Below are positions 1 through 63,586 of a stretch of DNA of 63,586 nt, in pieces (position 1 is the first letter of the stretch; every line of letters starts with the position of its first letter). Below the pieces are notes generated by a model. That model was not told the origin of the DNA, searched no databases, and saw only the letters and a list, made by a program, of their open reading frames with translations. Source of the DNA: Hydrolagus colliei (Eukaryota); assembly GCA_035084275.1 (NCBI GenBank), contig CM068771.1:5208415-5272000 (forward strand). The letters are read 5' to 3'. The position numbers and the translations under genes are program-made.

Positions 1-660
1 TTCACACACACACACTCACTCACACTCACACTCGCTATATACTCTCACACACTCACTCACACTCATTCTCATACACTACACTCTCACACACTCTCACACT
101 CACTCTCTCTACACTCTCTTTACACACACTCTCACACTATCTCTCTCTCTCTCTCTCTCCCTGACTTGCCTCTTGTGTTATTGCCATCAACAGTTGTGCG
201 TTTGTGACCTTCGAGAAGATGGAGTCAGCGGATCAGGCCATCACTGATGTACACACACCCTCACACACACCCCCAAACACACACACACACCCTCACACAC
301 ACACACACACACCCTCACACACACACTGTCACCCACACCCTCACACACACACTGTCACCCACACCCTCACACACATACATACCAACACACACACACACAC
401 ACACCCTCCCTCACAATACACACAGTACCATGCACACACTCTCTCCCTCCTTCCCCCCCCTCCCCCTCTCCCTCCCTCCCTCCCCCCCTCTCTCCCTCCC
501 TCCCCTCCCCCCCTCTCTCCCTCCCTCCCCCCCCTCTCTCCCTCCCTCCCCCCATCCCTCCCCCCCTCTCTCCCACCCTCCCCCCCTCTCTCCCTCCCTC
601 CCCCCCTCTCTCCTCCCTCTCCCCTCCCTCCCTCCCTCACTCTCTCTCTCTCTCTCTCTG
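1..660. repeat. (CA)n/(CT)n and C-rich low-complexity intronic sequence around the NELFE exons
   Basis: Visible dinucleotide and CCCT repeats; the H/T/P-rich ORFs here are artefacts. Confidence 0.9.
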
Positions 661-1398
661 CCCCACAGTTGAATGGTTCTCTGGTTGGGAGATTTACCTG
701 AAGGTGATGATCGCTCGGAAACAGTTGATGTTGGAAACGGCCACTGGGAAGTCTGTGTGGGGCTCCCTGGGTAAGTGAGAGAAAGAGAGAGGGGGGGGGG
801 GGGGGGGGGCGGAGAGAGGGCGTGTAAGGAGCAGGATTAGGCCATTCAGCCCCTCCAGCCTGTCCCACCATTCAATAGGATCGTGGCCGATCTTCTAATG
901 TCTGCCCGATTTAAACCCATTTAATCCTATTATCCACAACAAGCCCTGTAGCTCAGTGGTTAGAGCCACTCACTCACTCGCTCGCTTGCTCGCTCGCCTG
1001 ACAAGCGCGAACGACCTGGGTTCGAATCCAGGCAGGTCAGGTCGGGGCGAAACCTTTGGGCAGGTATCCTTACTCCACACACAGACACATAGACACACAC
1101 ACTCACATAGACACACTCTCACACACAGACACACACTCACAAACACACATACTCTCACACACGACACACATGCCTGATAATAATTAGTTCGGGAGGGAAC
1201 GAGTGAGTGAGTGAGTGAGTGAACGAGTGAGTGAGGGAACGAGTGAGTGAGTGAGGGAGGGAGGGAGGGAGGGAGGGAGGGAGGGAGCTGAACTTGACAA
1301 TGTTTTTTTTCCCATCTCCAGCCGTCCAGAACAGCGCCAAAGGCTCTCACCGTGACAAGAGAACACAAGTGGTCTATAACGAGGACTTCCTGGGGTGA
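194..1398 (+). CDS. NELFE: Negative elongation factor E (NELF-E/RDBP), last three coding exons (194-248, 669-770, 1322-1398); gene continues left of the window
   Basis: AG/GT-bounded exons translate to CAFVTFEKMESADQAITD | LNGSLVG(E)IYLKVMIARKQLMLETATGKSVWGSL | AVQNSAKGSHRDKRTQVVYNEDFLG*. This matches the RRM and C-terminus of human NELFE (CAFVTYEKMESADQAVAELNGTQV...ARKQPMLDAATGKSVWGSLAVQNSPKGCHRDKRTQIVY). One extra G is needed at about 687-690 to keep frame. Confidence 0.93.
943..1085 (+). mobile_element. tRNA-derived SINE head with an internal microsatellite expansion
   Basis: CCTGTAGCTCAGTGGTTAGAGC (A box) ... GGTTCGAATCCAGGCAGGTCAG (B box); the same head recurs many times in the window. 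Confidence 0.8.
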
Positions 1399-1752
1399 GG
1401 GGGGGTGAGGGTGGGGGTGGGTGAGGGAGGGGAGGTGTGGGGTGAGTGGGGTGGGAGGGGCTGGTTTGCCTCCAGACCCTAAGATCACGGTCCCTCGCGA
1501 CCAGCCTCACCCCCCTGACCCCCACAAACCATCCGCGTTCAATCATCGGGGAGGAAAATACCTTCTGTGCCTCTCGTCTCCCTCACACACACACACAGAC
1601 ACAAGCACACACACACACGCACAGACACACACACACACACACATAGACACACACAAATACACACACGCTTGGAAGCGTACACACGCGTGCCCACTTGCAT
1701 AAACACCCCCCCCACACACACACACACACAGAGAGTTTGTTGTAAATAAGCG

Positions 1753-1758
1753 AATAAA
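1753..1758 (+). terminator. Probable NELFE polyadenylation signal (AATAAA)
   Basis: AATAAA about 355 nt after the NELFE stop codon. Confidence 0.5.
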
Positions 1759-2360
1759 ACCTTGTCCTGTTAATACCCCCCCGACTGATACCCTGTGTCC
1801 AGAATCTTTATTGTCAAACCAATAATAATTCATCAGAGATTTATCAGGAGGAGTGGGGGGGGGGGGGGGGGGGGGGGGGGGGGATAGAGAGGGGTGGGGG
1901 GTGATGGGGGTGGAGTTCGATGGGAAGGTCAGTCATGATGTTATTGAATGGCCAGACTCCTCGCGGGGTGGCGGCGTCTCTCAGCGCTTCGCGGGGACGA
2001 GTGTGAGGAGTGTAGTGACTGTGGTGTAGTGACTGTGTGGGTCGTCCTCCCAGCCCCACATCCATCACATGTCTTATCAATGGGAGCCATGTGTGTGTGA
2101 ACACGCTCCCACCGCGCAGGTCCTCCAGCGCAGGTCCTCCCACTCACCGCCCCCCCCCTCTCCCCTTCCCCTCGCCACCGCACACCCACCGCGCAGGTAC
2201 TCCAGCGCAGGTCCTCCAACTCAGAGCCCAAGCTCACCCGCCTGCCCGCCACTGCGCCGGTCCTCCAGCGCAGGTCCTCCCGCAAAGGGCGCCGCGCAGG
2301 TTCTGCAAAGGAGCATGAGAAGGGAAGTGAAGTCGACTTGAACCGGTGAGTTACAGAGAG

Positions 2361-2728
2361 NNNNNNNNNNNNNNNNNNNNNNNNNNNNNNNNNNNNNNNN
2401 NNNNNNNNNNNNNNNNNNNNNNNNNNNNNNNNNNNNNNNNNNNNNNNNNNNNNNNNNNNNNNNNNNNNNNNNNNNNNNNNNNNNNNNNNNNNNNNNNNNN
2501 NNNNNNNNNNNNNNNNNNNNNNNNNNNNNNNNNNNNNNNNNNNNNNNNNNNNNNNNNNNNNNNNNNNNNNNNNNNNNNNNNNNNNNNNNNNNNNNNNNNN
2601 NNNNNNNNNNNNNNNNNNNNNNNNNNNNNNNNNNNNNNNNNNNNNNNNNNNNNNNNNNNNNNNNNNNNNNNNNNNNNNNNNNNNNNNNNNNNNNNNNNNN
2701 NNNNNNNNNNNNNNNNNNNNNNNNNNNN
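2361..2728. other. Assembly gap (368 N)
   Basis: Run of N. Confidence 1.
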
Positions 2729-2910
2729 GGAGACACACACAAAGACAGACACGGACACAGAGAGAGACACGGTGAGGGAAAGAGAGAGAGACACACACAG
2801 AGAGAGAGAGAGTCACAGAGACGCCCCCTCACCCTCTTGTCTTCATTGTGTCTGCAAACCTTCCTCTTCATCTGCGCCCAGTCACCTCCCCTCCTCTTCA
2901 TCAAGCTCTG

Positions 2911-5340
2911 ACCCTCCCCCTCTCCCTCCCTGCCTCCATCCCCTCCCTCCACTCCCCTCCACCCCCTCTCCCCTCCCTCCTTCCCTCCCCATCCCCTCCC
3001 TCCTTCCCTCCCCCTCTCCCCTCCCTCCTTCCCTCCCTCCATCCCCCTCCCCTCCCTCCCCCTCCATCCCCTCCCCTCCTTCCCTCCCTCCCCTCCCTTC
3101 CATCCCCTCCTTCCCTCTCTCCTCCCTCCCTCATTCCCCCTCTCCCCTCCCTCCCCCTCCATTCCCTCCCTCCATCCCCCTCTCCCTCCCTCTGTCCCCC
3201 TCCATCCCCTTCCCTCCCTCCTTCCCTCCTCCTCTCCCTTCCATCACCTCCTCCCTCCTCTCCTCATCCCTCCTCCCCTCTCTCCCTCCCTCCCTCCCCA
3301 CCCTCCCTCCTTCCTCCATCCCCTCCCTCCCCCTCCCTCCTTCCCCTCCTCCCGTCCCCCTCATTCCCCTCCCTCCCCCTCCTTCCCTCCTCCTCTCCCT
3401 TCCATCACCTCCCTCCCTCCTCTCTCTCCTTTCCTCCCTCCCCTCCCTCCATCCCCTTCCCTCCCCCCCTCTCTCCCCTCCCTCCTTCCCTTCCATCCCC
3501 TCCCTCCCTCCCCCCTCCCCTCTCCCCCCCCTCCCCTCTCCCCTCCCTCCGTCTCTAACCCAGAGTCATTGTCCCCCACAAAACCACAATAAAAACACAC
3601 CATAATATAATTGGTGGCGATTGGCTGCCAATGGCGTTTCTCTCTCTCACTCCCACAAATGTGTGTATATATATATATATACAGTCACTACACTTTACAG
3701 TCTGCTCTGTGAAGCGCTTTAAGACGCGGTCGAGAAGACGTGAAAAGCCGCGATATCAGATGTTGTTATCGTATCTCAATCCTGTCCTCTCTTTCCCCCC
3801 CCCCCCCCCCCATCTCTCCCTCCCCCCTCTCTCCTCTCCCCCATCTCCCTCTCCCCCCCCCATCTGTCTCTCTTCCTCCCATCTCTCCCTCTACCCCCCC
3901 CCATCTCTCTCTCTCCCTCTCCCTCCCCTCTCCCCCATCTCTCCCTCTCCCTCCCCCCTCTCTCCCTCTCCCCCATCTCTCCCTCTCCCCCATCCCCTCT
4001 CTCCCTCCCCCCCTCTCTCCCATCTCTCCCTCTCCCCATCCCCTCTCTCCCTCCCCCCCTCTCTCCCTCTCCCCCATCTCTCCCTCTCCCCCATCCCCTC
4101 TCTCCCTCTCCCCCATCTCTCCCTCTCCCCCATCTCTCTCTCTCCCTCCCCCCCTCTCTCCCTCTCCCCATCTCTCCCCCATCCCCTCTCTCCCTCTCCC
4201 CCATCTCTCCCCCCCCCCCCATCTCTCTCTCTCCCTCTTCCCCCTCTCTCCCTCTCCCCCCCCATCTCTCCCTCCCCCCCCCCATCTCTCTCTCCCCCCC
4301 ATCTCTCCCCTCCCCCCCATCTCTCCCTCTCCCCTCTCTTCCCCCATCTCTCTCTCCTCTCCCCATCTCTCTCTCTCCCTCTCTCCCCCCCCCCCCCCCA
4401 TCTCTTCCTCCTCTCTCCCCCCCATCTCCCTCTCCCATCTCTTCCCCCCCCCCCCCCCCCCCATCTCTCCCTCTCTCCCCCATCTCTCCCTCTTATTAAT
4501 TATTAATACAATCATCGTAAAACCTGACTCTGTGGCTGACAAAGCATCTCGGGGATTGAAATGACCAATTATATGACAGTTTGGGGGATTTTCTTGATGA
4601 GGGTTTACTGGGCTCTCTGCCCCCCCCCTCCCCACACACACAACCCCCCCCACACCCCCCCCACACCCACTGGAACTCCATCCCACAGTCCCTTCGTCTC
4701 GTTCACTCCCTCCCTCCCTCCCTCCCTCGCCTCCTTCAAGGCCGGTCCTCTTTGTCCTTGCCTTCTGCTCCCCTTCCCAACACTCTCCCCCTCCCCTCCC
4801 AACTCTCCCTCTCTCCCCTCCAAACTCTCCCTCCCTCCCCTCCCAACTGTCTCTCTCCCCTCCCAACTCTCCCTCCCTCCCCTCCCAACTCTGCCTCCCT
4901 CCCCTCCCAACTCTCCCTCCCCTCCCAACTCTCCCTCCCTCCCCTCCCAACTGTCTCTCTCCCCTCCCAACTCTCCCTCCCTCCCCTCCCAACTCTGCCT
5001 CCCTCCCCTCCCAACTCTCCCTCCCCTCCCAACTCTCTCCCCCTCCCCTCCCAACTCTCTCTCTCCCCTCCCAACTCTCTCCCCTCCCAAGTCTCTCTCC
5101 CCTCCCAAGTCTCCCTCCCCTCCCAACTCTCTCCCTCCCCTCCCAACTCTCTCCCAACTCTCTCCCTCCCCTCCCAACTCTCTCTCTCCCCTCCTTCTCC
5201 CTCCCTCCCCCCTCCCAACCCTCCCTCCCCCCACCCCAACTCTCCCTCCCCCCCCTCCAAACTCCCTCCCTCCCAACTCCCTCCCTCCCCTCCCAACTCC
5301 CTCCCTCCCCTCCCAACTCTCTCCATCTCCCCTCCCAGTG
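2911..5340. repeat. Three pyrimidine-rich degenerate minisatellites (about 2911-3555, 3790-4490 CCCCATCTCTCCCTCT-like, 4785-5335 CTCCCCTCCCAACT-like) separated by SINE/L2 scraps
   Basis: Visible tandem motifs; the P/S/L and G/E/R ORFs are translations of these repeats. Confidence 0.85.
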
Positions 5341-5480
5341 AGTGAGTGAGTGAGCGAGTGCTCGCTCTAACCACTCGAGCTACAGGTGTTTGTATACTCT
5401 TGTTTTGGCAGAGGCCAGAGGGATTGAGGAGCTGTGTGTCTCTCGCGCGTGTGCGGCCCCCGGTTTCGAGCGAGAGGACG

Positions 5481-6341
5481 ATGGCGGACGGTGACCTGCC
5501 TGTGGTTTCCGGGTGTCCGGGGCCGGAGCCCGACCCCTCTCTCTGGCTCAGTCCGGACGGCAGCTTCGTGAAGACGGTGCTGGAGCCGGGCAGGGGCCTG
5601 GACAAGCCCGGGGTGGGGAGTCGCTGCCGGGTGGAGGTGGAGTGGGAGGAGGGGGGCCCCGAGTGCGGGGAGCTGCCCCTGGCCGGGCCCGGGGAGCTGG
5701 TGTTGGGAGAGGCGGACACCGAGCCGGGGGAGCTGCTGGAGAGCTGCCTGGAGACTATGCTGCCGGGGGAGCGATGCCGGGCCAGGCTGGGGACCGGGGC
5801 CTGCGCCGGCCTGGCCTGCGGCCTGAGGCTCGAGGGCTTCGACCAGCCCGGGGGCAGCTGGCGCCTGAGCTCGGAGGAGAAGTGGGAGCTGGTGGGGAGG
5901 CACCGGGAGGCGGGGAACGAGCTGTACCGGGCCGGCCAGGCCCCCCGCGCCGCCCGGCGTTACGCCAAGGCCCTGCGGCTGCTGGTGACGTTGCGGGGGG
6001 AGCTGACGGCCGGGAGGGGGGAGAGCGAGTACCAGAGGGACAAGGCCAAGCTCCACGCCAACCTGGCCGCCGCTCAGATCAAGGCCGGCCAACACGCCAA
6101 CGCCGTGAGCAACTGCACCAAAGCCTTGGAGGCCGAGCCGGGCTCCGTCAAGTGCCTGTACCGCAGGGGCCTGGCCCTGTCCGCCCTGAGGAGGTTCGGC
6201 CCGGCCAGGGAGGACCTGAGGGAGGCGCTGAGGCTGGAGCCAGGGAACAGCGCCGTGAGGCGCGAACTCAGGGTCGTGAGGGAGAGGCTGCGGTTTGACC
6301 GGCACGAGGAGACCGGGGCCATGAGCAAACTCTTCGCCTGA
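5481..6341 (+). CDS. FKBPL: FK506-binding protein-like (degenerate FKBP domain plus three TPRs), single coding exon, 286 aa
   Basis: ATG at 5481 opens a GC-rich frame containing SPDGSFVKTVLEPGRGLDKPGVGSRCRV, GELLESCLETMLPGE, GNELYRAG, LHANLAAAQ, KCLYRRG and a terminal SKLFA*. All match the human FKBPL layout, which also has one coding exon. AATAAA at 6449-6454. Confidence 0.92.
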   Translation: MADGDLPVVSGCPGPEPDPSLWLSPDGSFVKTVLEPGRGLDKPGVGSRCRVEVEWEEGGPECGELPLAGPGELVLGEADTEPGELLESCLETMLPGERCRARLGTGACAGLACGLRLEGFDQPGGSWRLSSEEKWELVGRHREAGNELYRAGQAPRAARRYAKALRLLVTLRGELTAGRGESEYQRDKAKLHANLAAAQIKAGQHANAVSNCTKALEAEPGSVKCLYRRGLALSALRRFGPAREDLREALRLEPGNSAVRRELRVVRERLRFDRHEETGAMSKLFA

Positions 6342-6620
6342 GAGATTGAACCTGTTGTGCGTGTGGTGGGGGGGGGGGGGGGGGGGGTAACGGGCGAGAA
6401 GTTGATGGGGGTGGGGGTGAAGAGGGGGAGCGCGGACACGTCCGTCGAAATAAAAAGGAGAGAGTTGTCCCGTTTGACCCGGGAAAAATAATCCGGAGCG
6501 AATACCGAAATTTCAGAGTGGTTTCGGCAAATTTCAAAGCAGTTTTTGTGATAAATTTCGGAGCGATTTTTGACAGACCTTGGAGCTGATTTGACAAATT
6601 TCGGGGCAGTTTTGACAAAT

Positions 6621-6912
6621 ATGCGGGAAAAATTCCAAATTTCAGAAATGTTACAAAATTCGAAGGAAAATTTACAAATTTCAAAAAAATTACAAAATTT
6701 GAAGGAAAATTTGCGAACTTCAGAAATGTTTACGAAATTTGCGGGAAAAATTACAAATTTCAGAAATGTTACAAAATTCGACGGAAAATTTACAAATTTC
6801 AAAAGGTTTACAAAATTTGCCGGAAAATTTACAAACTTCAGAAATTTTTACAAAATTTGCCGGAAAATTTACAAATTTCAGAAATTTCACAAAATTAGCG
6901 GGAAAATTTAGG
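6621..6912. repeat. AT-rich tandem repeat, about 8 copies of a 39-40 bp unit (GCCGGAAAATTTACAAATTTCAGAAATGTTACAAAATTT)
   Basis: Units aligned by eye; more degenerate copies extend back to about 6490. Confidence 0.85.
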
Positions 6913-7269
6913 GGAGGACATTTACCAAATTTTGCGGGAGATTGGGGCTGCTGGGAGACGCGTTTTGTCGAAGAACCCGGATTCAGATCGCAGGCATGTC
7001 GACCCTGAACGTATCGTTATGTTTCAAACACTGGAGATGTCAGTGTCAGTGGGATCGATTCCCCGCCGGGCGGAATGTTGGGCAAGTGTCTTTACCCCCA
7101 GAATAATTCATTAAAACAAAAAAAAATCAAGAATAATTTGGGTCACTTCAATCCGCAAAGCTGGCTGTGCGCGATTGGCCGCTGCGTGGTTTCGCCCACA
7201 AACGTACAGTCACTTTGCAGAGAGTCTACTCTGCGAAATGCCAGGAGAGACTTGAATTCAACACAGTTG

Positions 7270-7880
7270 ACTCGCTCTCTGCCTCTCCCCATCTCCGCAC
7301 CATTGCCCGACTCCCCCATTACCTCACCCCCCAAAGCCGCTTCCCAGCTCGCCTGTCCGAATGCCTTGCTGCTCGTTCTTCCCAATTCCTCCCTCCACAG
7401 CTGATCCAGAACTCCGCGGCCAGTGTCCTCTACTGTTCCAAGCTCCATCTCCCCCATCCTCGCCCAACTCCATTGGCTCCCGATCCAATTCAAGATCCTG
7501 GGTCCTCACATTTAAAGTCCTCCACAGCCTCACCCCACCCACCCTGCATCCGTGACCTCCTATCCCCTTACCCTCCCTCCCTCCTCTCAGCAGGCTCTGG
7601 CCTGCTCCACATCCCCTGACCCACCCACGCGCCCCCACCATTGGCAAAAGGGCGAGCCTTCAGCCACTCTGCCTCCACCTCCCCCCCTCCAATCTCTGGA
7701 ACTAAATCCCGTAGTCCCTACCTCCCTCCCTGGCCTCCTTCAAGGCCCATCTCAAAACTCTCCTCTTTGATGGTCCCATCGGCAACTCCGAATTCCCCCC
7801 CTTCCCTCCTCACCCCGTCCCCAGCTCGGGTCTGACTCAGTGGCTGTCCAACGCCTTCGGACATCCTCCTGACGTGAAAG
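7270..7880 (+). mobile_element. L2-type LINE, 5'-truncated 3' fragment
   Basis: Decayed RT C-terminal motifs (HLRTIARL, IQNSAA, LAPDPIQ) followed by the family tail ...GGACATCCTCCTGACGTGAAAGGC. Confidence 0.75.
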
Positions 7881-8435
7881 GCTCTGCCTATACGAGGGCG
7901 ATGTTGTCATCCCCGTTGGAGCTGTGACGCTTCTCACTCCATGTGGCCTCTGGCTCTTTTCCAACCCTCGGTGTCGGTGTGAGGCCTGCTCAAAGGTGGA
8001 TCAACCTGGTCAGGATTAGTCACTACGGAGAGATCGTCCTGGCTGAGCTTCGCTTCAGTCCCGCTGTCGCCCCCTAAGGGACGGGAGGTCCTGTCGGTGG
8101 CCAATTTAGGGTCGCAGCAAAAAAAAGGGTTGGGAACCACCGCCTTGGATAATGTACACATAAACGCTCCGTCCTCGCTTGACGTCGCATTTGTGTTTCT
8201 CGCGAATCGTGCGACTTTTGAGTGAAACGGCGTTAAACGAGCTGCGCCAGAACACCGGACGTTCAGCGGCTATGCGCGCCTACGCCGCGCAAAGCAGTTC
8301 GTTCCCACCCGCTGACAAACGCCACAATAGCAAACGTTGCAACATGAAATGGAAATACATCTCCCTGTGTGCCAGCGACATAATAACAAAACCACGTTGA
8401 CCAAAGCAATGTGAAGCCAGGTCTACCTGCATGTA

Positions 8436-8494
<59 letters not shown>

Positions 8495-8599
8495 CATATC
8501 ACCAGGGATTGCAGAAAGTGTACCAACAAAGTGCTACAAATAGTGTTTAATGTCATCACAGGTTATCAAAATCGATTTTTTTTTACCAAATTCCATATG

Positions 8600-9160
8600 T
8601 GCGGTGCCTTGCACGGAGGGAGGACATCTCCCAAGGCACGGGACGGGACATTCAGGGGTTAGGACCAGAAGGGAGAGCCGGAGAGGGCGAGAATTGGGAC
8701 CGGGAGGACAGAGAGCGTAGGAAGGAGGGTGGCCAAAGGCATAGTCCCAAGAGGAGGATCTTGAGAAGGACGCAGGTACGAGGTCGAGGCGAAGGGATTG
8801 TGGGATGAGCAGAGGCAGCGGGTAAGTTGACAGCTTGGAGAGGTAGAAGGGGGCAAGGCCGTTGAGCATCATAGGCGAGAATGAGGATTTTGAACTGGAT
8901 CCTCTGAGGGAATGGGGAGCCAGCGGAATTGGGTAGAGTGCAGGGTCTGGTGGGGGGAGGGAGAGGACACGAGCAGAAAAGCTCTGGACGACCTGGCGGT
9001 TTGTGGGGGGAAGAGTTCGGAGTTGGGCCGACAAGCAGCAAGTTGGCGTAGTCATGGCATGTACGAGGGAGGTTTGAAGAAGGCATGGGAGGGAATGAGG
9101 CAGAGGGACTGCGGGATGGAAGTACAAGGGCTGGGAGAGGGGGAACGTGGAGCCCGCTGA
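8600..9160 (-). mobile_element. L2-type LINE 3' fragment
   Basis: Minus-strand PQRIQFKIL motif and L2 tail. Confidence 0.7.
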
Positions 9161-9714
9161 GCGGATGGAACGGACAGAAGATCGAGAGGTGATCTAATTG
9201 ATGGTAAAGAGATTCAATTGGGTAGTAGCTACAGAGAAACTATTTCCTTGGTGGGGGAATCCAGAACAAGGTTCTTAAAACTAGAGCCAAGAGATTCAGG
9301 AGTGAAATCACATAAAAGCTAATGGGAATGTGGAACTATCTTCCCCTGTGGGTTATGGCTGGATCCATTCACATTGTGAAGACAGGTTTGTTAAGTTGAC
9401 AGCTTGGAGAGGTAGAAGGGGGCAAGGCCATGGAGGGCAATTGGAGTTGAGGTGAGCCATAGAATGGCAGAACAGGCTCAAGGGGCTGAATGTCCTCCTC
9501 CTGTTCCTTTGTGGAAACGGCCAATCTATGGGAACCTCGTCGAACCCTTGTTTCATCGAACACTTCAATTATTCTACGCGCTGTTGATAAATGTGGAACG
9601 CCCCAACAGATGAAGTGGTGGAGAAGTATTTTGTGGGGTTGGATAACTGGCTTGTTATTCCAACTACGTCAACAACAGTGGTGCAGGCTGACTAACGTTT
9701 GGCACGAATTTTGT

Positions 9715-12700
9715 TTATTTGGGAGTGATGGTGAGCCAGGTGTCCTGATCCCAGGTGTAAAAGAAGGGGTAGAGAGGCTCGGTGACGTCGGCGGTGAGGG
9801 TGAAGGTGTGGAGCAGAGAGACCGTGTCAACGCTGTAGAAGGAGATCTTGCGCTCATCATAATCAAGAAGAATCCCCACCTTGCAGGGAATTTGCTCCCT
9901 GATGTTCTCGTGTGGGGTGGTGTTGATCTCAAATCGGACACCAAGACGGAGGATAGTCCAAAAGCCATTGGTTGGTGTCAGGGCCACGAAAGCCTTGCGT
10001 TCCACAGATGCCCTGGCCACTCCAATGACCCACTGATTGTTCCCTTCCACGTTAACCTCCCAGTACCATTTTCCTGATGTGCAACCTACATCTCCTAACA
10101 CACATTCCCGACCAGTGAAACAGTCCTTGCTTGGATCGACCACCTTTCTCGTGGTTCTCTTTTTCACTCTCTTCCGATTTTCGCTCAACTCCAGTCTGGG
10201 ATCTGCCGTACCTTCATCCAGCGTCACATTGACTGGGATGGACACAGAGGGAACAGTTTGGTTAGTAGAGGGTGTCTGACCCACACGGGAACCACGTCAC
10301 TGTGATGGACCAGGTGCTGAGGAACCATGCTTAGAATTACGTAAGAACATAAGAATAAGGAGCAGGATTAGGCCATCCAGCCCCTCGAGCCTGTCCCGCC
10401 ATTCAATAAGATCATGGCTTATCTTCTAATCCAATTCCTGCCCCCACCCGCCTTATCCCCATCTCCCTTAATCCCTCTTATCCATAAGAAAACTTACCAA
10501 TTCTCACGCAATTTCTCTCCTCCTCAGCAGACAAGACACAAAAAACAAATGCTCATAAATTAAATACGGTAATATAAATTCGCCAAAAGCGAAACTTCTT
10601 ACCAAAATACTGGAGTAGGTTATCTCTTGCTGTAAAAAAGACAAAGAAATAATATTAAAGTCAGCGAATGCGTTCAGTTCTCCCTCGATTCAGGAAACGG
10701 CAGCAATTTCATTTTTATTGAAAGCGAACAATTTTTAGTTTCCGTATTTTAGGACCTGGAGAGGATGCAGAGAAGATTTATTGCCTCCTGTAGCTCAGTG
10801 GTTAGAGCACTCGTCTTACAAGTGTGAGACCTGTGTTCGAATCCAGGCAGGTCAGGGCGAAATCTTAGGCAAGTTTCCTTACTCCACAAACACACAGACA
10901 CGCCTAATAAAAACACTCTTGCCAAACAAAAACAAGAATAAATTGGTCATTTCAGCTCCAATCCTGCGTTCGAATCCAGGCAGGTCAGGGCGAAACCTTG
11001 GGCAAGTTTGCTTACTCCACACACACACACACACACACACGCGCGCCTAAAAAAAACCACAATAATAAAATTGTTCATTTGAATCCACGACTGTTTGTGG
11101 GGGACGCTGCTGTGCGCAATCGGCTGTGAAGCGCTTTGAGACGCCGATAAGATGTGAAAAGCGTTTATCAAATGCAAGGATTATTATGTATTATTATTCT
11201 TGTTGTGGAGTCCGTGGTGAGCAGAGCACCCCCGTCACAACCCATCAATCTACTAACCGCAGAGTTCCCACTTACTGCTGGTAAACAGATGGTTGAGGAG
11301 TTTGCGTAACCTACAAATCGATCCTGGATCCTCTCACTCGCGAGGCAAGCTTTCTAACCACTAACCGGTTTCTCTGTCTCTTACCTTCAGCTCTGAGAAT
11401 GCGCTGTACATCTGTAAAGAGAGGCACAAAATGGAATTAATTCACGGTACCTAGATAGTTAGATTCACAATACCCTCACATCTCAGAGCTTCACAACTCT
11501 TTGCTCTCACAAACATACTTATTATTATTATTATTATACAGACACTTATTCATATCTCCGAGCCATGACGTGGTTGTGATCAGGGCAGAGAACACACATA
11601 CATGAAATGAATTTACTGTAACAAAATATTGTACCTTGTTTCCCAAGTAGTTTCTCTCTCTCTGTAAAGAAAATACAGAGAAAATGTGTTTATCCGGTGA
11701 GTTTATGGAGAAAATTTCAGGTAGACCCCGATTAACGTCATAGTTTGGTCCTTGAAAAGAGCGACTTTAAGCGAAACGAGGTTAAGCGGATATGTTTTTC
11801 CCACAAAGAATGAATGTTAGGTTCTTTTGGACATTTTTCATCAAAATTTTCTTTAAAAAAACATATAATACTCACTCCCTGACAGAGTGGCTCACTCACT
11901 CAGGTCAGCCTAGAATGTGAGCTCAAAAAATCCCACACAATCGGAGCTTGAACCCCCATCGTTCGGACTCGGAGGCGAGAGAGTGACTGAGTCACAAGAT
12001 CAAACAAATTAACAGATGAAAATCCCAAATTCGAACCATTGAGATTAGATTTACCTGATTTTTCAGCTTTTAACTCTTTTCCTGAGGGGGAAAAAAACAC
12101 ACATAAATGAGGAAACTTACAAAGTTAGAATTATTCCTTAAATAGAGCGAATTTCACAACTGGAGGATGTCTCAAAGGGTTTACCGCAAATTTAGAGGCT
12201 GTTCTGTAAGTGAATTGGGGTGCCAATTTCTACCATTTTGCCCACAAATATACAGTCACTTCGCTTTACAATATATTCTGTGAAGCGCTTTGAGACGTGG
12301 ATAAGATGTGAAGAGCGCGACATCAAATGCAAGGATTATTATTGTTACGGCACAATCACGCTCTCCTTATCGGCCTTCCCAACACTTCCCTCAACAACCT
12401 GCTGTTCTCCCTCACCAGGACCCCATCAGACCCCATCCTGTCTCGGCTCCAGGCCCCATCCCTCAGAGGATCCCAGTTCAAAGTTTTCATCCTCATCTTC
12501 ATTGACTTGCTCCCTCCTACGCGGGCGACCTACGAACCCCTTTATCTACCTGTCCGCTCCCTCTGCTGAGCAAGCTCCGTGTACGCCATCTGAGACACTG
12601 TACCTTTCCTTATTTGGTATCTTCTCACCCCGAGGATTGTCGCTACGACGGCGATGAGGACGAGAGCCGAGCAAACCCAGAATGCCACCATCCAGGGAGA

Positions 12701-14943
12701 GGCTCGGGGGAAGAATTCATCTGGGGGGAAAAAATACACAAGGTACAGGAAAACGCCACACAAAAAAACCTCAGCGTTTCAAAGTTCCTCAGCAGAGAGT
12801 TGGCAACTCTGAGATGATGAGACAACCGTAAGGGAACTCGTCCAAGGTTTCGTCCTGACTGGGAATCGAACCCAGGTCTGTGGCTTGTAAGGCGAGTGCT
12901 CTGACCACTGAGCTATGGGGCTCCATCCTCGTCCTCAAGCCATTGATGGGAGATGTCGAGGAGTGAGGTCGGAGCAGGGGCAAGGTAATGTGGACAATTC
13001 CCTCCCGACAATTCAAGATCCTCTCACTCATTTACAAATCCTTTCACGGTCTCCTGGTTGTCCCTAGTTCCCTCTATGTTTCCTTACTCCATAAGCCTAA
13101 CAGTAATCCATCCCTAAAAACACCCACAATGATAAACATTGGTCATTTTAATCCACGACTGTTTGTTGGGGGGACGCCGCTGTGCGCAATTGGCTGCCGC
13201 GTTTCGCCCACAAATACACAGTCAATTCACTTCACAGTACATTCTGTGAAGCGCTTTGAGACGTCGATAAGATGTGAAAAGCCACTATATCAAATACAAG
13301 GATTATTATATTATTACACCGTCAGTGGCCACACTTTCAGCCACTACTTCCCAAATCACTGTCGCTCTCTCCTTGATACCCTCCGCCTTGCCCAATCCCT
13401 CCCTTCACCCTTCGACTTCCTCCCTCTCTCTCTCAAGCTCCGCCACTGTCACTGCCCTAGTTGAGGGGCTGAATATACGTGTGTGTTGTGGTTGTACCTG
13501 CAATGCGGACGGTAATCTGAAGCTTGGATTTGAGCACAGGGTTCGTGATGAGACAGGAAAACTTGTTGGTCTGCCCTGAGGCCACCCTGACGCTGCTGTC
13601 TACTCTCCACAGGCCCCCAGGCTCCTCCAGCTGGTTCTCAGCCGCTCCCTCCAGGTCCTGACGGCTGCCATCCAGCCAGTTGACCTGGGGTTTGGGGTAC
13701 CAGCCCTGCGACCTGCACACCAGCCTCACCCGATCCTCGCTCACCCCTTCCAGGTCAATCCAGGGCTGGAGACCGGTCACTGTGGACAAACGTTACAACA
13801 AGAATGACACCCCCCTGGGGCTCTGTGCGCGGGAAGTGATGACGGCAGCCACTGTGCGCAGGAAGTGATGATGATGATGGTGGGAGGGCATGGCTCACTC
13901 ACAGGAAGGTCAAATCGCCTTTCCCAGGGCAAAGCACATGCACAGGAAGTGATGTCAGCAGGATAACGAAGTTCCCACACGCAGGAAGTGATGTCAGCCG
14001 GCCCCCGCAAATTGCCCCATGTTTTTGGATGCCCTGCTCACATACTCCGAGGGATGGAGTGGGGAGAGTGGAGGGGGTGGGGTGGGGGGAGGGGGGGGGG
14101 GTGAGTGTGGCGAGAATGGGGGAAGGCCTTAAACTATTGACGTGGAGAGAGAGGGGAATGGAAATCACCTACTTGTAACTTCCAGGTCGATCACCGCCTC
14201 GTCATCTTCGGTGGAGGAGCTGACAAAACACTTGTATTTTCCTTCGTCTGAAATCGTGACGGAGCGAAGACGGAGAGAGACGTTGCCAGCGGCGATTTGC
14301 TCAGGGAACAGCCTGGCCCGGCCCTGGTAGCCGGAGCCCAGGTCATCCCCGCGAGGGTCCACCTCCCGGTGCTGATAGATCAGGTTCATCCACAAGGACT
14401 TGAACCACCGCACCTCCATATTCACTGGTTTCCCCGGGGTTATCCAACACGGCAACGTGACGTCCTTCCCAACCACGGCAATAACCGACTGCTTTGGTCC
14501 ATTCACAGTGAAGCCAGCTGTGAAGAAAATAATCATATTAATGCGGTCACTCAACCCAGTTAAAGATCTCCCACGGAGCCAATAATCCATCCCAAAAAAA
14601 ACCAACAACGGCAAAAAAAATTGGTCATTTCAACCCACTGTTGGCTGTTTGTGGGGGACGCTGCTGTGCGCAATTAGCTCACACAAAGCTAATTGCGCAA
14701 TTCACCCACAAATGTACAGTCAATTCACTTTACAGTATATTCTGTGAAGCGCTTTGAGACATCGATGAGATGTGAAAAGCGCTATATCAAATTTATAAAT
14801 TTATTCTTCACTCCAGTAGCAAATTTATAAAGTAGCACATATCTCAGTAACAGGAGGTACAATTCAATACAGAAAAAGTACTCACCAGAGACTGAGAGAT
14901 GAATCACCAACAGGATGGCCTCAACTGAACGTCTCAGGTCCAT
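9715..14943 (-). CDS. Butyrophilin-like receptor BTN-A (signal peptide, IgV, IgC, TM, three 27-nt stalk exons, B30.2), intact, 466 aa
   Basis: Exons 14886-14943 (58 nt, MDLRRSVEAILLVIHLSVS), 14173-14517 (345, IgV LPCW...WF...DEGKYKC), 13498-13779 (282, IgC), 12604-12720 (117, TM), 12055-12081, 11385-11411 and 10603-10629 (27 each), 9715-10232 (B30.2 with WYWEV and LDYD). All have GT/AG ends and phase 1. Total 1401 nt, open frame. Confidence 0.92.
10787..11200 (+). mobile_element. DeuSINE-like element (tRNA-like head, partly duplicated; Deu core; 3' tail)
   Basis: Head TAGCTCAGTGGTTAGAGC..GTTCGAATCC, core TGTTTGTGGGGGACGCTGCTGTGCGCAATCGGCTG, tail GAAGCGCTTTGAGAC..TGTGAAAAGCG..ATCAAATGCAAGGATTATTA. 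Further copies near 13130, 14620, 15140, 20130, 36510, 37855, 43185, 44800(-), 52190(-) and 55790. Confidence 0.8.
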
Positions 14944-16695
14944 CGTAAATGAGTCCGGACTCCGCCAGATATCATCACTGCAGCGAGACCGGGCAATAAA
15001 ACAACATAAGAACAACCATAATTTGGCTCGCTCATTTCACTGTGATATCTCAAAGCCCCTCATAATGCGTTCCACTGACTGTGTTTCGATAAAAGTACAG
15101 AAGGAGGCCATTCGGCCAATTGTGAAGTCCAGTAAAGTCTCGCCTTTACAAGCGTGAGACCCGTGTTCGAATCCGGCAGGTCAGGGCGAAACCGTGGGCA
15201 AGTTTCCTTACTCCACACGCACGCCTGATAATAATCCGTCCAAAAAAAGAAACGCAGTAAAAAAAAAGTGGTCATTTCAATCCACGACCGTTTATGGGAT
15301 ACTGCACATTGACTGTGTGCAATCGGCTGACGCGTTTCACCCACGAATATACAGCCAATTCACTTTACAGTATGTTTTCTGAAGTGCTTAAGGGCCTAAG
15401 GGCACTTAATGCTACCATATGCTATGTAACAATTGCCTGAATACACACTAGAGTCTCGGCCTCAAACGACAGGGGAGTAGATTCACCAATGCTTCACAGT
15501 AAAGATGTCCTATTCTCTGGTGACAAACACGACAGTCGTAGTATTTTACCGCTGAGCGACTTACGATAGATGCCAGATTCAGGTTGTCTCCTGGTGTCTC
15601 AGGTGTGTTTTGGCTTCCAGATTCCAGGCTTCCTGTGAGAGCTGAAAGGGGAGAATGTCGCTCACTAAATCCCAACGCGGAGTTTGCGAGATCTCTGACG
15701 CCCAATGAAGGCCAAAGTTTCCTCGATCCATGCCTTATTTGGAAGTTTATTAGCTGTGCTGTAAGCTTGAGCTTTGTATCGTTGAGCATCAGTGAGCTTT
15801 GTGTCAAATTATCACTGAACTTTGATGCTTTGGCTGGTGCCACTCCTGGTAAAGTGATCATTTATTAACTCTCTGCTCCCCTGCCCGCCAACTCTGCGTC
15901 CTGTGTTCGAATCCAGCAGGTCAGGGTGAAACCATGGGAGGGAAGGGGGGGATTAGGAGTCGGATGGTACCATTGATGAGGAAAGTCTTGAGGCGGGACT
16001 TGAAGGTGGTCAGGGAGGGGGCGAGCAAGATGGAGGGACTGCGGGATGGAGTTCCAGAGGTTGTGGGGGCAGAGTGGCTAAAGGCTCGCCCGCCAATGGT
16101 GGGGCTGGTGGGTTGGGGGGACGTAGAGCAGGCCAGAGCCTGCTGAGCAGAGGAAGGGGGCGGGCAGGTTGGCAAGGGGTTAGAAGGTCACGGATGTAGG
16201 GTAGGGGGGTGAGGATGTGGAGGGCTTTGAACGTGAGGACCAGGATCTTGAATTGGATCCTCTGGGTGATGGGACGCCTAGGTTCCTGACTTGCCTGGAG
16301 AGGTTGAGTGAGGAACCGTGGAGGTTGATGCTACCAGTACCTGATGCGTGAAGCCACAGACGCGAGCCAATCAGTATACAGAGGGTGTCACTGTCAACCC
16401 CATGTTATCAGTGTTGTGTAGATTGTCAACCCTCAGGTTAGTGAACAAACAGAAGCCTTTCCCACTGAACCACAATCACAGTCTAAACCACAACATCCTG
16501 GGCTGACCTGGGATCAGACGCTTTATTGTGGGCAAAGTTTACACATTGGGTACAGTCCAGACACCAACACCATGGACCCACAGAGCTCTGGCTTTTCTGC
16601 CTGTGATCCCCGACTCCCCCCAACACTGTGTTTCCGTGAACAACAGACAGTGAATCACATGGAAACTGAGGTGAATCCACGTCACTGTTAATGTG

Positions 16696-19600
16696 TTATA
16701 ACCGGCAGATTCTCAGCGGCTCAGAGTTTTCCCCGCCATCGTTATCACCGGGATCGAAGAGAGGATAGAGTTTCTCAGTGAAAGTTTGGGTGTAAGTGTA
16801 GAGATGAGACATGTGATCAGCGTCGTAAACTGACACCTGTCCCCCCTCATAGTCCAGGTAAACTCCGACCTTCCCGGGTCTCACTGTCAGGGGCAGGTGG
16901 GTGGGGGGTGACGTCAGAGCCACATAGACCCCGCCCCACAGCCTCACCACCCAGACCCCGCCCTCTGGTGACCATGTGATTGGTTGTTTCCTGTTGACAG
17001 ACTCTCTGGCCAATCCCACAATCCACCTTGTCTTGTTCCCCACCTGCACCTCCCAGTAATGTCTCCCTGATGTGAAGCCCTCAGACCCCAGGACAAAGGG
17101 ATATTTACTAAACCTCTTTGGGGTGTCAGGGAGCGGCTGCCGTTTGTCTCCGAGTCTCACACTGGTCAGGTCCTCAGACAGGATGAGCTCGGGATGGGCT
17201 GTGTCAGGATCCAGGGTCAGAGAGGCCGGAGCTGAGAGAGAAACAGTGGAGTGAAAAACGCTCACACAGCGCCTCCTGCTGACAGTAATGCGGTACTACA
17301 ACAATAACAAAATTAAACCTTTGACATCAGGTGGACCCGAGCTGGGGGGGGGGAGGGGGAAGGAGTTGCCAATGGGTCCATCGAAGAGGACAGTCTTGAG
17401 GTGAGATTTAAGGCCAGGGAGAGACCGAGGTGAAGGGACTTCAGGATGGAGTTCCAGAAGTTGGGGGCAGAGTGACTGAAGGTTCACCCGCCAATGGTTC
17501 CATGGGTGGGTCGGGGACATGGAGCAGGCCAGAGTCTGCTGGACGGAGGAGGCGGGCAGGTTGGTAAGGGGATAAGAGCTCATGGATGTAGGGTGGGGGT
17601 GAGGTAGTGGAGGGCTTTAAATTTGAGGACCAGGATCTTGAATGATGGGGAGCCAATGGAGTCGGGCGAGGATGAGGGAAATGGGATCACGGAGTTTGGA
17701 ATGGTAGAGGACACAGGCCACAGAGTTCTGGATTATCTGCAGCCTGCGGAGGGAGGAATTGGGAAGGTCGACCAGCAAGGCATTTGCATAATCAAGCCGG
17801 GATGTAATGAAGGCGTGGATGAGGGTTATGGCAGCCTTAGGGGTAATGACAGAGTCAGGAAATGTTGCGGAGGTGGGGAAAGGCAGAGCAAGTCATTGCT
17901 TGGATGTGGGGGAGGAAAGACAGTTGAGGGTCGAACAAGACACCTGGGTTCCTGACTGGATTGGTGAGGTGGAGTGAGCAACCGTGGAGGTTGATACACC
18001 AGTCCCTGGCTGCCTCAACAAGAGTAAAGAGCCCTGGGCTGGGGCCCTGCGGTGACATTTCATTGCCAACAATGTTTAATGTGTTAGGATCCAGGTGAAG
18101 GTCAGACTATTCACACACCTTCAGTCTGAGAATGGGAGACATTTACCTGTGGTGAGGCTGTGTAGCATCTCTCTCCAGGCTGTGTACTGTACCGGCCCAT
18201 TGTATATCCCCACAGGCAGATGACCCTCAGATACTGACAGCTGAAAATCCTCATCACTGATCCTGGAATAAGAGACTGTGATTATAAAGTGAAATTACAC
18301 CTTGTTGTGTTTGGTTTGTGTAGTAAATTCTGGGGATATTTTGTAAAGAACATTTCATACCTTCTCTTCCGAGCAGCTTCCTCCTAATGAGATAAAACAC
18401 AGACAGGTCTGAGCTGACACTGAGACACAACAACAACAACAACAACAACAAAATGACACTTGTCTAGCGCCTTTCACGTCAGGGGGACGTCCCAAGGCGC
18501 TGGACAGTTACTGCTTCAGACCTGAGTTGAGGACAGGGATGGTTGGAGGGGGGGTGGGGGGGGAAGGGAAGGCAAGGAGGGGATTAGGAATTATCGATGG
18601 GTCCATCGGAGTGGAGAGTCTTGACGTGAGACTTGAAGGAAGCCAGGGAGGGTGCGAGCGAGGCGGAGGGGACTGGGAGTTCCAGAGGTTGGGGGTAGAG
18701 CGGCTGAAGGCTCACGCGCCAACAGTGGGGCGGGTGAGACGGTGGACGTGGAGCAGGCCAGAGCCTGCTGAGCGGAGGGAGGGGCGGCCAGGTTATAATA
18801 ATAATAATCCTTGCTCTTGATATAGGTCTTTTCACGTCTTGCGACGTCTCAAAACGCCTCAGAGTATACACCGTGAATTGAATTGACTATTTGTGGGCGA
18901 AAAGGCGATTGGTAAGGGAGGTCATGGATGTAGGGTGGGGTGGGGTTGTGGAGTGTCCCCGGATGTTGGCTTTACAGGGACACTGCAGGCCCTGGGAGTG
19001 ACTGATGTGGGTTCAGTTCTGTACTGAGTGACAGCAGCCGATTCACTATCAGAATATACCAAATAATCAATAAAATCACTGGGCTGTTTGACAGTCAGAC
19101 TTTGCTCCAGACTGTGTGTAACTTTTACTGAACTCAGTTATAATTTCATCTCTTTACCTGCAGAAAGGTGAGCGTGTCTTTTTCCATCGGTTTCTGTAAA
19201 CATGAGAGTTTTTGCTGAACAGAAGCTAATTTGCCCTGAATTGCTCGCAAATTTTTCTCCATTCGGTGTAAAGTCTTCCTCTCTCGCTGTCTGAGCTCTC
19301 GGATTACACGCTGCTCTCTGTCAGTGAGGCTCTGGTGCAGTTTAGCAAACTCAGCCGTGACATTGTTCTCCAGACTGTTCACCTGTTTCTGCAAAATGAA
19401 GTGTCAGACATCACACTGCGCACGGTAAAGAGAGAAACACGACTGAGATTCTAGACATCAGCCCCAACACAACTTACCTTAACTTGTGAGATCTTTTGTT
19501 TCTGTTTAACTTCAGCTTGTAGAGCAGCGGCCTTGCTCTGTGTGAGAGAAGCTAAGGAGGATTTCACTTTCTCCTGGAATTAAACACAAACACACAGAGG

Positions 19601-20892
19601 GAAAGCGTTTAAATGTGAAAATATGATACCAATACCTCACCCCCAAAAGCCACTGAAACCCTGGTCCATGCCTGTGTCTCTTCACGGCTGGACTATTCCA
19701 ATGCCCTCCTCGCCGGTCTCCCCTCCACCACAATCCATAAAATCCAACTTATTCCAAACTCTGCCACCCGCATTCTCACCCGCACCAAACTTCACTCCCC
19801 CATTACCCCAATCCTTGCCAGACTTCACTGGCTCCCTGTCCCCGAGAGGATCGACTTTAAGATCCTCACCCTTGTCTTCAAATCCCTCCACTCCTCTGCA
19901 CCCCCCCTACCTCTCTGATCTCCTCTCTCCTCAAACCAGCTCCCATTGCCTTCGCTCCACTGGGTCTGGCCTCCTCCAGGTCCCCAAATCCTTTGGTCAC
20001 CTTTCTATCCCTGTCCCCTGGCTCGGTCCCAGGATCCGTTAGTGTGAAGCGTTCTGAGACGCCGTCCGGCATGGAGGGCGCTATATAAATCGAAGTTGTT
20101 GTTGTTGTATAAGTCCTGTATGTACTAAGTCCTCTAGCTTAGTGGTTGGAGCATTTGCCTTACCAGCGAGAGACCTGGGTTTGATTCCCAGCAGGGCAAA
20201 ACTTTGGCAAAGTTTCCTTACGCCACAACGCCTGATTGTTCACTCAAGAAAAAAAAAGATAATTAGTTGGTCATTCAGTCCACAGCTGATTGTGGGACAC
20301 GGCTCTGCGTAACTAGCTCCTGCGTTTCTCTGACAAGCATACAGTCAATTCACTTTACAGTATATTCTGTGAAACGCTTTGAAACACAGTATAGATGTGA
20401 AATCCGCTCTTTCAAATGCAAGGTTTATTATTATTATCATTATCAAGTGGAATAGAATTAATCCAGTGTGAGGGTTACTGTTACCTTATATAATTCAACA
20501 GCTTCGTCAATGGGCAGGAAGCTGTGACCTCTGTGTTCTCGTGCATCTCTGCAGATGTAACAGATCAACTTCTTGTCAGTCTCACAGAACAGCTTCAGTT
20601 GTTCCTGGTGTTTCTCACAATGTTTAATTCCTGTTTCTTTCGTGTCCAGGTGTAATTCCCGAGCTTTCTCTGACAGATTTGCCAGGGCCCGGTTGGCCTT
20701 GAGGTTCCTTTCAGGTAAAGTCTGCTGACATACAGGACAGGAGCTCGGTCCCTGCTTTTCCCAGCTCTGTGTGATACAGGAGCGGCAGAAACTGTGGCTA
20801 CAATCCAGGAGAACGGGATCAGTAAAGAGATCCAGACAAACAGGACAAATTAACTCCTCGGTCAGACTGTGAGCCTGGTGTTGAGAAGCCAT
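16696..20892 (-). CDS. TRIM-A: RING, B-box2, coiled coil, PRY/SPRY E3 ligase (TRIM39/TRIM69-like class), intact, 469 aa
   Basis: Exons 20485-20892 (408 nt, C3HC4 RING and B-box), 19478-19573 (96), 19158-19388 (231), 18361-18383 (23), 18147-18262 (116), 16696-17231 (536, LDPDTAHP...GRHYWEV...LDYEGG). This is the canonical TRIM-B30.2 exon series. Total 1410 nt, open. AATAAA(-) at 16522-16527. Confidence 0.93.
17290..18010 (-). mobile_element. L2-type LINE fragment in TRIM-A intron 5 (further pieces at about 15930-16340, 18450-18800, 19640-20110)
   Basis: [18 protein letters not shown] and [11 protein letters not shown] motifs plus the L2 tail ending in TTG repeats. Confidence 0.75.
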
Positions 20893-23035
20893 TTTACCCT
20901 CAGCACCTCAAAACTGCTTTCAGTTTCCTGGTTTGTGAGGAGGTGGCTTCTCCCTGACAGTCAGTCAGAGATGCTGTTTAGCTCCGCCTGTAATCTTTAT
21001 TTATTAACTTAGTCCATCCTGAGCACAACTACAGACAGGTTAGGGACCAGGAGAAAGGAAAGTGAGTCAACGTTTCGGGTCAACGACCCTTTGTCAGAAC
21101 TGGGGCACATTGGGAGGGAGAGGTTTTTTAACGATAAGTTAGAATCGGGTGTGGGGGGAGGGGGAGGCAGGACAAGGAAGACGAAGGAGACAAAGAAGAC
21201 AGAAAAAGAAGAGAAAGGAGAAAATGTGTTAATTGATGGGTTAAAGAGGTGATAGCGACGTGAAACAACAAGGTGGGTGGGTTTAAACAAAACTGGGGAG
21301 AAGAGGTGTTAATAGTGAAGAGGCAGACAACGCACCGGAGAGGCAAGGGGTGTCTTGGAGAGACATGAGACGTGAACCTTTGAGAGGTTCCTGTTCACTG
21401 AGACAGAAGAACGGGAGGCCACAGGTTTAGACTTCACAGTGGGGATAAGTCAGGCCCAGTGATCATCCCCCCAGTATCCACAGCCCCTACACACCCCTCC
21501 CCACCCCGTAGCTACAGCCCCTACATATAGCCCCCTACCCACAGCCCCTAAACACCCCCCCACTACACACAGCCCCTACACGCCCCCATACACACAGTCC
21601 CTACACACCCCACCCAGTACCTACAGCCCCCTCCCCGCTCTTCCCCCCTCACACCTCCAGCCCTCCCATCCCCACACACCACACCAGACAGATGCCACCC
21701 TCCAATATACATTACCCCCACCCCCACATACACACATGCCCCTTCTCCACCCCTCCCATTGGGGTCAGTTAGAGAGGAGAGCAGCCCCCCAAACCCCATT
21801 GGGGACAGTTAGAGAGGGGCCCACTGAGTGGAGGGAACAGATAGGGTTAGGGTTATGTTGAAGATTGAGGGGTAATCTGATTAAGGTGTTTAAAATGATA
21901 AAGGGATTCGATTGAGAAATGAGGGGTAGAGAAAGTATTTTCTTTGGTGGGGGAATCCAGAACAATCGTAAAAGTAAAGCCAAAATATTTAGAAGTGAAA
22001 TCGGGAAGGATTTATTCATAAAAAGGCGAGTAGGAAACTGGAACTCTCTCCGCAGAAGCCTGTGGTTGACGCTTGGGTTCGTTCACATCGTCAAGACTGG
22101 TTTGTTAGGTCAGGGTACATAGGGATATGGGGCAATGCCGGGTAATCGGAGTTGAAGTCCAGATGTGCCATAGAATGGGAGCACAGGCTTGAGTGACTGA
22201 ATAGCCTTCTCCTGTTCCTTTGTGGAAACAGCCAAACTGTCAAATCTTGTCAAACCCTTGTGGCATTGAACACCTGGATAGGTGTGTTTGCTGTTGTTGT
22301 GTGTGGTACACCCTGCCTAGTAAGGTGTTAGAGACGGGGTACACTGTGAGGTTGGACAAACTACACCAACAACAGGAGTGTAGTCTGACTATACGTTGAA
22401 CATACCCGTTGTGTTCTGGTCTCAATGGGAGTGATGCTAAGCCAGTTCTCCGGATCCCAGGTGTAAAAAAAGGGGTAGAGAGGCTCGGTGACATCAGCGG
22501 TGAGGGTGAAAGTGTAGAGCAGGGAGAAATTGTCGACTTTGTAGAAGGAGATCTCGCCCGCATCATAATCAAGAAGAATCCCCACCCTTTTGGGAAATGT
22601 CTCCCTGATAACCTTGTGGGGGCTGCTGTTGATCTCAAATTGGGTGCCAAGACGTACGATAGACCAGTAACCATTCTTTGGTGTCACAGCTGTAAAATTC
22701 TTGCGATCCGCAGACTCACTGACCACTCCGATGACCCACTGATTGTTCCCCTCCACCTCAACCTCCCAGTACCATTTTCCTGATGTGCAACCCACGGTTC
22801 CCAACACACATTCACGATTGGTGAACCTGAACTCGGTCAGAGTGACCTTCCTTTCTCTTCTTTCCTTTCTCACTCTCTTCCGATCTTCGCTCAGCACTAG
22901 TCTGGGATTTGCTGTTTTTTCATCCAGTATTATGTTGACTGGGATGGACACAGAGGAAATGTTTAGTTAGTAGAGGATCACAAGGTGTCTGACCCACGCA
23001 GAATCTCAGCAAGTGTCTGACACACACATGCAAAC

Positions 23036-23360
23036 TAGGGTCCGGAAATATATCGATATATCGCTAAAACCCGACATAATTTTCATATCGGTACTCATTT
23101 AAAAATATCGATATATCGAAAAAGTCGATATATTGAAAAAATGGGGATGTGTGCACACTGAACTACAAGACGCAGAATGCTCATCTCTATACACAATGCA
23201 CAGACCGAGGTTACTGTTGAGTGTATTATTAATATGGTGTATTATTAATATGGTATGTTTTAAAATAAGCTAATTTTTTGTGTCGGATTTTCGGCAACTT
23301 GCCGTCCGATTATCCGGCACAGTCAATTAGTCGACCCCTTGGAGGGTGCCGGATGAACAG
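23036..23360. mobile_element. Probable DNA-transposon (hAT-like and Tc1/pogo-like) non-autonomous remnants
   Basis: TAGGG start with repeated ATATCGATATATCG sub-terminal motifs; the right end reads TACGGTAAAAGCCTGTTCATCCGG on the minus strand. Absent from the paralogous BTN-A intron. Confidence 0.45.
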
Positions 23361-26300
23361 GCTTTTACCGTACTTATTTTAGACCCAAAAGCGAAACATC
23401 TTACCAAAGTATGGGAGTAGGTTATCTCTTGCTGTAAAAAGACAAAGAAATAATGTTAAAGTCAGCGACTGTATTCAGTTCTCAGTTTCCCCATCGATTC
23501 AGGAAATGGTGGCAATTAATTTTTTTTTTAGAGTGAACAATTTTTGTTTTTGATATTTTAGAACATGGAAAGAATGCAGAGATTTATTGCTGTGGAGTCC
23601 TTGATGAGTAGAGCAATCATATCTCAATCCATCAATATCTAACAACTGGTTTCCTACTTACTGCTAAGTAAACAGAGGTGTATGGAGCTTGCCGAAGGTT
23701 TCACCACACCTGGGAGTCAAATCAAAGTCTTTTCACTGGGGGTGAGCACTCAAAACACTATCAAGGTTTTTCTATCTTACCTTCAGCTCTGAGCAAGTAC
23801 TGTATGTCTGTAAAAAGACAAAGAATGGAATGAATTCATAATACCTAGATGGTTAGATTCACTGTAATCATTAAAATCAGCCGTTTCAATATCCCAGATA
23901 CTCACACAATGCCACTCTCATTGCTTGCACATCTCAGACCTTCACAACACTTTGCGTTCACACACAGAGTAACGCTTACTTATTCATGCCTCTGAGCCAT
24001 TATGATTGTGATTATGGAGTGATCAGAGCAGAGCACACACACTCATGTGAAATGAATTTATTGTAATAAAATATCATACCGTGATTGTTAAGTAGTTTCT
24101 CTATCACTGTAAAGAAGACAAGTATATTAGTTTATTAGGTGAGTTCCTTGAGAAAAATAATAATCCTTGCATCTGACACAGTGTTTTGTGGGAAATCCAT
24201 TTGTGCATAGCGACGCCCCCACGATCAGTTATGAAGTGAGTGAGTGATTTTATCTGGGGTGATTGTTGGCCAGGATACCTGGAGAGAGAAACTCCCTTCA
24301 CTTTTCCTCTGAACAGGGAATTGACAGGGAGTGAGGATTAACATCTAATCTGAATCACGATGTATTTGATAATGTTGCATTCTTTCTCCCTCTCTACCCC
24401 AATGCTGCATTGGAGCATCAGCCTGGATTGTGAGCTCAAAGTCCCACTGAATCGGAGCTTGAACCAAAACCTTCTGCCTCAGAGCAAGAGAGCGACTGAG
24501 TCACAAGATAAAACTAACAAATGAAAATCCCCACCTTGAACCATTGAGAGTAGATTTACCTTCTCTTTCAGCTTCTATCTCTGCTTCTGAGAAAAATAAT
24601 GAAACAATACACACAGGTTATGATAATCATATAATTATGGCTATCCTTAAATTCAGCCACTTTCACATTTGAAGGATGTTTCAAAGCATTTATATAATAT
24701 AATAATAATCCTTGAATTTGGTATAGTGCTTTTCATGTCTTCTAGACATCTTAAAGTGCTTCACAGAATATACTGTAAAGTGAATTGAGTGAATATTGGT
24801 GGGCAAAGCTTTACTGTCAAATGTAGATCCTCTTTTGTAGGCAAATACGGCAGCCAATTTTTAACAAGACTCACCCTGCTTGTTAGTCTGCAATACTATT
24901 TGTAGATCTTCCAAAGTCTGATCCCATACCAGGATCTGTGACCCCACCAAATACTACTTTGTCTGACTCCACTGGCTCAGTGTCCATTCCCTCCAATCAG
25001 CCAGTCCTTTACCTACCCCTCCCTCACCCCCCCTCCCTCCCTCCCTCCCTCCCCCTCCCTCCCTCCCTCCCCCTCTCCCCTGGGTTCCAATGCCTCATTC
25101 CAGCCAACCCTCCTTACTGCATGCCCTCAACATTGGGCGGACTTCCTAAATTGCTGGACAGTGAAGTATTTGCATCACAGCTGGGATTGGGATCAAAGGG
25201 AGATGAATGGGATGGGGCGAGGGGTGGAACAGGGAAAATGACTGATGGCGCAGACAAAAGAGGGGAGGCAGTGGTTAGACAGGGTGAATAGAATGTGGGA
25301 TGCAGGGTGGGGGGTAGAGAGGCTAAAGGCTTGACCATTGATGGCAGGACAATGGACATGGATCAGAGTGAGTGGACATAACCGGTCACAAATGGGTGGG
25401 TCAAGGCTGTGCAGGGCTTTGAAGTCGAAGATGAGGTTTTTAAACATATTTAAAGGACGGTAAGCCAGTCGAGCTGGATAAGGATGATAGGATCATGAAG
25501 CCTGGTGCAGTGGAGGATGCAAGCTGTAGCTTGTGTCAAGCTGAGCCACAAGCCTAGTTCTGCAGCTTGAAAAGTTGGGAATTCCAACAAACAAGGATTT
25601 ATGAACGTCGATATCATGAAAAGGAATGAAAATATGGATGGTGTTGGTAATGGCAGAACCAGTCTATGTTGTAGAGAAGGCACAATGTGGGGTAGCAAAG
25701 ATCATTGAGGGTTAACAAGACAGCAGACACTTAGACACATACTTTTTCTTATTTGGTATCTTTTCACACCGAGGATTGTCGCTATGACAGCGATGAAGAC
25801 AAGGACTGAGAAACCAATGAACGCAATAAACCAGGGAGAAGTTCTGTTGAAGAAGATTTCTGGGGAAAGAAATACAGAATATATGGGAAGACAGGGGACA
25901 CAATACAAAAACTCCAGCATTCAAGGTTCTCAGTGAAGAATTGGCAACTCAGAGGTGATGAAATAACTAGCCAACTGCGCCATTTTGATTGATCTGGTGG
26001 TGAACGGGAGAGGGCAGCCATCTTGGTAAAACCATCGATCACCATGGTGGTGAAGGGGAGAAGGCAACAAGCTTGGTAAAACCATCAAATGCCATAAAAC
26101 TAATCCTATTTGATGCAGTGCCTTATCACACCAACTGGGTTCCTTCTTACTCCTTGGTAACCAGAGTCATGTGGAACCTTACCCGACATTTCGCCTTGCC
26201 TGGGATTCAAGACCTCAAACCCTGGACGGGAGATGTCTAGGAGTGAGGCTGAGGCAGAGACAGGTGATGTGGACAATTCACTACGTTCAAAATCCTCTGA

Positions 26301-27634
26301 CTCTTAAAAATACCATCACAGCCTCCTCGATATCCATCAACCAGTCCATTCCACTTTCGGTGGCCATGCTTTGAACCACTACCAAAATCTCTGTAGCTCT
26401 CTCCCTCGAATTACCTAACCGTTTCCCATCTTCAGGTTGCACCTTTGATAATGCTCATGGTCATCTCCTCCCTCATGTTTTGCCACTATCAAGCGCTCTG
26501 TGACACAGATGGAGGGACCCAACATAAGCGCACGTACCTGCAATGCGGACAGTTATCTGCTGATTACATTTGAACACAGGGTTCGTGATGAGACAAGAGA
26601 ACTTGTGGGATCGCTTTGCCGTCACCTTTACTTTGCTCTCCATTCTCTAAAGTCCCCCAGGCTCTTGAAATTTGGTTTCATCTGCTCCTTTCAGCTCCTG
26701 AGGGGTGTCATCTAGCCATATGATCCGGGGTATGGGGAACCAGCCCTGTGTCTTGCACACCATACTCACCCCCTCATCATTCACTCCCAGCAGGTCAATC
26801 CAGGGCTGCATACCATTCACTGTGGGCAAACATGAAATCCATCATTACAACAAGAATGATACCCCTGGGGCTCTGTGCGCAGGAAGTGATAATGCCAGTG
26901 CTCTAAGGGCACTTCCTACTTAGCGAAAGTGACATCAACAATGCTCCTAGGGATGGTATACACTAGTGATGACAATGATGCTCCCAGGCAAGGCCCATAT
27001 GCATGAAGTGATGTGAGCAGTTCTTACAAATTGCCCATGTTTTGGATGGCTCCCACTGTGAGACATTGGCTCAGGTGTTGGGGGAGAGGGGAAAGATGAA
27101 AATGGCAGTGAAAGGATGGTTGTGGACGGAGAAGGTGGTAAATCACTAACCTGTTATTTCCAGGATCATCACCATTTCCCTCTGTTCAGTTAAAGAGCTG
27201 ACAAGACATGTATAGTTTCCTTCATCTGAAATCGTGACGGAGCCGAGATGGAGAGAGACGTTGCCAGCAGCGATTTGCTCAGGGAACAGCTTGGCCCGGC
27301 CCTGGTAGCCGGAGCCCAGTTTGTCCCGACGAGGGTCCACCTCTCGGTGCTCGTAGACCAGATTATCCCATTTGAACTTGTACCATCGCTCCTCCATATT
27401 CTGTAGTTTTTTTGGGGTTATCCAACACGGCAAAATGACATCCTCCCCAATCACGGCAATAACCGACTGCTTTGGTCCATCCACAGTGAAGCCAGCTGTG
27501 AAAAAACAAATCATAATAAAGTGGTCACTCATTCCACAGCTGTTTGTGGAGGTATGTTCTTTGGGTGAGAGGGAACACCTCATTCCTGCTCTGTGATCTT
27601 TGCCGTGGATAGAATATGTAATCCCACATATGCC

Positions 27635-28283
27635 TTAAGAAGGCATATGGGATACAAGGCTTTATAAATAGGGGTATAGAGTACAAAAGTCAGGAAGTGC
27701 TGACTAACCTCTATAAGACTTTGTTGAGGCCTCAGTTGGAATACTGTGTTCAATTCTGGTCACCACACTACAGAAAGGATGTGAAGGCATTGGAAAGGGT
27801 ACAACGAAGATTTACTAGGATGGTGCCAGGATTGAGGGACTTCAGCTATGAGGAGAGGCTAGATAGGCTAGGGTTATTCTCTCTGGAGCAGAGAAGATTG
27901 AGGGGAGACCTAATAGAGGTTTATAAGATCATGAGGGGTTTCGACAGGGCAAATAGAGAAAAACTATTTCCACTCGTGGGTGAATCTGTGACTCGTGGTC
28001 ACAGATTTAAAATAGTTTCAAGGCGAAGTAGAGGGGAGCTGAGGAGAATTTTTTTCACTCAGCGAGTTGTTGGAATCTGGAATGCATTGCCTGAAAAGGT
28101 GGTGGAGGCTGATTCCATAACAACTTTTAAAAGGGAATTAGATCTTTATTTAGGGAGAACAGGTCTATTAGGCTATGGGGAGCGGGCAGGGCAGTGGGAT
28201 TGAATCGCTCTTTTCAAAGAGCCGGCACAGACTAGATGGGCCGAATGGCCTCCTTTTGTGCCGTAAAATTCTATGAATCTATG
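27635..28283 (+). mobile_element. CR1 LINE, 5'-truncated young copy in BTN-B intron 1
   Basis: Open RT C-terminus LYKTLLRPQLEYCVQFWSPHYRKDVKALERVQRRFTRMVPGL...FFTQRVVGIWNALP, then a 3' UTR GGCCGAATGGCCTCC and an ATTCTATG-type tail. Confidence 0.92.
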
Positions 28284-28999
28284 TTTGTGGAACGTCACTG
28301 AGTGCAATGGGGCTGCCACTTCTTGCCCACAAAACAGTCACTTTACCCGTGAAGAAATTTGGAACATCCTGACATGAATGATGTAGTAACGGCCTCCAAG
28401 GAAAACTTACAACAATAACAAAATTCAACTTGTGAAGCACCTTTCACATCGGTAGGATTATACCCCAACCAGTACCATTCAAGGGGTTGGAGATACAAGG
28501 CAACAGAAAAAGTGCTCACCGGAGACTGAGAAATGAATCACCAACTGGATGGCTCCAACTGAACATCTCATGTCCATCGTTCAAGAGACCAGACTCCACC
28601 AGATATCATCACTAAGCAAGACAGGGGAGCAAAACAACATAACAATTATTTGACGTTCTGAGATGTCTCAAAGCGCCTCATATATACCTCACTGGCAAGT
28701 GTAGTGACTGCGTTTTCGTAGAATCATAAAAGCATAGGACATTCAGCCAATTGTGTCTATCCTCGCTCTTTCAAAGAACTGCCAGGAGTCCCTCTCCGCA
28801 CTTTTCAAGAACTTATCCAATTGCCTTTTGAAATCGACGATCAAATGTGCTTCCATCACACTTTCAGGCAGTGCAATCCAGACCACAGCAGCTCTGTGTC
28901 AAAAACACGTCTCCTCATCTCCCCTCTGGTTTTTACTCAATTATCTTAAATCTGTGTCCTCTGGTTACCTACCAACAACAAGAACAACAATTTACATTT

Positions 29000-29350
29000 A
29001 TAGAGCGCCTTTCACGTCGGGAGGACGTCCCAAGGCGCTGAACAAAAGACGTGTGACCCGAGCTGGGAGGGGAGTGTTTGGGAAGGGGTGAAACATGAAG
29101 GGGAGGTAAAAGAGTTCGGGGTGGAACAAAAGGCACGATCGAAGAGGAAAGTCTTCAAACTGGCCTTGAAAGAGGAAAGGGAAGAGGCGAAACGGAGGGA
29201 TTGAGGGATGGCATTCCATAGGGTGAGAGCGGAGAAACTGAAGGCCCGGCCTCCGATGGTGGGGCAGTTCGGGCGGGGGGCTTGGAGCAGGCCAAGTCCT
29301 GTTGAACGGAGGGTCCGGGTGGGCGTGTAGGCGTGTAGGGGGAGAGTAGA
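29000..29350 (-). mobile_element. L2 3' end, near-identical to copies at about 45750-46160(+) and 53100-53510(-)
   Basis: Shared long matches such as GTGACCCGAGCTGGGAGGGGAGTGTTTGGGAAGGGGTGA and a conserved tail. Confidence 0.8.
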
Positions 29351-29409
29351 TCGGTTAGGTAGGAACCAGCAATTGGAAACAGTTTATCTCTGCCTACTCT
29401 TATCAAAAC

Positions 29410-32400
29410 CCACCCAAGTACAAAGCCCCACCCCAACATACAGCCCTCCCTGACACACAGCCCCTCCCCAACACACAGCCCCACCCCAACACAAAGCCCC
29501 ACCCCAACACAAAGCCCCACCCCAACACACAGCCCCACCCCAACACACAGCCCCACCCCAACATACAGCCCCACCCCAACATACAGCCCCACCCCAACAC
29601 ACAGCCACTCCCCAACACACAGCCCCACCCCAACACAAAGCCCCACCCCAACATACAGCCCCACCCCAACACACAGCCCCACCCCAACACACAGCCCCAC
29701 CCCAACATACAGCCCCACACCAACATACAGCCCCACCCCAACACACAGCCACTCCCCAACACACAGCCCGACCCCAACACAAAGCCCCACCCCAACACAA
29801 AGCCCCACCCCAACACACAGCCCCACCCCAACATACAGCCCCACCCCAACATACAGCCCCACCCCAACATACAGCCACTCCCCAACACACAGCCCCACCC
29901 CAACACAAAGCCCCACCCCAACATACAGCCCCACCCCAACACACCGCCCCACCCCAACATACAGCCCCACCCCAACATACAGCCCCTCCCCAACATACAG
30001 CCCCTCCCCAACACACAGCCCCACCCCAACACACAGCCCCACCCCAACACACCGCCCCACCCCAACATACAGCCCCACCCCAACATACAGCCCCACCCAA
30101 CACACAGCCCCTCCCCAACAGAAAGCCCTCCCTAACACAGCCCTCCCCAATACACAGCCCCACCCCAACACACAGACCTCCCCAACACACAGCCCCTCCC
30201 CAACACACAGCCCATCCCAACACACAGCCCTCCCTAACACAGCCCATCCCCAACACACAGCCCCACCCCAACACAAAGCCCTCCCTAACACAGCCCTCCC
30301 CAATACACAGCCCCACCCCAACACACAGCCCTCCCCAACACACAGCCCTCCCTAACACAGCGCCTCCCCAACACACAGCCCTCCCCAACACACAGCCCTC
30401 CCCAACACACAGCCCCTCCCCAACACACAGCCCATCCCAACACACAGCCCTCCCTAACACAGCCCCTCCCCAACACACAGCCCCACCCCAACACAAAGCC
30501 CCACCCCAACAGACAGCCCCACCGCAACATACAGCCCCACCCCAACATACAGCCCCACCCCAACATACAGCCACTCCCCAACACACAGCCCCACCCCAAC
30601 GCCCCACCCCAACATACAGCCCCACCCCAACACACCGCCCGACCCCAACATACAGCCCCACCCCAACATACAGCCCCACCCCAACATACAGCCCCTCCCC
30701 AACACACAGCCCCACCCCAACACAAAGCCCTCCCTAACACAGCCCTCCCCAATACACAGCCCCACCCCAACACACAGACCTCCCCAACACACAGCCCCTC
30801 CCCAACACACAGCCCATCCCCAACACACAGCCCATCCCAACACACAGCCCTCCCTAACACAGCCCCTCCCCAACACACAGCCCCACCCCAACACAAAGCC
30901 CCACCCCAACAGACAGCCCCACCGCAACATACAGCCCCACCCCAACATACAGCCCCACCCCAACATACAGCCACTCCCCAACACACAGCCCCACCCCAAC
31001 GCCCCACCCCAACATACAGCCCCACCCCAACACACCGCCCCACCCCAACATACAGCCCCACCCCAACATACAGCCCCACCCCAACATACAGCCCCTCCCC
31101 AACACACAGCCCCACCCCAACACAAAGCCCTCCCTAACACAGCCCTCCCCAATACACAGCCCCACCCCAACACACAGACCTCCCCAACACACAGCCCCTC
31201 CCCAACACACAGCCCCTCCCCAACACACAGCCCATCCCAACACACAGCCGTCCCTAACACAGCCCCTCCCCAACACACAGCCCTCCCTAACACAGCCCTC
31301 CCCAATACACAGCCCCACCCCAACACACAGCCCTCCCCAACACACAGCCCTCCCTAACACAGCCCCTCCCCAACACACAGCCCTCCCCAACACACAGCCC
31401 CTCCCCAACACACAGCCCATCCCAACACACAGCCCTCCCTAACACAGCCCTCCCTAACACAGCCCATCCCAACACACAGCCCTCCCTAACACAGCCCCTC
31501 CCCAACACACAGCCCCACCCCAACACACAGCCCCTCCCCAACAGACAGCCCTCCCTAACACAGCCCATCCCAACACACAGCCCTCCCTAACACAGCCCCT
31601 CCCCAACACACAGCCCCACCCCAACACACAGCCCCACCCCACCACACAGCCCCTCCCCAACACACAGCCCCACCCCCAACACACAGCCCCTCCCCAACAC
31701 ACAGCCCCTCCCCAACACACAGCCCCTCCCCAACACACAGCCCCTCCCCAACACACAGCCCCTCCCCAACACACAGCCCCTCCCCAACACACAGCCCCTC
31801 CCCAACACACAGCCCCACCCCCAACACACAGCCCCTCCCCCAACACACAGCCCCTCCCCAACACACAGCCCCACCCCCAACACACAGCCCCACCACCAAC
31901 ACATAGCCCCTCCCCAACACACAGCCCCTCCCCAACACACAGCCCCTCCCCAACACACAGCCCCACCCCCAACACATAGCCCCTCCCCAATACACAGCCC
32001 CACCCCCAACACACAGCCCCACCCCCAACACATAGCCCCTCCCCAACACACAGCCCCTCCACAACACACAGCCCCTCCACAACACACAGCCCCTCCCCAA
32101 CACACAGCCCCACCCCCAACACATAGCCCCTCCCCAACACACAGCCCCACCCCCAACACACAGCCCCACCCCCAACACATAGCCCCTCCCCAACACAGAG
32201 CCCCTCCCCAACACAAAGCCCTCCCTAACACACAGCCCTCCCTAACACACAGCCCCTCCCCAACACACAGCCCCACCCCAACACACAGCCCCACCCCAAC
32301 ACAGCACTCCCCTAATACACAGCCCCTCCCCCAACACACAGCCCCTCCCAACACACAGCCCTCCCCAACACACAGCCCTCCCTAACACAGCCCTCCCCAA

Positions 32401-35035
32401 CACACAGCCCCTCCCTAACACAGCCCCTCCCCAACACACAGCCCCACCCCAACACAGCCCTCCCCTAATACACAGCCCCTCCCCCAACACACAGCCCCTC
32501 CCAACACACAGCCCTCCCCAACACACAGCCCATCCCAACACACAGCCCTCCCTAACACAGCCCATCCCAACACACAGCCCTCCCTAACACAGCCCCTCCC
32601 CAACACACAGCCCCACCCCAACACACAGCCCTCCCCAACACACAGCCCCTCCCCAACACACAGCCCTCCCCAACACACAGCCCTCCCTAACACAGCCCCA
32701 CCCCAACACACCACCCCACCCCAACACACAGCCCTCCCCAACACACAGCCCCTCCCCAACACACAGCCCCTCCCCAACACACAGCCCTCCCCAACACACA
32801 GCCCCTCCCTAACACAGAGCCCCTCCCCAACACAGAGCCCCTCCCCAACACACAGCCCCTCCCCAACACACAGCCCCACACCAACACACACCCCACCCCA
32901 ACACACAGCCCCTCCCCAACACACAGCCCCTCCCCAACACACAGCCCCACCCCAACACACAACCCCTACCCAACACACAGCCCCACCCCAACACACAGCC
33001 CCACCCCAACACACAGCCCCACCCCAACATACAGCCCCTCCCCAACACACAGCCCCTCCCCATCACACAGCCCCTCCCCAACACACAGCCCCACCCCCAA
33101 CACACAGCCCCACCACCAACACATAGCCCCTCCCCAACACACAGCCCCTCCCCAACACACAGCCCCTCCCCAACACACAGCCCCACCCCCAACACATAGC
33201 CCCTCCCCAATACACAGCCCCACCCCCAACACACAGCCCCACCCCCAACACATAGCCCCTCCCCAACACACAGCCCCTCCCCAACACACAGCCCCTCCAC
33301 AACACACAGCCCCTCCCCAACACACAGCCCCACCCCCAACACATAGCCCCTCCCCAACACACAGCCCCACCCCCAACACATAGCCCCACCTCCAACACAT
33401 AGCCCCTCCCCAACACACAGCCCCTCCCCAACACACAGCCCCACACCAACACACACCCCACCCCAACACACAGCCCCTCCCCAACACACAGCCCCTCCCC
33501 AACACACAGCCCCACCCCAACACACAACCCCTACCCAACACACAGCCCCACCCCAACACACAGCCCCACCCCAACACACAGCCCCACCCCAACATACAGC
33601 CCCTCCCCAACACACAGCCCCTCCCCATCACACAGCCCCTCCCCAACACACAGCCCCACCCCCAACACACAGCCCCACCACCAACACATAGCCCCTCCCC
33701 AACACACAGCCCCTCCCCAACACACAGCCCCTCCCCAACACACAGCCCCACCCCCAACACATAGCCCCTCCCCAATACACAGCCCCACCCCCAACACACA
33801 GCCCCACCCCCAACACATAGCCCCTCCCCAACACACAGCCCCTCCCCAACACACAGCCCCTCCACAACACACAGCCCCTCCCCAACACACAGCCCCACCC
33901 CCAACACATAGCCCCTCCCCAACACACAGCCCCACCCCCAACACATAGCCCCACCCCCAACACATAGCCCCTCCCCAACACAGAGCCCCTCCCCAACACA
34001 AAGCCCTCCCTAACACACAGCCCTCCCTAACACACAGCCCCTCCCCAACACACAGCCCTACCCCAACACACAGCCCTCCCCTAATACACAGCCCCTCCCC
34101 CAACACACAGCCCCTCCCAACACACAGCCCTCCCCAACACACAGCCCATCCCAACACACAGCCCTCCCTAACACAGCCCACCCCAACACACAGCCCTCCC
34201 TAACACAGCCCCTCCCCAACACACAGCCCCACCCCAACACACAGCCCTCCCCAACACACAGCCCCTCCCCAACACACAGCCCTCCCCAACACACAGCCCT
34301 CCCTAACACAGCCCCACCCCAACACACCACCCCACCCCAACACACAGCCCTCCCCAACACACAGCCCCTCCCCAACACACAGCCCCTCCCCAACACACAG
34401 CCCTCCCCAACACACAGCCCCTCCCTAACACAGCCCCTCCCCAACACAGAGCCCCTCCCCAACACAGAGCCCCTCCCCAACACACAGCCCCACCCCAACA
34501 CACAACCCCTACCCAACACACAGCCCCACCCCAACACACAGCCCCACCCCAACACACAGCCCCACCCCAACATACAGCCCCTCCCCAACACACAGCCCCT
34601 CCCCATCACACAGCCCCACCCCAACACACAGCCCCACCCCAACACACAGCCCCACCCCAACACACAGCCCCACCCCAACACACAGCCCCACCCCAACACA
34701 CAGCCCCACCCCAACACACAGCCCCACCCCAACACACAGCCCCACCCCAACATACAGCCCCTCCCCAACACACAGCCCCTCCCCAACACAGCCACTCCCC
34801 AACACACAGCCCTCCCTAACACACAGCCCTCCCTAACACACAGCCCCACCCCCAACACACAGCCCCTCCCCAACACACAGCCCCTCCCCCAACACACAGC
34901 CCCTCCCAACGCACAACTGACCTCAATACACAGCCCCTCCCCAACACAGCCCTACCCTAATATACAGCCCCTCCCCAACACAGCCCATCCCCCAACACAC
35001 AGCCCCTCCCAACGCACAACTGACCTCAATACACA
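29410..35035. repeat. About 5.6 kb GC-skewed minisatellite, 17-19 bp unit AGCCCCTCCCCAACACAC with higher-order block duplications
   Basis: Continuous tandem variants; diagnostic variants recur at 400 bp (30511/30911) and 565 bp (33061/33626) spacing. Confidence 0.97.
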
Positions 35036-35039
35036 GCTC

Positions 35040-35510
35040 TCTTCGTCGCCGCCACCAACTAAACTCTCCTGAGGCAGCGAGCCGCGAGCGCCGACCGTTA
35101 GGAGCCGAGGAGCACGCGGAGGGAGGGGAGGAGCGGCGCCTGCGCGGTAGCGGCCGATACCCTTATAGGGTCAGACCACGTGGTGATGATCGTCGCGGGC
35201 GGCCAATGGGCGTCTGTCTGTCAAATCGGGAGGGGGGGGGGGGGAGCGCGAGAGAAGAGAGAGCCGCGAGCGAGCGGCGACCGTTAGGCGGCTCAGACCG
35301 TGAGGCGCCGAGGAGCGCGCGGAGCCCCGGCTCGGGTCAGACCACGTGCTGAGGTGATTGGCGGGCGGCCAATGGGGGACGCGGCAGGAGCCCCACGTGA
35401 TGACGGGGGGGGGGGTGGGGGGAAGAACGGGAGAGAGAGGCGCGAGCGGCGGCAGTTACAGCTCCAGCTTCACACCCCACCCCCCATTGGGGACAGTTAG
35501 AGAGAGGTGC
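35040..35510. promoter_or_regulatory. CpG-rich promoter-like module with CACGTG E-boxes, CCAAT boxes and CGACCGTTAG motifs
   Basis: Dense CpG; two related GGGTCAGACCACGTG...GCGGGCGGCCAATGGG units; inverted homolog at about 54310-54550. Confidence 0.55.
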
Positions 35511-36064
35511 CCCTCTCCCCATCAAAACTTACATGTATATAGCGTCTTTCACGTCGAGAGGACGTCCCAAGGCGCTGTATGGGCAGGTAGGGACCAGAGC
35601 AGGGCGGGGGGGGGGTGGAGGGGAGGAGAATTGACTGTACATTTGTGGGCGACACGCGGCAGCCAAATCACGCACAGCAGCGTCCCACAAACTGTCATGG
35701 AAGTGGGGTTAGGGGGGGAAAGATGGCAAGGGGGGAGAGGGAGGGTAAGGTGGGGGGGGGGCCAAAATGTTATCTATATCCTCTTGCAGATGGTTGCTAT
35801 CCTCCTCACTGGTTACTATTCTCCCTAACGTTAGTGTCATCTGCAAACTTGGAAACTGTGCTCCCCACACCATCCAAGTCCAGATCATTAATAGATATAT
35901 TCAAAAGAGCAGCCAGCGGTCCCCGAGCCGATCCCTAGGGGGCGCCACTGCTCACTTCCCTCCAGTCTGAAAAACAGCTGCTCACCACAACTCTCTGCTG
36001 TCTGTCTGGCAGCCAGTTGTGGATCCATCCTTGCCACTGCCCCTGTGGGCCTTTACTCTCCTAA

Positions 36065-36465
36065 TAGATTCATAGAATCATAGAATTTTACGGCACAAAA
36101 GGAGGCCATTCGGCCCATCTAGTCTGTGCCGGCTCTTTGAAAAGAGCGATTCAATCCCACTGCCCTGCCCGCTCCCCATAGCCTAATAGACCCGTTCTCC
36201 CTAAATAAAGATCTCATTCCCTTTTAAAAGTTGTTATGGAATCAGCCTCCACCACCTTTTCAGGCAATGCATTCCAGATTCGAACAACTCGCTGAGTGAA
36301 AACATTTCTCCTCAGCTCCCCTCTACTTCGCCTTGAAACTATTTTAAATCTGTGACCACGAGTCACAGATTCGCCCACGAGTGGAAATAGTTTTTCTCTA
36401 TTTGCCCTGTCGAAACCCCTCATGATCTTATAAACCTCTATTAGGTCTCCCCTCAATCTTCTCTT
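36065..36465 (-). mobile_element. CR1 LINE 3' end, near-identical to 27890-28283
   Basis: MRGDLIEVYKIMRGFDRANREKLFPLVGESVTRGHRFKIVSRRSRGELRR is identical to the 27.7 kb copy; same tail. Confidence 0.92.
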
Positions 36466-37184
36466 AATACTTAATATTTAATACTTGGACTTGCACTTGT
36501 CTTGCAAGCTGGGGAGACCTGTGTTCGAATCCAGGCAGGTCAGGGCGCAGCCTTGGGCAAGTTTCCTTGCTCCACACACCTAATAATAATCCCTCCAAAA
36601 AAACAAAACACACAAAAAAATAAAATGATAAAAATTGGTCATTTCAATCCACGGCTGTCTATGGGACACTACTGTGCGCAATTGGCTGCCGCGATTTGCC
36701 CACAAATATACAGTCAATTCACTTTACAGTATCAAAACACAAAATACTACAGATGCTGGGTATCTGAAACAAGTCCTGATGAAGGGTTGTAGACCCAAAA
36801 CGTTGACTCTTTTTCCTTTCTCCATGGATGCTGTTTGACCTGCTGAGTTTCCCCAGCGACTTTTGTTTTTGTTTCACTTTACAGTATATACTGTGAAGCG
36901 CTTTGGGACATTGATAAGATGTGAAAAGCACTATATCAGATTCAAGGATTATTAGTATATTATTATATATTATAAAGTGGGGAAAGGGAGAGAAGGAAGA
37001 AGAAGGAAAGCGGGGGGGAGGTTAGGGGGGAGGATTAAACAATAACAATGAACAACAAAAGCCTTAATAATAATAATAGTCCAGTAACCGCTCCTTGTCC
37101 TCGTCACCCGCCTGGACCATCTTTAAAATGGCGGGAAACAGTGCCCAGTGTGGTGACAAGCCCTAATACCGACCGGCTCCTCAG

Positions 37185-37432
37185 CTAGTGACTTGGTGAC
37201 GGCCCTGGTGCCTCGGACATGGCGTGTCTGGCCAGCTCACATGGTAGCAGCAGCCCCACCGCCATCTGGATCTCTAGAGATGATCCGCCGCTTGAAAGTA
37301 AAACTCCTCGCGGGGGAACCGCTCGAAGAGGTCGATGTCAAGCGAGTTCACCACGTTCATGGCCGATGATGACGAAATGTCGGTGTTTGGGTGGACCTGC
37401 CCCAGCTCCCCGCAGACACACGGTATGTAGCT
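37185..37432 (-). pseudogene. Histone H2B pseudogene fragment (histone fold, N-terminal tail absent, frameshifted)
   Basis: SY....QVHPNTDISSSSAMNVVNSLDIDLFERF / KRRIISR(E)IQMAVGLLLPCELARHAMSE(G)TRAVTK aligns with H2B [27 protein letters not shown]...[36 protein letters not shown]. Confidence 0.85.
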
Positions 37433-38269
37433 CTGCATCCTGTACTTGTGGTTTCAGTTTCAGTGTCGGTAACGATAGCAGTTGCGGCGCCTAATCTTTT
37501 TCTCCCCCTTTTCCCCCTTCCCTCCCTCTTCCTTCTTAACCCCCTTTCTCCCCATTGCTCCCTGATTTTGCCCCCTCCCCCCCCACACACACTGATACAA
37601 TAACCGGCCTCATGGTTGTACATGGGGATGTCGCTGTCACTAAAGCAACTGACTGCGAAAACAACAAAGAAAACCAGAGACTCAATGTAAGGATTCCTTA
37701 TTATTGATTTGCTGGAAAACATGATCCTCAGCCATTTCCAAAGCAATCTGTCGCCATTGGCGCTGCCACCATTCTCACTCCTTTGACTTGTGAGCTTCTC
37801 TAACTCTTGTCAGTGTGAATGAATCCTGCTCAAACGTGGATTGATTCCTGTGGAGCTCCAGTAGCTCAGCGGTTGGAGCGCTTGCCTTACAAGTGGGAGA
37901 CCTGCATTCAATTCCAGGCAGGTCAGGGTGAAACCCTGGGCAAGTTTCCACACACACGCAGAGACACACCTAATAATAATCCCACCAAAAAACTATAATA
38001 AATAGGTCATTTTTCATCCACGGCTGTTTGTGGGGACGCTGCTGTGTTCAATTGCATTTTGACCACATACAGTCAATTCAATTGACGGTATATTCTGTGA
38101 ATGCTTTGAGATATCGATAAGATGTGAAAAGTGCTATATCATATGCAAGGATTATTATTGGTGTATTATTATAACCCAGACAGGATTAGTCACTAAACTC
38201 CAATGTCCTGTAACTGGATGTCGAACAGAGGTCTGTGGATGGCTACTCTCTTAACTGCTTTACTGCTTT

Positions 38270-38760
38270 TCTTGTGTTCTTTCACAAGCTGCAGAACATC
38301 CAGAACTCTGCAGCTCGTGCCCTCTCCCACAACAAGCTCCGCGACCACATCACTCCCACCCTCGCCCGGCTCCATTGGCTTCCCATCCCCCAGAGGATCA
38401 GTTCCCCTATGAGCCTCCCCGCCTCCTCTGTTCAGCAGATTCCGGCCTGCTCTATGTCCCCCGCCCGACCATCGGTGGCCGGGCTTTTAGCCTCTCTGAC
38501 CCCACACTCTGGAACTCCATCCCACAGTCCCTTCGCCTTGCTCCCTTCCTGGCCTCCTTCAAGGCCGGTCTCAAGACCCTCCGTTTCGACCGTGCCATCT
38601 GCTGTCCTACCAACTCTCTTCACTCTCCTCCTAACTCTTTCTCACCCCTCCACCCTAATCTGTCCCTCTCCCTTGCTTGGGTCCCGTCCTGACTGTTCAA
38701 CCTCTTGGGACGTCCTCCCGATGTGAAAGACGCTCCATAAATGCAATTTCGTTGTTGTTG
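38270..38760 (+). mobile_element. L2 3' fragment
   Basis: [38 protein letters not shown] and ASFKAGLKTLRFDRA motifs plus tail. Confidence 0.85.
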
Positions 38761-40104
38761 TTATTGATGCAGTCGGTAAACGCAGAGCTGTTTATTAAGA
38801 CTTAGAGACCCTAAGCTACCTTTCGTGTAAGGAACACAACAGTTTACGGTAAACAAAAATGGAATCAAATATAATCTAGCGGCACAGCACATTAGTATAA
38901 AATGATTTAACCAACTTGGCATGCGCAGTAATCCTGTACTCATCAGTCCAAAGCAGATGGTGACTATTAGGCAGGGACTTTGAGGTGCTCCGAGCATTGC
39001 TTTTTGTATGCACATGGTTGCGCCCAACGTATAACGCCCAACGTATAATGCGAGGGCTGTTTCCTGTGTGATTGATCATCCAAAGGTTTCAGGCTGTTTG
39101 TTGACTAACTGTCAATCAAGCAACCTTGAGCCCAGATATTGCTACAACTAAGGCAACTGAGTTTGTTACTTCTTTTTGCAAACAGCTTCTGCAGCTGAAC
39201 TCTTCACAGCATTTCCTGCACCAGAATCCAGTTCAAGGCGCAGTGCTCCCCATTTTTCTTAAATATTTTAAATATATTAGTTACATATTACTACTGAGTG
39301 CCAATGCACGGTAACAGACAGCACAGTAGAGATGCTACAAGTGCCACAAATCATGTTTAAAGTCATAACAGGCAAAATATTTTTTTTTACCAATTACAAA
39401 ATTACATCATTGCAGTGCCTTTCATGGAGGTCATACCAAGGCACTGGACAGTGAGGGATTAGGACCAGAGGGGAGAATGTTGGGATCATGAATGGTGGAG
39501 GCCAAAGAGGAGCATCTTGAGATGGACCATCAAGGAAGCAAGGATGGGGTTGAGAGGAAGGGATTGTGGGATGGAGTTCCAGTGGGTCAGGGTACAGAGG
39601 CCCGCTGATAAAGGTTGGTATCCTGATGATTGAGGATAATCTGATTGAGGTGTTATAATGATAATAGCTACAGATAAACTATTTTCGCTGGTGAGGGAAT
39701 CCAGAACGGGGTGTATCGTCTTAAAATTAGATATTTAGAAATGAAATCAGAAAGCATTTTTTAATATAAAGTCTAGTGGGAATCTGGAACTCTCTACCTA
39801 AAAAGCTGTGGATATGGCTGGATCCATTTATCGTGTCAATACTGGTTTGTTAGATCAGCGTATGAAGTGATATGGGGTAATGGCGGGTAAGTGGAGTTTT
39901 GGTACAGATCAGCTATAGAACGTCCTAAGTTGCTAAATAGCCTCCTGTTCCTATGTGGAAACAGCCAATCTACGGTAAGCTTGCCAAATCTTGTGGCATT
40001 GAACACCTTGATTAGGTCTGCGTGCTGTTGATATATGTGGAACGCCCTCGCCAGGTAGAGTGGCGAAGTATTTTGTGGGGTTGGATCTGGCTTTTTAATG
40101 GAAA

Positions 40105-40679
40105 CTACACCAACAACAATGATGAATACTCACCTTTCAACAAATTTATCCATTTTGAATCGGTCTCAATAGGAGCGATGGTGAGCCAGTTATCATCCAA
40201 GGTAAAAAAGAAGGGGTAGAGAGGCTCTTTGATATCAGTGGTGAGGGCAAAGGTGTGGAGCAGAGAGACCGTGTCAACACTGTAGAAGGAGATCTTGCGC
40301 TCATCATAATTAAGAAGAATCCCCATCTTGCAGGGAATTTGCTCCCTGATGTTCTTGTGTGGGGTGGTGTTGATCTCAAATCGGATAGCGAGACGAAAGA
40401 TGGACCAAACGCCATTGGTTGGTGTCAGGGCCACGAAAGTCTTGCGTTCCACAGACGCCCTGGCCACTCCAATGGCCCAATGATTGTTCCCTTCCACATC
40501 CACCTCCCAGTACCATTTTCCTGATGTGCAACCTACATCTCCTAACACACATTCCCGACCAGTGAACCTGACGTTGCTCAAATTGAACTCTTTTGCTACG
40601 CTTCCCCTTTTCACTCCCTTTCGATTTTTGCTCACCGTCAGTCTGGGATGTGCTGTATCTTCATCCAGTGTCACGTTAA
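40105..40679 (-). CDS. Butyrophilin-type terminal B30.2 exon (BTN-C); upstream exons not present in the sequenced window
   Basis: Phase-1 acceptor paralogous to BTN-A/B; open frame VNVTLDEDTAHP...GKWYWEV...LNYDERKISFY...LLLV*. Its downstream flank resembles the BTN-A and BTN-B flanks. Confidence 0.8.
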
Positions 40680-41720
40680 CTGGGGTGGACACAGAGGGAA
40701 TGTTTTAGTTAGGAGAAGATCACAGGGTATCTGTCCAATGTGTAATCACATCACTGTGATCAGCCGAGTGACTGACACATGCGTAATCCTGTCACCATGA
40801 TCAGCTGGGTGTCTGACACACACATGGAAACCCATCACTGTGATCAGCCAGGTGTCTGACACATGGAAGTCATGCTTGGAATTCTCATACAATTTCTCTA
40901 CTGGTCAGAAGATCAGAGGCAAAAACAAATATTCAACAAAGAAAATAATACAAAATCCTCCTTCAGGCCTAAAATCTGCCAGAGAAACATTGTTATTTTC
41001 AAGGTTTAGGAAATGGCTGACAGTGGTGTGAACAGGCAGTGATGCCAATGGAAGAGGGATGATTGTTCATGTTGGACAACATAGTAGTTCTCTGCAATAC
41101 TTGTTATATGCTGTCATATGCAATTTGCTGAAACCCTGGTCCAGGCCTTTGTCACCTCTCACTGGACTATTGCAACGCCCTCCTTGCCGGTCTCGCCTCC
41201 ACCACAATCCACAAAATCCATCTGATTCAAAACTCTACCGCCCGTGTTCTCACCCGCACCAAACTTCGCTCCCCCATTACCCCAATCATTTCCAGACTTC
41301 ACTGGCTCCCTGTCCCTGAGAGGATCGACTTCAAGATTCTCACCCTTGCTTTCATATCCCTCCACTCCTTTGCACCGCCCTACCTCTCTGATCTCCTCTC
41401 TCCCCAAACCAGCACCCACTGCCTTCGCTCCACCGGTTCTGGCCTCCTCCAGGTCCCCTACTTCCTCCTCTCCAGTCTCGGCACCGTGCCTTCAGCCACT
41501 ATGCCCTGAGGCTCTGGAATCCCTTCCTCACTCCCTTCGTCTCGCCCCGTCTCTTCCCAGTTTCAGATCATAGCTAAAGACCTTTCTCTTTGACCTTGCC
41601 TTGGTCACCTTTCTACCCCTGCCCCTGGCTCAGTCCCGGAATCCATTACTGTGAAGTGCTCTGAGACCCCATCGAGCATGGAGAGCTCTATATAAATCAA
41701 AGTTGTTGTTGGTGTTGTTA

Positions 41721-41920
41721 NNNNNNNNNNNNNNNNNNNNNNNNNNNNNNNNNNNNNNNNNNNNNNNNNNNNNNNNNNNNNNNNNNNNNNNNNNNNNNNN
41801 NNNNNNNNNNNNNNNNNNNNNNNNNNNNNNNNNNNNNNNNNNNNNNNNNNNNNNNNNNNNNNNNNNNNNNNNNNNNNNNNNNNNNNNNNNNNNNNNNNNN
41901 NNNNNNNNNNNNNNNNNNNN
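41721..41920. other. Assembly gap (200 N)
   Basis: Run of N cutting through PRRT1 exon 2. Confidence 1.
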
Positions 41921-44900
41921 TGGCCGTTGAACTGCGTCTCCTGGATGTAGCTGCCGTCCGCGCCGAGCGTCACGGCCGAGGGGTGGGGTGGGGGGCCGTA
42001 CACACCCGGGGGCCCGTGGCTCGAGCCGTCCTGGACAGGGTTGTAGGGCGGGGGGAGACATCATCTGGTGGTGCCCTCCATCCTGCAGGGCTGGGGTGGG
42101 GGGGGGCGGGGGGGGGGAGAACAAGACATGGGGGACAAGGATAGGGGGGGGGGGGGAGGAGACAGAGGTGGTTTTATTTGGGTCAGTGTCTGACACATAA
42201 CAACAACAACAACAAATTGATATTTATACAGCGCCCTTCACGTCAGGACTAGAGTGGAGGGGGGGGGGGGGGGGGGGGGGGGGAGGGAGGGAGGGGGGGT
42301 GGTTCGGAGTAAGGGGAAGGAGAGTAGGAAAGAGAGGGCGGGGGGGGGGTGTGTGGGGGGGTTAGGAGGGCAGCAGAAGGCGCGGTCGAAGAGGAAGGTC
42401 TTGAGACCGGCCTTGAAGGAGGAAAGGGAGGAGGCGAGGGCGGAGGGGCTAGCGGGATGGAGTTCCAGAGTGAGGGGGTGGGGGGTGGGGGGGGCAGAGA
42501 GGCTGGAAGCCCGGCCACCGATGGTAGGGCAGGTCGTGCGGGGGACATGGAGCAGGCCCGAGGCTGCTGAACGCAGGGGACGGGGGAGGCTGACAGGGAG
42601 ACAGCAGGTCGGAGAGATAGGCGTGGGTTTATTAAAGGTTTTTGCGTTGGACTGGAGTAAGGAAACTTGGTCCCAAGGTTTCGCCCTGACCTGCCCGGAT
42701 TCGAGCACAGGTATCAACGCGTGACTGTAAAGCCTGTGACTCTAACCCACTGGGCGACACGAGCTCCACGTTGGAATAACGTGATAATAAGAATCCTTGC
42801 GGTTTGATATCGCGCTTTTCACGTCTTCTAGACTGTGTCTCAACCCCCCCCTCCCCCAACCCCACACTCTCTCTCTCTCTCTCTCTCTAACCCACCCTCC
42901 CACTCACTATTCCCCTCGCCAACCCCCCTCCCCCCCACTCTCCCTCTCCTCCATCCCTCCTCTCTCTCTCTCTCTCTCTCTCTCGCTGCTCTCTGTGTTA
43001 AGACTCTCACTCCCCGCTGAGCTGAGCTGAGAGCTGACAGTGTAATGTGCACCTTTAGGTGAACGCTAATTAAGGGGACATCAGCTGATCCCTTCCTCCC
43101 ATTCTCAGCCTCAGCCCATTTAATTCTTCTTCATTGCATGAATTTCCTCTCTCTCTCTCTCTCTGCTGTCTCTCCCCCTTTTATTCCTGTAGCTCAATGG
43201 GTTAGAGCCACTCGCCTTTACAAGCGAGAGACCTGTGTTCGAATCCAGGCAGGTCAGGGCGAAACCATGGGCAAGTTTCCTTACTCCACACACACACACA
43301 CACACACACATACCCACACACAGGCCTGATAATAAACCCTCCCCCAAAAAACACACAATAATACAATAAAAATTGGTCATTTTCAACCCACGGCTGTTTG
43401 TGTGGGGAGACGCTGCTGTGCGCAATTGGCTGCCGCGTTTTGCCCACAAATATACATACAGTCACTTCACTTTACAGTACATTCTGTGAAGCGCTTTGAG
43501 ACGTCGATAAGATGTGAAAAGCTCTCTAACAAATGCAAGGATTATTCTTACTATCCTCCACTCTCATCTCTCTCCATCCTTCGCGCGCGCTCTCTCTCTC
43601 TCTCTCCCTCCATCTTTCACTCTCTTCCCCTATCTCTCTCCATCTCTCTCTCTCTCTCTCTTTCTCTGTGAGCGAAACGGCTCCCGCACTCGCTTACACA
43701 GCGCACAGTCACTACACTTGGCCCCAAGAGAGAGAGAAAGAGAGAGAGCTGACTCGAACAGAAAAAGAGGACGCAGAGAGACAGAGAGAGAGAGACGGAG
43801 ATGGGGGGGCCATAAAAAAAAGAGAGGAGGGAGAGTGATCGAGAGAGGGAAAGAGCATGAGAGAGGGATAGAACCAGCGTGGGGAGGGGGGCATAGGGGC
43901 GAAAGAGAGAGAGAGAGAGAGAGCGGAAGAGACAGTCACTATAAATAAACCGGGGGACTGTTATTTTCCGAGAGATTGAGAATGGATATGAAAGTGGGAC
44001 AGAAAGTGGGGGAGGAGGGAATGGGAATAGGCAGAGCTGGGCTCCACCCGCCCCCTCCTTCTCCTCCCCCCTCCCATTCCCACCGGGGGATCTATTCACA
44101 CGTCAACCCGGCCTTGATTTGCAACAGCCTCGCACAGCAGCGCCACGTGTCAACCAATCGAGAGACGCTCTCCCAACTCCGAGGGAAAAGACAACAGAGA
44201 AACCTCAGCCGAGCTCCCGCCTCCGAGTCCAAAGATGCGAATAATAATACTAATAATGTATTGCGTTTCACATCGAGCTTTATTAGCCCTCTGGCCTGCT
44301 CCATGTCCCCCCCGCACAACCATCTCTGCTCCCACAGTCCCTTCGCCTCGCTCCCTCCCTCCCTCCCTCTCCTCCTTCAAGGCCGGCCTCAAGACCTTCC
44401 TCTTCGACCGAGCCTTCTGCTGCCCCCCCACCCCCCCAACTCTCTCCCTCCCCTCCTAACTCTCTCCCGCCATTCCCCCCCTGGCCTGCCCCTCTCCCCG
44501 CTCCAGTTCCCGTCGTGACCGTTCAGCACCTCGGGACGTCCTCCTGACGCGAGAGCCAGGAGAGTGAAACTCCCTTCTCTTGTCGAATCGCACGGCGAGA
44601 GATTTTTTAACACCTGAACTCCCGAACGGGGCGCAGACTGGGGAACGAGTTTAACATCTCATCCAAAGGAAGGCATCTCTGATAAAGTAGCACAACCAAC
44701 ACCCCCCCCACCCACCACCCACACCCAGCTCCACATCGGAGCGTCAACTTCGACTGTGACTCCACGCCTACCTTGCGTGCCGTGAATTTTGAGAGCGAAA
44801 TAATAATAATCCTTGCATTTTGATAAGGCGCCTTTCGCGTCTGCTAGACGTCCCAAAGCGCCTCACAGCATACACTGTAAAGTGAAGTGACTGTATATAT

Positions 44901-47900
44901 ATTTGTGGGCGAAACGCGGCAGCCGATTGCGCACAGCAGCGTCCCCCCCCCCCCCCCCCCCCCCCCCACGCACAAACAGTCGTGGGTTGAAAATGACCAA
45001 ATTTATTATTATTATTTCTTTGGACGGATTATTATTAGGCGTGTGTGTGAGTGTGTGTGGTATGTGTGTGTGTGTGTGGAGTAAGGAAACTGGCCCAAGG
45101 TTTTGCCCTGACTTTGACCTGCCTGGATTCGAACACAGGTCTCGCGCTTGTTAGGCGAGCTGCCCCCATTGCATCAATTTTAGTACAGAGTCCCCCGAAG
45201 GGAGACCGATAGCGGAATAGAGATACAACAAAACAATTCGGTTACTCCAGCCACGACTGTTTGCTTGGGGGGGGGGGGGGGGGGGGAAACGCTGCTGTGC
45301 GCAGTCTGCAGGCGCGTTTCGCCCAGAAATGTACGGTCAACACACTTGACGGTGTATTCTGCGAAGCGCTCTGAGACGTCTCGACAACAACAACAAAATT
45401 CCGGAGTGTGGGGGGGCAGAGAGGCTGAAAGATGCGATAAGGCGGCTTATTCGCGCCTTGACCGGCACCGCTTATTTCCACCTGCGCAACATTGCCAGGC
45501 TCCGCAACTATCTCACCCCCCGCGCTGCCGAAACACTCGTGCCCGCGTACATCACCTCACGGCTGGACTACGGAAACTCTCTCCTAGTCGGCCTCCCCAG
45601 CTCCTCCATTCACAGGCTGCAGGTCATTCAAAACTCTGCAGCCCGTGTACTATCCCGCACCCGCCTCCGCGACCACATAACCCCCACCCTCGCCCGTCTC
45701 CACTGGCTCCCCATCCTCCAGAGGATCCAGTTCAAGATCCTCGTCTCCTCACCTACAAGGCCTTGCACGGCCTTGCCCAGCCCTACCTAACCGATCTACT
45801 CTCCCCCTACAAGCCCACCCGGACCCTCCGTTCAACAGGACTTGTCCTGCTCCAAGCCCCCGCCCGAACCCCCCCCCCACCATCGGAGGCCGGGCCTTCA
45901 GTTTCTCCGCTCCCACCCTATGGAATGCCATCCCTCAATCCCTCCGTTTCGCCTCTTCCCTTCCCTCTTTCAAGGCCGGTTTGAAGACTTTCCTCTTCGA
46001 CCGTGCCTTTTGTTCCACTCCGAACTTTTTTACCTCCCCTTCGTGTCTCACCCCTTCCCAAACACTCCCCTCCCAGCTCGGGTCACACGCCTCCTGTGCA
46101 GCGCCTTGGGACGTCCTCCCGACGTGAAAGGCGCTCTATAAATGTAAATTGTTGTTGTTGTTATTAAATGCCAAACTATTGGGTTGACTGATGCATCTGA
46201 TTTCACATCAATCTCGCACCCCCCACCCCCACCCCACCTCCACCCTCCCTTAATTTTTTTTTAACTCTCCTCCTCTCCTCCGAAGATCTACCTCCTTCAC
46301 TACTCCTGTGGTCACCTCCCCCTCCCCTGGCATCTGACCCAGTAACGCTCTGAGACGCTATTCTGTGTAAAAAGTGCCGCGTGAATGAATAATGCGGACA
46401 GAGAGAGAGAGAGTCAGAGGGAGAGGCAGAGAGGGTCAGATACGCCGGCAAAGGCACACAGAGCAAGAGACGCACACACAGAGTCACACACAGAGAGACA
46501 GACAGACACACAGAGAGAGAGAGAGACATGCACAGAGAGAGACAGTGAAAAACAGAGAGAGAGATTCACACACACTCAGTCACACAGAGAGAGAGACACA
46601 CACACACACACACAGAGAGAGACAGTGAAAAACAGAGAGAGATTTACACACACTCAGTCACACAGAGAGAGACACACACACAGAGAGAGACAGTGAAAAA
46701 CAGAGAGAGATTTACACACACTCAGTCACACACAGAGAGAGAGACACACAGAGAGAGACAGTGAAAAACAGAGAGATTTACACACACTCATTCACACAGA
46801 GAGAGAGACACACACAGAGAGAGACAGTGAAAAACAGAGAGATTTACACACACTCAGTCACACAGATAGTGAGAGACACACACAGAGAGAGACAGTGAAA
46901 AACAGAGAGAGATTTACACACACTCAGTCACACAGAGAGAGACTGAAAAACAGAGAGAGATTTACACACACTGAGTCACACAGAGAGAGAGACAGTGAAA
47001 AACAGAGAGAGATTTACACACACTCAGTCACAAAGAGAGACACACAGAGAGAGACAGTGAAAAACAGAGAGAGATTTACACACACTCAGTCACACAGAGA
47101 GAGACAGTGAAAAACAGAGAGAGATTTACACACACTCAGTCACACAGATAGTGAGAGACACACACAGAGAGACACACACACAGAGAGACAGTGAAAAACA
47201 GAGAGAGAGATTTACACACACTCAGTCACACACAGAGAGAGAGAGACATGCACAGAGAGAGACAGTGAAAAACGGAGAGAGATTTACACACACTCAGTCA
47301 CACAGATAGTGAGAGACACACACAGAGAGAGACAGTGAAAAACAGAGAGAGATTTACACACACTCAGTCACACAGAGAGACACACAGAGAGACAGTGAAA
47401 AACAGAGAGAGAGATTTACACACACTCAGTCACACACAGAGAGAGACACACAGAGAGAGACAGTGAAAAACAGAGAGAGAGATTTACACACACTCAGTCA
47501 CACACAGAGAGAGACACGCGGGGAAAGACAGAGAGGGAGATACAGAGTGAGGACAGAGAGGGAGAAACGGAGATAGAGACACACACAAAGAGAAACGGTG
47601 AGAGATAGAGAGACAGAAACAGACACAGAGTGAAATACAGAGAGAGGGGGGGGAGGGAGAGATACACACACAGCGTCACTGAGAGAGTGAGACACACCGA
47701 GAAAGATAGAGAGTGAGAAACCGAGATAGAGAGCGACACGCACACGGAGTGAGAGACAGAGACACAGAGTGAGAAACGGAGGCAGAGAGAGACAGACACA
47801 CAGAGAGAGACAGACAGAGAGTGAGAAACAAGAGACCGTGAGACGCGGAGAGAGTCAGACAGAGACTGAAAAACGGAAAGAGACACACACACGCACACAC

Positions 47901-49567
47901 ACACACACAGAGAGACTGAGAGAGAGAGAGAGAGAGACAGAGAAAGAGAGAGATGAGGGGGGCAGGGAGAGAGGAAATGGGGTGTTACGTCAGAAACTAC
48001 AACAGGGCAAAATATAGGCAACCTTTAGAGTTGACGGGGGGGGGGGGGGGGGGTAGGGGAGGGGGAGAGATCTGGGAGTGTGGGGGAGTAAGGAGATCAT
48101 GTGTGGATTTGAAGGCATTGACGCCAACGTCGATTCATTGATTTAGCCTCTGAGGAAAAGGCTGTATTTCGTCTCTTTCTTCCTCCTTGTTTTTCGCCAC
48201 CAAATAATTTGGAGGATATTGTTATTTAACTGCGTTCTGTCTCCGCGTGAAAAAAAAAACCCCTCATTAAAGGCCTCAAAGAATCGAGTCTCTGTTCGAA
48301 CGCTGTGTCCACGCAAGATGGTTCAAGACTGTTACGGGGAGACACCGAGAGGCACAGGGAGAGAGACAGACACACACACACAGATAAGGAGAGAGACAGA
48401 GATACACACAGACGTACACAAACACACACACACAGGGAGAGAGACACACAGAGAGAGAGATACATACACACACACACACACAGGGAGACCCCCACACAAA
48501 AAACAGAGATGGACATATGACAAGATGCGCTTTAAAGAGGCAGAGAGAGCGAAAGAGACACACACACACAAACACACATAGATCGACAGAGATGGATACA
48601 CACACAGATGCAGATAAATAGAGAGATCAATATGAGAGACAGAGCGAGAGAGATACACACACACACACACACACAGAGATGGAATCACACACAGATACAC
48701 AGAGAGAGATAGACAGCGAAAGAGAGAGACACACACACACACACAGACAGACACAGATGAATACACACAGATACAGGTCACACTGTGAAGATTGACACAG
48801 AGACACATATACACACAGCCATATGCGATGGACACACACACACACACACACATACAGATAAACAGAGACCAATTGAGGATAAACACAGAGTAAGAGACAC
48901 ACACACACACCCACACACAGGCAGGCAGAAATGCACACACAGACAGATAAACAGAAATCACTGTAGGTAGACACACACATACACACACACAGAGATGGAC
49001 ACACAGATACAGTCAAACAGATAGATCGATGCAGATAAGACAGAAACAGACAGACACACACACACACACATATGGATAAACAGAGAGAGATCAATACCGA
49101 TAGACACAGAGCGAGAGTGAGACACACACGCATAGATAGACAGAGACGGACACACAGGTACAGACCAACCGAGAGATGACTGCAGATGGACACAGAGTCA
49201 CACACACACACACACAGAGATATAGATGAAGAGAAATCAATACAAATAGACAACAGAGCGAGAGAGAGAGAGACACACACACACAAAAACATAGACAGAG
49301 ACAGACACAGGCAGATACAGACGAACCGAGAGATGACTGCAGATGGACACAGAGACACACACACAGATACACAGAGATGGACACAGGCACTCAGCTACAG
49401 ATAAACAGAGAGATCAATACAGATAGGCTGGACAGACACCCACACTCATAGATAAACACACAGACACACACACATACAGACACACACACACACATACACA
49501 CATACAGACACACACACACACATACACAAGACACACATAAATTGTTACCATGTTTTTCTGTCGACAT
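41921..49567 (-). CDS. PRRT1: Proline-rich transmembrane protein 1 (SynDIG4), 5' part: exon 1 at 49549-49567 and start of exon 2 at about 42090-41921
   Basis: A 19-nt first exon MSTEKH+G|gtaac matches human MSSEKSG. Exon 2 gives SPPPYNPVQ and DGSYIQETQFNG, matching human TSPPPYNAPQ and PDPYLQETRFEG. PRRT1 neighbours FKBPL in the human MHC. A 1-nt indel is needed in the G6 run at 42050-42055. TM exons are not seen. Confidence 0.8.
45455..46165 (+). mobile_element. L2 LINE 3' fragment in PRRT1 intron 1
   Basis: AYFHLRNIARLRNYL...YITSRLDYGNSLLVGLP...[30 protein letters not shown], followed by the tail. Confidence 0.9.
46540..47510. repeat. About 45-55 bp minisatellite (GAGACAGTGAAAAACAGAGAGAGATTTACACACACTCAGTCACACAGA) flanked by degenerate (GA/CA)n
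   Basis: Roughly 18 visible tandem copies with variable microsatellite spacers. Confidence 0.9.
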
Positions 49568-49739
49568 CTTTGTGAGGGATGGTGTGTTGAGATTCTGCAG
49601 GGTTCTGTCTAACCGATCGGCACCCCCTTCCCCTCCCCTCCCTCCCTCCCTCCCCTCCCTCCCTCCTTTGCGGAGTAGTGCTGACAGATTGCTGATGATG
49701 GGCCCAGCCTGTTCAGCGTGAGAGAAAAAAATAATGGGG

Positions 49740-49774
<35 letters not shown>

Positions 49775-50779
49775 TGAGTGAGAGAGATTGAAGAGAGAGG
49801 CAGAGCGAGAGAGAGAGAGAGAGAGACTCTCGCACAGAGGGGCAAAAATAATATAGGTCTTTAAAGACCGATTGGGGAGGGTATGTGTGAGGTGCGAATG
49901 CACATCCCTTCATGAAGGATAAGTGGATCAGACACACGGATCCTCTGTATTACCATAATCCCCGATACGGGATGTGGATGCGGCGTGGGATGGTGAATTA
50001 GAGTGAATGAGATGGTTATTCTATACCGTTTAATTTGGCCATTTCTGGAAGGGGCTGGTGGGTGGCGGGGGGGGGGGGAGTGGGAGGAGGTGCGTGCGTT
50101 ATCGTGGGGAAACCTGTCACGGGGCTTTAAGGAGCCTCTAATCCGGCCTGAGAACACCCACACCTACGCACGGAAATCTCCCCTCTACGCCTGGGGTGGA
50201 CCTCACACACTCTCTCTCTCTCTCTCTGTGTGTCCCCTCGAGGACGCCTGTTTGGCGAGAGCTAACCCGGAGTGTGCGTTTCGTCCACAAATATACAGTC
50301 GGCTTTCCTGCTCTCATTCCCATTACTCCGACCCCTCCCCTTGCCATCTTTCCCCCCCTTTCCCCCCTAACCCCACTTCCATGACTGTTTGTGGGGGGAC
50401 GCTGCTGTGCGCGATTTGGCTGCCGCGTTTCGCCCACAAATATGCAGTCAATTCTCCTCCTCTCCTTCATCCTGCCCCGACCCCTCCCCCCACTCCGCTC
50501 TTGTCCCTACCTGACTGTACAGCGCCTTGGGACGTCCTCTCGACGTGAAAGGCGCTACATACATGTAAGTTTTGATTGACTGATGGAGTCATTTATGGGA
50601 GTCCAACCAGCGGTAAATTAGAGTGAATTAGATGGTTATGCTACACCTAAACGGTCATCCACCATCTATTGACGGTTCTCGGAGGAGGGTGGGGGGGGGG
50701 GGGGGGGAGAAAGGAGATGGATGCATTAGGGGGGAAACCCCTCACTGCGCTTAAAGAGCCTCTAAACCTCCACCTTTTC

Positions 50780-51045
50780 GCACTGTGGAGGAAAAACTTC
50801 TTCGCTCCGAATCTATGGGAATTCTCTACCCGCAAAGGGCTGCAGACGCTCAGTCAGTCCTTGAACCTGTTCAAGCCTGAGACTGATGGATTCCTTGTGG
50901 ATAAAGGGATTAAGGGAGATGGGCATAAGGCGGAGGGCAGGTGGAGTTAGAGTAGAGAAGATCAGCCAGGATCTTATTGAATGGCGGGGCTGGGCTCGAT
51001 GGGTCGAATGGCCTACTCCTGCTCCTATTTCTTATGTACTTACGT
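50780..51045 (+). mobile_element. Old CR1 3' end
   Basis: RKNFF..NLWEF..SLNLFK.ETDGFL..KGIKG motif and the GAATGGCCTACTCCTGCTCCTATTTCTTATG tail. Confidence 0.75.
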
Positions 51046-53587
51046 TCTAACCAGTTAAAATCACACAGCCTACCACTTAACATCTACTGGGACACTACTG
51101 TGTGCAATTGGCTGCCGCGTTTCTCCCACAAATATACCGTCGATTCACTTTACAGCACTTTGAGATTTGGAAACTATATCAAATGCAAGGATTATTATTA
51201 TTATTATCCTTCAAATCAAATGTTAAACCTCAACGACAACGAGATGTTAAACCTTTCTTGTAGGGAATGCAGTGTAGTGACTGTGAGCTTTGTTGACAGC
51301 TGTTTCGTCCACACATATACAGTCGCTTTTCCTGCTCCCATTCCCCCTACCCTGACCCCCTCCCCTTTCTCCCCCGGTCCCACTTCCACGATAGTTTGTG
51401 GGACGCTGCTGTGCACAATTTGGCTGCTGCGTTTCGCCCACAAATGTACAGTCAATTCTCCTCCTCTCCTTCCCGACCACTCCCCCCCCAAGCTTTGGTC
51501 CTTACCTGACTGTTCGGCGCCTTGGGACATCCTCCCAATGTAAAAGGCAAGATATAAATCTAATTTTGATTGATTGATTAATTGATTGATTGATTTGCAC
51601 TCACCATCAACAGCCGTGAGGTGAACGCGCTGATTATTACAATAATGGTGGCATTTAATATAGCGCATTATTGAGACGCCTCAGAGCGCTTTACAGGGAA
51701 TCTATTGTAAAGTGAATCAACTGTATATTTTGTGGACGAAACGCAGCCTGGATAATTGTCAGCCAGGACACTGCGGTGGGAGAGTGTGGATGTGTGTGTA
51801 CATATCTGTCACAGTGATCTTTAGCATCCCGAGAAAGCTTACGCAGAATGACAACGAGGCAGAGAGGGGCTCCGTTTAAGCACTCATTCCAAGGGGCTGA
51901 ACAGCTGGGTTTCTTTCTGTGAATCGATGAATAATAGATTAAACCGCGGTTGGTATTTATAACCTAACTACAGCTCGTGACATTTTCAGCTTCCAACCTA
52001 CAGTTAGTCACAAGCGGAATTCAGACACAGAAACTGCGGGGAAGGAGTTCAGGTGTTTTTGCGTGAAATATTTTCTTGGTCAGCCAGGTGCCTGACACAC
52101 ACACACACACACACGGAAACACATCACCATTGTTCAAGCTTCCAAACCCAACAGAGTTGCACACATCCCACCTACACACGGAAATCCTAGAGATAATAAT
52201 ACTAATAATCCTTGCATTTGCTATAGCGGCTTTTCACATCTTATCGACGTCTCAAAGAATACACTGTAAAGTGAATTGACTGTATATTTGTGGGCGAAAC
52301 GCAGCAGCCCATTGCACAAAGCAACAATTTTTTTTTTGCTTGAGGGATTATTATCTGGCGTGTGGAGTAAGGGAAGTTGTTCAAGGTTAATCCCAGCGGG
52401 GAATCCAACTCAGGTCTCTCGCTTGCGAGTGCTCTAACTACTAACCAAGCACTCCACCATTATTATTATTATTTCTCCTCAGTGAGAGATTAAATAAATC
52501 TCTACCAAGGCTTATGGTGTGAAACATTTCTCTCTGCACTCGGCAGCGTCAAAAGTCCTGTGGGATTTGTCAGAGTCAGATTTCCTTGTACTGCTGACAA
52601 GGCAAGCTTTGCTGAAAAGAAGACAGATGAAACATTAACATCTCTTGGTTACAGCTTTGACTTGAAAATTTATGTTGGCGTTAAGTAAGCATTGGTTAGA
52701 GCCTGGATTCAAAACTCCGCCACCGATATATACTCACTTATCCTAAACTCTGTAACAACAACAACTTTTGATTTATATCGCGCCCTCCACACCGGACGGC
52801 GTCTCAGAGCGCTTCACACGAGCGGATCCCGGGACCGAGCCAGGGGCAGGGGGTAGAAAGGTGACCAAAGGCGCGGTCGAAGAGAAAGGGACCTGAAGCT
52901 GAGAAGAGAGGGGGGCGAGGCGAAGGTAGTGAGGAAAGTAGTGTAACCACATCACAACATCACAACTGATGGAGGAGGTGAGGCAAAGGGGTTGCGGAAT
53001 GGAGTACCAGAGAGGCTGAAATAGACTGTAAAGTGAATTGACTGTATGTGTACATATTTTGTGGGAGATGAAACGCGGCAGCCAATTGTGCACAGCAACA
53101 ACAACAACAACAATTTACATTTATAGAGCGCCTTTCACGTGGGGAGGACGTCCCAAGGCGCTGAACAGGAGGCGTGTGACCCGAGCTGGGAGGGGAGTGT
53201 TTGGGAAGGGGTGAAACACGAAGGGGAGGTAAAAGAGTTCGGGGGGTGGGGAACAAAAGGCACGATCGAAGAGGAAAGTCTTCAAACCGGCCTTGAAAGA
53301 GGAAAGGGAAGAGACGAGACGGAGGGATTGAGGGATGGCATTCCATAGGGTGGGAGCGGAGAAACTGAAGGCCGGGCCTCCGATGGTGGGGCGGTTCGGG
53401 CGGGGGGCTTGGAGCAGGACAAGTCCTGTTGAACAGAGGGTCTGGGTGGGCGTGTAGGGGGAGAGTAGATCGGTTAAGTAGGATGGGGTAAGGCCGTGTA
53501 AGGCCTTGTAGCATCCCCCACACAAACAGCCGTGGGTTGAAAATGACAAATGTTTATTAATTGTGTTTTTCTGGTGCGGATTATTAT

Positions 53588-53779
53588 NNNNNNNNNNNNN
53601 NNNNNNNNNNNNNNNNNNNNNNNNNNNNNNNNNNNNNNNNNNNNNNNNNNNNNNNNNNNNNNNNNNNNNNNNNNNNNNNNNNNNNNNNNNNNNNNNNNNN
53701 NNNNNNNNNNNNNNNNNNNNNNNNNNNNNNNNNNNNNNNNNNNNNNNNNNNNNNNNNNNNNNNNNNNNNNNNNNNNNNN
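53588..53779. other. Assembly gap (192 N)
   Basis: Run of N. Confidence 1.
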
Positions 53780-53939
53780 GCATGTGTATGCGTATATGTA
53801 TATGTGCGCGTGCATGTGTGTGAGCATATATGTGTGTATATGCGTGTGTATGTGTGTACGTATATGCGTGTATACGTCAGTGTGTGTAACCAACCCCCTC
53901 CCCCCTAGCCCCACCCCTTCTTAGCCCCACCCACTAACT

Positions 53940-54228
53940 GTTAGCCCCGCCCCTCCACCAGGCTCTGATTTGCATACCTCTCCCCGCCCCCTCGTCAAAG
54001 GACTTGGTCGGACGGGATTGCGCAGGCGCGACTCATCCCGCCTCGCGCTCCTCGCAGTCGTCCACTGACGCTCAGTCCGCGTCGTCGTCGGTGCTGTAGG
54101 ACGGTCAGGTCAGCCCACACTCCTCGCTGTGTCTGACTCTCTTCCCCCTCCACTCCATGTTAACGGTAGTCGCCCGAGCTCGGTCGCTCACCGACCCGAC
54201 CCCCCATCACAGTCACAGGCAGGTAAGG
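53940..54228 (+). promoter_or_regulatory. CpG-island promoter and putative non-coding first exon ending at a strong donor (CAG|GTAAGG, intron starts 54223)
   Basis: GC boxes (CCCCGCCC), octamer ATTTGCAT, NRF1-type TGCGCAGGCGC, a CpG-rich stretch and a consensus 5' splice site. Confidence 0.55.
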
Positions 54229-56972
54229 AGACTCACGGTTTTCTCCGCTAACCGTCGATTCTCTCTCTCCCCACTGCAGCCGTGTGGTGGTGGTGGAGGC
54301 GGAGTGAGGGCGGATTAAGCTCGAGCTGTAACGGTCGTCGCTCGCGCCCTAACGGTCGTCGCTCGCGCCCTAACGGTCGTCGCTCGCGCCTCTCTCCCGG
54401 CTCCTCAGCACGTGGCTGGGGGGAGGGGGGGGGGGGAAAGGCTGAGCTCGGCCGCCACTGCGCAGGCGCAGCTGCTGGGCGCCTCACAGTCTGAGCCGCC
54501 TAACGGTCGCCGCTCGCTCTCCTCACTCTCTCTGTCTCTCACGTGGCACTCCACCGTACCGTGTGGCTCATTAGCAATGCGGTCTCCAGCCGTATAAGGG
54601 CATCGATTTGGGGCCTACCACTCAGGCGCAGAGTCTGTGGACTCGACAGGCAACGACAGCAGCATGGCTTCGATTTACACCGCGCCCTCAACGCCGGTAG
54701 GGTGTCTCAGATTGCGCTTCAAATCCCCTCCAGACAGACAAGACACTCCCTTCGCTGAATGTCCCACAACAACAACAACAACCACCACCTTGGGATGAGG
54801 TTGCATTTACTGTGAAGCAAGCGCTTTGAGACGTTGATACGACGTGGAGAGCGCAGTCTAGAGACGTAAACGCGCTCCGAGGCGCAGTCCGGCATGGAGG
54901 GCGCTGTACAATTCGAAGCCGTCGTCGTCGTCGTCGTTGTTGTTGTGAGGATTATTACTGTTGTTGTTATATTGCTGCCAACAACAACAGAACGACATTT
55001 GTACGGCGCCTTTCACGTCAGGAGGACGGTCGCGAGGAGCTGGACAGTCACCGCTTCAGACCCGAGCCGAGGACGGAGGCGGGGGAAAGGGGGTGGGGGG
55101 TGGGGGGGGGTGCCAGGGGGGGAGGGCGGGAAGGAGTTGCCGATGGGTCCATCGAAGAGGAGAGTCTTGAGGCGAGACTTGAAGGAGGCCGGGGGAGGGA
55201 GGGAGCGAGGCGGAAGGGACTGCGGGATGGAGTTCCAAAGGTTGGGTGGGGGGGGCGGGGGGGGGGGGGGGGAAGAGTGACTGAAGCCTGGCCCCCACCA
55301 ATGGTTGGGCGGGTGGGTTGGGGGACGACAACAAGAACAACAAAACGCCACTTGTTATAGCGCCTTTCACATCAGGAGGATGCCCCAAGGCGCTGGCCGG
55401 TCATTTTTTTCAGAGCCGAGCTGGAGTCGGGGACGGGGAGGGTCAGAGGGAGGGAAAGGGGGGGATTTGGGGTGACTGATGGGACCGTTGAAGAGGAGGG
55501 TTGAGGTACAAGGATAGAGTTGTGGGACGCTGCTGTGCGCAATTTTGCTGTCGGGTTTCGCCCACAAACTTGCAGTCAATTTTCCTACTCTTCTTCAGCC
55601 CTGACCCCTTCCCCCCGCCCCCCGCTCTTGACCCTACTTGACTGTACAGCGCCTTAGGATGTCCTCTCGACATGAAAGGTGCTATATGGAAATTGACCCC
55701 AAGTCTGCGGATGATGTATTAAAAAGTAGGGGACAGAGCCATGGGGGATGCCACAGGTTGGAAGAGAAGCCATCGGTGGCGACAAAATCCTGTAGCTCAG
55801 TGGTTAGAGCACTTGCGTCACAAGTGAGAGACCTGGGTTCAATTCCAGGCAAGTTTCCTTTGGCCTAATAATAATCTCTCAAAAAAAGCAATAATAAATA
55901 GGTCACGACTGTTTCTGGGACACTGTGATGGGCAACTGGCTGCTGCGTTTCGTCCACATAATAGACTAATAGACAGGCAATCTACAGTAAAGCACTTTGA
56001 GACCTCTCAATGTTGTGATAATTAAATTTATTATTACCAGTGGTTAACCTCTTATCAGTTTGGTGTCTGCTGCAGATTGGAATACAGTTGGAGACAGTTC
56101 TTAACGAATGAAAGGACAACAGTTGTTTTATTCAGATTCATAATCCAAATCAGGTTAGCTATTTTCACTGTTAGAATCCTTTGGTTTATCCTTTGGTCCG
56201 AATAGTTTTTCCAGTGCACACTTTGGCCTGCTTAGGTCCACTTTATTCCAGAACTTTAACACATTGGATTCAATACAGGCATCAACTGATCTCAACAGGG
56301 AGCCTTGCACCTAGAGATGTGCTCAGGCTGGCCACGGACCATTCGTACTTTGGTGCTACTGGAGAGGACTCTTTTCCGAAGGGGCAAAGGTATAAACAGA
56401 GACAAGCAAACACATACAGATCAGAACTGGTCCCGTGGAGATATCATTGGGATACATATGGGTTAGTGAGGGAATGAGGGAAGTTTGAGTCTGAAAGACA
56501 GGAATGCTCCCAACTATGATTCCTTCCACTCAACCCACTCCCATTCTGTATTCCTGTAAACAACAACAAAATTATATATGTATAGCGACTTTCATTTCAG
56601 ACAGTGAAATGCATGGAAACTGAAGTTAAACCTCATCACTGTTAGAACTGCCAACCCTCCTGATTTTTGCGGAAGCCTTCAGCTTTTACATGCTCCCTTC
56701 TGCTCTCCCTATCCCAGATAAATAACTTCAGATTTTTTGCCATTTCATAATTTAAGCTAAATCCCCCTTGCATCGCCCATATAGTTACTATGTGTACCAC
56801 AGGTAGAAATCACTCGACATCTCGTCCTCCCGCTCCCACACAGGCGGCGTCACACCAGCGCGTCCCGACTGGCGTCAGTGTCACCCCCGCCACCGGTAAA
56901 CCCCATCACGTCAGCCCCCACCACACTGATCTCCACCTCTGCCAAACCCTCGGGGCTGCCGCTGCTCTTACA

Positions 56973-56986
56973 GCGCCCTCTGCTGG
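56973..56986 (-). promoter_or_regulatory. CTCF consensus motif CCAGCAGAGGGCGC
   Basis: 14/14 match to CCASYAGRKGGCRS. Confidence 0.6.
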
Positions 56987-57414
56987 TGGCAGGGCTGCAG
57001 TGACACTGGTGCTCAGCCTCCTGGAGTCCTAGTGTGCATTTTGCAGTGTGTGTGTCTGTGTGTGTACGCTGCACTGCTGTACTGTAGTACACGCGCTTGC
57101 ATGGGAGCTCCAAAGAGAGTAATACAAGGTAAGCTTAACCAGTGCTCTGCACTAAATCTTTCTTTTAGGGGGCCCAGCTGGACCCTCAGATTTTTTCAAG
57201 GCATCCAAGTGTGTTGCAGATCATAACTTTTTTTTTGCGTGCCCAATGCTAAAATTAAGGTGTCCAGGGTGCCTGTTAATGTCGAGCCCTGGCTTAACTA
57301 TTGGCTGATACTGAAGTGATAGAAGCAAAAACAAAATCCTTCCTGAAAATGTAACAACTTCCTGAAAAATTACTACAACCTTCCTGAAAATCTTCCTTGA
57401 AGGTTGGCAGATCT

Positions 57415-57888
57415 TTAGTGGCTCAGAGTTTTCCCTATTAGCATTGGAACCGGGTAGAATAAAGGGTAAAGTTTCTCAGTGAAAGTATGGTTGAAAGTAT
57501 GGAGATGAGACATGTTATCAGCATTGTAATATAACACCTGTCCCCCTTCATAGTCCAGGTAAACTCCAACCTTCCTGGGTCTCGCTGTCAGGGACAGGCT
57601 GGTGAGAGGTGACATCAGTGCCCAATAGACCCCGCCCTCCAGCCCCACACACCAGACCCCACCATTTGATGTCGATGTGATTGGTTGTTTCCTGTTGACA
57701 GACTCTCGGACCAATCCTAAACTCCACTCAATCTTGTTTCCCACCTGCACCTCCCAGTAATGTCTCCCTGATGTAAAGCCCTCAGATCCCAAGACAATGG
57801 GATGGTAACTAAACCTCTTTGGGGTGTCAGGGAGCGGCTGCCATCTGTCTCCGAGTCTCACTCTGGTCAGGGCCTTAGACAGGACGAG
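57415..57888 (-). pseudogene. 5'-truncated, 3'-frameshifted duplicate of the TRIM PRY/SPRY exon
   Basis: Begins at LVLS with no acceptor or LDP motif, abutting an L2 tail fragment. Continues [31 protein letters not shown]...LDYEGG. The C-terminus is shifted ([13 protein letters not shown]) relative to its paralogs. Confidence 0.85.
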
Positions 57889-58085
57889 CTATATAAATCG
57901 AAGTTGTTGTTGAATGAGGGTGGATTGAGTGCAATATTTTAGTGTGTGAAAGATAGAAAGCTCCCAACTATAATCCCTTGCACCCCGTCCTGTATTACTA
58001 TAAATAACAACAGCAACAAAATTATATTTGTGTAGCACCTTGAATCACGTGGAAACTGGGGTAAGTCTACATTATTGTTGATGAG

Positions 58086-60993
58086 TTATAACCGGCAGCT
58101 TTTCAGTGCTTCAGAGTTTTGCTTGTCACCATTCAACCCGGTATAGAAGAAGGGATAAAGTTTCTCAGTGAAAGTGTGAGTGAAAGTGTGGAGATGAGAC
58201 ATGTTATCAGAGTTGTAAAATGACACCTGTCCCCCCTCATAGTCCAGGTAAACTCCAACCTTCCCGGGTCTCACTGTCAGGGACAGGGGGGTGGGGGGTG
58301 ACATCAAAGCCCAATAGGCCCCATCCACCAGCCAAACACCCCAGATTCCACCAGTTGGTGTCAATGTGATCTCTCCTTTCCTGTTGACAGATTCTCTGAC
58401 TAACCCCACACTCCACTCAGTCTTGTTCCCCACCTGCACCTCCCAGTAATGTCTCCCTGATGTGAAGCCCTCAGATCCCAGGACAATGGGATGGTAACTA
58501 AACCTCTTTGGGGTGTCAGGGAGCGGCTGCCGTTTGTTTCCGTATCTCACACTGGTCAGGTCCTCAGACAGGATGAGCTGGGGATGGGCTGTGTCAGGAT
58601 CCAGGGTCAGAGAGGCCGGAGCTGAGAGAGAGAGAAATAACACACAGTGTAGTGAGGGGGTCACAGAGCAGTGGGGGGGGAGGGGGGGGGCTGCAGGAGC
58701 GAGGGCGGGGCACTAGGGGGCGGTGTGTGAGCTGGTGAAGGGTTAGTTGCTGAATACAGGACAAACAGCACTGATCGTGTACCGGCAGCAGAGGGCGCTA
58801 GGGACAGGGTGACTGGAGTCCCTGTCGGTGTAAACGCTCACACAGCGCCACCTGATCACCCACGGCCATAATTTGGTACTACAAGAGTAAAGAGCCCTGG
58901 GCTGTTTCCCTGCAGAATTATTTAACAACACTGGAGTTCTGTTTTGTAGTGGTTAGCACTCGCCTCGCAAGTGAGAGGAATCAGTTTTGATTCCCAGTGT
59001 GGGCGAAACCTTATGCAAGTTTCCCTACCCCGCACTCCTCTGCGTTAGCAGTAATTAGCAATCTGGTTGATGGAGCACATTTTTGAGCCTAATAAACCCT
59101 TCAAAATTTTTGAAAAATAATGAATTAGGTTAATACATGACTACAGGATACTACTGTACAGTTTATTGTGTGAAGAGCTTTGACGTGTTGTGAATATGTG
59201 ACAATGCGAAATATCAAATGACAGGATTATTATTAATTTGTTAGGATTCAGGTGAATATAAAACTATTCACACACCTTCAGTCTGAGAATGGGAGACATT
59301 TACCTGTGGTGAGGCTGGGTAGCATCTCTCTCCAAGCTGCGTACTGTACAGGCCCTTTGTATTTCCCCATAGGCAGATCACCCTCAAATACTGACAGCTC
59401 AAAATCCCCATCACTGACCCTGGAATAAGTGACGTTCACATTAGAAAGTGAAACTACACCTTATGTTCATTTGCAAATTAAATTTTAGGAATATTTGGTA
59501 ATGAACATTTCATACCTTCCCTTTCGAGCAGGTTCCTCCTAGTGAAATTAAACACAGACAGATCTGAGACATGACATTGTAAACTTAGATACGGACAATA
59601 GAATTCTACAGCAATAACAACAACAAGAATACATTTGTGTGGCGCCTTTCACATTGGCAGGACCTTCAAAGACGCTAGGGAGTCAGTCTTCCAGAATTGA
59701 GCTGGGGATCGGAATCAGGGAGGGGCAGGAGTGTAGGTGAGGGGGTCGGATGTGGTCAAAGAGGAGGGTCTTGAGATGGGGATAAGAAGGAGGGACTGGG
59801 ATAGAGAGTGGTTGAGATGGGGGATGTGAAATAGGCTGGAGCCTGCTGAAACCTTACAAAGAAAAATCTTATTATACCAGATAGTATAACTACTAGTCTG
59901 TTTCACCGTGAAACTTTCATTTTCTGCTACAGACTGTGTGGCATTTACTGAACTGAATTGTTTACCTGCAGAAATATGAGTGCATTCATCTCTTTACCTG
60001 CAGAAAGGTGAACGCATCTTTTTCCATCTCTTCCCGTAACTCTGAGAGTTTGTTTTGAACAGAAGCTAAATTGCTCTGAATCTTTTGTAGATTTTTCTCC
60101 ATTTCCTGTAAAATTTTCCCCTCTTGCTTTCTGAGCGCTCGGATTACTCGCTGCTCTCTGTCATGAAGGCTCTGGTGCATTTTGGCAAACTCAGCCGTGA
60201 GATGCTTCTCCAAATTCCTCACCTGTTCCTATAAAATGAAGTATCACAACAGGTACTTATATAAAGAGGAACACGATTGAGGTCCCAGACATTACACAGT
60301 AATTAATCAAGGAAACACTAATAATAATACTATTATTATTAAATACAACTGATAATTATCACAACTTACTTTTAGTGCTGAAATCTTCTCTTTTTGCTTT
60401 GATTCTGCCTGTAGAACAGCATCCTTTCTCTTTGTAACCGGATCAACGGACAATTTCAGTTTTTCCTGCAACCAGAATATAGATTAACCAAAACAATTCC
60501 ATATTTAAATACCTCACATCAACAACTATGATAGAGAGAGAGATCGAGAAATAGTCACGTTATAAAGTTTGCTTGTTGATACCTTGTGGATCTTAGCCGC
60601 TTTCCCTATCATCTTTACGTCGTGGAGTTTGTGTTCATCAAGATCAACAAGACACATGACACAGATCAATTCTGTATCAGTTTCACAGAACAGCGTCAGT
60701 TCTTCCGAATGTTTATCACAGTTCCGTGCCTTTCTCTGCATAGATTTCAGGTTCAGATCCTTAGCTTTATCTGCCAGTTTCCCCAGCGTTCGATTTGGTT
60801 TCAAGTTACCACTTGGATTGACATCTCGACATTCTGGACAAGATTTTTGCAGCTGACCTTCCCAGTTCCGTGTGATACAAGAGCAACAGAAGTTGTGGCC
60901 ACACTTCAGGGTAACCGGCATGCTGAAGATCTCTAAACAAATAGAGCATTTTAACTCCTCTGTCCAGCTCTGCTCTAGGTGTCTCAGAGCCAT
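58086..60993 (-). CDS. TRIM-B: RING, B-box2, coiled coil, PRY/SPRY, intact, 470 aa
   Basis: Exons 60583-60993 (411), 60370-60465 (96), 59998-60228 (231), 59516-59538 (23), 59304-59419 (116), 58086-58621 (536). Total 1413 nt, open frame, same architecture as TRIM-A. Confidence 0.93.
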
Positions 60994-61799
60994 TTCTAAC
61001 ACTTACTGATTCAATCTGTCAAATGAAGTTGTTACGAGTGTTTGGAATGGAATACAAACTCACTTTCCTGGTAGAGACACACCCTACTCATTTAAATACA
61101 GAGAAGAGTTGATACAGGTTGACAAGAGCCAAGTTATGGCTTAAGCACCAAGAATATGCATTGCGAAACCAGCTACACCCATTCAACTTTTTAATACAAA
61201 CACAGCCGGAAAAGAAAAGAAGAAAAGCTTTCTTCTACCCATCAGATAGGAACACAATACCTGTTAGTGAGAAAGGAGTAAACTGCACAGAGATGCAGGG
61301 ATAGGGCAGGGAAATAGGACTCGGAAAATTCTTAAAACAACAAGCCAAATGGCCTTCGATGAATTTCTACGGTTCCACTGCTTTGGCTCTCGGTTAAGAC
61401 AAGTCGAGTGGGAATAATCCATGCTCCACAGTGACTAGTCTTCCCTCCCAAGTCCTGCTGACATGTCAGGCCCGGGCTGACTGCCATCAGCAGGGCACTG
61501 AAGTACAGGTAAACCCTGCTTACCGTGGCCCCCTGTTAACGTTGCTTCGTTATTACATTGCTGATACTCTCAGGAATTGTTAAACCAAATTTGTGGCGAG
61601 AAAAGGAGGAGTCAGTCGCAATGGAGTTTCAGAGTGCGGGGGCAGAAAGGCTGAAAACATGTGCGACGATGGCGGGGACAAGATGTAGCCCAGTGCCTGT
61701 CGAGTAACAGGAGTGAGCAGATCGGTGAGGAACAGGTAGGGGTGAGGGAGCCAGTGGGAAGTAGGGAAATAGTTCAAGATTAAAGGCCCATGGCGTAAA

Positions 61800-62432
61800 A
61801 GGGACAGTGGCAGCGTGGATCCACAACTGGCTGCGAGACAGAAAGCAGAGAGTTGTAGTGAGCGGCTGTTTTTCAGATTGGAGGGAAGTGAGCAGTGGTG
61901 TGCCACAGGGATCGGTTTTGGGACCATTGCTGTTTGTAATCTACATCAATGATCTGGACTTGGGTGTACGGAGTACAGTTTCCAAGTTTGCAGATGACAC
62001 TAAGTTAGGGAGAAAGTAAACAGTGAGGAGGATAGTAGCCATCTGCAAGAGGATATAGACAAATTGGTAAAGTGGGCAGACACATGGCAGATGAAGTTTA
62101 ATGCAGAGAAGTGTGAGGTGATGCATTTTGGGAGAAGAAATGAAGGGAGGCAATATAGGCTAGATAGTACAATTTTAAATGGTGTAAAGGAACAGAGAGA
62201 CCTGGGGATTTGTGTTAGTGACTCGTTGAAGGTGGCAGGACAGGTAGACAAGGCTGTTAAGAAGACATATGGGATACTAGGCTTTATAAATAGGGGTATA
62301 GAGTACAAAAGTCAGGAAGTGCTGACTAACCTCTATAGGACTTTGGTGAGGCCTCAGCTGGAATACTGTGTTCAATTCTGGTCACCACACTACAGAAAGG
62401 ATGTGAAGGCATTGGAAAGGGTACAACGAAGA
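61800..62432 (+). mobile_element. CR1 RT internal fragment with a frameshift, 3'-truncated
   Basis: [45 protein letters not shown], then WQMKFNAEKCEVMHFG..LEYCVQFWSPHY. Confidence 0.92.
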
Positions 62433-63224
62433 TCATGGAGTTAACTTCCATATTAGAGGATGACACCCAATTCTTATCTGCCTCCACTGCTGGTGGCTAT
62501 TAAATACAGTATGTATTTACTAAGTACACTCGGCTCAACAGAGCAAACAAGTAGTCACTGGAGTCCAGTGCTCCTGATTTGTGCAGGTGATCTGTCAGAG
62601 GGCAGCTCACTCACTGACGGTGTCCAAACTTCCAATCATATTTCAGTCATTAGACTGAATATATTTCACAAATATTTCATAAATATTTACTTGAAGAACC
62701 AACCTTTCAGCAGTCAGTGTGAACCATTTCTGAGAATGTGGACAAATTAAAATCTCTTGATCGTGTGGTTTTTGATTGATGGTGAGGACGAGCAAAAATT
62801 CAACACAGATTAGGATGTAAATCAGCAAGTTCCTGGACTTTACTGAATATGTATGCACTACACTATCAGTTATCCACCCAAATTGTGAAACTGAAGTTTC
62901 AGTGCAACAGTGATCACAATCCCTTATGATTGGAGTGTAACAGTCAAATGAAACACATTTGGACTACATGCTATATTTTTAAAAAGTGATTAATGATCAG
63001 TTTTAAAAAGTGTTTGATTAGTTTAATCAGTTTTTGATCAGTTTTATCCTACTGAGCATCTCTTCTGGATTGTTCTCCCTGCTATGTCTGTTTCTGCTTT
63101 GCTCCTCTGCCATTGATCTGCCCGTCTATTTTTCTCCCCTGCTGTTCATCTGTGTTTCATCTTGATGTGAAAGGCGCTCTATAAATGTAATTTTGTTGTT
63201 GTATTGTTGTTACCATTTGATTAT

Positions 63225-63586
63225 GTGGTTAACCTCTTGTCAGTTTGGTGCCTGCTGGCTTCATGGAATACAATCACAGAAAGTTCTCAATGCATCAAAG
63301 GATAACACTTGTTTTATTCAGATTCATAACCTCAATTACAAAAGACTTATATACTGCCAGAATCCTATGATTTATATACAGCCCTGCTGGTTAAATCCCC
63401 AACTGTTCATCCAATGAACAATCTGGCCTATTTAGGTCCACTTTATTCCAACCCTTTTATACATTGGATACAATCCAGACACCAATTGATCTCTACAGGG
63501 AGCCCACCACCCAGAGCTAAACAAACATCTATAGATCCCAGAGCTGGTCCTGTGGTGATATCACTGGGACACACATGGTGTGGGAA
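63225..63586. repeat. Paralogous copy of 56035-56470 (TRIM 3' flank duplicon)
   Basis: Collinear matches GTGGTTAACCTCTT.TCAGTTTGGTG, TGTTTTATTCAGATTCATAA, TAGGTCCACTTTATTCCA, CAGGGAGCC and CTGGTCC.GTGG.GATATCA.TGGGA. Confidence 0.8.

What the first reader, a model, noticed from the sequence alone, without database searches (positions are those of the whole stretch)
194..60993. Butyrophilin + TRIM B30.2 array embedded among MHC class III framework genes (NELFE, FKBPL, PRRT1) in a probable cartilaginous fish
Seen: the order is NELFE(+), FKBPL(+), BTN-A(-), TRIM-A(-), BTN-B(-), H2B pseudogene, BTN-C exon(-), PRRT1(-), TRIM B30.2 pseudo-exon, TRIM-B(-). Known: human NELFE, FKBPL and PRRT1 are class III genes with FKBPL next to PRRT1. 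BTN genes lie in the extended class I region (BTNL2 at the class II/III border), and TRIM-B30.2 genes lie in class I. BTN/BTNL proteins select and activate gamma-delta T cells. Inference: two B30.2 lineages that are separated in mammals alternate here inside the FKBPL-PRRT1 interval. This could be a candidate MHC-linked butyrophilin system in a lineage with gamma-delta TCRs, and it bears on primordial-MHC models.
Basis: partly seen in the sequence, partly recalled or inferred. Interest (0 to 1): 0.85.

Follow-up and report, generated by a model that had tools for sequence, protein, structure and literature searches.

The report
Butyrophilin–TRIM gene cluster beside FKBPL
In a chimaera (ratfish-type cartilaginous fish), butyrophilin and TRIM immune genes lie interleaved next to the MHC class III genes NELFE and FKBPL; the cluster is real, but the same layout is already annotated in a sawfish, so this is a useful extra data point and not a discovery.

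Summary
They are the NELFE 3' exons, an intact FKBPL, and three butyrophilin (BTN) units. BTN-A is intact, with 9 exons and 475 aa. BTN-B has all 9 exons but one in-frame TAG. BTN-C is a truncated last-exon copy. There are also two intact 6-exon TRIM genes (469 and 470 aa), a truncated TRIM B30.2 copy and an H2B relic. "PRRT1" is not confirmed. It is a 46-codon proline-rich reading frame that abuts the 200-N gap, has no in-frame ATG, has no CD225 exons in the window, and found no PRRT1 relative in an exhaustive search. The window is four contigs joined by gaps. Only FKBPL, BTN-A, TRIM-A, BTN-B and BTN-C share one gap-free 39-kb contig. FKBPL is 82% identical, and TRIM-A 79%, to the Callorhinchus milii proteins, so the source is a holocephalan other than C. 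milii. The B30.2 exons form two deep lineages. B30.2 trees conflict with domain architecture, which suggests exon exchange between BTN and TRIM genes. Interleaved BTN and "A33-like" TRIM arrays among class III genes are already annotated in sawfish (Veríssimo 2023, supplement). BTN–MHC linkage in cartilaginous fish was published in 2026. Verdict: a new member of a known kind, of modest interest.

The parts
194..1398 (+). NELFE, last three exons (194-248, 669-770, 1322-1398 including the stop). The gene's 5' part lies outside the window.
   Evidence: Splice sites were read directly. The C-terminal 50 aa match PDB NELF-E residues 325-371, E=8e-17. Exon 669-770 is 102 nt where the flanking phases require 103. 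LNGSLVGRF and LKVMIARKQ are in different frames, near position 695 beside a short C run.
2361..2728 (.). Assembly gap 1, between the NELFE 3' end and FKBPL.
   Evidence: Both flanks are low-complexity or tandem repeat and no exon touches the gap. The NELFE-FKBPL adjacency is known only from scaffolding.
5481..6341 (+). FKBPL, intact single-exon gene, 286 aa.
   Evidence: Pfam TPR_1/TPR_2 and FKBP_N_2. It is 82% identical to Callorhinchus milii FKBPL, 96% to an unnamed Logan contig protein, and 42-44% to shark and ray FKBPL.
9715..14943 (-). BTN-A, intact butyrophilin gene, 475 aa. Exons: leader 14943-14886, IgV 14517-14173, IgC 13779-13498, TM 12720-12604, four 27-nt exons (12081-12055, 11661-11635, 11411-11385, 10629-10603), B30.2 10232-9715.
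   Evidence: Pfam V-set, C2-set_3 (the BTN3A2-like IgC family), PRY and SPRY. All junctions are AG/GT and phase 1, and the frame is open. The best PDB matches per Ig unit are BTN1A1 (123 bits), BTN3A2 and BTN2A1 (112 bits). Database hits are named butyrophilin.
16696..20892 (-). TRIM-A, intact RING/B-box/coiled-coil/PRY-SPRY gene, 469 aa. Exons: 20892-20485, 19573-19478, 19388-19158, 18383-18361, 18262-18147, 17231-16696.
   Evidence: Pfam RING, B-box, PRY and SPRY. Gene model. It is 79% identical to C. milii 'zinc-binding protein A33-like' and 60-65% to many shark paralogues.
22361..28577 (-). BTN-B, a paralogue of BTN-A with all nine exons and conserved splice sites, but an in-frame TAG at 26647-26649 (where BTN-A has Trp) in the IgC exon. 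It is a probable young pseudogene, a null allele or a base error.
   Evidence: Exon-by-exon blastn to BTN-A, 74-93% nt identity. Boundaries and translation.
29420..35018 (.). Minisatellite, 18-bp unit x about 317 copies, separating BTN-B from the H2B relic.
   Evidence: Tandem Repeats Finder score 7640, 87% matches.
37209..37447 (-). Histone H2B relic (frame-disrupted pseudogene).
   Evidence: One piece matches PDB H2B chains at E=2e-12 to 7e-5.
39662..40736 (-). BTN-C, a truncated duplicate of a BTN 3' end. It holds an open B30.2 exon (40679-40105) with a conserved acceptor, plus about 450 bp of 3' flank. No upstream BTN exons are present.
   Evidence: Pfam PRY and SPRY. The exon is 87% nt identical to the BTN-A exon. 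Homology to BTN-A (9223-10269) and BTN-B (21928-22994) stops at 40716/40736, and a SINE follows at 41128.
41721..41920 (.). Assembly gap 2 (exactly 200 N), the join on which the 'FKBPL-PRRT1 interval' depends.
   Evidence: The left contig ends in a SINE tail and a (GTT)n run. The right contig starts inside a GC-rich open frame. PRRT1's conserved exons are absent on both sides.
41923..42060 (-). PRRT1-like fragment: a 46-codon Pro-rich open frame running into gap 2. Identity unproven.
   Evidence: Translation. It has no in-frame ATG. Exhaustive phmmer gave no PRRT1 relative.
53588..53779 (.). Assembly gap 3, in repeat-rich intergenic DNA.
   Evidence: The flanks are a SINE and a (CA/TA)-type microsatellite, with no exon nearby.
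57406..57890 (-). TRIM B30.2 exon copy truncated at its 5' end (no acceptor, first 14 or so codons missing), just downstream of TRIM-B.
   Evidence: 85% nt identity to the TRIM-B last exon and 84% to the TRIM-A last exon. Pfam SPRY plus a partial PRY.
58086..60993 (-). TRIM-B, intact six-exon TRIM gene, 470 aa. Exons: 60993-60583, 60465-60370, 60228-59998, 59538-59516, 59419-59304, 58621-58086.
   Evidence: Pfam RING, B-box, PRY and SPRY. Gene model. Its B30.2 is 77% identical to that of TRIM-A.

Best explanation
The window is a piece of the MHC class III region of a holocephalan (a chimaera other than Callorhinchus milii). Next to the framework genes NELFE and FKBPL lies a small birth-and-death cluster of two B30.2 gene families. 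One family is the butyrophilins (IgV-IgC-TM-coiled coil-B30.2). The other is a TRIM family that is greatly expanded in cartilaginous fish and is annotated as 'zinc-binding protein A33-like' or 'nuclear factor 7-like' (RING-B-box-coiled coil-PRY/SPRY).

Shown: the cluster grew by local duplication and is decaying. One BTN is intact, one is hit by a nonsense codon and one is a truncated copy. Two TRIM genes are intact and there is one truncated exon copy.

Inferred from family knowledge: BTN-A is a surface B7-like immunoregulatory or ligand molecule, possibly for T cells including gamma-delta T cells. TRIM-A and TRIM-B are cytosolic RING E3 ligases that use the PRY/SPRY domain to bind targets, as TRIM proteins do in innate antiviral defence.

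Inferred from trees: close juxtaposition of the two families lets B30.2 exons move between them.
For: - Gene models have canonical splice sites and open frames, and the Pfam domains fit.
- NELFE and FKBPL are identified by PDB and database matches.
- Holocephalan origin: FKBPL is 82% and TRIM-A 79% identical to the C. milii proteins, against 42-65% to elasmobranchs.
- FKBPL and all three BTN units plus TRIM-A lie on one gap-free contig, 2729-41720.
- Paralogy: BTN B30.2 exons are 58-78% identical to each other and TRIM B30.2 exons 75-79%, but the two groups are only 34-43% identical to each other. Homology between copies extends into introns and flanks.
- B30.2 tree: the window BTN exons form a clade (100/100) inside a chondrichthyan BTN-type clade (100/100). 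The window TRIM exons group with C. milii TRIMs, sister to elasmobranch TRIMs that include the Mustelus neighbour of FKBPL.
- Synteny in Mustelus asterias: a TRIM lies 8.3 kb from FKBPL, and a BTN-like gene lies 2.9 Mb away on the same chromosome.
- Synteny in sawfish: the published chromosome 34 gene table shows BTN and A33-like TRIM genes interleaved with ATF6B, TNXB, PPT2, PRRT1 and NEU1. The sawfish TRIM P0036, which carries a BTN-type B30.2, maps into that class III array at 2.59 Mb.
- Exon exchange: holding the B30.2 domains of BTN-architecture proteins as one clade is rejected (AU p=7.5e-59 for all, 5e-4 within chondrichthyans). The Chiloscyllium BTN groups with other shark BTNs by ectodomain (99/97), but its B30.2 falls on the TRIM-type side.
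Against: - No class I or class II gene is in the window, so 'MHC' rests on the two framework genes.
- NELFE, the PRRT1-like fragment and TRIM-B are each on other contigs joined only by N runs.
- PRRT1 is unverified.
- There are no expression data, so BTN-A could be silent.
- One-base frame offsets at homopolymer runs in NELFE and at the PRRT1-like start show that the assembly has indel errors. The BTN-B stop codon could likewise be an error, and 'intact' calls are provisional.
- The AU groupings were named after the tree had been seen.
- Incongruence in the B30.2 tree could partly reflect gene conversion, or paralogy that was not sampled, rather than exon shuffling.
Confidence: 0.8

Rival explanations
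1. Scaffolding artefact. The order 'NELFE - FKBPL - array - PRRT1 - TRIM-B' was produced by joining four unrelated or misordered contigs, so the array is not truly embedded between class III framework genes.
For: Three N runs split the window. Both sides of the 200-N gap lack the PRRT1 CD225 exons, and the side holding BTN-C lacks upstream BTN exons. The contig ends lie in a SINE with a microsatellite and in GC-rich sequence, which are typical break points. Homopolymer frame offsets show imperfect assembly.
Against: The core adjacency of FKBPL, BTN-A, TRIM-A, BTN-B and BTN-C is gap-free. FKBPL-TRIM adjacency is seen independently in Mustelus. Sawfish has TRIM arrays directly flanking PRRT1, and BTN arrays flanking ATF6B and TNXB, so the scaffolded order is what synteny predicts. 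BTN-C's homology break lies about 1 kb before the gap, so its truncation does not come from the gap.
Confidence: 0.15
2. A functional, dedicated MHC-linked butyrophilin system that selects gamma-delta T cells. Several BTN proteins would act as heteromeric ligands for gamma-delta TCRs, as BTN3A1/BTN2A1 or BTNL3/BTNL8 do in mammals.
For: BTN-A has the complete BTN architecture and a BTN-like IgV-IgC ectodomain. BTN-A and BTN-B are a divergent pair (66% ectodomain identity), as heteromer partners often are. From general knowledge, cartilaginous fish have gamma-delta TCRs.
Against: Only BTN-A is intact in this assembly. The basic phosphoantigen-pocket residues of BTN3A1 are replaced in BTN-A (reference sequence from memory). 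There is no expression, binding or polymorphism evidence. A 2026 phylogenomic study argues that butyrophilins have ligands beyond gamma-delta TCRs (PMC12841164).
Confidence: 0.15
3. The Ig-B30.2 genes are not butyrophilins in the strict sense. They would be another B7-family lineage (CD276/B7-H3-like or ERMAP/MOG-like) that acquired a B30.2 exon independently from a neighbouring TRIM.
For: The top PDB E-value goes to 4-Ig CD276 (7e-57, summed over two units), and single-unit CD276 scores 96-101 bits. The B30.2 phylogeny shows that exons have moved between TRIM and BTN genes. The chondrichthyan BTN-type B30.2 clade is separate from the B30.2 of bony-fish BTNs.
Against: Per IgV-IgC unit, BTN1A1 (123 bits) and BTN3A2/BTN2A1 (112 bits) outscore CD276. 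The IgC matches Pfam C2-set_3, the BTN3A2-like family, at 1.2e-21. All full-length database hits are annotated as butyrophilins. The ectodomain tree has the window pair, the elasmobranch BTNs and the ray-finned-fish BTNs as separate groups, as expected for a single old BTN lineage. That tree has no outgroup, so it cannot test this directly.
Confidence: 0.1

Closest known systems
Sawfish (Pristis pectinata) chromosome 34 class III region, as annotated in RefSeq and tabulated in Veríssimo et al. 2023 (PMC10751288, supplementary file 1)
   Same: BTN-like genes and 'zinc-binding protein A33-like / nuclear factor 7-like' TRIM genes are interleaved with class III framework genes (NELFE, SLC44A4, ATF6B, CYP21A2, TNXB, PPT2, PRRT1, NEU1). 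A histone-like gene lies next to the BTNs. TRIMs carrying a BTN-type B30.2 lie in that array.
   Different: It is an elasmobranch, not a holocephalan, and is spread over about 2.5 Mb, whereas the window holds NELFE, FKBPL and 2 to 3 BTN/TRIM genes within 30 kb. FKBPL is not named in that table. In sawfish NELFE is next to SKIV2L and tapasin, while here its 3' end faces FKBPL 4 kb away (across a gap). The paper's main text does not discuss BTN or TRIM, and its paralogue table leaves the C. milii MHC column blank.
Mammalian butyrophilins (BTN1A1, BTN2A1, BTN3A1-3 in the extended class I region; BTNL2 at the class II/III border)
   Same: The domain order is the same: leader, IgV, IgC, TM, short repeated juxtamembrane exons, then a B30.2 last exon. 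The ectodomain and the B30.2 score best or near-best against these proteins. From general knowledge, human BTNL2 lies a few hundred kb from FKBPL and PRRT1.
   Different: Identity is only about 35-40%, and there is no one-to-one orthology. The juxtamembrane exons are 27 nt here. The BTN3A1 phosphoantigen-pocket residues are not conserved (reference from memory). The B30.2 lineage is specific to chondrichthyans and is shared with some TRIMs.
Chicken MHC-B TRIM-B30.2 cluster with the adjacent BG/BTN region (Ruby et al. 2005; review PMC8813856)
   Same: A TRIM-B30.2 multigene cluster and butyrophilin-family genes lie side by side next to the core MHC, with copy-number dynamics.
   Different: Chicken BG proteins have only an IgV and a long heptad tail, without B30.2. 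The chicken cluster lies outside the BF/BL region and is not mixed with class III framework genes.
Human class I-region TRIM cluster (TRIM10, 15, 26, 31, 39, 40, 27, 38)
   Same: These are class IV TRIMs (RING-B-box2-coiled coil-PRY/SPRY) linked to the MHC. Some elasmobranch relatives of TRIM-A among the top database hits are annotated TRIM39-like or TRIM21-like. The exon plan is the same: a large first exon, then 96-, 231-, 23- and 116-nt exons and a B30.2 last exon.
   Different: The window TRIMs belong to a chondrichthyan expansion (120 hits were listed out of 3,737 at E<=1e-40). No orthology to a specific human TRIM was shown.

Membership tests
Butyrophilin (BTN/BTNL) family | Extracellular IgV domain followed by a BTN-type IgC domain | tested here: met
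   Pfam V-set 3e-10 and C2-set_3 ('BTN3A2-like Ig-C') 1.2e-21 for BTN-A. PDB hits: BTN1A1 123 bits, BTN3A2 112.7, BTN2A1 112, against single-unit CD276 at 96-101 and PD-L1 at 52.
Butyrophilin (BTN/BTNL) family | Single transmembrane segment followed by short repeated coiled-coil exons | tested here: met
   The TM exon 12720-12604 encodes WMVAFWVCSALVLIAVVATILGV followed by RRYQIRK. Four 27-nt phase-1 exons follow. BTN-B has the same set.
Butyrophilin (BTN/BTNL) family | Cytoplasmic B30.2 (PRY/SPRY) domain encoded by the last exon of the same gene | tested here: met
   PRY and SPRY by Pfam. The phase-1 acceptor is compatible with the upstream exons and the joined frame is open for 475 aa. That all nine exons are spliced into one mRNA is inferred from phase and order, not from RNA.
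Butyrophilin (BTN/BTNL) family | Ectodomain falls inside the BTN/BTNL clade of the B7 superfamily in a rooted tree | tested here: inconclusive
   The ectodomain tree used only fish BTNs, with no B7 outgroups. PDB bit scores favour BTN over CD276 by a modest margin.
BTN3A1-type phosphoantigen sensor | Basic pocket in the B30.2 domain (His351, His378, Lys393, Arg412, Arg418, Arg469 of human BTN3A1) | tested here: not met
   BLASTP alignment gives H351->R, H378->V, K393->A, R412->E, R418->H and R469->Y in BTN-A.
Gamma-delta T-cell ligand or selecting element | Binds or selects a gamma-delta TCR, with epithelial or thymic expression | not testable with these tools
   No expression or binding data are available.
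Class IV (C-IV) TRIM E3 ligases | RING, B-box2, coiled coil and C-terminal PRY/SPRY in one protein | tested here: met
   Pfam RING (zf-C3HC4_4, zf-RING_UBOX), zf-B_box, PRY and SPRY for TRIM-A and TRIM-B. Six-exon open models. Identity of 60-79% to annotated A33-like and NF7-like TRIMs.
MHC class III framework segment | Presence of single-copy class III genes NELFE and FKBPL | tested here: met
   NELF-E match in PDB, E=8e-17. FKBPL orthologues found across vertebrates, E down to 1e-146.
MHC class III framework segment | PRRT1 as the distal anchor of the interval | tested here: inconclusive
   Only a 46-codon Pro-rich fragment is present. There is no CD225 domain and no significant homologue. 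One 9-residue motif matches. Synteny with sawfish makes PRRT1 plausible.
MHC class III framework segment | Physical linkage to class I, class II or C4 genes | not testable with these tools
   None of these genes is in the window, and the source chromosome is not available.

The most novel reading that the evidence does not exclude
The chimaera locus may preserve a compact, near-primordial 'B30.2 block' of the MHC, in which butyrophilin and TRIM genes lie within a few kb of each other beside FKBPL and NELFE. On this reading, that juxtaposition is the substrate for repeated swapping of B30.2 exons between the two families. This would be the process that created butyrophilins, still active in cartilaginous fish. 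Current hints are sawfish and epaulette-shark TRIMs that carry a BTN-type B30.2, and a bamboo-shark BTN that carries a TRIM-type B30.2.
Probability: 0.25. Interest if true: 0.55.

Novelty: new member of a known kind. Interest (0 to 1): 0.3.

Why it matters
- The window adds the holocephalan branch, about 400 million years diverged from sharks and rays, to the evidence that butyrophilin and TRIM-B30.2 genes belonged to the class III part of the ancestral gnathostome MHC.
- The main published survey leaves the C. milii MHC blank in its paralogue table. A compact chimaera contig carrying FKBPL, BTN and TRIM genes therefore fills a real, if small, gap.
- The conflict between the B30.2 trees and domain architecture gives a concrete case for studying how B30.2 exons move between neighbouring immune gene families.
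- The window does not show function, and it does not change current primordial-MHC models.

Tried and rejected
1. PRRT1. A regex scan for the dispanin motif found nothing. The single exhaustive phmmer job returned two bacterial repeat proteins. PRRT1 therefore stays a weak lead.
2. Synteny walking with the look-up of encoding contigs. The 10-kb flanks around FKBPL are empty in Scyliorhinus and Stegostoma. Three proteins were not on record. The C. milii TRIM locus L006 showed no BTN exons. The Mustelus TRIM next to FKBPL matched none of the retrieved proteins exactly, so the walk stopped there.
3. tRNA genes, which would recall the human BTN/histone/tRNA neighbourhood. The four tRNA-like hits are heads of a SINE family with at least 10 copies in the window. 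Rejected.
4. Further genes in 6.4-9.7 kb, 35-40 kb, 42-57 kb and 61-63.6 kb. Six-frame segments show only SINE, LINE and low-complexity sequence.
5. First B30.2 tree. BTN-C had been translated out of frame. The tree was redone correctly.
6. BTN3A1-like phosphoantigen sensing by BTN-A. The pocket residues are not conserved.

Full report
**What the window is.** The window is 63,586 bp with 51% G+C and a CpG observed/expected ratio of 0.45. Three N runs, at 2361-2728, 41721-41920 and 53588-53779, split it into four contigs. It is vertebrate DNA, rich in SINE, LINE and low-complexity repeats.

**Species.** The FKBPL protein is 82% identical to Callorhinchus milii FKBPL, 96% to an unnamed protein from a Logan read assembly, and only 42-44% to shark and ray FKBPL. 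TRIM-A is 79% identical to its best C. milii relative and 60-65% to shark relatives. The source is therefore a holocephalan (chimaera) other than C. milii. "Probable cartilaginous fish" is correct and can be narrowed to that group.

- No gap lies inside a confirmed gene.
- Gap 1 lies in low-complexity DNA between the NELFE stop (1398) and the FKBPL start (5481).
- Gap 3 lies between a SINE and a microsatellite.
- Gap 2 is exactly 200 N and is the critical one. The left contig ends in a SINE tail and a (GTT)n run. The right contig begins inside a GC-rich open frame, the "PRRT1" piece.
- Continuity and frame across the gaps cannot be established from the sequence. I did not look up the missing letters.
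- The only gap-free statement is that FKBPL, BTN-A, TRIM-A, BTN-B, the H2B relic and BTN-C share contig 2729-41720. NELFE, the PRRT1-like piece and TRIM-B are linked to it only by scaffolding.

**NELFE and FKBPL.**
- NELFE (+): the last three exons are at 194-248, 669-770 and 1322-1398. The joined C-terminus matches PDB NELF-E residues 325-371 at E=8e-17.
- The middle NELFE exon is 102 nt where the flanking phases require 103. LNGSLVGRF and LKVMIARKQ are read in different frames. This is a one-base offset beside a short C run, most likely an assembly indel in an essential gene.
- FKBPL (+): 5481-6341, 286 aa, intact, with TPR and FKBP_N_2 domains.

**Butyrophilin units.**
- BTN-A (-) has nine exons (coordinates are listed in the parts section). 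All junctions are AG/GT and phase 1, and the joined frame gives 475 aa. The exons encode, in order:
  - the leader;
  - IgV;
  - IgC;
  - the TM segment;
  - four 27-nt exons, encoding GKELKAEKS, EREKLLGKQ, DVQRILRAE and ARDNLLQYF;
  - B30.2.
- BTN-B (-) has the same nine exons with conserved splice sites. It is 74-93% identical to BTN-A at the nucleotide level. It carries one in-frame TAG at 26647-26649, where BTN-A has Trp, in the IgC exon.
- BTN-C is a truncated copy. It has an open B30.2 exon (40679-40105) with a conserved acceptor, plus about 450 bp of 3' flank. Homology to BTN-A and BTN-B stops 40-56 bp upstream of the exon, and no other BTN exon follows before the gap.

**TRIM units.**
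- TRIM-A (-) has six exons of 408, 96, 231, 23, 116 and 536 nt, giving 469 aa.
- TRIM-B (-) has the same plan and gives 470 aa.
- A B30.2 copy truncated at its 5' end lies at 57406-57890.

**H2B relic.** A frame-disrupted H2B relic lies at 37209-37447.

**PRRT1.**
- Only 46 codons are present (41923-42060, -): CLPPPYNPVQDGSSHGPPGVYGPPPHPSAVTLGADGSYIQETQFNG. The frame runs into gap 2.
- The nearby ATGATG is one base out of frame, across a C6 run.
- No CD225 exon or motif exists anywhere in the window.
- An exhaustive phmmer search of 1.84 billion representatives returned two bacterial repeat proteins and no PRRT1.
- PRRT1 is plausible from synteny, because sawfish PRRT1-like genes are flanked by the same TRIM family. 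It remains unproven.

**Family assignment.**
- Concatenated BTN-A exons retrieve proteins annotated as butyrophilins from sturgeon, sharks, a ray and catfish at 28-40% identity.
- Per IgV-IgC unit, the ectodomain scores highest against BTN1A1 (123 bits), BTN3A2 (112.7) and BTN2A1 (112). Single-unit CD276 scores 96-101, BTNL8 98.6, BTNL3 90 and PD-L1 52.
- The B30.2 scores about equally against BTN2A2, TRIM21 and BTN3A1, at 110-115 bits.
- TRIM-A belongs to a very large chondrichthyan expansion. There were 3,737 hits at E<=1e-40, and the top ones are annotated "zinc-binding protein A33-like" or "nuclear factor 7-like". Many of them lie on the same chromosomes that carry FKBPL in Mustelus, Cetorhinus, Scyliorhinus, Heptranchias and Heterodontus.

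**Two B30.2 lineages and exon exchange.**
- Within the window, BTN-type exons are 58-78% identical to each other and TRIM-type exons 75-79%. The two types are only 34-43% identical to each other.
- In a maximum-likelihood tree of 38 B30.2 domains, the window BTN exons form a clade (100/100). That clade lies inside an 11-member chondrichthyan clade (100/100). The larger clade also holds shark and ray BTNs, a Stegostoma ERMAP-like protein, and RING-containing TRIMs from sawfish and epaulette shark.
- The window TRIM exons group with C. milii TRIMs. They are sister to elasmobranch TRIMs, including the Mustelus neighbour of FKBPL.
- Holding the six window exons as one clade is rejected (AU p=5e-7).
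- Holding all BTN-architecture B30.2 domains as one clade is rejected (p=7.5e-59). For chondrichthyans alone the value is p=5e-4. These groups were named after the tree had been seen.
- By ectodomain, the Chiloscyllium BTN groups with Carcharodon and Mustelus BTNs (99/97). Its B30.2 falls on the TRIM-type side.
- Together these results point to movement of B30.2 exons between BTN and TRIM genes. The few-kb interleaving seen here would make such movement easy. This step is an inference.

**Synteny and prior knowledge.**
- In Mustelus asterias, a RING-B-box-PRY-SPRY gene lies 8.3 kb from FKBPL on the opposite strand to it, the same relative orientation as in the window. Its B30.2 is 62-64% identical to TRIM-A and TRIM-B. 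A BTN-like gene lies 2.9 Mb away on the same chromosome.
- The supplement of Veríssimo et al. 2023 lists the gene order of sawfish chromosome 34. BTN-like and A33-like TRIM genes sit between the class III framework genes at these points:
  - NELFE - SKIV2L - C2/BF - ZBTB12 - EHMT2 - SLC44A4;
  - two A33-like TRIMs, then a BTN3A1-like gene;
  - ATF6B - OLFML2A;
  - three BTN-like genes;
  - a histone H3-like gene - LHX9 - CYP21A2 - TNXB;
  - a BTN-like gene, an A33-like TRIM, then a BTN-like gene;
  - PPT2, followed by a carnitine O-acetyltransferase-like gene;
  - four TRIMs;
  - two PRRT1-like genes, then NEU1;
  - eight TRIMs;
  - LTA/TNF;
  - a further TRIM array.
- The sawfish TRIM with a BTN-type B30.2 (P0036) maps at 2.59 Mb inside that array.
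- The paper's main text does not mention BTN or TRIM. Its table leaves the C. milii MHC column blank.
- A 2026 paper reports butyrophilins in all jawed vertebrates. It places them on the MHC class I chromosome in two sharks and a ray, and proposes an ancestral supracomplex.
- The chicken MHC-B TRIM-B30.2 and BG regions and the human class I TRIM cluster are long known.

**Verdict.** The "FKBPL-PRRT1 interval" is not demonstrated, and only one of the three BTN units is intact. The gamma-delta T-cell role is an extrapolation from family membership. The arrangement is already annotated in an elasmobranch. What is new is a compact holocephalan instance and a clear signal of B30.2 exchange between neighbouring BTN and TRIM genes. 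I rate it a new member of a known kind, interest 0.3.

Noticed in passing
window 29420-35018: A 5.6-kb minisatellite with an 18-bp unit (ACACAGCCCCTCCCCAAC), about 317 copies and 87% matches. It produces long spurious Cys/Gly/Val-rich ORFs on the minus strand, between BTN-B and the H2B relic.
   Followed up: partly
window about 690-700 (NELFE exon 669-770) and about 42040-42050 (PRRT1-like start): One-base reading-frame offsets next to short C runs, in an essential gene and at a candidate start codon. These suggest homopolymer indel errors in the assembly, which makes the BTN-B stop codon and all 'intact' calls provisional.
   Followed up: partly
window 10787-10851, 12858-12916, 20128-20199, 55786-55858 and at least 6 further copies: tRNA-like hits (Rfam 34-46 bits; ARAGORN tRNA-Val) are the heads of a tRNA-derived SINE family scattered through introns and intergenic DNA. 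They are not tRNA genes.
   Followed up: yes
window 27697-28203 (+), 36217-36477 (-), 61765-62441 (+): Fragments of a LINE reverse-transcriptase C-terminal region (motif ...[30 protein letters not shown]...). Pfam gave no family for the two fragments tested. The first lies in intron 1 of BTN-B.
   Followed up: no
window 6617-6910: A 39/79/118-bp A/T-rich tandem repeat immediately downstream of FKBPL. It gives overlapping ORFs on both strands that are not genes.
   Followed up: no
BTN-A 12081-10603 and BTN-B 24586-23405: The juxtamembrane region is encoded by four separate 27-nt, phase-1 exons (9 residues each). From memory, chicken BG and mammalian BTN genes use 21-nt heptad exons here.
   Followed up: partly
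L004 19264-20945 (Mustelus asterias OZ172897.1, about 6.47 Mb): A TRIM gene lies 8.3 kb from FKBPL on the opposite strand. Its B30.2 branches at the base of the elasmobranch TRIM clade, so it is a candidate positional orthologue of TRIM-A.
   Followed up: partly
P0023 (Chiloscyllium plagiosum BTN1A1-like); P0036, P0037 (Pristis TRIMs); P0039 (Hemiscyllium TRIM): Domain-swapped relatives. One shark BTN has a TRIM-type B30.2 with a ...[11 protein letters not shown] tail like that of TRIM-A and TRIM-B. Several TRIMs have a BTN-type B30.2.
   Followed up: partly
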